Assembly (NCBI GenBank): GCA_907165135.1
Contig: OU015569.1
Span: forward strand, 8,680,001-8,744,000
Length of the DNA stretch: 64,000 nucleotides
Reading direction: 5' to 3'
Source: Oikopleura dioica
Lineage: Eukaryota; Animalia; Chordata
Shown here: piece after piece, positions 1 through 64,000 of the stretch
Layout: each line of letters starts with the position of its first letter
Numbering within the stretch: position 1 is the first letter of the stretch
Notes under the pieces: model-generated
What the model saw: only the letters and a program-made list of their open reading frames with translations
Told to the model about the DNA's origin: nothing
Databases searched by the model: none
Made by a program: the position numbers and the translations under genes

Positions 1-385
1 AAATCGAAATGGAAAGTTGTTGGCCACCTTAATTACCCAAGACATGGCTTGAATGCTCTCCCTGTCGCTCGTACGAAGTTCGCAGTTATCGGAGGGCACA
101 GTAATTCCACAGGTTCACTATGTAATGCTTTCTTATATCTAACGCCTTTATAAGAGCTGCCGTTTATCAGCGTCTTTGATGCAAGCAATCCTAGTTCGAT
201 TTCCAACTCAAATACATCAATACGAGTTCGATCAAGTGCTGCAGCAGCGTGTCCTACACGATTTTTTGCAGCAGCAGCGAGGATACCATCCCATAAAAGG
301 TACTTATCTTTAAACTTTTTGAAAAAAACTTAGAAATCAAGCGCTCCATAACGATGCTATGCATGAGTCCAGACAAGACACCTAA
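1..385 (+). CDS. 3' end of a kelch-repeat protein (partial, spliced)
   Basis: Frame 1 reads KWKVVGHLNYPRHGLNALPVARTKFAVIGGH, a kelch-type W...L..PR....GG blade. Two GT-AG introns join it to a stop at 383-385; AATAAA follows at about 553. Confidence 0.6.
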
Positions 386-820
386 ATCTGCCTTCCTAAA
401 CGTTCAACAATCTACCTCATTTCCCAAGAAAAAACAAAACAAAAAACGGATGACCCAAAAATGAAGCAACTGATCTCAAAACTATGACAGAAGAAAAAAA
501 CAAGTCGAATACCAAGAAATGATGCTATTTATTATTGAGTTTAACTTGTCACAATAAAAATTGCTTTACATGATCAAACTCTTCTCAAACATTGTCTATG
601 AGATGCCCTATCAGTATAAAAGGAGTGGGTATAATTGACCCAGTTGATTGAGGAAAAAGGGTTTCCCGCCTCAGAGACAACTGATTAACACCAGCTGTCT
701 GTACGCTATCTACACTGTTCCCGTGCCAATTTTTCCCAGTTATTTCAGCCCCTTTAAATTTTTCATTTTCCCATGTCAGAGAGGAGCTTCGATGTGGCCC
801 GCGTGCGTCCGAAAAATAAA

Positions 821-2359
821 ATGTTGTCGACTGTTCTCATCGGTAACAAAATAATTTTCTATCTCTTTAAAATCTCTTAGGATTGCAATCATTGGCTATA
901 TTTTTTACGATGTGTGCTTTCTTGCTATCCTTAAGCGTTTTTATCATGCCCAACTGGTCAGCTGCATTTCTTGGCCGATCGAAAAAGGTTCAAATCGGTC
1001 TCTGGTCCATTTGTAAGTCTACAGAGCGCTCTACAGACTGCGCGTTCTGGAACAACTTGGAGATCTGGAAGTTTGCGGACACGGATGAACCAGATTACGT
1101 CCTCTACTCGAGGATGTTTCTGCAACTATCGATTATAACCGGCCTCATTGGAAATATCTTCGCAATAGTTGGAAACGGATTGCTTTGTTGTACGCGAAAA
1201 TTCAAAACTACAGTCATAATTCAAGCAGTCGCTTCGCTGTGTCTCTCTGCGAGTGCTATGCTTATTGGAGCTTCGGGGACGGTCTTCCCGATTCTTTTTA
1301 AAGCCCCGACTGCAGATTTACCTAATCAAAAGCAGATAAATCACATTCTGACGAGAGACTACTTCTCTGTTGACCCTCGGTCTCGACCGATTTTTGAACA
1401 CGGACTTGCTCTTTACCTTTGCTGGGCCTCTATGATTATTTACGGTGAGGTTCTTTTTGTCGATAGTTTTTCAAAGTTATTTAGGGATCGGCTGTTCACT
1501 GTACATCTTTATCGCGTGCCTAATTTGCACAGAAAGAAACTCTTCGAAAGTGTTTGTTCGCCCTCTTTCTTATACAACGCTGAACGAAGGCAAGACGCGA
1601 GAACTTCCAGACGAGCCACGTGAACGTGTTTTGATTGCTTCCTCGTCCAACTCTTCATCGGTCAAGGAGACACCAAATAACGATGAAATCAACAACGACT
1701 CTCTCCGAAAAAGCCCACAGAAAGGATCACTACTCAGCAACAGATACTTCCCAAAAGAGAATCAGATACAAACAAGCAATCTGAATAACGACAACGTGAA
1801 TTTCGAAAAATTAAATCGAGCACATACTCTTTCAACAATAAGGAGTAAATCTTTCATGGCAGATGACAATTTCTGCGACTCGATAGCACGGGCCCTTTCT
1901 CTTCGGTAATTTCAAGTTGAAATTTTCAACGATTTTTAATCAAAAGAAAAATGAAAATTCTATTCAGAAAGCAAGAAAATGATTACCATGAAAGTCCTAC
2001 CACGGACTACTCTACTCAGGTTTGACAAACTATACTCGCCTAAATTGTAGTCGTCTTTCAGCAAGACTTGGACGAGATCCGTGACGTGAGCTACGAAGCT
2101 GAAGCTGAAAGCGAAGAAGTCGAGTCATTATGTCCATCTGTTGCGTCCGTTTCCATCATTGAATCTTCCGTAATGGTATTACTTTATCATTTTACTCTTT
2201 CCTTAAAAGACTAAGGACTTCGGACAACAGCCCTGTGCAGATCCGTTCCCAAAAAGAATGATGCAAAACTACTACAGCGAACATACTAGAGCTTCTATAG
2301 GAATTTTTAGATTAAGGATAGTGTCAATAAATTGCAGGTACTTGATGCTGAGTCAATGA
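821..2359 (+). CDS. Claudin/PMP22-like tetraspan membrane protein with long acidic C-tail (spliced; 3' end approximate)
   Basis: ATG 821 and intron 843-880 give MLSTVLIGLQSLAIFF. Loop 1 has the W...GLW..C...C claudin signature, followed by four hydrophobic segments. In-frame tail exons continue past the GT donor at about 1906. Confidence 0.75.
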
Positions 2360-2563
2360 CATTTCTTTATTGACACTTAAAAAAAGCTGCGACGAATCAT
2401 AAAGAAAACTGTGCTCTCAAACAACTTAGTTCTTGCTCTATGAAATAAAATACAAGGTTTCTCTGAGGCAGGTTTATTTTGTACATACTCGTAAGGATTT
2501 TGCTTAGATGTTAAAATAAATAAGCGAATCAAAATGAAGTGATTGATATTCAGCACTGTGCTT

Positions 2564-5141
2564 TCAGCCTCTTTTTGTATCCTCAGCTTCTTCAGCAATT
2601 TGCTGGACATTTGTATCCAGACAGGTCTCAATAAAAGTTGCAGCTATAGATCCGACGATAGATCTATCTGGTATTGTCTGAAAATAAGCTTGATTCTATG
2701 CAACCGATCAAAAACCATTACCTGTGCGAGTCCATAAACCGCTACTGCGTCACTCACATATTCAGAGCCCGCAGCTAAGAGCGCTGCGTTTAGCTCTTCA
2801 ATGTCCTTAGATTATTTTGATGAATCGTAGCTCTGTACTATATAGAGTCTATAGCCCAAGTTTTACCTTCAAAATTGTGTTCACGACTCCGGACTTAGTG
2901 TGCGTTCGCGTTACAGTGATGTGAATCCCAGATGGAAATTGCAGTGGTCCGAAAATCCATTTTTTCTTTGAAGCAAGATCGTGCATAAGCTGGAAGATAT
3001 TGACCTTATTGGATGTGAATGCGACAACAGTGCCGATGCTTTTTCCCATAATTTTCAGCCCTTCGATTCTACTTATTCCCTCTCGCAAAGCCCGTGCAGC
3101 ATCGAGAACGGACTTTGTTCTTTCAATGTAGCCTTTTTATTTGGTTCCAGTTGACGCTACCCGGTTGGTCTCGCTCCGGATCACAAAAAGCTGGAACCAG
3201 TTCCTGCATGCCCAATTTTAAGCATGCACGCCCATGTAGTTGCACTGCTTGCTCCCGAACGACTTCCTGCGTAAGTTGGCGTGGCGTAAACTCCACCAGG
3301 CCAGTCAGTGCAACTGTAGATTGCTGCTCGGCGTATTTCGGGCGTTCGAAACATAACAACAGACGACCCCTTCAAATATTTGCTTTCTTGAATGCAAACT
3401 ATAATTACCTTTGGACAATACCCATATTTATGTGTGTCACATGAGATCGAGGTCACATGACTGAGCCGGAAATCAAAAGTCGGGATCCTGTATCCAGCCG
3501 CAGCTACGAGTTTGATTTACTTTTGCTATCTTGAGAGCACCTTACCAGCGAATGGATTTATAAAGCCACCCAAGCAACAGTCGACATGAAATGGAATATT
3601 GTAGTTTTTAGCTAATTCGTTTATCTTCGCGAAATCATCATAGACTCCATGAGGGTAAGTCGGTGCAGATCCGACAAGTAAGCAAGTGGAACTGCTGATA
3701 GCTTTTATAAAGTTATCCAAGAAGGTGTATTTCGACTACTTTTGAGTGAAATTATGAGTTTCAGATAAATAACAATCCTGATTTCATCTTTCGAACGTCG
3801 GCTTCATATGTAGTTAGGTGAACAGGCACTTTGATCTTTTTAACTCGGAAGTAGTCACAGGCCTCAGAAAGATGTTAATATAGAGCTATTTTTAAGTAAC
3901 CTCACCTTGTCAAAAGCGGGATGTGCAGTAGCAGGCATAATCAATTCAGGCCATTTTATGCCTTTCGCTAGGGCGATGTTCCTAGCGCTGAGAACTGCGA
4001 GCCCAATAGATTCCGTGCCTCCGCATGTGAACAGGCCACAAGAGTCCTTCGGGCCATTATACAGTTTCAAGCACATGGCGAGAACTTCTGCTTCCATTTT
4101 TCGGACTCCCTGGATATTCATGAACTCGAATTCGAAAGGAGCTTTAGCTTTACCTTGAAAACGTCCGCGTGAAGTGGATTTGACCACATGAACATTTCAT
4201 ATGCTTTCGCTGAGATTTCGATAAGATCTGCGTCGTGGTCGTAGACAGCTCCCTGCACTCTTCCATTTCTCCAATCAATCGTGTCCATTTCGAGGTAATC
4301 TTAAAAATGAAGCTGGAAAAAGTCGAAACGCATTCTTGATACCTTGTACAATGAGTTTCATTTCGTCTACCGTCTTTGACTTGGCAGGCAACTCGAGCAA
4401 ATAGGATGGGTTGTACAAGTCCTTGTTGTTTCTCACTGAACTTTTCGCCTTTTCGACCTCAGCTTTGATTTTTGGACCAATGACGGGCAGAACGCGTAGT
4501 TTTTGAAAGAATTGTGTCTTTTGGTGATACAAAGATGAAATAATTATTAATAAAAACCTAAATGAATGACCACTGCCTTGACTCGATCGGTGAAATGTTT
4601 GTCATGATTGTAGACAATGTCGTAGACATAGCATGCAAGAAAGGTACTTCCAGCGGTTTTCAACACTGAAGAAATGCGTTGCAAAAACAGATAAAATGTT
4701 CCGCTCAATTACAGACAGATGGCAGCAGGTGTGCGTGTACTTTGGCGCGCTAGGAAAAAGGTCGCGAACTTTTTCGATCAAATTCCGACGTTTCATTTTT
4801 TCCAAAGACACGAGTACACACGACCTTCACCGAACTCAGAGAGAAACAAACACATCAGGTTTGTGGTTCCTTGAAAATAACGAAAAAACATAGTTTCGAA
4901 GTCTAATTTTGAACATAAGGACCTGATATGATTTATTCTCAGAAAATAGACGAAAATAGACTAAAATTTTTAACAAAAAATTTTGATTTTTCAGCCAATA
5001 ATGTATTCTTCTTTTTTGTGTTTTATAATTACCTAGGCTGAATTTATCCTCATTTTTGCATTTTTCGTTGACAAAAGCTTTGAGGGCGCTGACAATCTGG
5101 ACGGTCTGCTCTCTAAGTTGCAGGATCGCTTGTTCGTTCAT
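2564..5141 (-). CDS. SGPL1: Sphingosine-1-phosphate lyase (multi-exon)
   Basis: Motifs MWSNPLHADVF, GVRKMEAEV, TCGGTESI, SAPTYPHG, HVDCCLGGF, SISCDTHKYG (PLP lysine), DWPGGVYATPTYAGSRSG and VYGLAQ. Confidence 0.95.
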
Positions 5142-6424
5142 CAAAAAGTTCTTAACGTGTGGACCTCTTTGTGCCCTTTTTGCGTTGCAAATGGGCGGAC
5201 CCGGAGATCTATTGGTCGACGACTATTCTGTAAACACTGGCAAACTGCGCAAATGAATGACTCTCGCGTAAAAGTTTAGAGTTTTTTTTACGAAGCTTGA
5301 CCTTCGGACGTCCTCTTGCGTGCTCCCTCTTGACTGACGCATTCGTAACACATGCCCAACGGAAAACCCCAACGCCACGGTTCTAGAACTTTCAATTGCT
5401 CAAATTAATTCGAAATCTATATTTCCTTTGTCTCTATTGTTCTGCTAAATCATAAAATGGCTGGATAAGTGTACTTTTTAAACTTGAGAGGGCGATTAAT
5501 GGATTATTAAAATCGGTTTGAAAACTAAAATTATAGGGAAATTTTTGAAAAATTGCCACCATTTTGAGACGAGAGAATTTCAAACGTGAAATTTCCTTGG
5601 ATGTGATTTCCACCAATTCCTGGGAAAAAAGGGACGGGGAAAATGCCCAACTTTCGTACATTTAAGATTTGAAAATATTTATTGGGCACTAGAATTGAGC
5701 ACTTAAAATCTATGCATCGACGACTTTTGCTTGGATGTGGATAGAAGTTGCGCGCTCATGCAAATCTCAGAATTGAGACCATCTTGTGATGCTGTATTTA
5801 TTTGAACATTCTGCTCACAGAACGGAAACAAAAATATACTAAAAATTCTCGGAATTATTTGATCTTTTCGTGACCCTAACGTCTTTCCGTGTACTTTCCA
5901 AACAACACAATCATATCTTTCCAAATATCTCCAAAATTTCATGGCAAAACGAATAAATGGATTGAAAAAAGATAATAATATTTCTAAGTCAACGAAATTC
6001 AACAACAAGGCCTGTACCGTAGATGCTAAGAAGATTGACTAGAAGTTATAGGCTTATTCTCCTTATCGGAAAGGTATATAGGTTAGAGATGCGCAATCAG
6101 CAGGTGCAGCATGAACAGTTCCAGAAGTACCCCAATTTCGCAGTTTTGTTATTATAATCATCGAAAAGGGATCAGTATCTATTTAGGTTGTTCCAGGTGA
6201 GCGAACAGTGTACTGCAGCGCCGCCAAAAAATCTTATAAAAGCAGCAAGGCCTTCTTGAAATTTATCACAACTATAACTCAAACTGTTTAGTCATCCATC
6301 AAAAGCAACAAACAAGTGGCATTTCAGAGAAACTTAACCAACCCGCAAAAAGTAAGTTAAATTCCCAGAAATCCGACTAGCATAAAAGTAGAGACTTTTC
6401 CTTCAATAACAGCCTTGTAGTTTG

Positions 6425-9275
6425 ATGGCGAATTTCGTCAAATTATCCCTGGTAGCCATATCAGTGCTACCTTCTCAAGCTCAGTCGCCAACGTCGACTT
6501 GCTCGATAATTTCTCCAAGCTGGCGTCAAAAATGTCCGATTGTGCAGAACTACCGAAAATTCAACACTAGAGATGCGTGCCTTCTTTCCGGTTGTTGCTA
6601 CGATTCTAACGAATACCAAACAAGCAGAGGAATCGTGCCTAAGTGTTACAGACCACTTCAGGCTGCTCCTTCAACGGTTCCACCTTCTCTTGTTCAAGTC
6701 GTTCCGATCACGAAAGCCATTCCTGCAACCAGCGCGCCTGTCAAAACTTCTCAGTACACGCTTGCTCCTGAACAAATCAAGGCCAACTTACAAGAGCTCA
6801 AACTGAAGCTCGATCTCCAAAATGGCGCCCGCAGTGTTAAGAAGACAACAACGACTGCAACGCCAACTACCACCACCACAGCAGAAACTACTCAGCAAAC
6901 CAAGATGAAGGAAGATCCCGATAAAGTTGTTGCCCACGGCGACTTGATGAGCTCTTACACGAAAAAAACTTGTCTTCAACTTTCGACGACAAAGACGATG
7001 AACGACACCGTTCGAGAATTAACAATGGACAAACTGAACTGTGGCTCAATCCAATGGCAAAACTACGATCCCGAGAATGACCCCAATCTTCAGCAGAGCT
7101 CTGAAGCAGGAATGAAGCTTCTTATGGACAAACTGAAGGAAAAACAGGAAAAAACAACGACGATTCTCGCTGGTGGTAAAACAGAAGTTATCGATAGCTC
7201 GGGAAATGTTCAAATGAGCCTGCAAGCTAAACTCGAAGAGAAACTAAAGAAATCTCGAATGGAGAAGAAAAAAACGTCGTCGGAATGCAAGAAACTCGAA
7301 GAGAACTTTGCGAAACAGCGAAAAACACGATTTTCGAACGAAGACGAGAAAAAATTTAAAGATATTTGTGGATTCGTCCCTGATGCTGAGTATATGTTCG
7401 GTTTGATAACTTCCCTCCAGATCTTGAAAGAGGAGGAAGCGAAGAACTGGAAAATGCCTGGAATGGCTCTTGAAATGGAACTAGTCGATTGGCCCGTCAT
7501 CGAGAAGTGCATTGGTCGCAAATCCGTCCTCAATCAGAAATTCAACTGTTTCGCCCGAACCGACAGAATTTGGAACAAGGCGTCATGCTTCAAGAACGGA
7601 TGTATCTACCATGGCGAAGACTGTTTCTACTGCAAGGAAGCGATTGAAAACATGAAAGCGTCGAAAGTAGCGATCGAACAAATCAACGATGGATTAGGTA
7701 AAATACACAGAACAAGAAAGATTCTAATACATTTTAGGCGAATGCCAGATTTCCACCAAAAAACGTCAACTGTGTAAAGGCTACGTCAAAGAAGACGGAG
7801 AAAGTCTCGCCAAAAAAATGATGATGCTTCAAATGATGGCCAACCCTTCCATGGGAATTATGCTTGAGAAGAAAAATCAATCTAAATGTGAAAAACTTGG
7901 CTGCTGTTACGAGCGAAATGACAAGAAAATGATCATGCAAATGATTATGATGAATAACAATGGTAAAGTCATTATTTCTCAATTATTTTATTTATCTACT
8001 TTGTAGCGGCATCTATGCAACCAGTTGTACCACAAACAACAATGAATCCAATGATGGCTCTCTTAGGTGGCGGAAGTAGTTCTTCATCGAACATGAATAA
8101 TATGATGTCAATGCTTTCTGGAGGCTCTTCTTCTTCAAGCATGAACAGCATGATGTCTTTGCTCGGTGGTGGAAGCAAGGCGTCAACGGATCCCTTACAA
8201 ATGATGTTGAGTGGAATGACGGGTTCGAGCAGTAGCTTCAACGCATTGTCCGGCTTGGGCGGTTATGGTCTTTCTAGTTCTAGCGGAAGTTCAAGCGACG
8301 CACTGATGATGTCTATGATGATGGGGGGCAATCCAATGAACAGCTTGCTTATGAAAAAGTTCGAAGAGGACGACGATTCAACTTGCTTCGCCCCAATCGA
8401 CTTTGACAGAACAGATGATCACGAGTGCGTTCCGGACATCGCCAATAACGAATGCGGAGTTGCTTCTGAAAATGCTACCGAACACTCTTGGAATGTTATC
8501 TTCGAAGGACCAAACGGAAGTCGATGCGGAGGGGCACTCATTTGCTCAAGCTGGATCCTTTCAACAGCTAGCTGTCTTCGTTCCCTGGCAGATGATGTTT
8601 CTGATATTCAAGCCTACACTGACATCACAAATGGAACAGACCTTTCATCTGCGACGGCTTTAACTATCAGACAAGTTCAAGAGCATCCACTGTATCAAAG
8701 CGTCTCATACGGCCGACACAGGTAACAATATTATAACTGTTCCTTCGCTAATTGTATTCTAGACTTCTCAATGACATCGCCGTAGTACAGATCAACTCCG
8801 TGTCAAATGCTCCCATTTGTCTTCCTTCGAAGAGCTCATTAAATCCAGCCGTAAATGATGAAGTTTTCTCTTTTTCATACGGAGCAGAAGACTCATCTGG
8901 ATCCTATTCTGAAGAAATGAAACGATCTAATTTCAACTTGATGAAATTGAAAGTTTGCGAGGACAACTATGGCAACGTTGATTTCTCCTCTTCCTTGTGC
9001 GCGGAACAAGGTTCCGATTCGTCAAACGCCGGGAGTCCAATTTGCCACAACGATAAAGGCTCTGTGGTGGCAAGCATGATCGGCGGAAACTACAAGATCG
9101 CTGGACTAGTCGCTGGTGGTCCAGATAACTGCGTTCTTTCTTCAAATACGGTAACAGAAATGCATAATTTCAAGATATAACATACGTTTAGCCTGCGGTT
9201 TTCCTATCGGTAAGGAAAAACCTTCATTGGATACTTGAAGCAACGAACAACTGCTGCCAGGCTACCCTCTTTTAA
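6425..9275 (+). CDS. Secreted protein: trefoil-like Cys modules, Met/Ser/Gly-rich tract, catalytically dead trypsin-like domain
   Basis: Signal peptide MANFVKLSLVAISVLPSQA; C..GCCY/GCIY modules; protease-fold motifs RCGGALICSSWILSTASC, LNDIAV and ICHNDKGS. Confidence 0.75.
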
Positions 9276-9510
9276 ACTGATGTTCCTTTTCAGATACTCT
9301 CCCTTTATTTCCCATGCAAGTTCATCGTACCCCTGTTGTAAATAATAAATATCAAAAAACAGTAAAAGCTTCTTGTTTTACATCGTCAAGAATACTTTTT
9401 TCGAACTATCTGAGGTAGAATCACTTTATTGAATTTATGAGTTCAGAACACAGTCGACCACGGTAGCACTTATCAGTAAAACACAGACACAACCTAAATT
9501 TACAGAGAAT

Positions 9511-10714
9511 CTATTTCGGTAGCCTTAGCATATTAGTGTAATCTTCAAAAATCTTCTTTTCGTTACAATCAGGTAAAACTTCAAGAGATGATGTGCAGCG
9601 ATCATACACTTCTTCTGATAATATCCTGAAAAGTAAAAGAATAATGTTGTTCAATAAATCTTACTTGGCACTTGACAATCCATTTGCCTGGTAAAGAGTG
9701 GGCAAGAGGTTTCTAGCTTCAGTCTGACCAGAAGTATATTTCGAGATGTCATCGTTAATACATTTTAACAACATTAAATCAGCAGCGAACTTCCCACAGT
9801 GATCGGCTACATCCTTGCCTAAAACCGTCACATCAAAAGTGGATTTATGTTTTGAAAAAACCTATTAGCTTTTCTTCGTTGAATTGTTCTTCCTGTAGAA
9901 TTATAGTCGACCAGGCAGCCCGTTTTACGAGAGATAGATCCCTTTGAGACTTTGCGTGTAGCCATTCCTCTTCTGAGCCTAGCACAGAAAGATCATACAG
10001 AGTTCCCGAGGAGATATCAGCAATAGACTTTGAAATTTGAGCGACGACGGTTTGATTTTCGATTTCAGCTAGTTGCGAACTCGCTGCTGCCATCAGAAAA
10101 TCACCGGCGATCACGGAGAGGCGGTTACCGTCTTCGATTTCGAGTTTTTCCTCATCATTTTGGGCTCTAAAAAGCGAAATTCCATTTTACTGAACTCTTC
10201 GCAACTTACGTAGAGGGTTCTAGTATGCAGCCATGAATTTCAAACGCGATAAAAAGCAACTCAGCCAATCTAGCAAGTTGGACTTGCTTCAAGTAGATTA
10301 AGCTCTCTCGCTCGCGGTTGAATATTCTCGATAGCAACACAAGAATGTACATTCGTAGCCCCATATCAGAGTCGATCGTTGGACTCAGGTACTTGTCCTT
10401 GAGCGTGTTGAGAGGATGCGTTTTGGAGCTCGGTAGCTTGGAGAACAGACTAAAGACGAGCGATGCCTGTGCTTTCTGATAGAGATTCTTGAGCGGGGCG
10501 TCTCGCTTTATCTCTGTCTCTTTCAAGGGCTTACAAGAAGACTACGGGAAAAAATAAGTCCATTTTGCGAACATTCAAAAGCCCTGCCCTTGTGCCATTC
10601 TTGAAATCATCAAGCCCATTTCTGAAGTTCGAGAATTCAACCGAAATGAGAGGCTACGTGCAATGCATGACCTTTTCCGAAATCGCATAATGTCTTTCTG
10701 AACTTCAATAACAT
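9511..10714 (-). CDS. PDSS2: Decaprenyl/solanesyl diphosphate synthase subunit 2 (start approximate)
   Basis: LAELLFIAFEIHGCI and IAGDFLMAAASSQLAEIENQTVVAQISKSIADISSG match PDSS2, which lacks intact DDxxD motifs. Confidence 0.75.
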
Positions 10715-10995
10715 TTACTGATACTGTCCCACTTTTACTGTAAAAACACGGACAAGTGAAACTGCAAGAAAAAAGTTAAAACGCTCGTGATCAACACGGC
10801 TTTTCAGAAGAATATATATTTGAGGTAAGTCACATTTAAAAATGACAAAAAGTCGCATTGGGAAAGATGGTCAAAATGAGTGGAACGTAGAAAATCGAAA
10901 TTGAAAATTGAATTGAAGTAGCAAGAAAGAGGAAAACTTGTATGTACAGAAGTCAAAACTTGAAAAATAAATATATCCGAGGTAGTTTGCATCGA

Positions 10996-12937
10996 TTAAT
11001 CGCCGAAAGAACTCGTGCTTCCTTCTTGGCTCATTCCGGACTTGACAGTTTCGGCGAAGACTTTGACGGACTCAGGGGCGAACGCCTCGTAGCCACAGAC
11101 GCTCAGTGCCGAGAACTTGTTCCAGACACCGAGCTCTCGCTTTGAGTCCAGCCCACGAATCAGCCGCTTCTTCATGACGTCGATGAATTCCCTGAGAGTT
11201 CGATAAACTTAAACTTTCAAATTGATTTACTTGTGCGAAAGGGTTCCGTTCCCGTCTTCATCGAAAATGAGGAAGATCATTTCCACCAGCTCTGGCTTGA
11301 GATCGACACCACAAACTGTTTTCGCAATCGACGTCATCATTTCTTCGTTGACTTCTTTGCCCTAGGATGATTGAAGTATGAAAGAAAAAGGGAGATGAAT
11401 TACTTACGGCCATGGCGAAGAAAGTAAACGCGATCTCGATTTCATGGATCGATTTTATGAAATTGAAGAAATTCAGAACTTCGTCGAAGTGAATACCCGG
11501 GTCAATTCTCTGCTCGAAGTGGATTTCTTCTTCCCCAGTTTCTTCATTGACAGTTTTCACCTTCCCAAAAATATGCAAAAGACAAAAGAAAAGAGAATAC
11601 CTTTTTCTTTTTATAAAACTTATTCAGTCGTTTGCGGATCTTTTTGGTCTTGTCCGGGTCCATGCGCGCGTGCTCGATCAACATCATTCCAAAGTCTTTC
11701 ATTTTGGCGATTTCGTTTTCGCCCTTTTCGAGCAAGTCGTACTCCATCTTCAAAATATCTTTCTGGAGCTCCTCTTGGAACTTGGTGAAGTCCTGCGAAG
11801 AGAGCGAACGGGATTTGTCTTCGCCAAAGAAAAACGCAGAAATATTTGACTGGCGTTTCTTTCGGTGACGTTTGACGACAGTGTTTCCTTTCCCGGGGTT
11901 AAAAACTGATTTTTCAAATTGAAGCGAAGTTTTTATTCAAATGATTATTTCCAAACCCTTTCCTTTCATGATCGTCTCTGTGACTTTTTCGAACTCGGCA
12001 GAGTCGACTACGCCGTTTCCGTCGAGGTCGAACATCCGGAAGGCGATCTCGAAGTTGCGCCGAGGCGTCGTCAACAGCATCAAAATGAACATGTAGTCTT
12101 CGAAGTTGATGTAGCCGCCGAGATTCTGAAAGGTCGGCTCCAGCTTCGAAAGATCCTTTTTCGACATTTTCAGCGCTTTCTAAATCAAAATCAACAAATT
12201 TGAAATAGCAGAGAAGATGCTCTGTTAAGATTGTCAACTCGCAAAGGTTAGCTCAATGCCAAATACACAAAGAATCAATCGACTACTTACAGTAACGTCC
12301 TAAACGCACTTTAGTATTGAATTGCTGGCAGGAGATTTAGAAATTGAAAGTCTACTTGAAGGATATACCGTTCTTTCATCGGTCACTTACTCTTTCTGTC
12401 TTGATCTTCTTGTACTGATCGAGCTGCAAGTTGCTTGGCTGGAGATCTCCGCCGGGAGTGAGCGACCTGATCAGATCGTTGGGCGTCATGTAGACCTCGT
12501 TCGCCCGGTCATCGTCTGTTACTGCTTGCACCGTGGCAAAGTATCGGAAAACTTTATCTGGGTTAGAGTGCAGCCGCAGCTTATTCTCGTACTCCATCAT
12601 TCGTTTCTGCTTGAACTTTTTCTTTTCGGGCTTAGGCGACTCCACAGGCGCTTCCTCCTGTGCATCTTCTCCTTTCAACTGAAAGTCTTCAAAGTCGGGT
12701 TAACTAAGGTACTAGAACTCAAGCAGTAGCGATTCAATTAACCCTAACTGAAAGCGTATTCTCCTTGGCGTGGACCGTTTCCTTTTCAAGAAAAGCGCAC
12801 GCCATGACTCCTGCAACGACCGGCGCAACTACTGGGCTAAAGGAGAAGCTCGAAGAGCCCGAGTCCTTCTTGCCCGAGTAATTCTGGCTCGCGACAGCGG
12901 AAAGCTGCCGACACCATTTGCGAGCGTTTCGATTCAT
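10996..12937 (-). CDS. MICU1: Mitochondrial calcium uptake protein 1 (EF-hand)
   Basis: RMMEYENKLRLHSNPDKVFRYFAT, EF-hand FEIAFRMFDLDGNGVVDSAEF, EIEIAFTFF and EFIDVMKKRLIRGL; N-terminal mitochondrial-type presequence. Confidence 0.93.
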
Positions 12938-13412
12938 TCTGATTAATTCTCACTCAGACACACAACGACACATCAAGACAACTCATTTTAGTTAAATATA
13001 GTGTATTGTCAATCAGTTTGAACATGATAGAACAACGGCTTCGTACAAAAATAGCGTGGGGAAAAACTATGGAAGGAAAAGGGAACCTAAGGGGTATGAT
13101 AAATGAAAGTATGATAAATGAAACAAATAAAAGTTGGTTGAACTAAAAGACCAGTTGTTCGCATTCTGTGGCTATCATTTGATCTGACAAGTGTGGAATC
13201 TGTGAAGTGCACCAGAACGAATAAAAAATTTAGACGTAATTTCTAAGTAAGACAAAATAAGATAGTTTTAGGGAGTGAGCATACTTACCTGTTACCTATC
13301 GTGAAATTTGGAGACGAATAAAAATGTCTTTTGACAAGAGGAATGTGTGAGTGACTATCAGCTAACAATTATAGGGTCGAAATAGATGGAATTCTTTAAG
13401 TTTTGTGAGGTT

Positions 13413-15252
13413 TCATTCTGCGATGAGCACACGTCCATTAAAATACTTTGTGGCGAATTTGGAGCCGTCGGCGGTCGGGTCCGAGAAACACATCAACTCC
13501 TTTTTTATCTTCACTGGGTAGAGGATGTTGTCGAGGAGGAAGGTGGCGAGACCTGAACGAGAGCTTTTTGAAAAAGAATCGATCGAAAATATTTGATTAG
13601 CAAAAGCTTGACAAAGGTGGGATTCGAACCCACGCCCCCGGAGAGACTGGAGCCTAAATCCAGCGCCTTAGACCACTCGGCCACTTTGCCTTGGCTATTC
13701 ACGCGAAGAAGTGGTAATATAACAGACGAATAGAAGTCACCTTTTCGTCGCCAACCAGGAGCGACCCAAATGCGATCAATAGCAAGCTTGACGTCGAATC
13801 GTTCCTGACCTGCTAGTTGCCAAATTTGGCCTTCCTCGCCGATCCTGCCAAGCATTGCTCTCTTGCAGCCTTGCCAGGCTACAATTCCGATCACCATCCC
13901 TTTGTGGATAGCGCAGAAGACCCGTCGAGGAGCAGTTCGGACGTATTCGCCAAGAAGCTCGTCAACGAACTCCAGAAGCGGCTTCACTGAAAATGAAACT
14001 CGTTTACTCTCTAGTAAAAAAGGAAGAACAACCTTCTGGGTCCATGCTTAGAACTGAGCCGCTTTGAATTTCGCCGAATGAACACTTGTGCGTAGTCAGC
14101 TTTGTCTTCTTTCGCCACGTGAGCAGTTGGTGCTTGTGCTTATGTTCATCCTCGTATAGCGCAGTTCTCCTGGAACAGGTTTCCAACTTTCACCGTCAAA
14201 ATCAGCGGGCGATTTGACATTGGTTAGTTTGAATCCTTTCCTGAAGCCCAACTGTTTTTGGTAAACGCGCGGGATGCTATCAATCCAGCCGCACTTCTTG
14301 CATTCTTGGTCTAAATTTAACGATTATTTCCTCAAGCATTCGTCTATTCTTTCACCTTCGGAATCGTTCGTCAGAGTCGACTGCTGTGAATCTTCAGAGC
14401 TTGCTGGAGACGACGGCCGTGTAGATGAAACGGGCTCGAACTTTCGGATAGTTCGGACGACCGCCGTTCTGTTCTTCGCGGTGAAGCTGATGATTGAGCT
14501 TTGCCGAGCTCCTGAGCGTCTATACTTTTTTGCCGGCTCGGCTAAAACTCGGAATCAATTTACACAGAGCGAAAAAGATCAACCTTCGTTCTGGGAAGAG
14601 GCACTCTTTCGTTTTTGAGCAAGCTTCTCTTTTTCCTTTACTTTTGCATCCGCTACCGCCATCAACATCGATAAAGGAGTATTGCCGACCTTTTCAAGCT
14701 CTAAAAGATGATCAGTCCTGTGATTGCGGAATTTTCGAAGTTACTGATTGTATGCTCGACGATTTCGACGTGAGGGACAGGCTCGCTTGAGCGAGCATCT
14801 TCCGTCTCTGACGGAGTGTCTTCGAATGTCTGGAGAGGGACGAGTTTGGGCAAGCTAGCTTCACTCGACACAGCTCCAGTCTGCGCCTCCATCGTTGTAT
14901 TAATTTCTTTCCCGCTCTCTCCTTCTTCTAATTCAGTTTCCGGAGCCAGCAGATTGAGATTGAGGCTGAGCTGAGACTGGATTTCATCGAGCTCGGGCAT
15001 CTCATTGCGTTCCTCGCCATCTTCTACTGACAGTGGCGTGGAGGCTCGTTCATTCTCGTTCCAATCATCCTCGCTCCAGTCTTCGTCAGTGTCGAACCCC
15101 TGTCCCATGTAGAAGCCTATGTACTTCCTCCAGCCATCCAGCCTCTTCCGCGGGTTCTTATTCCTTTGCCAACCTAATTCAAGATATTCGCAGAGTCGTT
15201 CTTCAGTGAGTTTTTCAGGAATCTTGAGACCGTGAAAGACAAACCCTTTCAT
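13413..15252 (-). CDS. ESCO2: Cohesin acetyltransferase ESCO/Eco1 family (start approximate)
   Basis: CKKCG...EDE.KHKH zinc finger; acetyltransferase AIDRIWVAPGWRRKG|LATFLLD and CFSDPTADGSKFATKY. Paralogue assignment (ESCO1 vs ESCO2) is uncertain. Confidence 0.85.
13609..13690 (-). tRNA. trnL-TAG: tRNA-Leu (anticodon TAG), nested in last ESCO intron
   Basis: GGCAAAGTGGCCGAGTGGTCTAAGGCGCTGGATTTAGGCTCCAG...GGGTTCGAATCCCACCTTTGTCA: cloverleaf with long variable arm, A/B boxes and a downstream T4 terminator. Confidence 0.97.
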
Positions 15253-15331
15253 TTCAGCAATCTGAATAAGGAATTCGTCAAAAGGGAAATAAAATAAGAA
15301 CATGGCAGGGGCTCATCAAATCGTGCAAAAC

Positions 15332-16765
15332 TCAATCTTTCGACGGCTGATAATCATCTTCAAAGGAAGAAAGACTCGTCTCTGCAGAAAAGCGCGCTTT
15401 CAAAGCCGCAGTATCGTCTTGCCAGGTCGAGGGCACTGTCACCCCCGTCTAAAATTAATCATCAACATTTGCTGCATTAGAGGCTCTAATCTCCTGAAAA
15501 GGGAGACTAATCTCGCCCGTACCGTTTTCAGTTGAAACGTCGCAATGGGGCTCCGCTACAAGAACGGAAATAACGTTGAGCATTTCTTTCTCGGACGCGG
15601 CTAGCTGTAGTGCTGTCAGGTTTCCGTTAGTCTTTGAGTTGACATCCGCGCCGCGCGAAAGGAGGATGCTCGCCATTTCGTCGTTGTTCCATCTGGCGGC
15701 GGAGTGCAGCGGCGTCCATCCGTCTCCGCTGCGCGCTTCGATCTCTGCCCCACACTCGATCAGGAGCAAGGCGACTTCGACCGAATTCGAATAGGCGCAG
15801 CAATGCAGGGCTGTGTACCCGTCCTCGTCGTGTTTGTTGATGATGGCGGAAAGCTGACCACTGTTCATGAAATCTTGAATTCTTAAGTTAAATTCGCAAA
15901 TTTGAAAATTTTATCTTACTTTTGACAATATCGACACGGTTATTCTTAGATGCGAAGAGTAGTAGGTCATGTGGGCTTTTCGCTCTGGCCTCTTCTTCGT
16001 TCAGGCTCTCTGCAAAAAGAAAAAATTAATAATTAGCAAAAAATTGGCAAGTATATGCAGGATATATTTTTGGTGGAGCAGCGTGACTGTGGTCGACCAA
16101 TCGAAACGCCGCGCGGTCTCAAGAATAGAGCAGTTCTCGCGTGCGCGGTCGTTCTTCCCGCGCCCCTGGGCGCCAAGTTCCCAAGTCTTGGAATCTCATG
16201 GAAGTTATCTGTGACTTGGGAAGTGTCAGCTGAGAGGACGAAAAAGAATGTACAGGCCTCGGCGATGCGCTCAGTTTTATTCAAAGGACTACTCGCCTGG
16301 ATCGGACTCATCTCCTGGCCATTCTGATTTTGATGGAGGTATGTCATCGTATTTTCGTAATTCTTCCGTATCCAAATCGCCTAAATTATCCAACTCCTCA
16401 CTGAGAAACTGTGCTTGGGTTCCATCTTATTGTTTATAATTTGGGGTTCTCCGCTTTGTGTTGGTGCTAAAAACTCGCAGTGGCCAAGTACAGGCAGGTG
16501 TCAAGCTGTGCAAATAGGATGCAACGGTCCCACCGACACGCGCAGCCTGCTGCGATGTCCTGCAGAGACTGGTCCTAGCACCAATTTCGAGCAACGCTCG
16601 GTGTGATATAGCTTCAAAATCAGCAAGCTAAGCCTCTTGCATCCTATTTGCACAGCTTGACATCATGCCCGTACCTGGCCACTGTGAGTTTTTAGCACCA
16701 ACACAAAGCGGAGTGAGCCTATAATTTTAGTTTTTTCTTTACATATTAGTACCCTCAGGGATCAT
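15332..16765 (-). CDS. ANKRD49: Ankyrin repeat domain protein 49
   Basis: LLLFASKNNR, DEDGYTALHCCAYS, DGWTPLHSAARWNN and KTNGNLTALQLAA. A 13-nt first exon (16753-16765) restores the frame MIPEDGTQ. Confidence 0.85.
16449..16713. mobile_element. MITE with ~76-bp imperfect TIRs in ANKRD49 intron 1
   Basis: 16449-16524 is the reverse complement of 16637-16713 with few mismatches; non-coding ~110-bp core. Confidence 0.85.
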
Positions 16766-17234
16766 TACTAATTAAAACCAAAATACTTCGTATTTTTTGA
16801 TACCGCTTTTTTATTCAAAAATCAAGAACGAAAAGCGTCCCCATCGATCGCCCCGATTGCTCAGTTAAGCGCCTACTAAAACCGTGTTTGCACGGGAAAA
16901 CGCAGATTCCGTGGCACCCAGCCCTGGGCCATTTATTGGGGATTTTCTGGTTGACTTCCAGTAGATTCTCTCGGCGCTATTGAAAGTTGCGTTGTGTGAG
17001 GGGGCCAATCACGCTTTTTTCACGGGCGCGCCAAAACCTGCGATCGAAACCCGGACGAGAGAAAATCGCTGCTCTTTCCCCGTCCTTGATCTCTCGAGAA
17101 TCATCGCTTGTTTTGCTCTAAAAATTCCTCTAGAACCTGTCACGTGACTCGTCCCTAACCTTCCTTTAAATGCTGAAGTGTTGTTTTTAGAATTCATATA
17201 TGCAAATACCGAAGTAGGAGACTTTTGCTTCGCG

Positions 17235-20200
17235 ATGCCTTTGCTAAATCGAGGCCCGTTCATTCCAGTTGATGTTCCCGAAAATCTACAGGACGATGAG
17301 AAGGTCTACTTTTGCGATGTTACTGGGGAGATATTCAGGTATCATCTTTCAATTTGATCAACTCGCGCTCAGCGATTGCGCTTTAGGTCGTTCGAAGCGT
17401 TCTCCGGCCGCAAAATTCAACTGGACACTGAAGTCTGGAGCTGCGAAGTGACCGGCAAGAGCAACATTACCTACGATGAAGCAGTGCAGTCTGAACGGGA
17501 GGCCAAGGCAGCCGTCAAGAAGGTCGACAAGAGACTGACAAGAGCGATTTTGTTCTTGGCAAACAAAGCAAAAGGACGGACTGTGCTACAGAAACTCGCT
17601 CATGAAATAATGACCGCAATCAAAGATATCTACGTTCTTGGTAAAGACTTTTGATATATTAATTTTGCTAAAGCTTCACTTGAGGCGAGAAAATAAAGCA
17701 CCAAAACAAAAAGTTCCAAGTCGAAGACATGAAATACGTCGGACTGGAGAAGGAAAACATGAGCCCTGGTGGCCTATCAAAGTTTGTCTACACCCTGGAA
17801 GAGTCGACCGAGCGCAGGAAGAAAAAAGTAGAGGGGGAAGAAGTCAAGGAGTCTCCGAAAAAGCAGATCACTGTGAAAGCAAAGGACATTAAGCAAGGAT
17901 CGCGTAATCTCTCGAAGCCTCTTCTTTGCTATATTCTCAAGGTAAAAAACATTGGCAGATCAATTCTAGAATCAGTGAAATTTTAAGATGCACACATTCC
18001 AGTGCGACGAAGATAGATCTTACGCTCTTTTGCCAAATAGCGTGAAAAATTACAGAATAGAACAGACAAAATGGAGCGAAATCTTCAACGGGCCAGAGCC
18101 GAAATTCGAGAAGATGGAGCCGAAGAAAGTAGCGCCAAAAAAAGTACTCAACAACAAGATGATGCAAAACATGATGATGAAGAGGATGGAGGAAGAAGAA
18201 CGGCAGCGACGAGAGAAGATTGACCAAGCCGCTAGCCAAGAGCAACGCCTGGCAGAGGCTAAGAAAGCGCTCGCACAGGCGAAGAGAGAGTGGAAAATGA
18301 TCCGAACTGACGAGACTCTAGACGATCTGAGTCAACACAAACTCCCGTCGCCACTGAAAATTGAAACGCCACTGCCAGCTCAATTCATGGCCGACGCACT
18401 GACCCTTTGCGAATTCCTGCGCACTTTCCACGGCGCACTTGACTCCGTCGAGTGGGAAACGAAGATGAGCAAGTTCTCTTTGGAAGATGCGTTCAAAATG
18501 CTCACAGAAACTAAAACCGATGGCGTCTTCTGCGATGTTTTAATTTACCTGCTCGGCTCTTTGCAAAATAGCACGAAAAAAGAGGAAGAAGAATCGGAAT
18601 CGAAGGCGAACCCCATTTGCCGCCAGTCGGACTCTCCGTTTCTGGATGACAATGTTGCTACCACAGTAGTAAACGAGGTATTCGTCATAAAAATTGGATA
18701 TATTTGCTCAATGATTTTTAAAGGCGTGGCCCATCGGTTCCAAATTTAATGCCGATGAAGTGATAGACTCTTGCACTGAAGTCGCAATTTTCTACGCGAA
18801 GGCTCTTGGGGATTACCCTGTCAAATACACCATCGACGAAACTACCGTCACTGAAGTTTTGCGCTTGATCCTGCTCTCCGGCGGAGCCAATCCCAGCAAT
18901 GACATCGATAGTAACAGAATGAAGTATCGCGGTGGATATCAGACAACAGATAGCACATTCCTCAATGCACTTCGCCGCGATGAGCACATTGATTTGCTGA
19001 AAAAGCTGGAAACTGAGTCAGTTTTCACCTTAGCTCCGGAAGAAAGATTACGGCTCGTCATGCTCCTGACAGACGTTCTGATTGTTGAAGGTGAGATCAG
19101 ATACCACCAAGACGAGATGGACGAGAAAATCCTCGAAATAACGGAAGAAATAAAAGAAATTAGAAAAAACGCGAAAGAGGAAAAGGTTCGATTAGGTCAA
19201 GAACTACACAAAATAAGAATCGATCTGATGGAAATGAAGAAAGCGAATCCCAATCCAAACTCAGTAGCTCTCCGAAAAATCGAAGACTTGCAAACGAGCA
19301 TAGCCGAAAAAGAGTCTCTCGCTGCCAGCAACGAGCAAGAGACTGAAGCAAGTATCGACGATGCCAATGCAAGAATTCAAACAATCACTCTAGGTAGACT
19401 CTCAAGAAACGACCTTGACTAACACAACTTCTAGCATTCCGCCCAATCTATCTTGGCTCTGATAGATTTCATCGTCGCTACATGATCTCATCAGCTTCGC
19501 CCGGACTGATTGTAGAAGTGCCCAACAGAAACGAAATACCTCTTCCGGCGAATGCTGACAGCTGGGAAAACTACAAAGTTCCGGAATTTCAGAAACAACC
19601 AAAGCTTTCCGACTTCATGGAGAATACGAAAGGCCGCACCGCTCCTTCAGCTCCTGCTGATGAAGTAATGGAAGTCGAGACACAAGAAATACTCCAATCA
19701 GAAAATGCGAAAGCTTGGACAGAAAGTGCGCTCCACGAGCCTGGCTTTTATATTTACGACGAAGAAGCAACGATCCGCGTTCTTTACGAAGGCCTCAACG
19801 AACGAGGCGAGCGCGAAAAGACTTTGAAAGAAAGAATCCAAAGACATTTCTTCCTACTTACACGAGACATTGACAAAGCAGGCCCTGGTTTCTATAAAAA
19901 TGGAAAACTGCTTCAGTTTACTGAACCAGAGCCTGATGAAAAGCACGACGTTTTCGATAAAGAAATACTTCTGTAAGTTTCTTTTATAATCACGTTTAAT
20001 AAAATAATTTTAGTGCACGTGATTTCATTCTTGAGCTCGAAGAACGAATATTCAAGGCTGACTTTGGCGATCTAGAGTCGGCCGAAGAGGAGCGCGAAGC
20101 TCTCCGCGAATTCTGGCTTGATCGCAAACAGATTCGTTCCCGTGATTACAGGAAGGCTCTTCTCGAAAAAGACGAAAACTTGTTCCTGAAGTTCAATGAT

Positions 20201-20917
20201 GACAAGGACATAGAAATGACGATGCGTGTACCAAACTACTTGTCTGAGCCGAACAGTGAAAGCGAAGAGCTTTTCGAAGTGCAAAATCTAGCAGCATCAG
20301 TCATAGCTCTTAGAAGAGCAATACGACAAGATGTGCTGCTTCGACCTCTTGGCACAGCATCAAATAAAAAGGGAAATAAGCGTGAAAAAAATGAAGTGTG
20401 GAAGGCCGTTTACAACAGTCAAAAGAAACATTGGGAAGCTTCGCTTTTGTCAGTTCGGTTAGTTTGGCTAGAATCCTATCGGACATGAGTCGTAACTTCA
20501 ATTCAGGTCACCTGCCGCACTAATGCTCCACTTGATTCATCTCGAAGAATGCATCAACTGGTCTCAAAGTATTGAGAATATTCGATGCCAGAAATGCAAA
20601 AAGAAGTCTGATGGAGAAAATATGATTATCTGCGATGGATGCGAGACACCATTCCACACTTACTGCCACAAACCGAAAATAAGAAAAATTCCAAGCGGTG
20701 ACTGGTACTGCAAGGTAAGTGGTAGAATATCGTTTTTTTTCGTTCGGACTTTTTAATATGCTGTTTTTTCATGAATATTTAGCAATGCAAAGCGGAGCAA
20801 GAAAAACAGCAATCACCTAAGAAGAGTAGACGATCGACAAACATATTTGAAATCGACGAAGACTTGGAGCTCCGTCCACGAAAAAGAAACAAAGTAGATT
20901 ACAAGGAACTCCCCTAG
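17235..20917 (+). CDS. BAZ1A: BAZ1A/ACF1 chromatin-remodelling subunit (WAC, DDT, WHIM, PHD; no bromodomain seen)
   Basis: WAC domain MPLLNRGPF...YFCDVTGEIF...WSCEVTGKSNITYDEA; DDT MADALTLCEFLRTF; PHD CQKCKKKSDGENMIICDGCETPFHTYCHKP...GDWYCKQC. Confidence 0.93.
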
Positions 20918-20936
20918 AATTTCTCCCGCGATCACT

Positions 20937-21690
20937 TCACACGCATTTATCTTGTAACATACTATTGTTAGACATATTTTCGCGTCTTTCATAACTGCCA
21001 TTTAATACAATTAAAAAAAGATGCTTAGGATTTGACAAATACAATCTATGAACTTTCAATCCAGGATGATGACTGACTGATATTGAAAAAAATGCTTTCG
21101 TTTTGTACGTACTTGAAGAAATAAGGAAGGGTAATCTCGACTTTAATAAGGGATGGAAGTTGGCATTCTTCATGTAGTGACATAGTGAAAAAGCTGACTT
21201 CCAAGCGCATCGATCGTATCCAAATGCAATATCGCAGGTTGAATTAAAGCGGTGCCGAGTCTCCGTCTGTCCTCCTCTCCCTCGACGGACCAACTATTGA
21301 TTGTGACTCTGACTCTCCGACTGGGAAACGCGCAATTTCTAGTTCATCCTCTAGAATCGCGGAAGCCCTGAAGCCTCAACAGTATCGGATGTCGAGGTCG
21401 AGAGATTCGCAACGAGTACGCATGATTCACATTAGCTAGTGCTACTGGGGCCGCCTGATCCATTTTCTGCCGAGTCAGCTCAATACCGACTGCTGCTCTA
21501 ACTAAAATGCGTGAGCTCTTAGTTTCTGCCTCGTCCGTGAGCCCAGGGCAACATTTGCCGTGCACATTGCTTCTTGATTGCCACTTTCGTAATACGTATT
21601 TTGAGTTGATTTTTGTAAAGGAGAAGGAGGAAGACGGCCGCGCTCACGCAGAGCGCCCGTCGTTGCGACACATGGACGTGATAAGGTGAA
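20937..21690 (-). CDS. Possible small spliced gene, type II membrane-like, unidentified
   Basis: Protein-like minus-strand segments (SQRRALCVSAAVFLLLLYKNQ; FGYDRCAWKSAFSLCHY); no consistent splice model or family recognised. Confidence 0.25.
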
Positions 21691-22020
21691 GGCGAGAGTC
21701 GCGTTTAAATGCGACAGAGTAGAAATCGAGTGCTCCGAATGTACTTGTCGGACGCGGGACTATGCCATATAAAACCAATATCAAGGGCAATAGTAGACAA
21801 CAACAACCACAACCATAATCAGACCAGTTGTTGTGTCGCCGTCTGTCTGGACTCGACGGCGACCAGAGTGATCCATTTCAGAGAAACCCAGAGGAACCAC
21901 TCGGCCACTCACCTTTTCCTATTTTATATCTTTACATGCTCAAGAGACATAAACAAAGAATAACATATTGTTGAAAGGCGAAAGCTACAGAGGATAAGAG
22001 TCAAGGCCAACAGAAGAAAG

Positions 22021-25000
22021 ATGAGTGCGATGGTCGTCGACACCAACCAAAGGTTAGTCGGGAAGGCCCCGCTAGCGAGTAGATTGTCTGACAGTAGCGA
22101 CCCTTTTTACGCAGGAAGTGATAAAAGGTCTTACTCTGTCAAAACACGAGCTTTGTTCAATCGTTAAAACTTAGTACCTATAACTCAAGGCAAAATAATG
22201 GTTTTGGTTTTATCTTGAAGAAGTTTAGAGTCTTATGTAAACCTCGTTTAAAATTTACTAGAGTATTCTATCAAATTTTAACAGTTCAAGTTCGAAATAA
22301 TTTAACTACATTGTGGGTACAGAAATGACACTCAAATCGTCAACGACCTAATGCACTACTCAATCAATAACGCCGAAGTCAGTATTCAAGATCAGCAGTT
22401 CTACGAGTGCGCCGTAAAGGAACTTCGGTTGAAAGTGACTAGAAAAAGTTGACTCCGTTACTTTGTTTTCGGCGCAATGAAGGAATCATCCACCCGGTCC
22501 AGACATTATTATTTTCCATATATGTCTGTCTTTAAAATTGTATTGATAAACTGGAGACATCTTTGTTTAATCTTTCTGATTTCCTATCGTCAGTCAGCCT
22601 CAAAACTAAATAGCAAACAGTGATAATATTGAGTTGATATCGCTATTTTCAACCTTGTAAAAGTCGCTCATCCGGAGGCTGCGTCGCAGGAATGGTTCAT
22701 TTCTCTCTGTTCGAAATTCATTGTTCTCCCGAAAGGTGCGTGAATCTATTGAACCGCCAAAGCCAAGAAAAGGGTATCGTTGAAAATCTCATCAGAAGCG
22801 TGAAGCATGCAGACCAGGACACTGCCTGTGTCAAAATTCCACGTTCTCTTGATGGACGCATGCAAGGTATGTAGACAAAAATCGACTAGAAAAGAATAAC
22901 GAGCAAATATCTCCAGTTATGCAGAAGAAAACTATTCCGCATGTAATATTTTACCAAATATGGCGAGATAAAACAGTGAAGTCGTACCACGAGCTGCAAG
23001 CAATCGTCACATGTCGCCATGCATACGGTAACAGTCTTGAAAAGAAAAGCGAGTGAAAATGCCGCAAGTAAGTGAATTTATTGTAATGGTTTAAGACATG
23101 TCACAGACCGGTGGCGAGATCTGTGTCAACCCATTTCATTATGAAAGGAAAGTTGAGAAAGTAAGAAATAAGCCGCTATCCAACAACAATGGAAATATCA
23201 CATCATTTCCTCAACTAGAAATCAGGCGCGTGCGACCACAACTGAACGGCATCCACCAACTGGTCGATAGGTAAGATTCTAGGCAAGGGCAGAACAGCTC
23301 TATGCCGAATATGATAAATGTATGAACAATAGCGACTCGAATCGACGTTTTTCTTGTGATTTTGATGCAAATGAAAATTAAATATTTAGAAGAACTCCTT
23401 ATTGTTACAGTATGAGTTCGATTAGGTAAGGTTTTTGCATCAAGTGGGTTGTTTTATGTCCGTCAAAATTTCATTATGAATGAACTGCATTTGGATTGGA
23501 ATGTTTTTCATATTTTACCTCACCCAAAGGACTTCGTTACTTTCTCCACCATGACAAGTCGTCACGCATATAAATAATCCGAATGAGTTTTGAATCTAAA
23601 AAACTGCATGTTCTTACGTCTTCACTTCATTAAATGTTAATTATAAAAGAGCGAAATACGGAGCGGACATTCGATCTTCAATAAAACTGTAAGAAAAAAA
23701 TGTTTGCGACCATGAATTATTATTTTTCTTTTGTTGTGTCAAGCATGATAACAGATATTTGTTAGCCACTAATCGAAAGTTAAAAAGTCAACAATAGCTT
23801 CATCTATATTTAAGACAAAGCCAAGATACTTGCTATTCGTTCGACGACAGCAATCAAAACATGGTTTATGACAACGTAAGTAATCTTTCATGTGAATTGA
23901 AACTTATCTATTTTACGTGGTTGAACTTACTGGGAAGCTCTCAGAGGGAATTATTAACGTCATCTATCGTAATATAAGTTAGTCTCAGAGAAGCAACCAA
24001 CCAGTCGAGATTTTAATCAAAGAGATGTCGAGCAAATTTATTCTAGTTTTTTTTTTAATTTAACCTTTGTGATTTATAATTTAATCTTATTTTCGAGAAT
24101 ACATCTTCCCCATTCTATTTCTACTGTAATTACTTGCTCCAATTTCACGCATGATTTCAATATAGATAAAAAGTAGAAAGAAGTGAGACGTCGTTGTTGA
24201 TTTGGCTGAAACTGGCCTTTCTAATTTTCGTACTCTGATCCCAATACTAACAAGCTATTTAATTTTTAGCAGGCAACGGCTCTACCGGCCTCCAACTTCC
24301 AGCAAACAGCCCTTGTACTGCATCAAGGACAGATGCAGTATTCCAACGAAGGAGAGACATCCACTAACAATGGTCAAGCGTGGCTTACAGTAGCTTACTG
24401 GGAGCGAGAGATTCGTCTCGGTGAAAAGTTTTTCGGTTGGCAGCCAGACGTATTTATCAGCGGTGGATACAACCCTAACACTGAAAACGGGTCTAAATTC
24501 TGGTATGTTTAACTTTCAAAAAAGTCAAATTCATTTTTTTTATTACTGAAAGCAAGACAAATAGTCTTTTTTTACAGTCTTGGAGCGATCGCGAATCCAA
24601 GTAGGGATGACAAGACCAGCTCTGTTCGCTGTCACATCGGGCAAGGGATAAAAATCTCCGGAGGTCCAAACTGCCAAGTCGTTTACCTTGACAACCTTTC
24701 TGATCATGCTGTGTTCATCCAAAGTCAAAACTGGAATATTCGTGCCGGGCAACACGTAAGTTTATTTGTGAAATGCACTTCCTTTGTTATATAACATGTT
24801 CGAACTCGTCTAACAGCCGACAATTGTGAATTTTCAGAAAAATAAAATCATAAAAGTCCCTTCGCGCGGCAGAGCTGAGGTCTTCAACACCTCTGACTTT
24901 TACGAACGACTCTTTGCCGCCAAAATCCACGGATACAACGCCGTCGCCGATCTCGCTCACCACTGCACCATGCGTCTCAGGAACTGGATAAATCCGATCA

Positions 25001-25208
25001 ATATTTTTTACGCGACAATAATTTATAAGAATTGTAATTTATCATCAATGGAAGCTTCGTGAAAGGCTGGGGCGTGGGCTACAAAGTGCAAGAGATCACT
25101 TCTACTCCATGCTGGGTGGAATTGACCCTTCAACACTCACTCGCATGGATCGATGACTTTCTTAAGGGTCTTGACCCTCCAGGAAAGAAGCCAAGCTCAT
25201 TCACATAA
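22021..25208 (+). CDS. Divergent receptor-regulated-type SMAD (MH1 + MH2)
   Basis: MH1 CVKIPRSLDGRMQV...CVNPFHY; MH2 WLTVAYWEREIRLGE, FCLGAIAN, SFVKGWG...ITSTPCWVE; C-terminus PSSFT*. Subtype not assignable. Confidence 0.93.
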
Positions 25209-25700
25209 AGACTGCTGTTTTCAAACAGACACTATCTTTCCCTTTACCGCAAGACTCAATAGGCACGTTCTCCTTGTTGATTCCAACGAGGAGTGCTATG
25301 TTTGTACAAGTTCTTGCATCTTTCTCTTCATTTTCGTCAGTTTCGTAAGCACCAAAAAACTCAGCTTCCATGAAAAATTGTATGGTTTGTTAAGCTTGGC
25401 TCAAGATGTTCCAAGAGCAGCCTTCCATTATCATTTACTGCAGATGGAAGCTCGCTTGCTTCTGAAATGCTGAGCAAAGTTTATCGAACGATGCAATAAA
25501 GAAGATGATCCCACATGCAATCATTTCAGATTGTTTTGTCAAACAACTCAGACTGCGAATACGTTCTATATTAATCATCCATTTTTCATGGTCGTTGCGT
25601 AACTAACTGACGTCGATTCTTTCAAAATTTCGCCATGTGTTTGGAAGTTTTGGGGAAAACTGTCTTCACTCACTTCTCTCATTTCCTACATTAAAAACAA
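25201..25700 (-). CDS. Possible convergent spliced gene, unidentified (3' part)
   Basis: Open segments ELPSAVNDNGRLLLEHLEPS and FFMEAEFFGAYETDENEEKDARTCTNIALLVGINKENVPIESCGKG; no family recognised. Confidence 0.3.
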
Positions 25701-27072
25701 ACGAAACAAAATAGATACCTTTCGCGCTTCCTGCAGCTACCTTCCAATCCTTCCATGATTCGACAACAAAAAAATATCAAAATAATTGTTTACTCCTCCT
25801 GTACTTTGTCTATCTATCTCTTCGACGCTGTTTGTTTTCTTTTTTTATTTCATCCACAGTCTGTCATCCTTACCCCTTTACCAATGTGTTAGAAACAAAA
25901 AATTATCAAAGGCCCTGCTCTTCAGAAATAAATCGACCCTATTGCTTTTTGCCCCCAAATCGGAACTCTCTACTTTCTACTTTTTTATTTATTCGGCAGG
26001 TCGAGAGAAAAGTTCAGCGTCAATCTCGTTTTTTCGAATATTTCCTCCGACTTGGCATCAATCTTCATCGAGAACTAGAAGAGAGGAGGTTTTATAATTG
26101 AGCTCATTTTAAACTTATTCGCCAAAAATTTAACTCACCATTTTAGTGAAAGAGAAGGATCCTTTTTCATTGCTTCTCTCTGTTATAGGTTCTATGGAAA
26201 ATGTAAAAAATTGGAGTGAGGCCTACCCTTAGAGAACGAGCGCGCCCCCTTTCCTCCAGAGACCTTTCGCACAAAGGCTTAAATCAATAAAGTCGATGGG
26301 CTCACGAACGAAGCACCGAAATCACTAAATTCAACCCATCTTGTTACAAGTAAACAATCCCATTCAGCGGCACCGCTGTCCGCTAATATTGGAGCAGTGC
26401 TTATATTGTATTGCGCGCTTTGAAAGATCCTTGAGGAGGGATTAAAGTCTTCGTCATTTGCGAATGAATGTTTCGATTTAGATTTGTTAGATGTTCAGTT
26501 GTTAGATTTTCAAGTCTAATTCTGTTAATTTGTTTGTTAATAAGATGAGTTTTATCGCATAAAAGTTCAGGAAAAGGTTCAAAAATCTTTCTTGTTGAAA
26601 ATATCGAAATCCTTGAATAATAAATTGGCGAAATCATTTGAATAGAACTCTTGTTAACTGGTCTCAAAGGCTAGAATAAGTGCGTCTGAATGTTGATTGC
26701 ATAATTAATCACACTGGGCAATTGAAGGAATCGCTTCTCTTAAGCTGAAGAGAGAAGGTTCATTCTGAATGGTTGCGGGTTCTGGCAGTGCTGCTCGTAC
26801 AATATAAATATCGACTTGAAATATTCATCCTTTTCATCGACACTAAGTCGCATAGTGGCGCGCTTTGCAGAAAAAAGAGAGTCTTGCGCAAAGAGCTTTT
26901 TACCAAGAACAGTGAACCCAACTGGTGCAGGAGAAAACTTGAGAGAGAAACAAAAGCTTCACGAGATGAGGCAAAAAAGAGAATTGCAAAGTAAGATTTT
27001 CAAAAGACAAGATACCTATAAATATATAAAATAAGTGCTAACATTGAAATAAAACTATCAAAAATGATTAAG

Positions 27073-29039
27073 GTACGGTGGACAGTATCACACGCAATGT
27101 CGGGAAAGCTGGCTCCACCGTTGTCAAGTACTCTGAAGAGCTTTTAAATAAGGCCAGGTTCTTTTAAGCATGACTAAAGCAAGAATCAAGCATAACTGTG
27201 AACCGTCAACAGGAAACTGAGAAAATCCAGGAAGCGACTGGATTGCCACAATGGGCGGTAATCGCTCTTGCCGTAATAACGGCGATCGTGACCTTTTGTT
27301 TGCTCATATGCGTTTGCAAAAAGTGCATTTGGTGAGATTACGAATTAATTCAGTCTGAGACGAACATAATTAAGCAAAAAGCGTAAAAAATCGAAGAAGG
27401 GAAACCAAAAAGAACAAGTCATCGACATGTCGCAGGTAATGAAGCGCTCTCTATGCTCCGAATACTAAACGAGGCGCGTTTGTAGTTCAAGAATCTTGGC
27501 GAAGAACTTGACGAAGTGTCGAAAAAGGAAGACACAGAAGAAAAGGAAAAGGAGAAGCTGGGTACTCTCCGATTCAGCTTAGGTAAACTGTCAATATTAA
27601 TCGCGGGATCTGCAAGAGATGCTCTAGATTATGACTTCGAAGCGAACAACCTAAAAGTGCACGTGATGAACGCGAACGATCTCCCGGCGATGGACTTGAA
27701 CGGCACTTCTGACCCGTACGTAAAAGTGTACGTCCTTCCAGACAAGAAAAAGAAGTTCGAGACCAAGGTGCAAAAGAAATCCCTCAACCCAGTTTTCGAC
27801 GAGACATTCAACTTTAAAGGATCGGCGAAAAGTAAAGAAATTAGACATACGGGCAAGCATATGCCGCGACGAAGATTGAATTCTTTCAAAACATAAAAAA
27901 TAGATGAGAAACACTTGACACAGATTCATGTTCAACATAGAGGATTTCCAGCATCTCTTAGACTTGCACTTGATGTATGAATACTTTTCCGAATAGATTT
28001 TTATGTGTCGCGAGGTAAAATTAATTGTCCTCTGTTCGAGAAAGCCCGATCAATAATACCCTCGATATTTGCTGAATAACTCTATCGAAACATGTGTGCC
28101 GATAATTTCCCAGAGGTATTCGATTTGCGTGTCAATTCAGCACGGCCCTAAATTTGTCGTGCAATTCTCCGTCTGCACCGTTCTCTTCGTTGATGTCAAA
28201 CAGAATCCCCCTTTTACATGCGACGAGTTAATGAGAAATATATTATATATTCTATTTGATTCGCCCTTGGCAGTGCTCTACAAAGAAATCGGCTCTAAAA
28301 CTGTCGTCCTCGCCGTTTACGATTTCGACCGCTTTGGAAAACATGACATTATTGGAAAAATTGAAGTTCCGCTCAATTCGATCGATCTTGGACAAATTTT
28401 CGAAACAACGAAAGAACTAGAAGCTGCTGACAAGGTTTTACTTATTTATAAGCGTAAAGTGGTTGATTTTCTATTTCAGGATTCTGAGAAATTGGGAGAT
28501 GTTTGTTTCTCTCTCAGATACGTTCCGACATCGGGTAAATTCACTGTGGTTATCTTGGAGGCGAAGAATTTAAAGAAGATGGACGCCTGCGGTCTTTCAG
28601 ATCCATACGTGAAAGTCAACCTTATGCAAAACGGGAAGCGGCTGAAAAAGAAGAAAACAACAGGCATGAGTTTACGATCATTCTGTAATGCCGCATTGAT
28701 TTATTACTGCAAGCGGCAAATTGAAACTCGCCAAAGTCAAAAAGAATACTCTCAATCCCTATTACAACGAGTCATTCAGCTTTGAAGTTCCCTTCGAGCA
28801 GATTCAGAAAGTAACTGTAGTCATCACTGTCCTCGATTACGATCAAGTCGGCTCGAACGATCCAATCGGAAAAGTTGTCGTCGGCTGTGGTGCTTCTGGC
28901 CAAGAACTCAAGCATTGGAGCGATATGCTCTCGGCGCCACGGTAAAACTTTTCTCAAGTTGGATTTTGTCTTCAAGTGTCTATCTAGGCGACCGATCGCT
29001 TCATGGCACTCACTGCAGCCAGCGGAGGACGATAAGTAG
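27073..29039 (+). CDS. SYT1: Synaptotagmin-1-like (TM + C2A + C2B; 5' end uncertain)
   Basis: [30 protein letters not shown]; C2[13 protein letters not shown]...[10 protein letters not shown]; C2[13 protein letters not shown]...KKKKT...[10 protein letters not shown]; C-terminal [10 protein letters not shown]. Confidence 0.95.
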
Positions 29040-29811
29040 ACGAGAAAGACCCAAAGAGACTGACAACTGCTGTTGGTCCAACAATTTCATCATCGTGACC
29101 ATTTTCCGACTTTGATATATTTAAACAAAAATCATGATTTATATGTGCAATATATGCTTCCGTATCTATTATTTTTCTTAATATCTTCAAAAACAAAAAT
29201 AAATAAAGACAAAATTAAATGATTCTTGTGGTTGACTGGCGAAAAAGCTTTCAATCGTATGCCGACACAAAAAGCTTTTAGGAGAACATCACATAATTCT
29301 TGGACATTGGATGGTAATGGACGTCATTATGTATGTAAACATGTCTTCTGAGAAACGTCCACTCTCTCTATATTCTCCACTACTCTTTATTTATATTTTA
29401 TATATATTCTCATCGACCACATATTTCAACAAAGCCACTTAAAATGACGTCTTTATTTTCGTCAATCACCAAAAATGCTCTATGATCATTGATCGATCTA
29501 TTGTGCTGGATTTTAGAAGGGGTTTTTATTCCATCTTGAAAAAAACAATTCTAACAGAAATCGGGACACAAAAGATTGATACGATCGCATTTATGAAAAA
29601 CGCATGCGCGCATCGATTTTCATTCGAGTTTATTGCGATGTATGGTAGTCAGAATTATAATTTTTCGTCTCACCTTCACGCTCAAAATGGGAATAGAAAC
29701 AGTATCCACGGAGCCTTTCCACAGCAGATGGTTGTTACGATGCCAGTAAGATTAGAGAGACAAGTAGACAGAATTTAGTGTCAACATTGATTCTAGTTCC
29801 ACCCTGCTTTA

Positions 29812-31314
29812 ATGGCGGATATGAACGGTCAATTACTACCGAACTTCAATGGCGGGAACCCTTGGGCACACCATCCGCTAACACAACTTTCTCAAATGGG
29901 CCAACTTGCCAACTCTGGTTTCATGTTCTGGAACCCCACCGTGATGAACAACAACTCTCTCCAACTTCAACTCCAGCATTTCAATGCAGGAATGCGGTAA
30001 AAGGCAAAAAAGTGAATTTTATATAAAAAAAACTATTAGAAATCGACGTCAACGTGGAAAATACCCCGTTCCAAAAGTTGAGCCAAACTCGCATAATAAT
30101 TTTCCGAGGCACAGGGCGCAGGGACTTGTGAACAGAGATAGTAATCCACAAGAGAAATCTAAAGAGAGTGGAATCGCCAGCGCGAATACCTCCAGGTAAA
30201 ATTCTTTTCGAGGTTTTTATCAATCGATTCGTCAGCCAATATGATGGCTCTGTGGGTTCACGCTTCACCGTCCAGACGAATACTATAGGACAAAAGGTCA
30301 AGCACGAGCCGCACATGTCGAGAAGAATGAGTTCTACTTTGAAGTCGCGCAATGGAATGAGCCACAATGGTACCTTCAACCAGGTGTGAGAATAGAATTA
30401 TTCATCTTATCTAAAAACTGTTTCAACAGTCGCCTATTAAAAATGAGAAACAATCGTTTGTCTTGGTTGCTGGCAATGACTCTATCGTTGTTGATGTTGA
30501 AGATAAAGGAAATGGGCCAGGTGTGACCATAAGGAACAGGGATTATTAAGCTAATAACTAGATTTTTCGAGGAAAAACTCACAATAATAATTTATCATAT
30601 ATAATTATTGAGCAATCCTCTAAAAGACAGACACCACAATGGGCCGAGAAACCACCGACAATAAAAAACGAAGAGCCAAAAAGCTACGCTGATCTCAATA
30701 CTAAAGAAGATCAAAAATGCAATAAACAAGATGAAGAAAATCAATGGGAAACAGAGGAAGAATTACAGGTTATAAATCAAAGGAGAAAGATAACTTGAGG
30801 ATAAATTTAGGTCAAGCCATATATGCCGCGAAAAGGGGCGATGCGGAAAGGAGTATCCGAAAATTTCCTTGCCGAGATGCTTCCTAGTACTGTCAGAACA
30901 GTCTCGAGGCAACTCTTCAAGGATCGACCCTTGAAGCGGTTGGATCCAAACTCCACCGCCAGATTGACGAAACGAGTATCGATGAACTCTTCGATCAACG
31001 CGCCTGTGCGTTCCAATCCTGCTGGCAGCAGGTCCAAGAAGAAAGCACGAAGAATTAGTAATGTGAAGGATTCGGCAAAAGTACTGCGCGAGAAGAGACG
31101 AAAACAGGTGCAATCTAAAACTTTTTCTTATTTCACGAATTCCTTTCAGCCGACAATACATGAGGACGGGGATGTCGTCTTCACGGCGACACCAGTAACC
31201 GCATCGAGCTGCGACGATTCCAAGGAAAACCCGAAAAAACGAAAAGGATCCTCCTTCGCGCGATCTCTCTCGAAAATCTTCAATAAAAACAACAAAAAGA
31301 AGGGAATGAGCTAA
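29812..31314 (+). CDS. Uncharacterised low-complexity protein (N/Q-rich N-terminus, basic C-terminus), probably one spliced gene
   Basis: Successive GT-AG-linked open exons from MADMNGQLLPNF to KNNKKKGMS*; no domain recognised. Confidence 0.45.
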
Positions 31315-31659
31315 TCACTCCCTTTCCCTGCCATTTTCTGCTGATACATTCCAAATTTATGAAATATTAAATTTCTTCCCAAAGCGCGTAACTCAATCTT
31401 GAATCCGCTGAGCTGCTTTCATTCTTTTCACAAGTCAGCTCAAAGGGTAAATAATCCATTGCTTTTCTAAGCAGGTCTTGTGACTTTCTTCAAGGGCATT
31501 TAACTCAAAAAATCTGGTGTAAGAGCAAACTGGCTTAACTCTCTTTGAGGTAAAGTTGCGTCTAAATACGTGTTCGAAAATTCTCAATCATAAATTTAGT
31601 AAATCGGATAATAATCGACTTTCAAGCACTGTTAATCAGACGCCTACTAGACAATCTCA

Positions 31660-31872
31660 CAGTAATGTTTCAGGAACTCAGAGAAGCAGAAAGTAATGAA
31701 AGTAGATTTCATTGAAAAAATTAAAGAACTTGATGAAAAGTTAAAGAAAGAGCAAGTTAAACTAGCTGAAACGGTAAGAAAAAAAATGATCTTGCTTGTT
31801 TTTATTACTACTAGGGTTCGTCTTTGGATCGGCTGATTGAAATCCACGAGATACGCTTTGAACTGATGGCTT
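31660..31872 (+). CDS. Final exons of a small coiled-coil protein
   Basis: KQKVMKVDFIEKIKELDEKLKKEQVKLAET|GSSLDRLIEIHEIRFELMASLK* joined by a GT-AG intron; start not resolved. Confidence 0.35.
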
Positions 31873-32140
31873 CTTTGAAATAAATAATGGAAAATTATGT
31901 TTCAATTTATTATAATTTCCAGCACGAAAATGAACAGAGTAACCTTGCTTCTAAAATTTAGAGATGAAATAGAAATGTCCATTAGACAGAAAATCGGTGT
32001 CAAAATGAAATATGATTGATATGTTATATCAAAGCTCGATGAACATTATCTATAACAAAAACATCGTTGTTAACATGGAGGCCAGCTCACCTCGGTGAAG
32101 CTGAAGGTTTTCAGAAGTTGAAAAAGGAAAAAAGAGTAAA

Positions 32141-33988
32141 ATGAAGTTGCACCCTCTTTTATTTATTATCGGCCATGCACTCGAAATACAGTGGAATAAC
32201 AGTGGCCAAAACGCGAAGAAAAGAGAGAAAAAGAAAAAGCGGGGCTTATCTAGAGTTCCTATGGAAAATTCAGCAAACTTCAAGGAACAAACGTTCGAAG
32301 ACGATATTCAAGAAGAGATAAACCTTTCTGATGTCGTAGAATCAGCACCATTAGAGAGTAAAGAAGTGACAGAAAAAATACCAATTCAACGTGAAGAGAT
32401 TTCCGAGGAAGCAAGTTGTCCAGGAAAGGTCGAAGACCAACTTTAAATTTGAAGACTTTTATTAATTAATCAAGACCGCTAAAAGTCACAATTAATTTTG
32501 GAAACCGCCAAGCAACAGATCCGGTTTTCGAGTGTATTAAATATTGCCTCGCTTATGCACCAACAACTACGACAACTTCTACGACTACAACTAAGCCAAC
32601 TACTACTTCGATAACGACCACAACTGAGCCAAAAACGACAGAGTCAGTGACAACTTCTACCACCTCAAGGAGAACTCCCTCAACTTCCTCTTCAACTACT
32701 TCGACGACGACTTCGACGACAACTACAACATCAACTACAACGATAACATCAACTTCAACAACAACAACAACAACATCAACCACGACTACAGATGAACCGA
32801 CCACAACAGAAGAAGCGTCTACAACGTCGACTACATCAGCAACGACTACGCAGGAAGAGTCATCTGTGTGGACAACGACCACTGGAACAACATCTACTGC
32901 CGAAAAAACAACAGAGAATCCAGCCACAACTACCGTGAAGCCAACGAGCACGACACTTGGAGACTTCCAACCACTAATGGACAGTATTGTCACTGGACTG
33001 AAAACATGTGCAAATAAGTCAAATTTCATAAAAGAATCGGACTCAAGAAAAAAACAAAAGAAAAACGCTAAAATCATCGGCGGCGTAACAACGTTCGAAA
33101 ATGATTGGCCTTGGCTAGTTTACCTGGAAATGGGTTGTGGCGGTACTATTATTCACGAAGAGTGGGTTCTAACAGGTAGAACCAGTTAAAAAAGGTCAAC
33201 ACAAAATATGTTTTTAGCTGCACATTGCTGTGAAGGTGAAAAAACAATAACCGCTCGCTTCGGTGAGTACAATACTGAAGATGATGATGAAGCATTGACA
33301 ATGACAAGCTCACAAATCTTCATTCACCCAGAATACGGACAAAAGAGCGATGGCGATCCAGACAATTCTGACTGGTGTTTGATTAAATTCGGCGAGAGTA
33401 TTTTACAGGCTAACGAGTATGCCTCTTTGTATTCATAACGCGTGAACCCTATTCTATTATTAGTAATGATGTCTCTACGCAAATCGCATGCTTGCCTTCG
33501 GGACCAATCGACCATGGAGAAGCCTGTTGGGTCGCAGGATGGGGAGATACTGAGTACGACTCTGGAAAGTATTCGGATGTCATATTATCAGCCGGAGTGA
33601 ACATACTCGGCCCGGATTATTGTCAAAAATATTCAAATATTGGCAAGTTGAATATTGATGATATTTGCGCCGGCCTTCCTGATTTCGACGGAGACGGGGA
33701 CGGGCTTTCTAGGACACCAAGAATATTTCTTATAGATAAAAGATAATTTTATTTACTCTGGTTCGATAAATGAACAATCGAGAAAGCCAAATAAGATTAA
33801 CAGATGCAGGAAAAGACGCTTGTCAAGGCGATTCTGGTGGTCCGCTGATCTGTGCTCAAGATGGCCGCGCTACTATTGTCGGCGTCGTATCCCGTGGAGA
33901 GGGCTGCGGCAAAAAAGGCCAACCTGGACTCTATTCTTCGACGTGGAGCGCGAAAGATTGGATCGTTAAAACTGTTACAAAAAACTGA
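32141..33988 (+). CDS. Secreted trypsin-family serine protease with Thr-rich mucin-like stalk
   Basis: Signal peptide, poly-Thr region 32560-32960, K|IIGG activation site, intact triad in TAAHC, NSDWCLI and GDSGGP. Confidence 0.92.
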
Positions 33989-34107
33989 CTTTAACCGGCA
34001 AACCAATTCATTTCAGCCTAAATTCGCGACCATTGATGACAAATTTTATTTACATCGAAGTATAATTACACCAACAAAACTATGACTGTATAAATCGTAG
34101 GCAGAAA

Positions 34108-34478
34108 CTATTTCTTCTTTTTCTTCCCTTTTCCCTTTTTCCCCTTTTTCTTTTTGGGTTTCCATGCGATCCCTCGGTGTAAATACGCATCTGAAATAAA
34201 TAATAACTTCAGAATAGCTGATGATGAGTACCTTGGATATTATGCGCGATGCAAACAAGGTTTTCTCTTGCCGCGTCAGAGTTTATGTCTATCGGGACTT
34301 TCTCTGCCTTTTTCGATTTTTTGGATTTACTTCGCCCTTTTGATTTCGACTTCGAGCCCTTTAGATAGTCATGTTTTTTCCCTATTTTTTTTATCAGCGA
34401 TCTCACCTTTTTCCCCTTTGGAGCTTTCGATTTTGACCTTCCTCTCGTGCTTTGAGTACTCTTGGACTTGTCTGGCAT
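34108..34478 (-). CDS. SMKR1: Small lysine-rich protein 1 homologue with Ser/Lys/Arg-rich N-terminal extension
   Basis: Spliced PIDINSDAARENLVCIAHNIQ|DAYLHRGIAWKPKKKKGKKGKGKKKKK* resembles the SMKR1 core as I recall it ([30 protein letters not shown]). Confidence 0.75.
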
Positions 34479-35594
34479 GCTTTTTAAAAATTTAGTTGAA
34501 GAAAGCCGATTTGAGGCGGAAGGAGTTCTGTTCTAATTGATCATTGAGAGCCATCACAGCGTAGTCAAGGAGATGCGACGCCATAGACAAACAGATTCAT
34601 AAATCACAAAAGCATCACATTTTTCTAGTTTTGTTTAGCATTGGGCTCTAATGGACAAGTAATTGTTGATTTGATGGCGTACAGAAATCAGTCTCGCTGG
34701 ATTCTGCCCTGAATTCAAAAGGCAAAGATAGGGACAGTTTCATAAACGTGCAGATAGGAAACACATCCGTTGACGCTCTTGTTGGAAGGACTCCGCTTCA
34801 CGTTCCCTGGACAAAAATATTGAGTTGCCGTTGCTAATTTATGAATGATAAGGGTTAATCTGGCGTGGCCAATACTTTATCTTGAGTCTATTCGCACAAG
34901 CGAAATTAAAAAAAAAGGATTTTGAAATTCGAAAAAACTATGAAAGCCTGAAATTATCATATTTGAGTTTTTATCTGAAGAAATTTATATAGGCAGGATT
35001 TCCGTTAAAGATAAATAAAGGGGTAGATTTTAAGGTTTTCTAGGGCTTTGAAAGCCCAGTTCTAATTGCCAGTGTTTTTGCTAGATGAGTTCGACTATCC
35101 AAGTGTTTTCATTTTTGAAAAATAAACTGACGCTTATTTCACTTCCTTTTCTACTCTTTACGGCGGAAATTTGATAAAATATTAATTTGGAACGATTTTT
35201 GAGTAGATTGGAAAAAGTGAATTATAATAAAATGCCAAATGATAAATATGAGTATAAAATTAGCATAAATGATGATGATCTGACAGCAGATGATTGATGG
35301 AACGTGTTTTTGGCTAATTACAAGGAACATTTCGAAGTACGAAAGTCGCACGCTCGAATTGAGCGCGTGTGAGAAGTGAAAATTCAGTGGCCACTTGGGT
35401 AGATCTCTCATCACACTTGGAAGGATAGCAGGGTGAAGCCGAATAAATCTCATCCGGAATCAGGATACACACTCATCTGGGGGCGCGCGGCGGCGGCGGT
35501 GGCGTCGGTGCAGCTTTTGATAAAGCGCGACTTTGCAGGGGATCATCACACTTTCTGAAAAAAAACCAAAGCCCGCAACAGCAAAGTTAGAAAA

Positions 35595-36250
35595 ATGCGC
35601 GTCTTCGGGAAGCTCTTCGTTCTATTTTTAAATGGTTTCTAAGATGGTTCAGATTGCCTTTACTGTTTATTATAGCTAGCGGCCAAAAGAAGAAAAAAGA
35701 ATCCAAAGAGACATTCGGTCCAGTATCAGCAGGTTTTACTGTTGACGAGAGTGTGGCAAGTGTTTGGAAATTCCCGCAGAACTTCGACTACGATTCAGAC
35801 CGGCGCGTGATCGTAGCTTCAACAAGAGGTCAACATCAGTGTTCGAAAGTTCCTATTCCGGAGCTGGAGGTAATTCTCAAATCTAGTTTTCCACTTTTTT
35901 CTGTTGGAAGAAGGATGTTTGAAGACGCGTCGTGCGAAATTTTGATTGAAAGCGCAGGAATGAAAATAAAACTCGTTGTTCTAGTGTAAAGGATGTGAAG
36001 CGGGCTTTCCTAAATATGATAGGCCTTGCGACAAACCGAATTCTGACGAAAAGGCAAAATACAAATGCAAGGTATTCTTAGATAAGAAAATAAGTTCGCA
36101 AAGCAATAAATTAAGGTTCTCTGTGGGCCTGGTTTTGAAGTAAAGAGCGGCCTCCCGCGCAAAATGAAATGTCTTGGCACTCCTCGAAGATGGAAAGTCG
36201 ACCCAAGGAAATTCAACGGCAAAATCAAATGTGTTCCCAAATCTTCCTAA
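35595..36250 (+). CDS. Small secreted Cys-containing protein (sushi/CCP-like C-terminus)
   Basis: Signal MRVFGKLFVLFLNA; last exon CK|VLCGPGFEVKSGLPRKMKCLGTPRRW...IKCVPKSS*. Confidence 0.5.
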
Positions 36251-36258
36251 CCTCTGAC

Positions 36259-36581
36259 CAGGGTTCGGTAATTTGAGCTCAAGCTAAAACTCATTTTGGC
36301 TAGACGCTCAAATTTCCTCAAATTGAGAACTCAAAGTTACTTGAGAAATCATTTTGAGAAGATTTGAGAGTTTTGAGAGTTTTGAGTTTTTGGGAGATTT
36401 GAGAGTTTTGAGTTTTCAAAACTCAAATTAAGCGAGCGCTTACTTGATTGGCTCATGGATCGCCAGAATTGATTTCTCACGTGAGCTCTCATCTCTGAGT
36501 TCTCAAAACTCAAATTAAAAAACGTGAGTCTCAAGCTTTGTTTCCTTGAGTTTTAGCATGAGCTCAAATTACCGAACCCTG
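36259..36581. mobile_element. hAT-type MITE, 323 bp, ~35-bp TIRs, 8-bp TSD
   Basis: TIR CAGGGTTCGGTAATTTGAGCTCA at both ends; perfect CCTCTGAC duplication at 36251-36258 and 36582-36589; internal TTTTGAGAG repeats. Confidence 0.92.
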
Positions 36582-37009
36582 CCTCTGACAATTGTTCTGA
36601 AATTCAAAAATAAACGCGCTGAAAACACGTCCAAGAATTATCAGATTCGTAAGAACATCAACAAATATTCTGAAGAATGCTTTGAAGCTCTCGCTTTAGA
36701 AAGAAAGCTGTTCAAAAAATCAAAATCTGATAGCTTTTCAAAATCGAGATGAGTGTTTTAAACCATAAATTGACGTCGAAGATCTTTTAGTGGAATGTTA
36801 CGCTAAATTACCATTTAGGGCAGGGTCTAATGCTATCAGCGGCAATATTATTGCTGTACACAATGTTCTATCGTGAAAACACCGCTCGATTCCAGAGGTT
36901 CGCGGCGCTACCGAGCCCTTTGCTATCTAAAAAGAACGGCCTCTCTATCGAATCAGTCCCATCCGCTTATCAATTCCTTTTCAAAATTCAAGAGAAAAAA
37001 CTTTGTGAT

Positions 37010-37657
37010 ATGAAAAAGTCTCTCATCATTGCCGCTGGGACAGTTTCGTCGCGAGAAGTCAAGTCAAGCCACGTTAATTCCATTAACGACGTGCATGGAA
37101 TGATCGACAGATATGCTCCTCACGTAGCTTTTGGAATGAACAACTACGGATGCTCGGGAGACAACTACTTGGACGTTAATATGCCAGTCAAAGGACTGCC
37201 GGTGGACTCGGTTGACAACCTCATTATTTCTTGGAAAGAGTGTATTCATCTAGCTGCCCGTGCCGAGAAAGGACGAAAACCTCGTCAAATCCATCAACAC
37301 AACGCTACGAGCCATCACGAGCTCTTGTTTATTGACCGGCCAAAATACGAGTTCAATGAAAGACAGCATAGGCATGGCTTTAACAGTATATCTTCGAGCG
37401 TATTGCTTGATCCTTTTCGAAACTGACAGTACTTGGAATTATGTATAAAGCCGTTAAATAGATGCGTCTCAGGAAAAGATTCCTTCGAACAGGATGTATG
37501 CCAGTGCGATCTTGAGTTCGCCCAAAACTTGAGCGAAGAAGAAGTCGACGACGACAAGGTCGATTATCCCCCGAAAAAATGCTCACATGGCGGATCCATT
37601 GAGCCCAAGAAAATCCGCTCCGCGCTGTTCGCTGACGAGGTCCTCACAAGATTATGA
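37010..37657 (+). CDS. Secreted phospholipase A2-fold protein, probably non-catalytic
   Basis: Signal-like MKKSLIIAAG; NYGC.G, GLPVDSVD, and C-terminal VCQCDLEFAQNL; the HD dyad position reads WK. Confidence 0.65.
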
Positions 37658-40600
37658 AGAAAATGCTTTTTTCCATCTTTTCTGCCGAATGCCACACCTG
37701 TATCTTCTTAATAAATTTTCTAAAAGCTCACTTTCTAATTGAGCTCTGTGGATTAATCCTCAAGCGAATAAATAAGTGAGCACTGTTGAGCTCCAGAAAT
37801 TGGCAGCGCTATCAAAAAAGAACGAAAATTAAACAATTTGCTGAGCGTGGGTCGTAAATCACGGTGCATCGGATGCATTTCCCCCGTTTTCTGGTGAATA
37901 ATTCCATTTTACAAGCGCAGTGCGATCGATTTTCCCCAAAAATCAAGAAATCGAAATCGACGACTTTTGCTGGGCGCATTTCCATCTACTGACCTTGTTT
38001 CGCTCTTCCAAGTGGAAATCCAGAAATTGAGCGGTCTTATCCCGCTGCGACGTGAATTACAATCATGAACAAGTTGCATACTGTTATATTGTGATCGATA
38101 AGACGTTGATCAGTAATTGAGAACTTCGCACTTGCGGGAGATCAACAAGCCATTGCTAATTAGGGACAACTGACTTAATTACTCGTAACTATCATTTCCC
38201 GCTTCTATTTTCTCGTCGAGGCCAAAGATATGCCTCGACCTGCGCCTCAAATTCACAGTCAGTATTAAAACTCATTTTAGCAGAATGATACCCAGCTTTA
38301 TTTTGGCTGACTTCCTCTTTTTGAAAATTTCAGTAAATAATACACAGCTTCCGTGTTATCAAGTACCTTATTTTTTGAAGCCAAGATTACGAGTCACCTT
38401 AGCGCGTTGGACACTTCATACTGTCGCCCAATTCTTCTTCTTATCATGTGATCAAACACAGCTCAAGAGACCATAAATCCGTTTAGCATGAGAATTAATT
38501 CAATATCCACTTTTCTGCGTGATGGCGAACTAAGCGTTTACGTTAAGCACACGACACCTTTTGAAAAAGATAAACTAACAAATGACAAATAAATAAGTAG
38601 TCAACCATCAAGTTTACAACCATTCGAGCCTGCTTTATCCACAGCTTGTTGGCGATCTGAGAAATTAGAGCCCGATTACACGGCTTAATTGAAATTCATT
38701 TTCAGAATTCCCGCTGCTTGAGTGGCGCGTTTATGATCCCCACGACCCTAGTGACCTTCTTCCAAGATAGCGAATGCCGTTGTGGGTATTCCTTGAGGTT
38801 GAGCATATCCTTTTGTTTATCTGTTAGAATAACACAGATTAAAATAAGCAGAGATTTTTTAAAACAGCTTTTATGGAATATTTCCTCCATGTCACTTTCA
38901 CGCTAAATATTTGCGTTTTGCACTAATCCGGCGCAGAGCTGATCCAGCTGCATCAATTGCGTTTTCTTTTCTTGCTGTCCAAAATTTCTTCCAAATCAAA
39001 AAGAAGAGCTCGGCAGCTGGGCTCACTCTGCCACGGCGGATGATCCCATCAAAGCCACGACGTTCCCAAAGGCTCACTATTCTGGCACTTGGACATTGCC
39101 ATAGCTAATGAATTCTAAAGTGAAAAAAGCTAGCATCGAAGAATCGAGTTCTCTGGTGTAGGAAAAGGCAGCGGTTTGAAACACAATAAAACAATTGACG
39201 AAGAAAAGTCTTTAATAAAATAAAGTTTTATTCACATACGTTTTGCTTGGTTGGAACAGTTAATGAGTCAACTCTTTTACATGAAAGAACGATGATTAGG
39301 TTTTATGACCGAGCTCAGATGTTTTCGACTTTTCTAGCTTTCTTCAAAGGGTGAGGGGCTTGGTTTATGGTTCTTATACGCCAGAGCAGTTACCACAACT
39401 ATAAGATGAGCAAAGCTTAGGCGTGCTAAGGCTTCCTCGTCTGTGATTCGCCAAGAGTACACGATCTCGCGCGCCACAGGCAGAACGCCCTCTGGCGAAT
39501 GGCGCGCGGAGGAGGAGCCTCGAGGGGTAGCCCAAGGAGCAGAACAAGCTCAGACTTGGCAGTAATAAAAATAGTAATAAAGAAATAAATATTACCAAAG
39601 GAACATTTTTATTTTATTGGTTGACGATCTAAGAAGAGCGAGAGAAGAAGCACCTCGAGGCAAAAGCAATTTAGCCGGCGGCAGCTATAAATCCGACCAC
39701 TGGTAAGTGAGCCCTTCAAAAGACAACAAGTAAATTATTATATTGTCGTGATATAACACAATTGAAAAAGACCGGCCAACACTATGCCTTGATTTTATGG
39801 TAGCAATAGGGATCTCTTTATGGCTAACTTAAACTTTATAAAGCCACTCCATCCATGATTTGCGTCACTTTCCCCAAGAAGCATTCAAAGAGAAAAAACA
39901 AAATGAGGAAAGTACTGCTGACGTAAGTCCGAGTTAGAGTACTCTTCTATGATTGCAGAACATAGTTTTGCGATTTACACTTTTGAAAATTTGATGCTTA
40001 TATAGTTTTATTCAAGTTTTTGAGAATTATTTGCATCGTCCATTTCAAGAAAACGCTCGTTTTCTTAAAGAGAAAAATTGTAGCAAAATAGAATTAACGC
40101 GACCATTCCATTTCATTAAAGAGTCGAAATACACTGATTGTTCTAGTTGAAAATGACATATCGAATGGGAGAAAATGGCCTCTATAAATTAGTACAGGGG
40201 TGATTTAGTAATTTATTGTATTTTGAGAGTAAACAACGACTGCTGATTTTACAAGCGCGTAAATTTGTAAACCTTCTCTTGGATACTCGCTGGGGGGAGC
40301 GTCCGTCAAGTCAAGTTTGTCTTGATACCCCTTTGTTTGGCACCTCGTTCTCTTCTCCAGTTTTGAGTATTCTGAACAAACTGGCGTTTGATTTATTCGA
40401 CAGAGGCCGAACGAAGTTTCCCACCTGGGCCCACGGAGATTACCTTCACTCTCTCATCAAAAGAATTTCCTAAACATGGCTTATACATATTTATTTACGG
40501 GACAAACATTCTCTCTTTATTTTAATTTCTACAGCTGATTCTTGAGTTTTCAATGCTTAGTTTGGAATTTCGCGACCTTTTTGGTTTCGTTTCCGTTAGA

Positions 40601-41159
40601 ACGTTAATCGAGGCATGGTCTCCATAAACACAGTAGGCTACGAGTTGATTTGCATAAGCCAAATAATCGACCTACTCGCCAGTTACATAGCCGAGGCAAT
40701 AAATAATATCCGCTGAGCGCCGAAATTGCGTTCTTTAATAATGCAAAAAACTAATACTGCACCACGGGGAATACGGAAGGGTAGAGATCTCCTTCGAGCT
40801 CATCACTTGCGAAAGGAGCTATCACAGTACTTCCGCCATCGTTCGCGGAGGGAGACCTTTGAACAATTTGTCATTTCGCAGGTCTCATCCCTTTCCCAAA
40901 TACAGTTGCGAGCGCTTAGCGTGGGAGTTCCGACGCTGTTTTCGACGAGCCCCGCCGCTCCGGAAAATTCTCCTCTATTTCTCTAACGCCATCTACACAG
41001 CGGCGTCCCTTTCGTCCTCTCTCTTTACTTCCACAAAGTACCAATTGGAATCATTTTCATTTTAAGTCGACGATAAAACACTTAATTTTTGAATTATTTT
41101 TTTTTCACAAGTTAGGAATTGGAGAAGATTCTGAGATGGTTGAAAAATGTCTTTTAGAA

Positions 41160-42468
41160 ATGCTGTGTTACGGAGCCGACAACATGAACAGAAACTACAC
41201 TCAGAACTATGCGATGCAGCCTTATGGTGAGTTTATACCTCTATGTTCGCATAAATCAACTATGAAATTTGTAGACATCTGCTTATCTTTGTTCAGGCTA
41301 TTATGGCGATTACGGCCACTACACTTCCTCTGATTCGACTGGTCTCACAGCTTCCACAAACTCATCGGCTGAGCTGACACCAAGCGATCCATCGACAGAT
41401 CCTTCTTCCACCCCTGAACAAATTCTCAGGGATGTTGGAAGTCAGCTATTTCCGAGTTCGATGCCTAACCAAATGGTCTCGCCGATTGACGCACCTCTAC
41501 CTCATTCTTTACCGACAGTAGCTTGGGGAGACGCGCTTGTTACTCCAACGTAAGTGTTCATCAGTTACTGGTGTTGGCAGTTGAACTGAAATATAAAGCA
41601 AACTCTTAGTGATGTATCCGCTTTCACCCGAGTGCCGCCCTTTGATTTGTACTCCACAGACCATGTAAGTCAAATACGTTCTTCTAAGAGCAGATGGTAT
41701 TAATTCTTTCTTAAAGAACCACCGGCGACACCCTTACGACTGGATGAAGCGAACTGGCGCACCTGAGACTCAGTGTAAGTAGTACCGCCAATAGAAAATC
41801 ATAATTATCAAGCAGATAATATAACTACCCATTTCGCCAGCTGATAAGCTCAATATATATGTTTAGCCGCGCCAAACCACGCGAGGACGCGAACAAAAGA
41901 CAAGTACAGAGTCGTGTACTCTGATACTCAGCGACTGGAGCTCGAGAAAGAATTTGCATTCAACAAATACATAACTATACAGTAAGTTTTGCTATTTTAT
42001 TGATATATTAGTACTGATTATCAAATTCCAAATCGGTTATTTAAAACAAGCTAATAGGCCATGCGGCGCAGCGATCAATTTTGATTTGCTAGGGATTTTG
42101 ATAGTTTTATTGGGGATGGAATAAAAGAATGCTAATTAACCATTTAATTGTTCAATTTAGGCGAAAAGGGGAACTGTCACAGCAACTCAATCTTACAGAA
42201 CGACAAGTAAAAATCTGGTTCCAGAACAGGTAAGATCGATTTCTTCTTTCTTACAATGCTTAATGCAGAGATTTCATTATTGAAATATCAGAACTTAACG
42301 TCAATTATTCAGGCGAGCAAAAGAGCGCAAAATCTCGAAAAGAAAGGGAGACAACGAAGATAGCGCTAGACCTGAGGGAGAAGACTTGGACGGCTCAAGC
42401 TCACCCACTTCCGCCGTTTCCGGTATGTTTTGTCGAGTAGGAATAAATGAAAACTAAAACCAGGTTAA
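41160..42468 (+). CDS. Cdx: Caudal-type homeobox protein
   Basis: Hexapeptide PYDWMK; homeodomain [31 protein letters not shown]|[23 protein letters not shown]|RRAKERK. Confidence 0.96.
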
Positions 42469-44819
42469 GAAGTGCGCAACGCTCTCAAGTTTGAGCCGAT
42501 TTGACGAACAAAATCAGTGGCTATTCTTGTTTATACGAACTCACGTCTTCTCAGCTAGCTCGAAAAAAGGAAACATTAATTAAATAAAATTTATATTTCG
42601 AGTTAAACTCTCAGCTTCAACTTTTGTACACTATTTTTTTCTAAAGCAACGAACTGAACGACCGACCCTCTGTTCTTTAGCTGTCAATGAAAATAAAATG
42701 GAAAATGTAGTTTCTCTTTACAATTTATCCTAACAAGTTAGTAAAAAAGTCGTCACTGAAGACATAGAAGACTACGGGGCAGGTTGTCTTGAAAGAGTAT
42801 AATGATGAAGGCGATTATTTAGTCATTTGAGAGCCTGTTTTATTCTTCAAAGGATTCATCTTTCATTTCAATAATTTAAATTGTTGTTTTCAAACTTGAG
42901 TTGTATTTTTGTCTGCATTATTAGTGGACTATGCACGAGGATGATTTTCCTCGCGCGAAGTAAGCAAGAACGGAAAGTTCTTGCGCAAAAAGGATGAGAA
43001 TATGATGAAAAAGAGAACCACTGGGACAGTCTTCTGTCTTTAACTGTGACCTGAGAACGGTAATCACTGGCAATTGGTGACGCATGGCGATGGGAGCGTC
43101 CTGCTAGTCGTCTTTTGTGTTCTCGCCTTCTATGTGAATCTTGGATTTCTGATCTAATCTCAGTGTCTGAGACAGACGTTAGTCTAATCATTGCATCAGT
43201 CTCATGCATTCCTCAGGAATTTCCTGTTGGAACAGACTCATCTTCCCTCGGCTCAAGCGGCTATCTAGATTCCAATAATCTTGTCTACCACCGTGCAAAC
43301 GTTCAACACTGTCTCGATCAGGTATATCCCAAAGATGATCGGGTTTCGAGAATTCTGCAGTCTTTCTGTTATTATGATGATAATGTTCGACAATTTTTTT
43401 CATTTTGTAGTTGTTTCACCGCATAATACATTGTTGTCTTCCAGTAAAATAATATATTATCATTCATAATAATATAAAAAACTACTTCATGCACCTGCAT
43501 GTACGTGCTTTAGCCCAAGATTTCCCTTTAGCCCAAGACGATCAATAGAGGCTCTTGCTTAATAGATTCATCTCTTTTCATAGCTATTGCGATTTCATGT
43601 AGCAACCATTCACTTCTATTCAAGATAGATAGATAGTCGTCTATTTAATCTTGTACTTCCTAACGTGAGGTTTGAATCTCATCGTGAGACCTTTTAAATA
43701 GCTGGTACCATTCTGGAATTTCACTTTGTTGCCATCTTGAAATAACATCGGAATGTGTTAGCTCGGATCTCTGACGAAAGATATTAATTAATTGATATTA
43801 CCGATAGATATTTATCGTAATTTTGACAGAGTCGACTTGATTTGAAACTGCTGCACTCCGTAATCGTCGTTGATTTCAGTTGACCATGTGATCGTTGAAA
43901 AGGATCAGTTAACTCTCAAATTAACAATAATCTTTTGCTTTTACATTTAATAGATGCTGTGAATTCCAGTGAACTCAATTTATTCAGAAAAAAATAGAAA
44001 ACTTGTATTAATAATCTGAGGGAGATTACCCTTTTTTCAACAAACATAAGTTTTGTTACAATACGGTTTTGGAAATTTCAAGAAGAACATCAATAACAAC
44101 TTATAATTTCTTATTATTCTTTCTTAATTATTCTTTATATTAATGATTAATATAAATATTGTCTAGATTCTCGCTTTAGTGCTTCCGCTGCTTTCGTCAT
44201 CTTAGCTTTTCATGTACGTCACGGGGATAGAAAAGTACTTTTTTCTTACCCACATGGGGGAAGTAGGGGCGCCATAGTCCCTTGGTATTATATACATAAA
44301 TTCTTGAAGAGTGAAGATATAAAAAAGCCTGCTGCTACTCCTCATCACTTAAAAGTTATCTCAAGTCTTCGAATGACAAGGTAAAATATATCTAGAAAAT
44401 TTGCTAGCTGTTTGAGCCTGTAGCTTGCAGGAGCTTACTGAGTTTCGTCAACGAGCTTCCATATTTCATAGCGTTAGGTTTAAAATGAATTTTCCCACGG
44501 ACCATTCGATTGCAAAAGCTATCCAGGAATCGGAATATTTTCCAATTCTCGTGGAAATAGTGAAAAGCTGAAAGAGTATGGAAATAAGTACTGGCTTAAT
44601 TTAGTAGGTCAAATTACTTGCTACGCAGATTTTTATGTTTTGCAGTTCGATAAAGGAAGAGGGCGTTCTACCTAGACAGATTCTCCGCAGACTCCCCGCT
44701 TGCGGCTCTGTTGTTTCTCGCTCAAAAGGAGAACGTCAAGACATCATTTGCACACAGACAATTAACCTTATTTAAACTATTTAATTTTATTTAAACTATT
44801 TAAACACAGATACTCCAGC

Positions 44820-45730
44820 ATGTCCAGACTCGCTTCTCTTTTCATTGCCCTTGCGAGCTGCAGCCGCCTTGATCTTACGATGGAAATCAGTGAAAACAGT
44901 GGAGACTCTTCGAGTGTACTTACTTCCTTCAAACTATCAGGTAAGGAAAATAGAGATTCGATTTCGCGTGAGCTTTCCTCGTGACCGCAGGTGGCGCCTC
45001 AAATTGCTATTTTGTGAGCTGCTTTCTCTATTCTACCAATTTAGGGGCAGAAATTCGTAAATTAACGCGACGTGAACGCCACAAAGAGGGACTAAGAAGG
45101 GGGAAACGCATGTACCGCGAACCAGCAAAGAATGAATCGGGAAATTATGATGGAATCTGCAAACCGGACAGGCAGAGCCTCAACGACAACGAACTGAAGA
45201 AGTTTCTCTGCGATCATCACTTTCATTCGATAAAAACCTTCATCAAAAATGCTTACTTCTACTCTGACGGTATGTCCTAATATAAGAAAGCTCGACTTCT
45301 TATGCGCTAAATTTCAGCAGAGAAACCCGACTGTGAAAAAAACCTTATGATCCTGAAGGGAACATCGAGAGAAATTCCAACCAGATGTAAAATGGAAACC
45401 AAACGCTCGTTTCATACTGATAATAGCTGTCTGAGCGCTGGTTCTTCGCACTGCTCAACTCCTGAGATCAATAGGTTGTGCGATCACGTGGCACATTTCT
45501 GGGAGCGACACGTCCCAACCACGAACTGGGGAAATTTCGTAGTTCACCCCAAGGAGTCTTGCAAGCCGAGTGACTCTGTAAAGGACGTGAAGGATCGAAT
45601 GAGCCAAAGAGCAAGTTGCTGCAAGCGAAAAATGCAGTCGAATCCGATTCTTAATTGCAAGGAGATTGAAATCCGCGAAGATTACCATCACAACGAAGAA
45701 CCTGGGAACACATTCACGACAAAAGTGTAA
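44820..45730 (+). CDS. Secreted Cys-rich protein, unidentified (end approximate)
   Basis: Signal MSRLASLFIALASCS; RRGKR dibasic site; Cys-rich C-terminal half; GT-AG-linked exons. Confidence 0.6.
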
Positions 45731-46002
45731 GTAGCAACTCTATTGATCACAGGAAGAGTAACAGGTCTGTTTAGTGAATTCGTTTATATTGTAAAAGAAC
45801 ACAGTACACACTCAGGGACGAAGAAACTGTTTACGATAAAGATAAAAAGTCATGGACTATGTGCGGCAACGTTAGTTTAGTATTGAATTTTGTCTGTTCT
45901 TAGATTTTTTGTATTCTTAATGTTCGCGCTAAATATCTGTATCCAAATACCAATCGCTTTTCGAATTTACCTCAACAACAACTCAAAACCACTTTCAATC
46001 TG

Positions 46003-48017
46003 CTAACAACGACTCCGCTGGAAAGTATACGCCATTACTAGTGGCCCAGTAGAGGGAAAAATAGTAAAACAACGCTTATGCTTTTCAGCAGAGTCGCTTG
46101 TCTTTTTTTCATCTTTCACAAAAACCCCCATCTTCAGAAGTAAAAATCCAAAAACAATTCGCTCATCTTCGTCTGTTGCACCAAACCAAGATCTGACGGT
46201 ACCATTCTGAATTCTGTTAATCCTGTCGATTCTTGCTAAATGAAAATGCTTACAATAAAAACAATTCATTCAAGAAAAACGCGGATCGCCGACTCAGGAA
46301 TCTGAGATCGCCGGCCTCTGAGAAGTAGCGACCGTTCAATCGATTAGTTCACAGCTCGTCTGCTCCTTTATCAGAAAGGCGGCTTGATTCTCGTGCAAAT
46401 TATGGGAAAAAACTTAACGTCAGCGCACGGCCGATATACTTGTTACGCCTGCGAGAAATCGTTCTGCCTGTCTCTTGGAAAAATAAAAACTTTAAGCATT
46501 GGATCTAGGGTGATCTAAGTTCTGAACGGACATGTCAGTGCACTTTTTATTTTGTCCGTATCTGTCCAGTCTTATCCGTACGGAAAGACTAGACTTATGT
46601 CTTTTTGCGGAAGGAAAAAGGGCAGACAAGACAAGACTTTTGCCAGGATCCGGATTTGTTCGTATTCGTCCGTGGAGTTCGGACAACTCCAGAGTTTGGA
46701 ATCAAATTTAGTCAGTCCAAGTTCAGGAGTTCAGACTTCAGTTAGACAGTTAGACAATGGAGAATGATTTCGGGCAAATTTGCCTTACAGTCAGAGCTAA
46801 CTTTGAGGGTGACTACTTACCCCTGACAGTGCCTTTCCCAATATCGCTTTCCACATGAAGTCCGTTTCGCCATAAGCATCATCCTGAATAAACTGGAAGA
46901 AATGCGCATAAGCTCGATAAATATAGAACAAATGTTGCAATTTATTTAAATTTTGTCGCAAATGATCTCGATCTTCAGCCATGTTATACATGAAGTACGT
47001 GATCTGATCCAGTAGTCATCGCTAGAACTTGAATTTTAACAGCGTCGTTTGCATACTTTTCCAACCACTTTGTTGAATTGGTGAACTCAAATAATTAAGT
47101 TTCGAATTCGAGAGTTATAAAATCAATTACTTTTGCGAGTCAGTTTTTTATGAATAGAGATGCACTGTCGTCTGTCTTTGGTAAAGAAGAAGTCGACAAT
47201 GTCATTGTAGCATCTGCTAATCGCGGAGAGGCTCGTCGACCAAGTCGAGTCCCAGCTTCTTTGCCACTGGCTGCATTCGTTTTTTAGACCCATCGTGCTT
47301 TTATATTTTGTACCTAAAAAGTTTACTACATGCTAAAAATGCACTTGAGGTTACCTCTCTGAGAGCCGATTATGACTCCAAAAGAGTTCACTTTACGCAT
47401 GCACGAGCGAAATCGCGACCTTGGCTTCAAATGGGTTTTATCGTAATGTAATTGTGGTCAAGTGAGCTGTCTTAATTGAATTCGTTTTAATCTCGACTCA
47501 AACCACTATCCTGCGAGGAGACGGCCATGAAGTTCTTGATAGCACTTGACAGAGCAAGCGAGACTCGGTGAACGCTTCTGGATTTCTTTGCTTTGGAAAA
47601 GTTCTTGACGAGGGGCTGGACGAGTGAGACGTATTCGCGGTCTAAAAATGAAGAGATGAAAGATTCAACCATACCGTGCGTTTCATAAGGAAGCCACGTG
47701 TGGTAACGAGCTTGTCCCAGAACAGGTTCGCACGGTCCTCTGCGTCCATCGTCACGCGCCCAGTAGCCCGCCTCACCAAAGCCATCACGACATCTAAAGC
47801 AAATGATGCATGATCACAAGGTGTTGTGTTATTTGCGCGGTTCTAATTTTGACTCACCCAAAACCAGCAAGTCATAAACCCCAAGAGCAGCTCTGAGGGT
47901 CTTGTGATTACGAGTGTTAGAAACGTACCTGCATTCAGTGTAACGTTGTTTGAAGTTTATTGAGTACTGAAAACAGTCAGCGTTGAGTGCGCAAGCAGGC
48001 GAGCATTCATCATTCAT
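46003..48017 (-). CDS. Multi-exon protein with N-terminal EGF-like module (ends uncertain)
   Basis: DECSPACALNADC...CRDGFG EGF pattern; exons chain in frame (AVSSQ|PRSRFRSCMRK...GSQR|GTKYKSTMGLKNEC). Confidence 0.5.
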
Positions 48018-48207
48018 CTAAATAAGCGGGATTACTAACTTCGCCTTTTTATGAATTTTGGCACATATCTTGAACAATCTTCACTGTCAGTGATCGATTC
48101 TAGTCACGTTTAGCAAAATCTCTCGCCTTGTTTATTGACGTTAAATATTTAGCCGAACCGAGCAATTCAAAGCTATTTATCACAAAGCCTTTGTGACACA
48201 GGGTTAG

Positions 48208-49745
48208 GATGATTTCAAAAAACTTTTTGCGGAGCCGGAAATCATGAAAAAAGTGCTAGTGCAGTTTTGTCAGGCTCGTCGAGACGAGTCGATTGGTATA
48301 CGTCACTCTTGAAAATTTTAAGGATTTAGCGGTTAACCGGCTGATTACCGGAAATCACGTTGTCAGCTCCCGTTTTTGTTCTAGTCGTCGGATTTTTATG
48401 TTTGAAGCGTCAAAATGATCCTTATGATCAGGGCTTCTGTAGCCTCCGAGATGAGACCCATATCTCAACTCCTGCCGAGCTTATCACTAAAAGTTTGATT
48501 TTTACGCACTTTTTGCAGTTTGAAAGTTCATAACGTTAAATTTTTACGGTAAATACTAATAAATCTTCTTCGGTTTTGATAGACAATTGAAAATTAGTAA
48601 TACCAACCGTTCAAAACCTTGTAACCAGCCGGTAAAAAAGCGCTGAATCAAAATTATGCCCTCAAAGACCACTTTTTTGATTATATTCACCCAGATATGT
48701 GAATTTCTGTAAATTAAAATTATTCTAATAGTGATGCTTAATAAATTATACAGCTTCGAGCCTTCTATGCCAGGAATCAGGTGATGAATATTCTCATTAG
48801 ATCCATGAGTCTTTCTTACTAACTCGTGATTTCTAGCAGTACTCATAATCGTGCAGGCTTAGATCTCTCACAGTTGGTTGAATTGTAGAAAATGTAGAAT
48901 CAAGTACGAAAAATCTGGCTGGACTGTCGACTATAAGACCCCGCTCGAACTGAAAGCTTCCCCGTAATTCTCATTCACATCATTTATTTATTCATACATA
49001 ATTTATTTCTTCAAAGAAGTCAGTGATAAGACTCGGTCAAAAATTTAATACGGATCTAAATACCTAAGTCCGCATTTTCTGAGCCTTTTTATAGCGAAGT
49101 CTTCTTCTCGCACTTATTGGTAGTTTAACTTGTGTCGCTGGAGTCCTCTGCACTTCATTTAGCTGCTGAAGATGCGTAAAAGCGCATTTTCATCATTATA
49201 TCCCTTATCTCCGAAAAATCACCACTAAAATAATTTAAATTTCCTGAAATTCACATATCTGGGTGAATATAATCAAAAAAGTGGTCTTTGAGGGCATAAT
49301 TTTGATTCAGCGCTTTTTTACCGGCTGGTTACAAGGTTTTGAACGGTTGGTATTACTAATTTTCAATTGTCTATCAAAACCGAAGAAGATTTATTAGTAT
49401 TTACCGTAAAAATTTAACGTTATGAACTTTCAAACTGCAAAAAGTGCGTAAAAATCAAACTTTTAGTGATAAGCTCGGCAGGAGTTGAGATATGGGTCTC
49501 ATCTCGGAGGCTACAGAAGCCCTGATCATAAGGATCATTTTGACGCTTCAAACATAAAAATCCGACGACTAGAACAAAAACGGGAGCTGACAACGTGATT
49601 TCCGGTAATCAGCCGGTTAACCGCTAAATCCTTAAAATTTTCAAGAGTGACGTATACCAATCGACTCGTCTCGACGAGCCTGACAAAACTGCACTAGCAC
49701 TTTTTTCATGATTTCCGGCTCCGCAAAAAGTTTTTTGAAATCATC
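48208..49745. mobile_element. Foldback/Mutator-like element with ~500-520-bp TIRs and ~490-bp spacer
   Basis: 48208-~48706 is a near-perfect reverse complement of ~49246-49745; flanks CAGGGTTAG / TAGGGTTAG (8 of 9 identical) look like a TSD. Confidence 0.9.
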
Positions 49746-50779
49746 TAGGGTTAGTTACAGTAAATTATTAATAATCACTCCCTCATAAACTCTTCTTTAG
49801 TTACTTTTAGGCCAATATTGAACGCCAAAGATATTATTTTATGCACAATTCTTGCTCTTATGCAAAAAATATTATCAGCTTACTATTTGTTGTTTATCTT
49901 CTTCTTGTTTTAAGGATATTACTTGTTTCTCATCTTCTGAAGTGGCTTCTTCTGCGCGACCTTGATTAATGCCTATTATTGCCAAAAGAAACTTAAAAGC
50001 AAACATAATAAATTTCAGCAACGTTTTTCAGGAAAATGAAAGGTCGGATTGACAATCTTAGCGATCTTATAATGTCATCTGTCTCCTTAATGGACGGTAT
50101 ATTCATGATTTGGTCATATAATGGGCGACATTCCATGAGTCTTCACGTTGCAATTAGAGATCGCAATTGTCTCTTTTACTTTTGTCGTTAGAAATCTTAT
50201 GGCTCGTCTATCCCATTATCGAGTTATTTTTGCGGATGTTTGCAAATAATCGGATAAAGCAAAAGTGCATTTCATTGTCCACTAGGGGTCGTGTGAACCT
50301 TGAAACGCAGTCGCTCAAACGGTCACCAGCACCATCATAATTACGGAAAGTGCCTCAGGGTGGAAAGTCTCGCACGATGGTGTCGGCGACAATTCCACCA
50401 AACTTCACTTTATCGACAAGTACTACCGTACAAACTCATTCCTTTTTAAGATCATCACCAAAATTCGTGTTTTGCTTTTTCGTCAATTTAATTCGAGATA
50501 AGAATGCGTTTATTTTTATTTGGATTGCTGCTTACTTTGTCAGAAGCTAGAAGGTGAGAGATGAAAAAACGAGAAAAACTGTAATTGCCTAAACTTATTT
50601 TTTTTCTTCAAACGGAAAGGGCTGTGTTTTTTTTTTTTGTAAATAATAGTTGAATTGAATTTACCACATTTACTTTTTAGACGATTTTCATCGGATAAGG
50701 AACGGTTCCTTTATGTCAATTCATGCAAATAAATAAATGTATTTAGTTAAGTTTATATACGTTTTTTGCGTGAAAGGAA

Positions 50780-51187
50780 CCACACAAGGAATTGAACAAG
50801 TTCTTGGCTGGAGTTCACCGGATCAAGCGGTTAGAGAAAAAGAAAAAGGGTCAAAAGTGTTGAAGTTGCATGGCAACTTTGACTTACTAGCTATTTTTTA
50901 GTCTTAGAGATTGGTGACGAACAGTCGGTACTTTTGAAGAAAGTACTGGCAGTTTTGCTGAGCATGTTCTAGCCCTATTTAAAAATAAGAAAAGTCGATC
51001 TTGAGGTGATTCCGCAATCGTAACTTTGATCACTTGGAGAGTCCCAACTGCGCCTTTCGGAAGAGCAGATTTTCGAAAAACTAAACGCTGAGTTTCCTGT
51101 CAACACCATTCTCGCCAAGTACAACACTTCTATTGATTATGTTACAAATATCATCAAAGGCAGGATGCAACGTCTCTACGTCTTATA
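50780..51187 (+). CDS. Possible final exons of a small unidentified gene
   Basis: LGESQLRLSEEQIFEKLNAEFPVNTILAKYNTSIDYVTNIIKGRMQRLYVL* is open and protein-like. Confidence 0.3.
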
Positions 51188-51222
51188 AGATTATACTTCA
51201 TTTTAGAGAGTCTATTCCTTAA

Positions 51223-51879
51223 GGACCCCCCCATCAAGAATCGCGAAAATAGGGCATCTTAGTGAAAGTTTTTCTCCAAAACTAACTTAGCTAGACCCTT
51301 AATTTTAATTGCATCCTTTAGATCGAACCCTCTACTGCAACCGTTCCCCTTAAGATGATCTCTCGATGCCAAATTTAAGGTTATACAGGCCGTTAAAGGT
51401 AAAGTTGCTTAGTGAACGTTTTTTTTGGGGTTTTCGTTGGGGTATACCCTTAATTTTTTTTCATGGTAAAGTTAAGGCCCTAAGCTACGACCGTTTGCTT
51501 TTTGAGGATCTTTTGTCAACGAACTTAAGTAGGACAGCCCCTTTAAAATTTTATAAGTCGAATCTTAGTCGAATTTCCGTATTTAAATTTTCAGTAATTA
51601 TTGCCTAAATTGCCCTGAATTACGTTTTTATACTCGTGTTTATGATAGAAATAGTTTTTATCGTTGGTATACCCTTAATTACCATTAAAAAATAGCGAAC
51701 TAAAGATTTTTATGAAATGTAAAATGTTAATTTACAATTTTTGAAGTCAATTTCTGCCAAAATTTTCTATAAGATCAAAAAAATTTTCTGTATAAAAGTT
51801 GTTCCTCGTGGTCTAAACTACCCAAAAAAGCAAAAAAAATTTGAAAATTTTGACTTTTTTCATCTTGATGGGGGGGTCC
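51223..51879. mobile_element. Non-autonomous TIR element with TTAA TSD and GG termini (Kolobok-like)
   Basis: Perfect 17-bp TIR GGACCCCCCCATCAAGA flanked by TTAA at 51219-51222 and 51880-51883; AT-rich interior with a repeated GGTATACCCTTAATT. Confidence 0.75.
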
Positions 51880-52285
51880 TTAAACTAGCTTTTTCATTGA
51901 AATTAAAAATTCGCATCCAAAAAAAAGAAGCACGAAAAACCTCGATCGGAACTCGTAGCTTCGAAACACTGGCCGATTCTGCCCAAGCAGTCATGGCGAT
52001 CTTAGGCAAAGTTCGAGAAAAACCACCATAAATAGGCTTACTCTCACGGTGCGTTCCGATTCTCCGCTCGTAGAAAAAAAAACGAATGTCTAGGCATTTT
52101 TTTGCATTGGGTCCTGAGAATTGAGCATTTTTTGATATAATCACGTGATCATCAAATTCTGGAAAGGAGTTTCAATCAGACATAATCGAAAATTGCGCCG
52201 AGCCGTTTCCTGGTCTCGTTTTCCCGCACTGTTTATTATTTTCTGCCCGTAACTAATTGACGGTGGCGTTTTATTAAGTTGTTGA

Positions 52286-53385
52286 GTGAGCGGCAAGCCA
52301 ATTTTGTTTTTCGCTTTGATACTATTTATCGAACTCTCGTGTGCAGTTGGTGTTGGCCCACCACCGCCCCCGTTCCCTTCATATGATGAGATTCTGGAGA
52401 AATACGTTTGGAACACCTGGGGAAGATGGAGCTCCTGCTCTGAGACTTGCGGCATGGGCACTCGCACACGTACTCGGACTTGCAATCGCTCGACCAGGGT
52501 CTGCGAGAAATTCCTTGAAACCAAGGCCAGCGAGACAAGGCGCTGCCGGGATCAGCCATGCTGTGAGTCATTTTTTACTTCACTATAGAATTGTATTTAA
52601 CGCTCTTCGTTTCAGCGTGGTGGACATCTTGGAATTCGTGGACTTCTTGTTCCAAGGTAAAACGCACTCAGACTCGTGCAAGAAGAAGTTTTCTTTTTAG
52701 ACTTGTGGAGAGGGCATTTCTGTGAGACGGCGGCAATGCTCCGGCAGCAACTGTCTTGGAAAAGCGATGGACAATCGAAAATGCTCAAATGCACCTTGTC
52801 GTAAGTTGAAGTCAAGGACACGGATTGAATTAGAAATTCAACCGTCTTAATCTTATTTTAGACTCAGGCCAACGAAACTCGGACTGGGAAGAGTGGAGTT
52901 CTTGCCAGTCGTGCTCCTACGCCGCCAGACAAATGAGAAAACGGTTTGGAACTGAAATCGGCGCTCTAATTTAAGATTAACCTAGAGCTTGTGCGTTCAA
53001 GACGCCAACATGCCCCTCGCCTCCTATCGAGAGCCGCTCATGCTTTCAATCGGCGCAGTGCAAATCCGCGCGAGCGATTACTCAGGCGCCATCTCCATCT
53101 CCGACTCTTCGCACCAAAAGACAGAGAGCGACGACGACTCCGTCAACGTCCGTGCGTAGCAGCGGCTGGTCGGAATGGTCAACGTGCAACGCCGGCTGCG
53201 GACACCTCGGTTTCAGGTAAAACACGCGCGCCGCACTCATTGCTTCGACGAAAACAAGCTCTGTTGGTGGCGTATTGATAAAATCGCAAAAATTTAGAAC
53301 TCGAACACGTCCTTGCACGTGGAAGCCAAAGAATTGCCATAAATTCAAGAGCAAAGCAACAGAAAGATGCTTCAGACGTTGTTGA
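52286..53385 (+). CDS. Secreted thrombospondin type-1 repeat protein (4 TSRs; start codon not located)
   Basis: [49 protein letters not shown] and [12 protein letters not shown], linked by GT-AG introns. Confidence 0.85.
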
Positions 53386-53717
53386 ATTCAGAAGAAACGA
53401 TTTAAAGAGATTTCAAGTTCATAAAAACGAATAAGTCTGCTTCTTTTGAATCATTTGTACAAAGAATAAATTACTGCTTTCCATAAAGATTCTGTCGCAA
53501 AGATTCGAAATCACTTATCTTTTGATGGCGAAAAAAAATAACTTTTTTTTGTTGAATCTGCTCAAAAATCCAGATCGTAGTTCTACACTTTCTCGACTAT
53601 TGCAGGTGCTTTGGCCATTCAGCCGACTGATAAATCCTGCTCACATCGTAAAATTGGAATGAACTTTAAATAACACCACCAGCGCATTCTCAAACATTCG
53701 TTTCTTCGAATGGACAA

Positions 53718-56700
53718 ATGCGTTTCTCTACTTTTAATTTTTATTTTCTTTTAGTTTACGCAAGAGAATTGAAAGAAGAAACAAAGTTAAATTACCGTAA
53801 TAACAAATTCTTCGTTCCAGGAATGTTCTTTTTAATTTTCCTCGGCGACTTATTTATTTTAAAAGTATTTATCTTAAAAGTCAATTATTCAATCGAGTTA
53901 GAGGAAAATTGAAAAGCCCTCTAAGTTTTCACCGCCAACAGCACAAAGTACTTGCATACGACCGACAAATTAAGTTCGGAAATAATCAAAGCAATCGAAG
54001 ATGTAAAGGCCTCGAGGTCCCTTAAATCGTCACTAATGACGTGGGCTTATAGGCATTCGTCCGGATAAAGTGGGTTTTCAACAGTGGTTGATATTTTCTC
54101 CTTGATCTAGTTAGTGCCATTCTACTAAGGCGCGGAGAATTTCTTCAAAGAAAAAGAGTAGAAATATATATTTCTCGGCTCACGTGATTCTATTTGGTGA
54201 CCTCACTTGAAGAAAGAATTCGGGATTGATCTAGACGTAAATATTTTCGAATCCAATTGTCAACCGGATCTTGTCATCTCAAAGACACTTTCGCTATGGC
54301 AAAACAGGAGCCAAGCACCTCCAGTTGGGCTTGTCGGCTTTTCTTGCGACGCAGAACATCACACAGTCGCCCAACTAGCCTCCCAGTGGGAGCTCCCTTT
54401 GATCGCACCAGGAACGGTTATACTTATTCATTCTCCTCATAGCCATCATTAATTATAACCGAGCAGGGATGCGTCGAATACTGGGCGAAAAAGACTCGCC
54501 TAGGCGAAAGAAAGCATCGACGACGATCCGCACAGGTCTCCACAGGAAAGTTCAACCATTAGAACATGTCGTCTTTCTAACCGAGTTGTGGAACAAATTA
54601 ATTTATATAATATAAACATCGCGCTTAGTAGCTTCAGTTGAGAGATGCTTTGAATAAATATAAAGTGACGTTCTTGCACGTTTTCTGAAGGATCTCCTTG
54701 ATGACCAAATATTCAATGATACATACGAGTAATGAGCTAATCGTTTCGCGAATGCAGCATAAATGTTTTCAGTCCAATTAATCCCTTCGGAGTATCGCTC
54801 CTTTCGCTTGCCGAGAGTAAGCATGGATACCCCAAATCATCGGAAAATGACGGCGATTGCGGGGCTTACATGGCGCAGCTCCATTCCAAATTGAGCAAGG
54901 AAAAGAAAAAGTACAGTCCAGTCTCCATTATTGCCGAGAACGAAGAGGAGTTCTGCGACAAGCAGGATCAAATCGTTGCGGAGATCATGGCGCGCTCGCG
55001 AACGGTGATCTTTTGCATGGGTAAATGAATTAGAGGCGAAGCATTCGGCCGCACTTGTGGAATTGATTAGCAAACTTGGTCAAGTAAAATTTCGTTTACC
55101 GTTTTGTTAAGAGCCACACCTGTTCCGGACAGCTTTACAGGAGTGCGACCGCAAGAGCCACGCGCATGAAAATATGAACTTGCTCGAAAATCCTCTCACG
55201 TGTCTCCTCTGAGGCAAGATGCTTTGCTCATAATTTTTTCGTCTTTTTATGACGATTTTAAAACTTTTGATTAATAATAAAGAGCAAAGAGAAAAGAACG
55301 CGCGTGGCATATTTTCTATCGCATTTTAGAAAATCACAGAATCGCCACGTTACAAGCTCGAACACGACAAAAAATGGAACTTTATCTATCTGGACTTGTA
55401 TCGCCAAGTCAACTGGGACAGGCAAGGTTTAACTAGCAGCACTATCATGCGATTTAAGCAATCACTCTTGAACCGTTTTTAAAAGTTGTTACTTATGGTC
55501 AGGCAACTCTGAAGAAAAACAACTGTGCCCAGAACCTGCAGCGAAGAATGCTTACTCGACAAATATCTGGACCGAACGATTAAACGATACTCTTAAGGCA
55601 AAACCATTTCCATCAGAAGACCTCTTGACTGGCATTTGGCAGACATCTGTCGTCAGTGTTCCGCAACTTGGCTTACCACGTTTAGTGGGTCCTATAGGCG
55701 AGTGCAGAAATCAACCTCCGTGAGTTCAGCATTTCCTGCTTGACGTTTATAACTTGATGTTTATCTCAGTGAGTCCTCATGCGCTGAGAACCCATTCCAG
55801 TACTGGTATTACGAGGCAATCTTCAGTCTTGGCGCGGCAATCAATCACACTATCCAACGCGGCGGAGACCCTTATAATGGAACTCATTTGCTTGACTTCT
55901 TCAGAAACGGATCTGTAGAGATTCGAAAGCAAATAGGCTGGTTTCCCGATCAAACGGAGCAAGTCAAAAAGTACTTCAATGATCTGATGGAGCTTGATGT
56001 AACATTCTCTGTTTCTCAATTTTTCTCGCCGACGCTTTTAAGTCCTACCAACGCACGTGAGGTTCCGAAGTGTTTCAAAAATCGTGATATAGACAACGAA
56101 TGGATTTTCGATAGCGAAGAAGGAAAACGGTGCGTTGAGGAAAAAGGTAACGTGCCTACAACTAGCCCAATTAACTGAAAAATAGACTGCGAGATGACTT
56201 GTGGAATAGGTGATGAACCATGTTGGGTCACGTGCTTAGAATGGAACTCAGCTTCTGGTTTTCCTCGCTCAAGCTATCATGATAGGCTCATCTGAGTAGG
56301 GTTGAGGCATTTTATTTAATTAAAGCAATTATTCATGCAATATATATTCCATTCTTATCTTAATTTTATACATACCAAGAAAAGCCTATATTGTAAAAAG
56401 CTTATTCTTAGGCTAATTCAGCTTATTTGAAAGTCGAATTTCCTTAGAGTTAGGAAATTTGGGCAGATATTGAAACTATTACAAAGAACTAAGAAGGAAA
56501 TAAGCATCATATGAGCCATTTTGTTGAATAAAATTGTTTTACGGATGATGTATCTGAAGGCAAGAGATTAAAAGGCTAATGTGGTATAGGCAAAATTAAC
56601 CCGATACTGTCCCTGCGACTTTTCGAATGAACCTCCGCCTTGTGGATACGACGGAGCAAAATGTGACAAGACGAACACTGTGCAGGTCGTCATTGTTACG

Positions 56701-59700
56701 ATTATGGCTAGGGATCACGTTCTCGGCGAACCTATAATAAACCAAGCAATTGCTAAAACGTGCTTAAAGCTGTAGTTTCAACGGGATTTATTCTTTTTGG
56801 AACAGTCAAACTAGCATCATACATTCAGAAGCGTTTCAGGTTCGTTTGAGGAAACATAATGTTTCATTTCTATTGTTGCTACTGTTACTTGATAATGCAA
56901 TAAATCATTTGCAGATGCATCGCGAATCCGAACGAGCCGCCTTTCGAAGTCAACGAAGAAGTGGAGAAAGATGTTGATGTGAGCCTTTCAATTTGCTGAG
57001 ATCTGGGTTAAGTAAAAATTAAGAGTTTCATCAACAGACGAATTACGGACAAAACCGTGGGAACTCCCATCGGTGGATATCTCCGGGCATCTTTGTTCTC
57101 CATGAACGGGCAATCAGGCCCTCAGGAACGATTTCAAAAGCGTAATTTCTAGGAAAAGTTAACGATTATGAAAGGAAATTCCCTCGAAAGCTACGAAAAC
57201 GATACACCGATTTAGTTGTCTTCAAAGAAACCGTTGTGGCAATAAAAGATCTCGGTCCCCAATTCGCGTTGCTGAGACTTATGAAACAAGAAAAAGAGGA
57301 GCTGCGAAAAATGATGGTTTTAAACCACCGTAACGTGGCTGTCTTCCATGGATTGCTTTATGAAAATGAACACGGCTACTTCTTGCAGGAAATTGTCAAA
57401 AGGCGGAGATTTTTTCGTCTCTTGCTTGGCAAAGCAGGAGAATGTCATTTTGGCTTTCTCCTACTTTTGACGAAAGGGAAGGAATATGGTGCGCACGGCA
57501 GCCTCAAAGACATCTTGTCAAGCAAAATTCAGCTGACGTGGGAAATGAAGAAGTCTCTCGTCATAGACTTAATAGAAGGTCTCGCCTACATTCACAGGTT
57601 CACAGTTTAAACTTTTTGCTTGTTTTTTGCGCCGCGGCAAAGAACTCATTTGAATCAAAAGGTCGCAGCTTCGCTATCACGGCTTCCTGAACACGACCTC
57701 GTGCTTAGTAACTGGAAGACTCGCTGTTAAAGTGGGTAATTATGGTAAGAGCTGTTCAACGCGTATTATATTATCATTTTCAATTGTTTCTTCTAGGCGT
57801 CCAGCGACTGCGGCAGCAAGCACGGATTTTTCGAAAAGACGAGGTAATGCGTAATCGATGAGTCTATGAGTCTGTTTCAAGTCGGAAGCGCAAGAATCCG
57901 CCTGGCTAAAACGAGCGGACATTTATCTCATTCCGCAGTCGTACTTATATCATACTTCGTGATTTATTATTAGAAGGCTCATCCTGCGTTAAAGTTCAAT
58001 TGTATTCTCGCTTTCTAACAAGAGCGATTGTTTAATTCTGATAATTTGTGACTGCCGAGGAGCCTTACCGGAAAGGATAAGCCGGAATAGAAGTGACATT
58101 GGCCGGAACACTGGAGACAAATGCTCGACTGATCCGCGCCATTCTAAAAAAGTCGCTCAAGCACGTGAAACGGGCTAGAAATTTTAAGCAGAAGTCACTT
58201 TAATTTGCTGCTGGTCAAGGGTAATCCAAGAAACGTGTTCGCTGCGAGTTTAGAACTTTGGGAGACTGAGCTTGTTGTAAATTAGCATTCCGAATTCAGG
58301 ACTACCTCTGTCGATTACAACTCTGGCAAGCGCCTGAAATTCTCAACAACCCGTCTGAGACCGACGTCCGTGAGTACAACAACGGATCATCGCTTTGCTG
58401 GCCAAGACTGGACAAGAGATAGTGCTCGCTCGGTGATATTAGCGACGCAAGCTGATCCAATGTTGTTTTATGCAAAATATGATTTTTTTCTTAGCGACGT
58501 TACAACGCGCCGATGTTTATTCTTTTGGAATAATCGCACATGAAGTAATCTACGGCAAAGGCTGTTTTTGGCTGGGTCCTGAGACGCCCAATCCAAATAT
58601 CGAAACGCTTGGTGAGTGGCTTTCTACCTTTCATCCGGCTTCAAACTCCATTTAGTCGAAAACGTGCGCAACAACTTTCTGGATGTCAATGGCAACTCAC
58701 CACGCCCCTTTATCCCAATCGATCAGAGCGAACACATTCGACTGTGCAACATCCAGGTACATGTTCAAACGCCGTCTTTGCTTCCTCTTTGATTAGCCGA
58801 GCTCTCCGAATCAGCTCAAATCAAGCGTCGACATGGCAAACATCATGGTTGCTTGTTGGTCTCAAAATCCTATCCAAAGACCAGAACTCGAGCGACTACG
58901 TAAAACAATGTCTTCGGGACCCAGAAAAGATATGGTCGATGACCTTGCAACACGACTACAGGTCTTAAAAGCCCTCAAATAAAGAATAGACGCCTTTTTT
59001 CTAGGATTACACAACGAAACTTGATCAGATGGTCGACCAAAAAACGCGAAAAATTGCTGAAGAAAAAATGAAAAGCGAGGAACTTTGCTATAATCTCTTG
59101 CCAAAAAGCGTGGCTGAAGATTTATCTGACGGAAAGGAAATAAGTAACTAATGATAAATGACAGTTTCCTTTGTTGTTGTTCTTGAGAAGAAAATATTAT
59201 TACTGTGAAAAGGGCTACGAACCAGTAGAATTCAAAGCAGTAACAATCTACCAGTCTGACATTCAAGGATTCACCAAAATCGGCACTCAGTCGAAGCCTA
59301 TTCAAATTATGACGATGTTGCGCCTGATCTACGAGATCTTTGATCGCATCATATCGACGGTGGACGCCTACAAAGTCGAAACGATCGGCGACGCATATGT
59401 TGCGGTGTCGGGTGCGCATCCTCCGAACTCGAATCATGCATCGGAAATTGCCACTTTCTCGCTCGCTGTTCAGTTTGGGCTTCAAACACGCGCACATTCT
59501 TTCTAAATTTCTAGCTCCGCGTCACAAAAACGCGTTCTCAAGCCTGAATCAGCGGGAAATCGACAAATTTCAAATTCCACACCTTCCACACGAAAAACTC
59601 ATGATCCGAATAGGCCTTCACAGGCACCAGTTCCGAAAAAGACAAACTTAACTTCTGAATAAGGTTAAGTCAGCCCTCTTTAGATAGCGGTCGATAGCAC

Positions 59701-60530
59701 TCAAGCCTAGGAGGCACTTGAAAATTACTTCGATTAGTGAAGAGAACATTAAAGGTCTTATGAACTCATCAAAAGTGGACCGGTAGTAAGTGGCGTTGTT
59801 GGCAACGTCATGCCAAGGTGGTGTCTATTTGGCAGAACAAGAGAGCTCACAGATATCATGGAGTCTTGTGGCTCATCAGACTCGGTAAGCAAGTCCGAAT
59901 TAGAAACAAACAACCCTTTAAAGATTCACGTTTCCGAACAAACAGCCGAGTTTCTACGAAGAGACCCGAAAATAAACTGGTCGGTTGGACTGCGAGAACG
60001 GCCCAGGGAAGACTTTCCTCCTAACATGGAGAAGATCGAGGGCGAAATCGATCGAACATTTTGGCTCGTGAAACACGGCATTCCAAGAACAGGGAGAAAG
60101 AGTCAACTCGGCGCATTCATGCCCGACACATATTCGAGGCTGACGAGGAATTCCAGCTCGAGTTTATGTGGCTCGCGGTCAACGAGGAGGTCGTCGGTTC
60201 CCCTTTCGATCCATTCAACGAATTCCATCGGCAGCTTTATTCATCCTTATGTCAGCAAAAGCAGGTTAGTTTTTGTAACTCTCCATCTGTCAAAATGTTC
60301 TAAGCTCGAGTGAACTCGTCAAATCAAACAGTACGGCTTCGGTGGGAACCCTTACTGAAGATTTGGAGCAGAAGTGGAAGATCGGAAATTTGAACTCCCA
60401 GGGGAGGAGATCGACGATTTATCTTGAGCCGAGTAAAAAGGAACGCACGCGAGAAACTTATAATGAGCCTGTTCGAGCGAATCCACGTAATTACGGAAGA
60501 CTCAGCCGCCGATTCTCCGCGCTTATGTAA
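53718..60530 (+). CDS. Receptor (membrane) guanylyl cyclase, natriuretic-peptide-receptor architecture
   Basis: Signal peptide; ligand-binding ECD (LASQWELPLIAP); PPPCGYDGAKC; TM segment; kinase-homology domain (EYGAHGSLKDIL, ADVYSFGII); cyclase TIYQSDIQGFT, YKVETIGDAY, RIGLHSGP, MPRWCLFG. Confidence 0.93.
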
Positions 60531-60666
60531 TATTAGCCTTTACTGTTCATTCACTGTCGAAGGAAAATAACTTTCATGCACAATACAGAAAACGACGTCG
60601 AAAATGAGTTCATGGAGAATTTCACTCTGCATTTTCTGTTCAAAGGAGCCTTCTGTTTATTTATAC

Positions 60667-62229
60667 TTATGAGCAAATATTTGGGGGTACATAGAAGACC
60701 TCTGGAAAGTCGGTATAGAAAGCAAGTTGTAGGTTTAAATCGTGCGAGCTAGTTGTGTGGATGTCGAAGCTCTCTACCGGGAGAGTGTCGTTTTTTACCA
60801 TGTCGCCGCCGATGTGGAGTAGGACAGGCTTCTCGTTTATAGAGTATTTGATGGTTCTATGACCATGCCGTGGCCTCAGCATATCTTTAACATAGATTAA
60901 TCAATCATAAGATGATCGTTACCTGGGCCGGGCGTCCAAACATTATTCTGAAAGTAGAATGAACTCGACTGAGAAACATCATCGATTCCAGTAATTCCTC
61001 CAAATACCCAGATTGCCTGGTGCCCTGGACCTAAATTAACCGCCACTGCTGAGAATAACCTATTTTTCTGCTCTTGACGAGTGTTTGAAAGCCAAAGAAA
61101 AACTTATAAAAGAACAGTTCCTTAGGGGTGTTGGCATTGGTGGCATCGAAGTCCAACTTGACTCTCCAAGTTTTTCAACAGCGACTTCATCTTGTCCGAA
61201 GCCTTTATACCCACCGAGGATCATCGGATTTCCGTCAAAAAACGTGACCATCGAGCCAAACATGTGTTTGGTTTGTGTGTTCGGGCCTTGCGTGAATGAG
61301 CTCCCATCGAAAATTGTGCAGTTTGTGTCTATTAAAAATAAATTTGACAATTCTTCTTCAGTAATCTAACCAAGCTCGTTAAACATTGTTCCGCAAATGT
61401 AAACTTTTCTATCTGCTCCGACAGTGCATGCGTGACCAGCCTTTATCGAGATATAAAAAGTTTTTTTACTAACTAAATGAGGAATATCGGAGATAAATTA
61501 GCAACGATTGATATTTCTCATATAATCTTCCTTGTTTTCTTGAGTGCTTTGACCGTATTCAAAAAGTGTTATAAACGCGATTTGATTGACTATGTTAGTC
61601 CTAGTTTTTCATGGTTGAAAATGGTCGAAGTCACGGATTACAGACATTGTCATAATCTGCGGCTTAGAAATGGATAGTAAATGCTAGACGAAACATATAT
61701 CAATCGCTTTAATGATCGTAGACGTTCGAGATTTGCTGCAGAGTTATGACGTTTGTTTTAATTTAATGCAGCAAAGCTGCAAAGCAACCCGTCTTAGTTA
61801 ACTTATATCAATGCAAGGTATAATCTAGAGGCTTCCTGAGCATGGATAAAGAATATATCTCAGTCCCTTACAAAGGATATGGAAGCTCGATTCCAGTATC
61901 TTTCAAAGCACATCCATCAACTTCGAATACGGTTTTTGTTCCGTCCGAGTTGTCCGGAAGGCCGCCAATAATGAACATTTTGTCGTTGATCTGAGCAGAA
62001 CATGCCCATTTGACCTTGAAATTGATAAATAGCTAGGAAAATGTAAACTCACTTGCACTCCATGATCGTATGAGAAATTCGAAATCTTCGTTGACTGTTC
62101 AGAAGTCCCATTAAAAGATAGAAGGTATGGGTCATTTGCCATCGTCCATTGGTTCAAAATAAGCAAGCTTTCTGATGCGGCCGTTACACTCACAGCTAGA
62201 AATGCGCATATCCTTGCTGAAATTCTCAT
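60667..62229 (-). CDS. Secreted kelch/beta-propeller protein
   Basis: Signal MRISARICAFLAVSVTA; blades GNPMILGGY...WTSMPPMPTP and IWVFGG. Confidence 0.7.
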
Positions 62230-62749
62230 TTTTTTCTATATCAAAAAGAATTGAAAAATTTAAATTTCATTTTTGAGCAGCTGTTTTTTCCCATCGTTTA
62301 TTTACGTGGAAGATCTTTTGGGTAAAATTTACAATTTTGCGTCGTATTTTTTTCAATTCTCATTTTTGATAAATTCCAATGCGAATTTTGAAGAAGTCGC
62401 TTTTCCTCTACCCTTTTTTCGTCGATGGAAAGAGCCAGTTTCATGCAGAGAGCCCAGAAGACTGCAAGATAGGGTTCTAAAAACGGCAATAATGATATAA
62501 ATCACTTGAAAATTATCGAACCCTGCGTAGAGAGTCTGTGAGCTATCAAGAAGTTGCAATTACTGGAATTTTTCGAAAACTGAAAGGAGAACAGAAGGCT
62601 TTGATTTCACTTGCGAATTGATTAATTCCGGAAAAAGGGTTACCGGAGTTTCATTTAGAAAATCTGATGCTGCGGTCGAAGAGGTATAAAAGAGGGAAAA
62701 TTTTGACTTCTTTATTGATAAGTTTTTCTGCGGAAGTTTTGTTGAATTG

Positions 62750-63150
62750 TTGGATCAATCATTGGAATCCTGCCGTTTTGAAATCAACGAAGAGAACTAC
62801 ACAAACGAACCAATTTACGGACATATTTACACAAAGACGGAAGGCGATTGTGAAGGTTTTTTTCGGAAATTTATACAGATGAAAAAATTCAAGTTTAGAA
62901 ATATTTGACAAATGCAAGAGCTGCCAACATTTCCGATGGACAGAAGTATACTCCGAATTGGAAAACAACATCAGTCAAGAAGTGCGGTTTTATGCAGGTT
63001 ATTGCCAGCTCCAGAACAAGGTGAAAATTATCGTCAGCAAATTATACGCTAACAATGCTTACTAGCCTCAATACACAGCGCGTCAGATGCGCGACATCCT
63101 GGAAGAAGAAAGCGAAGAGATTCAACGAATAATGCTCAAGGAATACTACT
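62750..63150 (+). CDS. Possible spliced gene, unidentified
   Basis: Protein-like exons CRFEINEENYTNEPIYGHIYTK and CKSCQHFRWTEVYSELENNISQEVRFYAGYCQL; model incomplete. Confidence 0.3.
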
Positions 63151-64000
63151 AAAATCGCAATAATCAGAATCAGCTTCCCTATTTTTCTCGAACCTGTCCT
63201 CGGCGCAATAAAAGTGCCTCAATGTCGATAATCCGCGACATCTGAGTACTACCTGTGCTCAATCATCTTAATTTAATCTTTTACGATCTGATAATAGCGC
63301 AATGGCTTTGCAAACACAATCATGGCCTTATTTTAACTTTTATCCAACTAATTCCGGGAAAATTATTATTGATCGTTCTCTGGCGAAAGAACCGTAAAAT
63401 AATTCTTCGTAGATTTTCAAGTGTCATTGTTGGACAGACTCAATTTGTCAAAGTAGAGTAGAAGATAAGAAGGCTAACATATTTAGCCAAATTCAATTAT
63501 TCCGCGCTTCGAAATTGATTTTACGCTCTTGCTACTGGTTATCTCCGGTCAAAAAAAATTCAACTCAAATGATCTCTTTAAATTTTCTGTATGTCGATCA
63601 AATTCTTTAGAAGATTAGATTTTTCAATTTTCATGCAAGCAAGAGTTATTTTTACCGTTTCCGGGTGAAAGGAAATTAATACTTTTTACGTATCACTTTT
63701 CACGCTTTGAATCTATTGTGACGATCTTCCGGTCTGGTTTTTATCTATTATCTATTATTTAATAAAGATCAATTAGCAAAGCTATAAGTGCCGTAATAAC
63801 TGGCTATTAGCCTTTTGAACTGTGCAGGGAGCCCATTGAACTGATCCTTTTGGAGGTAAATTTCTCTAAAAAAGGCTCTTCGTAGTGAAACGCGAGAGGT
63901 ACGGATGTCAGATAAGACCGAAATTAAAAAGATCGCTGAAATTATTTCTAGAGGCCTGCGTATCGTTTTTCATCCCGCTCAGAGTCTGAGCCTCAGACGA

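Follow-up and report, generated by a model that had tools for sequence, protein, structure and literature searches.

A closing helix in set register at the ends of non-canonical introns of the larvacean Oikopleura dioica

Described introns with paired ends

The larvacean Oikopleura dioica has lost the minor spliceosome, and thousands of G[ACG]-AG introns are still spliced. Non-canonical U2-type introns of this G*-AG kind make up 11-12% of the introns of the species (PMC8008620). Another larvacean, Fritillaria borealis, likewise has only a U2-type spliceosome and many non-GT-AG introns, and according to the accounts of Henriet et al. (2019) given in PMC11282704 and PMC13326754 these carry terminal inverted repeats and are proposed to derive from miniature transposons. 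As described in those accounts, the introns of Fritillaria belong to AG/AC and AG/AT classes, have YAY triplets and show visible target-site duplications, whereas the O. dioica introns considered here read G[ACG]...AAG after exon CAG, share no repeat motif and are not clearly flanked by a duplication. The U2AF subunits are duplicated in Fritillaria and not in O. dioica (PMC13326754).

The nonconventional introns of Euglena (PMC12501133; PMC11282704) are similar in that their ends pair in a short helix a few nucleotides inside the 5′ end, their dinucleotides are non-canonical, and a miniature-transposon origin is suspected. The Euglena 3′ spacer is 2-3 nt longer, and in O. dioica the corresponding offset is also positive in all helices, its commonest value being 2. 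The Euglena introns require a CDG/CH′G pair, with spacers fixed at 3 nt and 5-6 nt and no conserved terminal dinucleotides, whereas those of O. dioica keep G at +1 and a terminal AG, accept any arm sequence, and have spacers of 3-9 nt on the 5′ side and 5-11 nt on the 3′ side. The introner elements of Amoebophrya (PMC7789003) are also non-canonical introns, in which 8-20-nt inverted repeats form a hairpin bounded by short direct repeats, but they fall into families with identical repeats and their splice sites vary in position relative to the hairpin; in the O. dioica sequence no families were seen and the register is narrow. The introners of Micromonas and Aureococcus (Huff et al. 2016, as reported in PMC13326754 and PMC7789003) are DNA elements that carry terminal inverted repeats and give rise to introns where they insert, and in those reports differ from the present introns in being high-copy, constant in length, spliced as GT-AG and bounded by clear target-site duplications. 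Paired ends of non-canonical introns link larvaceans, euglenids and a dinoflagellate parasite.

Non-canonical introns in the window

We analysed a 64-kb stretch of the X-specific region (XSR) of O. dioica OKI2018_I69, hereafter the window. A preliminary description had singled out twelve introns with non-GT donors, each with a stem closing its ends. All twelve read G[ACG]...AG on the coding strand, which is the minus strand for SGPL1a, SGPL1b and the EGF gene, and all twelve stems are present; the list had been picked by eye, however, and omitted six G[ACG]-AG introns of the guanylyl cyclase gene, starting at 54009, 54546, 55141, 55422, 57126 and 59137, together with two odd introns of that gene. 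The twelve listed and six added introns all start with G[ACG] and end with AG, whereas the two further stem-closed introns do not. The unbiased sample is the full intron set of one gene in the X-specific region, the cyclase, whose introns were placed without regard to splice sites against the spliced transcript (cDNA L001) of a sister-lineage orthologue. This gave 26 introns, 13 of them GT-AG, 11 G[ACG]-AG and two with other ends, so that the G[ACG]-AG share is 11/26, or 13/26 with the two odd introns. The introns of interest in the cyclase gene are:

53821-53925, plus strand: Cyc1, GA-AG, 105 nt; 16-bp helix (one G-U), +8..+23 with -10..-25
54009-54212, plus strand: added GC-AG intron, 204 nt; stem GAGGTC/GACCTC, +6/-9
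54412-54466, plus strand: Cyc2, GA-AG, 55 nt; perfect 8-bp stem CGGTTATA/TATAACCG, +4/-6
54546-54665, plus strand: added GA-AG intron, 120 nt; 5-bp stem TTCAA/TTGAA, +6/-12
55141-55329, plus strand: added GA-AG intron, 189 nt; stems GCCACGCGC/GCGCGTGGC (9 bp, +17/-22) and TGCGA/TCGCA (5 bp, +4/-7)
55422-55485, plus strand: added GC-AG intron, 64 nt, consensus-like donor GCAAGG; 4-bp in-register run only
56294-56608, plus strand: odd intron, 315 nt; hAT-like terminal motif TAGGGTTGA / TTAACCCGA and closing helix
56711-56769, plus strand: Cyc3, putative GG-AG, 59 nt; stem CACGTT/AACGTG, +6/-8
57126-57190, plus strand: added GA-AG intron, 65 nt; imperfect closing helix in the fold, offset 5-6, no long perfect run found
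57389-57481, plus strand: Cyc4, GA-AG, 93 nt; stem GTCAAAAG/CTTTTGAC, +7/-11
59137-59212, plus strand: added GA-AG intron, 76 nt; 5-bp stem AGTAA/TTACT, +7/-9
59474-59552, plus strand: odd intron, 79 nt, TT..AG or GT..CA and others (4-nt slide); 9-bp closing helix, offset 4
59624-59775, plus strand: Cyc5, GC-AG, 152 nt; stem AGTTC/GAACT, +6/-10

Those of other genes are:

3133-3203, minus strand: SGPL1a, GA-AG, 71 nt; 9-bp stem TGGTTCCAG/CTGGAACCA, +5/-10
3702-3777, minus strand: SGPL1b, GA-AG, 76 nt; 5-bp stem GTTAT/ATAAC
24981-25054, plus strand: SMAD, GA-AG, 74 nt; 7-bp stem GATAAAT/ATTTATC, +7/-12
27820-28273, plus strand: SYTa, GA-AG, 454 nt; 6-bp stem GGCGAA/TTCGCC, +5/-9
28664-28736, plus strand: SYTb, GC-AG, 73 nt; 6-bp stem GAGTTT/AAACTC, +5/-8
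33698-33795, plus strand: protease, GG-AG, 98 nt, putative junction in a variable loop; 8-bp stem GGCTTTCT/AGAAAGCC, +6/-8
47425-47510, minus strand: EGF gene, GA-AG, 86 nt, putative junction; 5-bp stem GGTTT/AAACC

Indirect support for the junctions came from orthologous cDNA, from exact cDNA-to-genome comparison (two orthologues), from spliced reads (one orthologue) and from protein homology; the RNA runs compared are from a sister lineage only 90-95% alike. Cyc1 is the top placement against the orthologous cDNA, and Cyc2, Cyc4 and the introns at 54546 and 55422 are top placements too, while the G..AG placement at 54009 reaches 210, the unconstrained top being 211, and agrees with the annotated protein P0004. 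The junction of Cyc2 is fixed by its absence from sister-lineage genomic DNA (L005 and L006), cDNA L001 being colinear through the site. Both ends of the 54546 intron are conserved in the sister lineage, where RNA reads are spliced at the orthologue, with loose ends at 54667 in 4 and 6 reads matched to L005. The 55141 intron directly follows a mini-exon (55112-55140) and was placed by alignments to L004 and L005; the joined model is an open frame of 1269 aa, and the orthologous intron is spliced out of cDNA L001 relative to the genome of the same lineage, L004. The orthologue of the 55422 intron, 144 nt long, has an exact cDNA-versus-genome junction. For both odd introns the splice-blind top score exceeds the best G..AG placement (288 vs 260 at 56294 and 213 vs 202 at 59474). 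A 3-nt slide allows the ends of the former to be read as GA..CT, AG..TG, TG..AC or CT..TA, none of them G..AG; L004 conserves its 5′ end, and cDNA L001 stops at ...ATCTG. The stem described for Cyc3 is present, but the junction proposed for it is one codon off the best, as 62-nt placements (e.g. 56708-56769) score 189 and the 59-nt placement 178.

In the other genes, homologue blocks stop at 3202/3204 and restart at 3133/3136 around SGPL1a, and the SGPL1b junction agrees with homologue block ends. The SYTa and SYTb junctions are residue-exact against Syt1 (chain 5kj7_E for SYTa), at residues 73/74/76 and 189/190/191 respectively. The SMAD junction is backed on the downstream side only, where the exon begins at MH2 residue 149 (FVKGWG), the upstream piece giving no PDB hit; the upstream piece of the protease gave no match at the threshold used, and the EGF junction is based on frame continuity.

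The non-GT class has a splice-site pattern of its own, with exon CAG followed by G[A>C>G]A at the 5′ side and AAG at the 3′ end. Among the 18 G[ACG]-AG introns C stands at -3 in 15, A at -2 in 16 and G at -1 in 17, which bears out the earlier remark that the upstream exons mostly end in AG; within the intron, A is found at +3 in 12/18 and G at +5 in 11/18. At the 3′ end position -3 is A in 15/18, compared with C or T in 12/15 GT-AG introns, and pyrimidines make up 0.48 of positions -15..-4, compared with 0.62 for GT-AG introns; the class thus has a poor pyrimidine tract, in line with the initial description, in which most of the listed introns lack one.

A closing helix in register

The stems named in the preliminary description are the longest Watson-Crick runs between the first 30 nt and the last 30 nt in all twelve listed introns, at 5-10 bp, and the near-fixed register ascribed to them holds: the offset is 2-6 and stems start at +4..+7, except in Cyc1, where the start is +14, or +8 if one G-U is allowed and the helix is taken as 16 bp. 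When each 5′ end was paired with the 3′ end of another of the twelve introns (132 pairs), the in-register run averaged 3.25, compared with 6.9 for the true pairs, a mean that none of 20000 permutations reached; runs of at least 6 bp occur in 75% of the listed introns and in 3.8% of these controls.

On the unbiased set the observation is confirmed and becomes stronger. We scored an intron as having an in-register closing helix if its minimum-energy fold is closed by one whose 3′ tail exceeds the 5′ tail by 1-7 nt, and this is so for 9/11 G[ACG]-AG introns and 2/2 odd introns, and for none of the 16 GT-AG introns that were verified (Fisher p=1.2e-5), extending the original impression that GT-AG introns lack the stem. 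The two G[ACG]-AG exceptions are those at 54546 and 55422, with runs of 5 bp and 4 bp. The folds of Cyc1, Cyc3 and Cyc4 have 16, 13 and 15 closing pairs, with offsets of 2 in Cyc1 and 4 in Cyc4. If the register is left free, the best run still falls at offset 2-6 in 8/11 of the unbiased non-GT introns. The end-to-end duplex energy of non-GT introns averages -13.3 kcal/mol, compared with -6.9 when the ends are mismatched (p=9e-4), whereas GT-AG introns show no difference from mismatched GT-AG ends (-5.5 vs -5.9 kcal/mol, p=0.6). The 59474 odd intron reaches -16.8 kcal/mol with 14 closing pairs; in the weak cases the helix is only 5 bp and the end duplex -4 to -8 kcal/mol. O. dioica holds a distinct class of introns with a closing helix in a set register that is absent from GT-AG introns.

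One might object that junctions or introns had been selected such that stems appear. The eye-picked list did leave out six cyclase non-GT introns, including both that lack an in-register helix in the fold, and three of its junctions (Cyc3, protease and EGF) are only putative. Blind placement over the full intron set of one gene nonetheless returns 9/11 against 0/16, by which the objection is largely refuted, and we consider it most improbable.

None of these introns matched an Rfam family. Mirtrons, which are short GT-AG introns that fold whole into a pre-miRNA-like hairpin with some 20 bp or more, were considered and rejected, as most of the helices here have 5-10 bp and enclose large loops, and the intron ends are non-GT.

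Probable origin of the introns and possible role of the helix

For these introns two alternatives had been put forward, structure-guided splicing and diverged relics of terminal inverted repeats; each has gained some support and neither is proven. Terminal inverted repeats are present at the intron ends, and the main class is probably of transposon-like origin. In favour of this, Cyc2 is lineage-specific, by gain or by loss, measures only 55 nt and closes with a perfect 8-bp stem. The odd intron at 56294 begins with the hAT-like motif YAGGGTTGA, which also opens introns in three other larvacean contigs, giving four intron starts in all, in three lineages and two genes. In the main class the arms have no common terminal motif and there is no clear case of a target-site duplication beyond AG or CAG; the repeats found at both junctions are AG or CAG, which is also the ordinary exon-end consensus, with CAGG flanking Cyc2 on both sides and AGGAA at Cyc4. 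A search of the window for further copies of the 20 introns returned none; covering 0.1% of the genome, it has low power.

Comparison with sister-lineage genomic contigs shows the helix kept in register at 4/6 orthologous introns (54009, 54546, 55141 and 55422), and it persists where intron interiors no longer align. The orthologue at 54009 is a 78-nt GA-AG intron with the stem GGGAC/GTCCC at +6/-8, whose arms are unrelated to GAGGTC/GACCTC (end identity ∼0.2, near random); the 55141 intron has 20-22 closing pairs in 3/3 lineages, and the 55422 orthologue has nine. In the sister-lineage orthologues of Cyc1 and Cyc5 the minimum-energy fold does not contain the helix: that of Cyc1 in L005 occupies the same position but pairs differently and more weakly, and that of Cyc5, which is retained in transcript L001, has matching, conserved ends around a diverged interior, its stem having moved to GTTCA/TGAAC with one pair lost and one gained. 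Conservation of intron ends between lineages is not significantly above that of GT-AG introns (p=0.13, n=6 vs 4). Apart from Cyc2, the five introns tested are shared between lineages, and their stems are mostly short, 5-6 bp.

We infer a role of the helix in splicing, and give about an even chance to an explanation that combines both alternatives. The introns would begin as insertions with inverted repeats, of a miniature-transposon or introner-like kind, and the resulting helix, pairing roughly +5..+12 with -9..-16 and leaving a 3′ single-stranded tail 2-6 nt longer than the 5′ tail, would be retained since, by drawing a weak 5′ site up to an AAG 3′ site that lacks a tract, it could help the one spliceosome of the animal, which is U2-type, to join them. 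Its specificity to the class (9/11 vs 0/16), its always-positive register and its persistence in sister lineages all argue for such retention, and a class-specific helix in fixed register is a concrete candidate signal for the splicing of G[ACG]-AG introns. Arguing the other way are the weak 5-bp helices, the two G[ACG]-AG exceptions, the folds of the Cyc1 and Cyc5 orthologues, the non-significant conservation of intron ends, the predicted helices that span +1..+8 and, for the origin, the lack of a shared terminal motif, of a clear target-site duplication and of a second copy in the window; the unbiased sample is moreover one gene.

The same stems could instead be decaying terminal repeats of young insertions that play no part in splicing, tracking non-GT ends only since both come from the same insertion. 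The lineage-specific Cyc2 is tiny and has the cleanest stem, the stems of shared introns are short, the hAT-like motif recurs at intron starts, and the non-canonical introns of Fritillaria borealis, with terminal inverted repeats and target-site duplications, are thought, in the account given in PMC11282704, to derive from miniature transposons. Neutral decay sits uneasily, however, with introns whose interiors are unalignable and which still close in the same register, one of them with unrelated arms, with an offset that is narrow and always positive despite unrelated arm sequences, and with the lack of family copies in the window and of duplications beyond AG or CAG, and we regard it as possible but doubtful. 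Were the stems only relics, they would still mark a route from inverted-repeat insertion to intron in an animal.

A more far-reaching possibility is that in this chordate a short helix joining the intron ends belongs to the splicing code and that, for a whole class comprising about a tenth of O. dioica introns, it, rather than GT or a pyrimidine tract, sets the cut sites at about +5/-9 from its base. This we think unlikely; if true, it would be a case of convergence with the nonconventional introns of Euglena and would account for the tolerance of one U2-type spliceosome for GA, GC and GG starts and even for starts other than G.

Excision might also be Euglena-like, non-spliceosomal or partly so, with the helix setting the cuts at fixed spacers and dinucleotides irrelevant to them. 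The geometry, with spacers of about 3-6 nt on the 5′ side and 5-11 nt on the 3′ side and a commonest offset of 2, resembles the Euglena code 5′-N3-CDG...CH′G-N5-6 followed by an exon purine (PMC12501133), which Cyc2 fits exactly (GAA-CGG...CCG-AGCAG, then exon G), and two stem-closed introns lack G..AG ends. Some predicted helices moreover span +1..+8, so that they should hinder U1 and U6 binding, masking the 5′ splice site. By inspection of ends and stem positions, however, Cyc2 is the only intron that fits, the CDG/CH′G motif is not general and the spacers are more variable than those of Euglena, while the spliceosomal marks are strong (CAG at the exon end, G, A and G at +1, +3 and +5 of the intron, and terminal AG), and we hold this mode of excision to be very unlikely.

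Introns of this kind are mis-modelled by gene predictors, and the annotated cyclase model omits conserved exons; prediction that takes the helix into account could improve the annotation of larvacean genes. At the SGPL1 locus, other larvacean contigs carry in place of SGPL1b a GT-AG intron 12 nt downstream.

Stems of the listed introns and placement of the cyclase intron set

The preliminary description had named twelve introns with non-GT ends, seven in the SGPL1, SMAD, SYT, protease and EGF genes and five in a guanylyl cyclase gene (Cyc1 to Cyc5: 53821-53925, 54412-54466, 56711-56769, 57389-57481 and 59624-59775), as closed by short stems. All twelve read G[ACG]...AG on the coding strand, and when the first 30 nt of each intron are compared with its last 30 nt, the longest Watson-Crick run is the named stem. 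The stems are 5-10 bp long and start at +4 to +7 (deeper inside in Cyc1), with an offset, the 3' single-stranded tail minus the 5' tail, of 2-6. The in-register run averages 6.9, compared with 3.25 when each 5' end is paired with the 3' end from another intron, and the observed mean was reached by none of 20,000 permutations; the GC content of the window is 41%. Because the listed set was picked by eye, an unbiased intron set is required.

Searching with the last cyclase exon recovered a 5.6-kb metatranscriptome contig (L001) whose uninterrupted frame of 1106 aa (ANF-receptor/kinase/cyclase) is ∼80% identical to the window gene, and which is therefore taken to be the spliced orthologous transcript. 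Introns were placed by scoring all donor/acceptor pairs in each homology-block gap solely by how well the proteins aligned, no splice-site rule being imposed, and the resulting 26-intron model yields a single open frame of 1269 aa. It holds 13 GT-AG introns, 11 G[ACG]-AG introns (the five named previously and six new ones) and two odd introns, 56294-56608 and 59474-59552, whose best placements contain no G..AG solution. For Cyc1, Cyc2 and Cyc4 the listed junctions coincide exactly with the top placement, while that of Cyc3 lies one codon away from the best one.

New G[ACG]-AG introns of the cyclase gene, from the splice-blind model
54009-54212
54546-54665
55141-55329
55422-55485
57126-57190
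59137-59212

The orthologous cyclase, used as a protein query, retrieved the annotated O. dioica protein Oidioi.mRNA.OKI2018_I69.XSR.g15855, whose sequence matches the window's exons; this places the window in the X-specific region of the Okinawa assembly. The AUGUSTUS-type annotation concurs at most cyclase sites but mis-models both odd introns. The annotated model (about 52000-60600) joins the cyclase to a thrombospondin-repeat gene, and it omits or misreads conserved exons at ∼56185-56770 and 59473-59552, exactly the odd-intron sites. Introns other than GT-AG make up 13 of the 26 in this gene (53718-60268), which lies in the X-specific region; genome-wide their share in O. dioica is 11-12% (PMC8008620). 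A custom gene predictor built on codon bias and site matrices was dropped, having regained only 16-18 of 24 training introns with strong over- or under-prediction. Lists of GT-AG introns defined by consensus and open frame proved too noisy for statistical use, as did a signature scan (CAG|G[ACG]...AAG, open frame on each side) aimed at non-GT introns; the scan yielded candidate stem-closed non-GT introns in other genes at 14047-14169 (-) and 30115-30164 (+).

In the other genes, both SYT junctions are residue-exact against Syt1 structures and both SGPL1 junctions fit the ends of homologue blocks. The SMAD junction is supported on its downstream side only, the upstream piece giving no PDB match. 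The putative protease junction falls within a variable loop. The Syt1 comparison also exposed, within the linker of synaptotagmin, an intron of 45 nt with GT-AG ends (28435-28479), which is in frame and stop-free and adds 15 residues when unspliced. SGPL1 intron positions shift by a few codons across larvacean lineages; the counterpart of the GA-AG intron 3702-3777 in two other larvacean contigs (L007 and L010) is a GT-AG intron 12 nt downstream. The sole Rfam match within the window is a tRNA gene at 13609-13690 (-).

A closing helix specific to the non-GT introns

We scored a closing helix where the minimum-energy fold contained at least 4 pairs linking the first 25 nt to the last 32 nt, and called it in register where the 3' distance minus the 5' distance was 1-7 nt.

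In-register closing helices by intron group
Cyclase G[ACG]-AG introns, unbiased: 9/11
Odd introns: 2/2
Previously named introns in other genes (protease and EGF junctions putative): 4/7; run of at least 5 bp in register, 7/7
GT-AG introns: 0/16

The closing helix of the non-GT introns is real and class-specific (9/11 vs 0/16, Fisher p = 1.2e-5), and the earlier remark that the few GT-AG introns checked lack such a stem holds for all 16 verified examples. An artefact of how junctions or introns were picked is very unlikely, since these proportions hold with junctions placed blind to splice sites and stems over the complete intron set of one gene. The end-to-end duplex energy averages -13.3 kcal/mol in the unbiased non-GT introns and -6.9 where the ends are mismatched (p=9e-4); that of GT-AG introns, -5.5 kcal/mol, is indistinguishable from their own mismatched control. 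With register left unconstrained, the best run still has an offset of 2-6 in 8 of 11 non-GT introns. One GT-AG intron, 55021-55111, has a helix pairing +1..+9 with -13..-21 that is conserved in its orthologue in L005, a contig from a related lineage; its offset of 12 sets it apart from the register of the non-GT introns, and its pyrimidine tract stays unpaired.

The 18 non-GT introns have further features in common. Upstream exons mostly end in AG, as had been described, with C at -3 in 15, A at -2 in 16 and G at -1 in 17; G at +1 is followed by A (12), C (4) or G (2), with A at +3 in 12 and G at +5 in 11. The 3' end is AAG in 15 of 18, whereas position -3 is C or T in 12 of 15 introns of the GT-AG type, and the pyrimidine tract is poor, as noted before (fraction 0.48 vs 0.62 in GT-AG introns over -15..-4). 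The cyclase's sole consensus-like GC donor, at 55422 (GCAAGG), belongs to one of the two introns without a clear stem, in line with the consensus-like GC intron of ANKRD49 that had been remarked upon as stemless; a likely candidate for the latter has its start at minus-strand position 16296.

Terminal inverted repeats are known in non-canonical introns of Fritillaria borealis (PMC11282704), and hairpin introner elements in Amoebophrya (PMC7789003). In Euglena a helix-plus-spacer code, N3-CDG...CH'G-N5-6|R, has been described (PMC12501133), which the O. dioica introns resemble in having a 5' spacer of about 3-6 nt and a 3' spacer 2-6 nt longer; Cyc2 fits the code exactly. The O. dioica class nonetheless retains spliceosomal marks that are absent from the Euglena introns. 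Our literature search found no description of such stems in O. dioica, although an earlier one may exist.

Helices in sister lineages

Genomic contigs from related lineages were available from JGI (L004) and from TARA and ENA (L005, L006). L001 and L004 are 100% identical in their exons, so that comparing the cDNA with the genomic sequence gives true junctions for the 55141 (GA-AG) and 55422 (GC-AG) orthologues. RNA evidence came from three bulk runs of a sister lineage with reads 90-95% alike, in which the cyclase is barely expressed and loose ends alone are usable; a spliced junction of the 54546 orthologue is visible in these. At the 64-nt exon 54667-54730 the upstream GA-AG intron is spliced in 4 and 6 reads, and other reads (3 and 4) continue into the unspliced downstream GT-AG intron.

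Cyc2 is missing from L005 and L006, with the cDNA colinear across the site, and the remaining five tested non-GT introns are shared. An in-register closing helix is present in the sister-lineage orthologues of 54009, 54546, 55141 and 55422; in those of Cyc1 and Cyc5 the helix is weak or outside the minimum-energy fold. Between lineages the ends of 54009 share ∼20-25% identity, a near-random level, and the donors differ (GC and GA), yet both introns close at +6 with different arms. The Cyc5 stem has lost one pair and gained a neighbouring one, and in 54546 and 55141 arms and tails are simply conserved. Drawn from six introns, this pattern suggests that the helix is maintained, without being decisive, as the intron ends are not significantly better conserved than those of GT-AG introns. 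That the stems are instead neutral relics is a less likely, though plausible, reading. A DNA run ∼1.4% diverged (X5) has no changes within the Cyc3-5 stems, and therefore carries too little information on stem variation. An RNAalifold analysis of three 55141 orthologues was set aside, its 3' end being misaligned.

Transposon-like ends and the origin of the stems

The odd intron 56294-56608 (315 nt) starts with TAGGGTTGA and ends with TTAACCCGA, the 3' end being an imperfect complement of the start; we take its terminal motif to be hAT-like, judging by hAT ends (YARNG). Its L004 orthologue (L004:1277-1578) begins CAGGGTTGA, and the nonamer YAGGGTTGA also opens SGPL1 introns in TARA contigs of other larvacean lineages (L007:218 and L009:254). 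Its recurrence at intron starts in the window and three other contigs, in two genes, suggests an introner-like element family. In the main class we found neither a common terminal motif, nor second copies in the window by self-BLAST of the introns, nor a duplication longer than AG/CAG.

Stem-guided splicing and relics of inverted-repeat, intron-generating transposons had been offered as alternatives. We favor a combination of the two, in which the introns would have arisen with inverted repeats and the helix would have been retained, aiding spliceosomal pairing of weak sites; this is the most likely reading, although we give it about an even chance of being correct.

L007 also contains a lineage-specific 81-nt GA...AAG intron with the stem GGGTG/CACCC at +7/-9. 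In the SGPL1 gene of that contig, two introns, L007:217-310 and L007:426-509, share the 5' string GTTGAACTG, one having non-canonical ends and the other being GT-AG. The second odd intron, 59474-59552, is 79 nt long with a 9-bp closing helix and lies within the conserved cyclase catalytic domain; the placements that fit it best, TT..AG and GT..CA among them, are related by a 4-nt slide.
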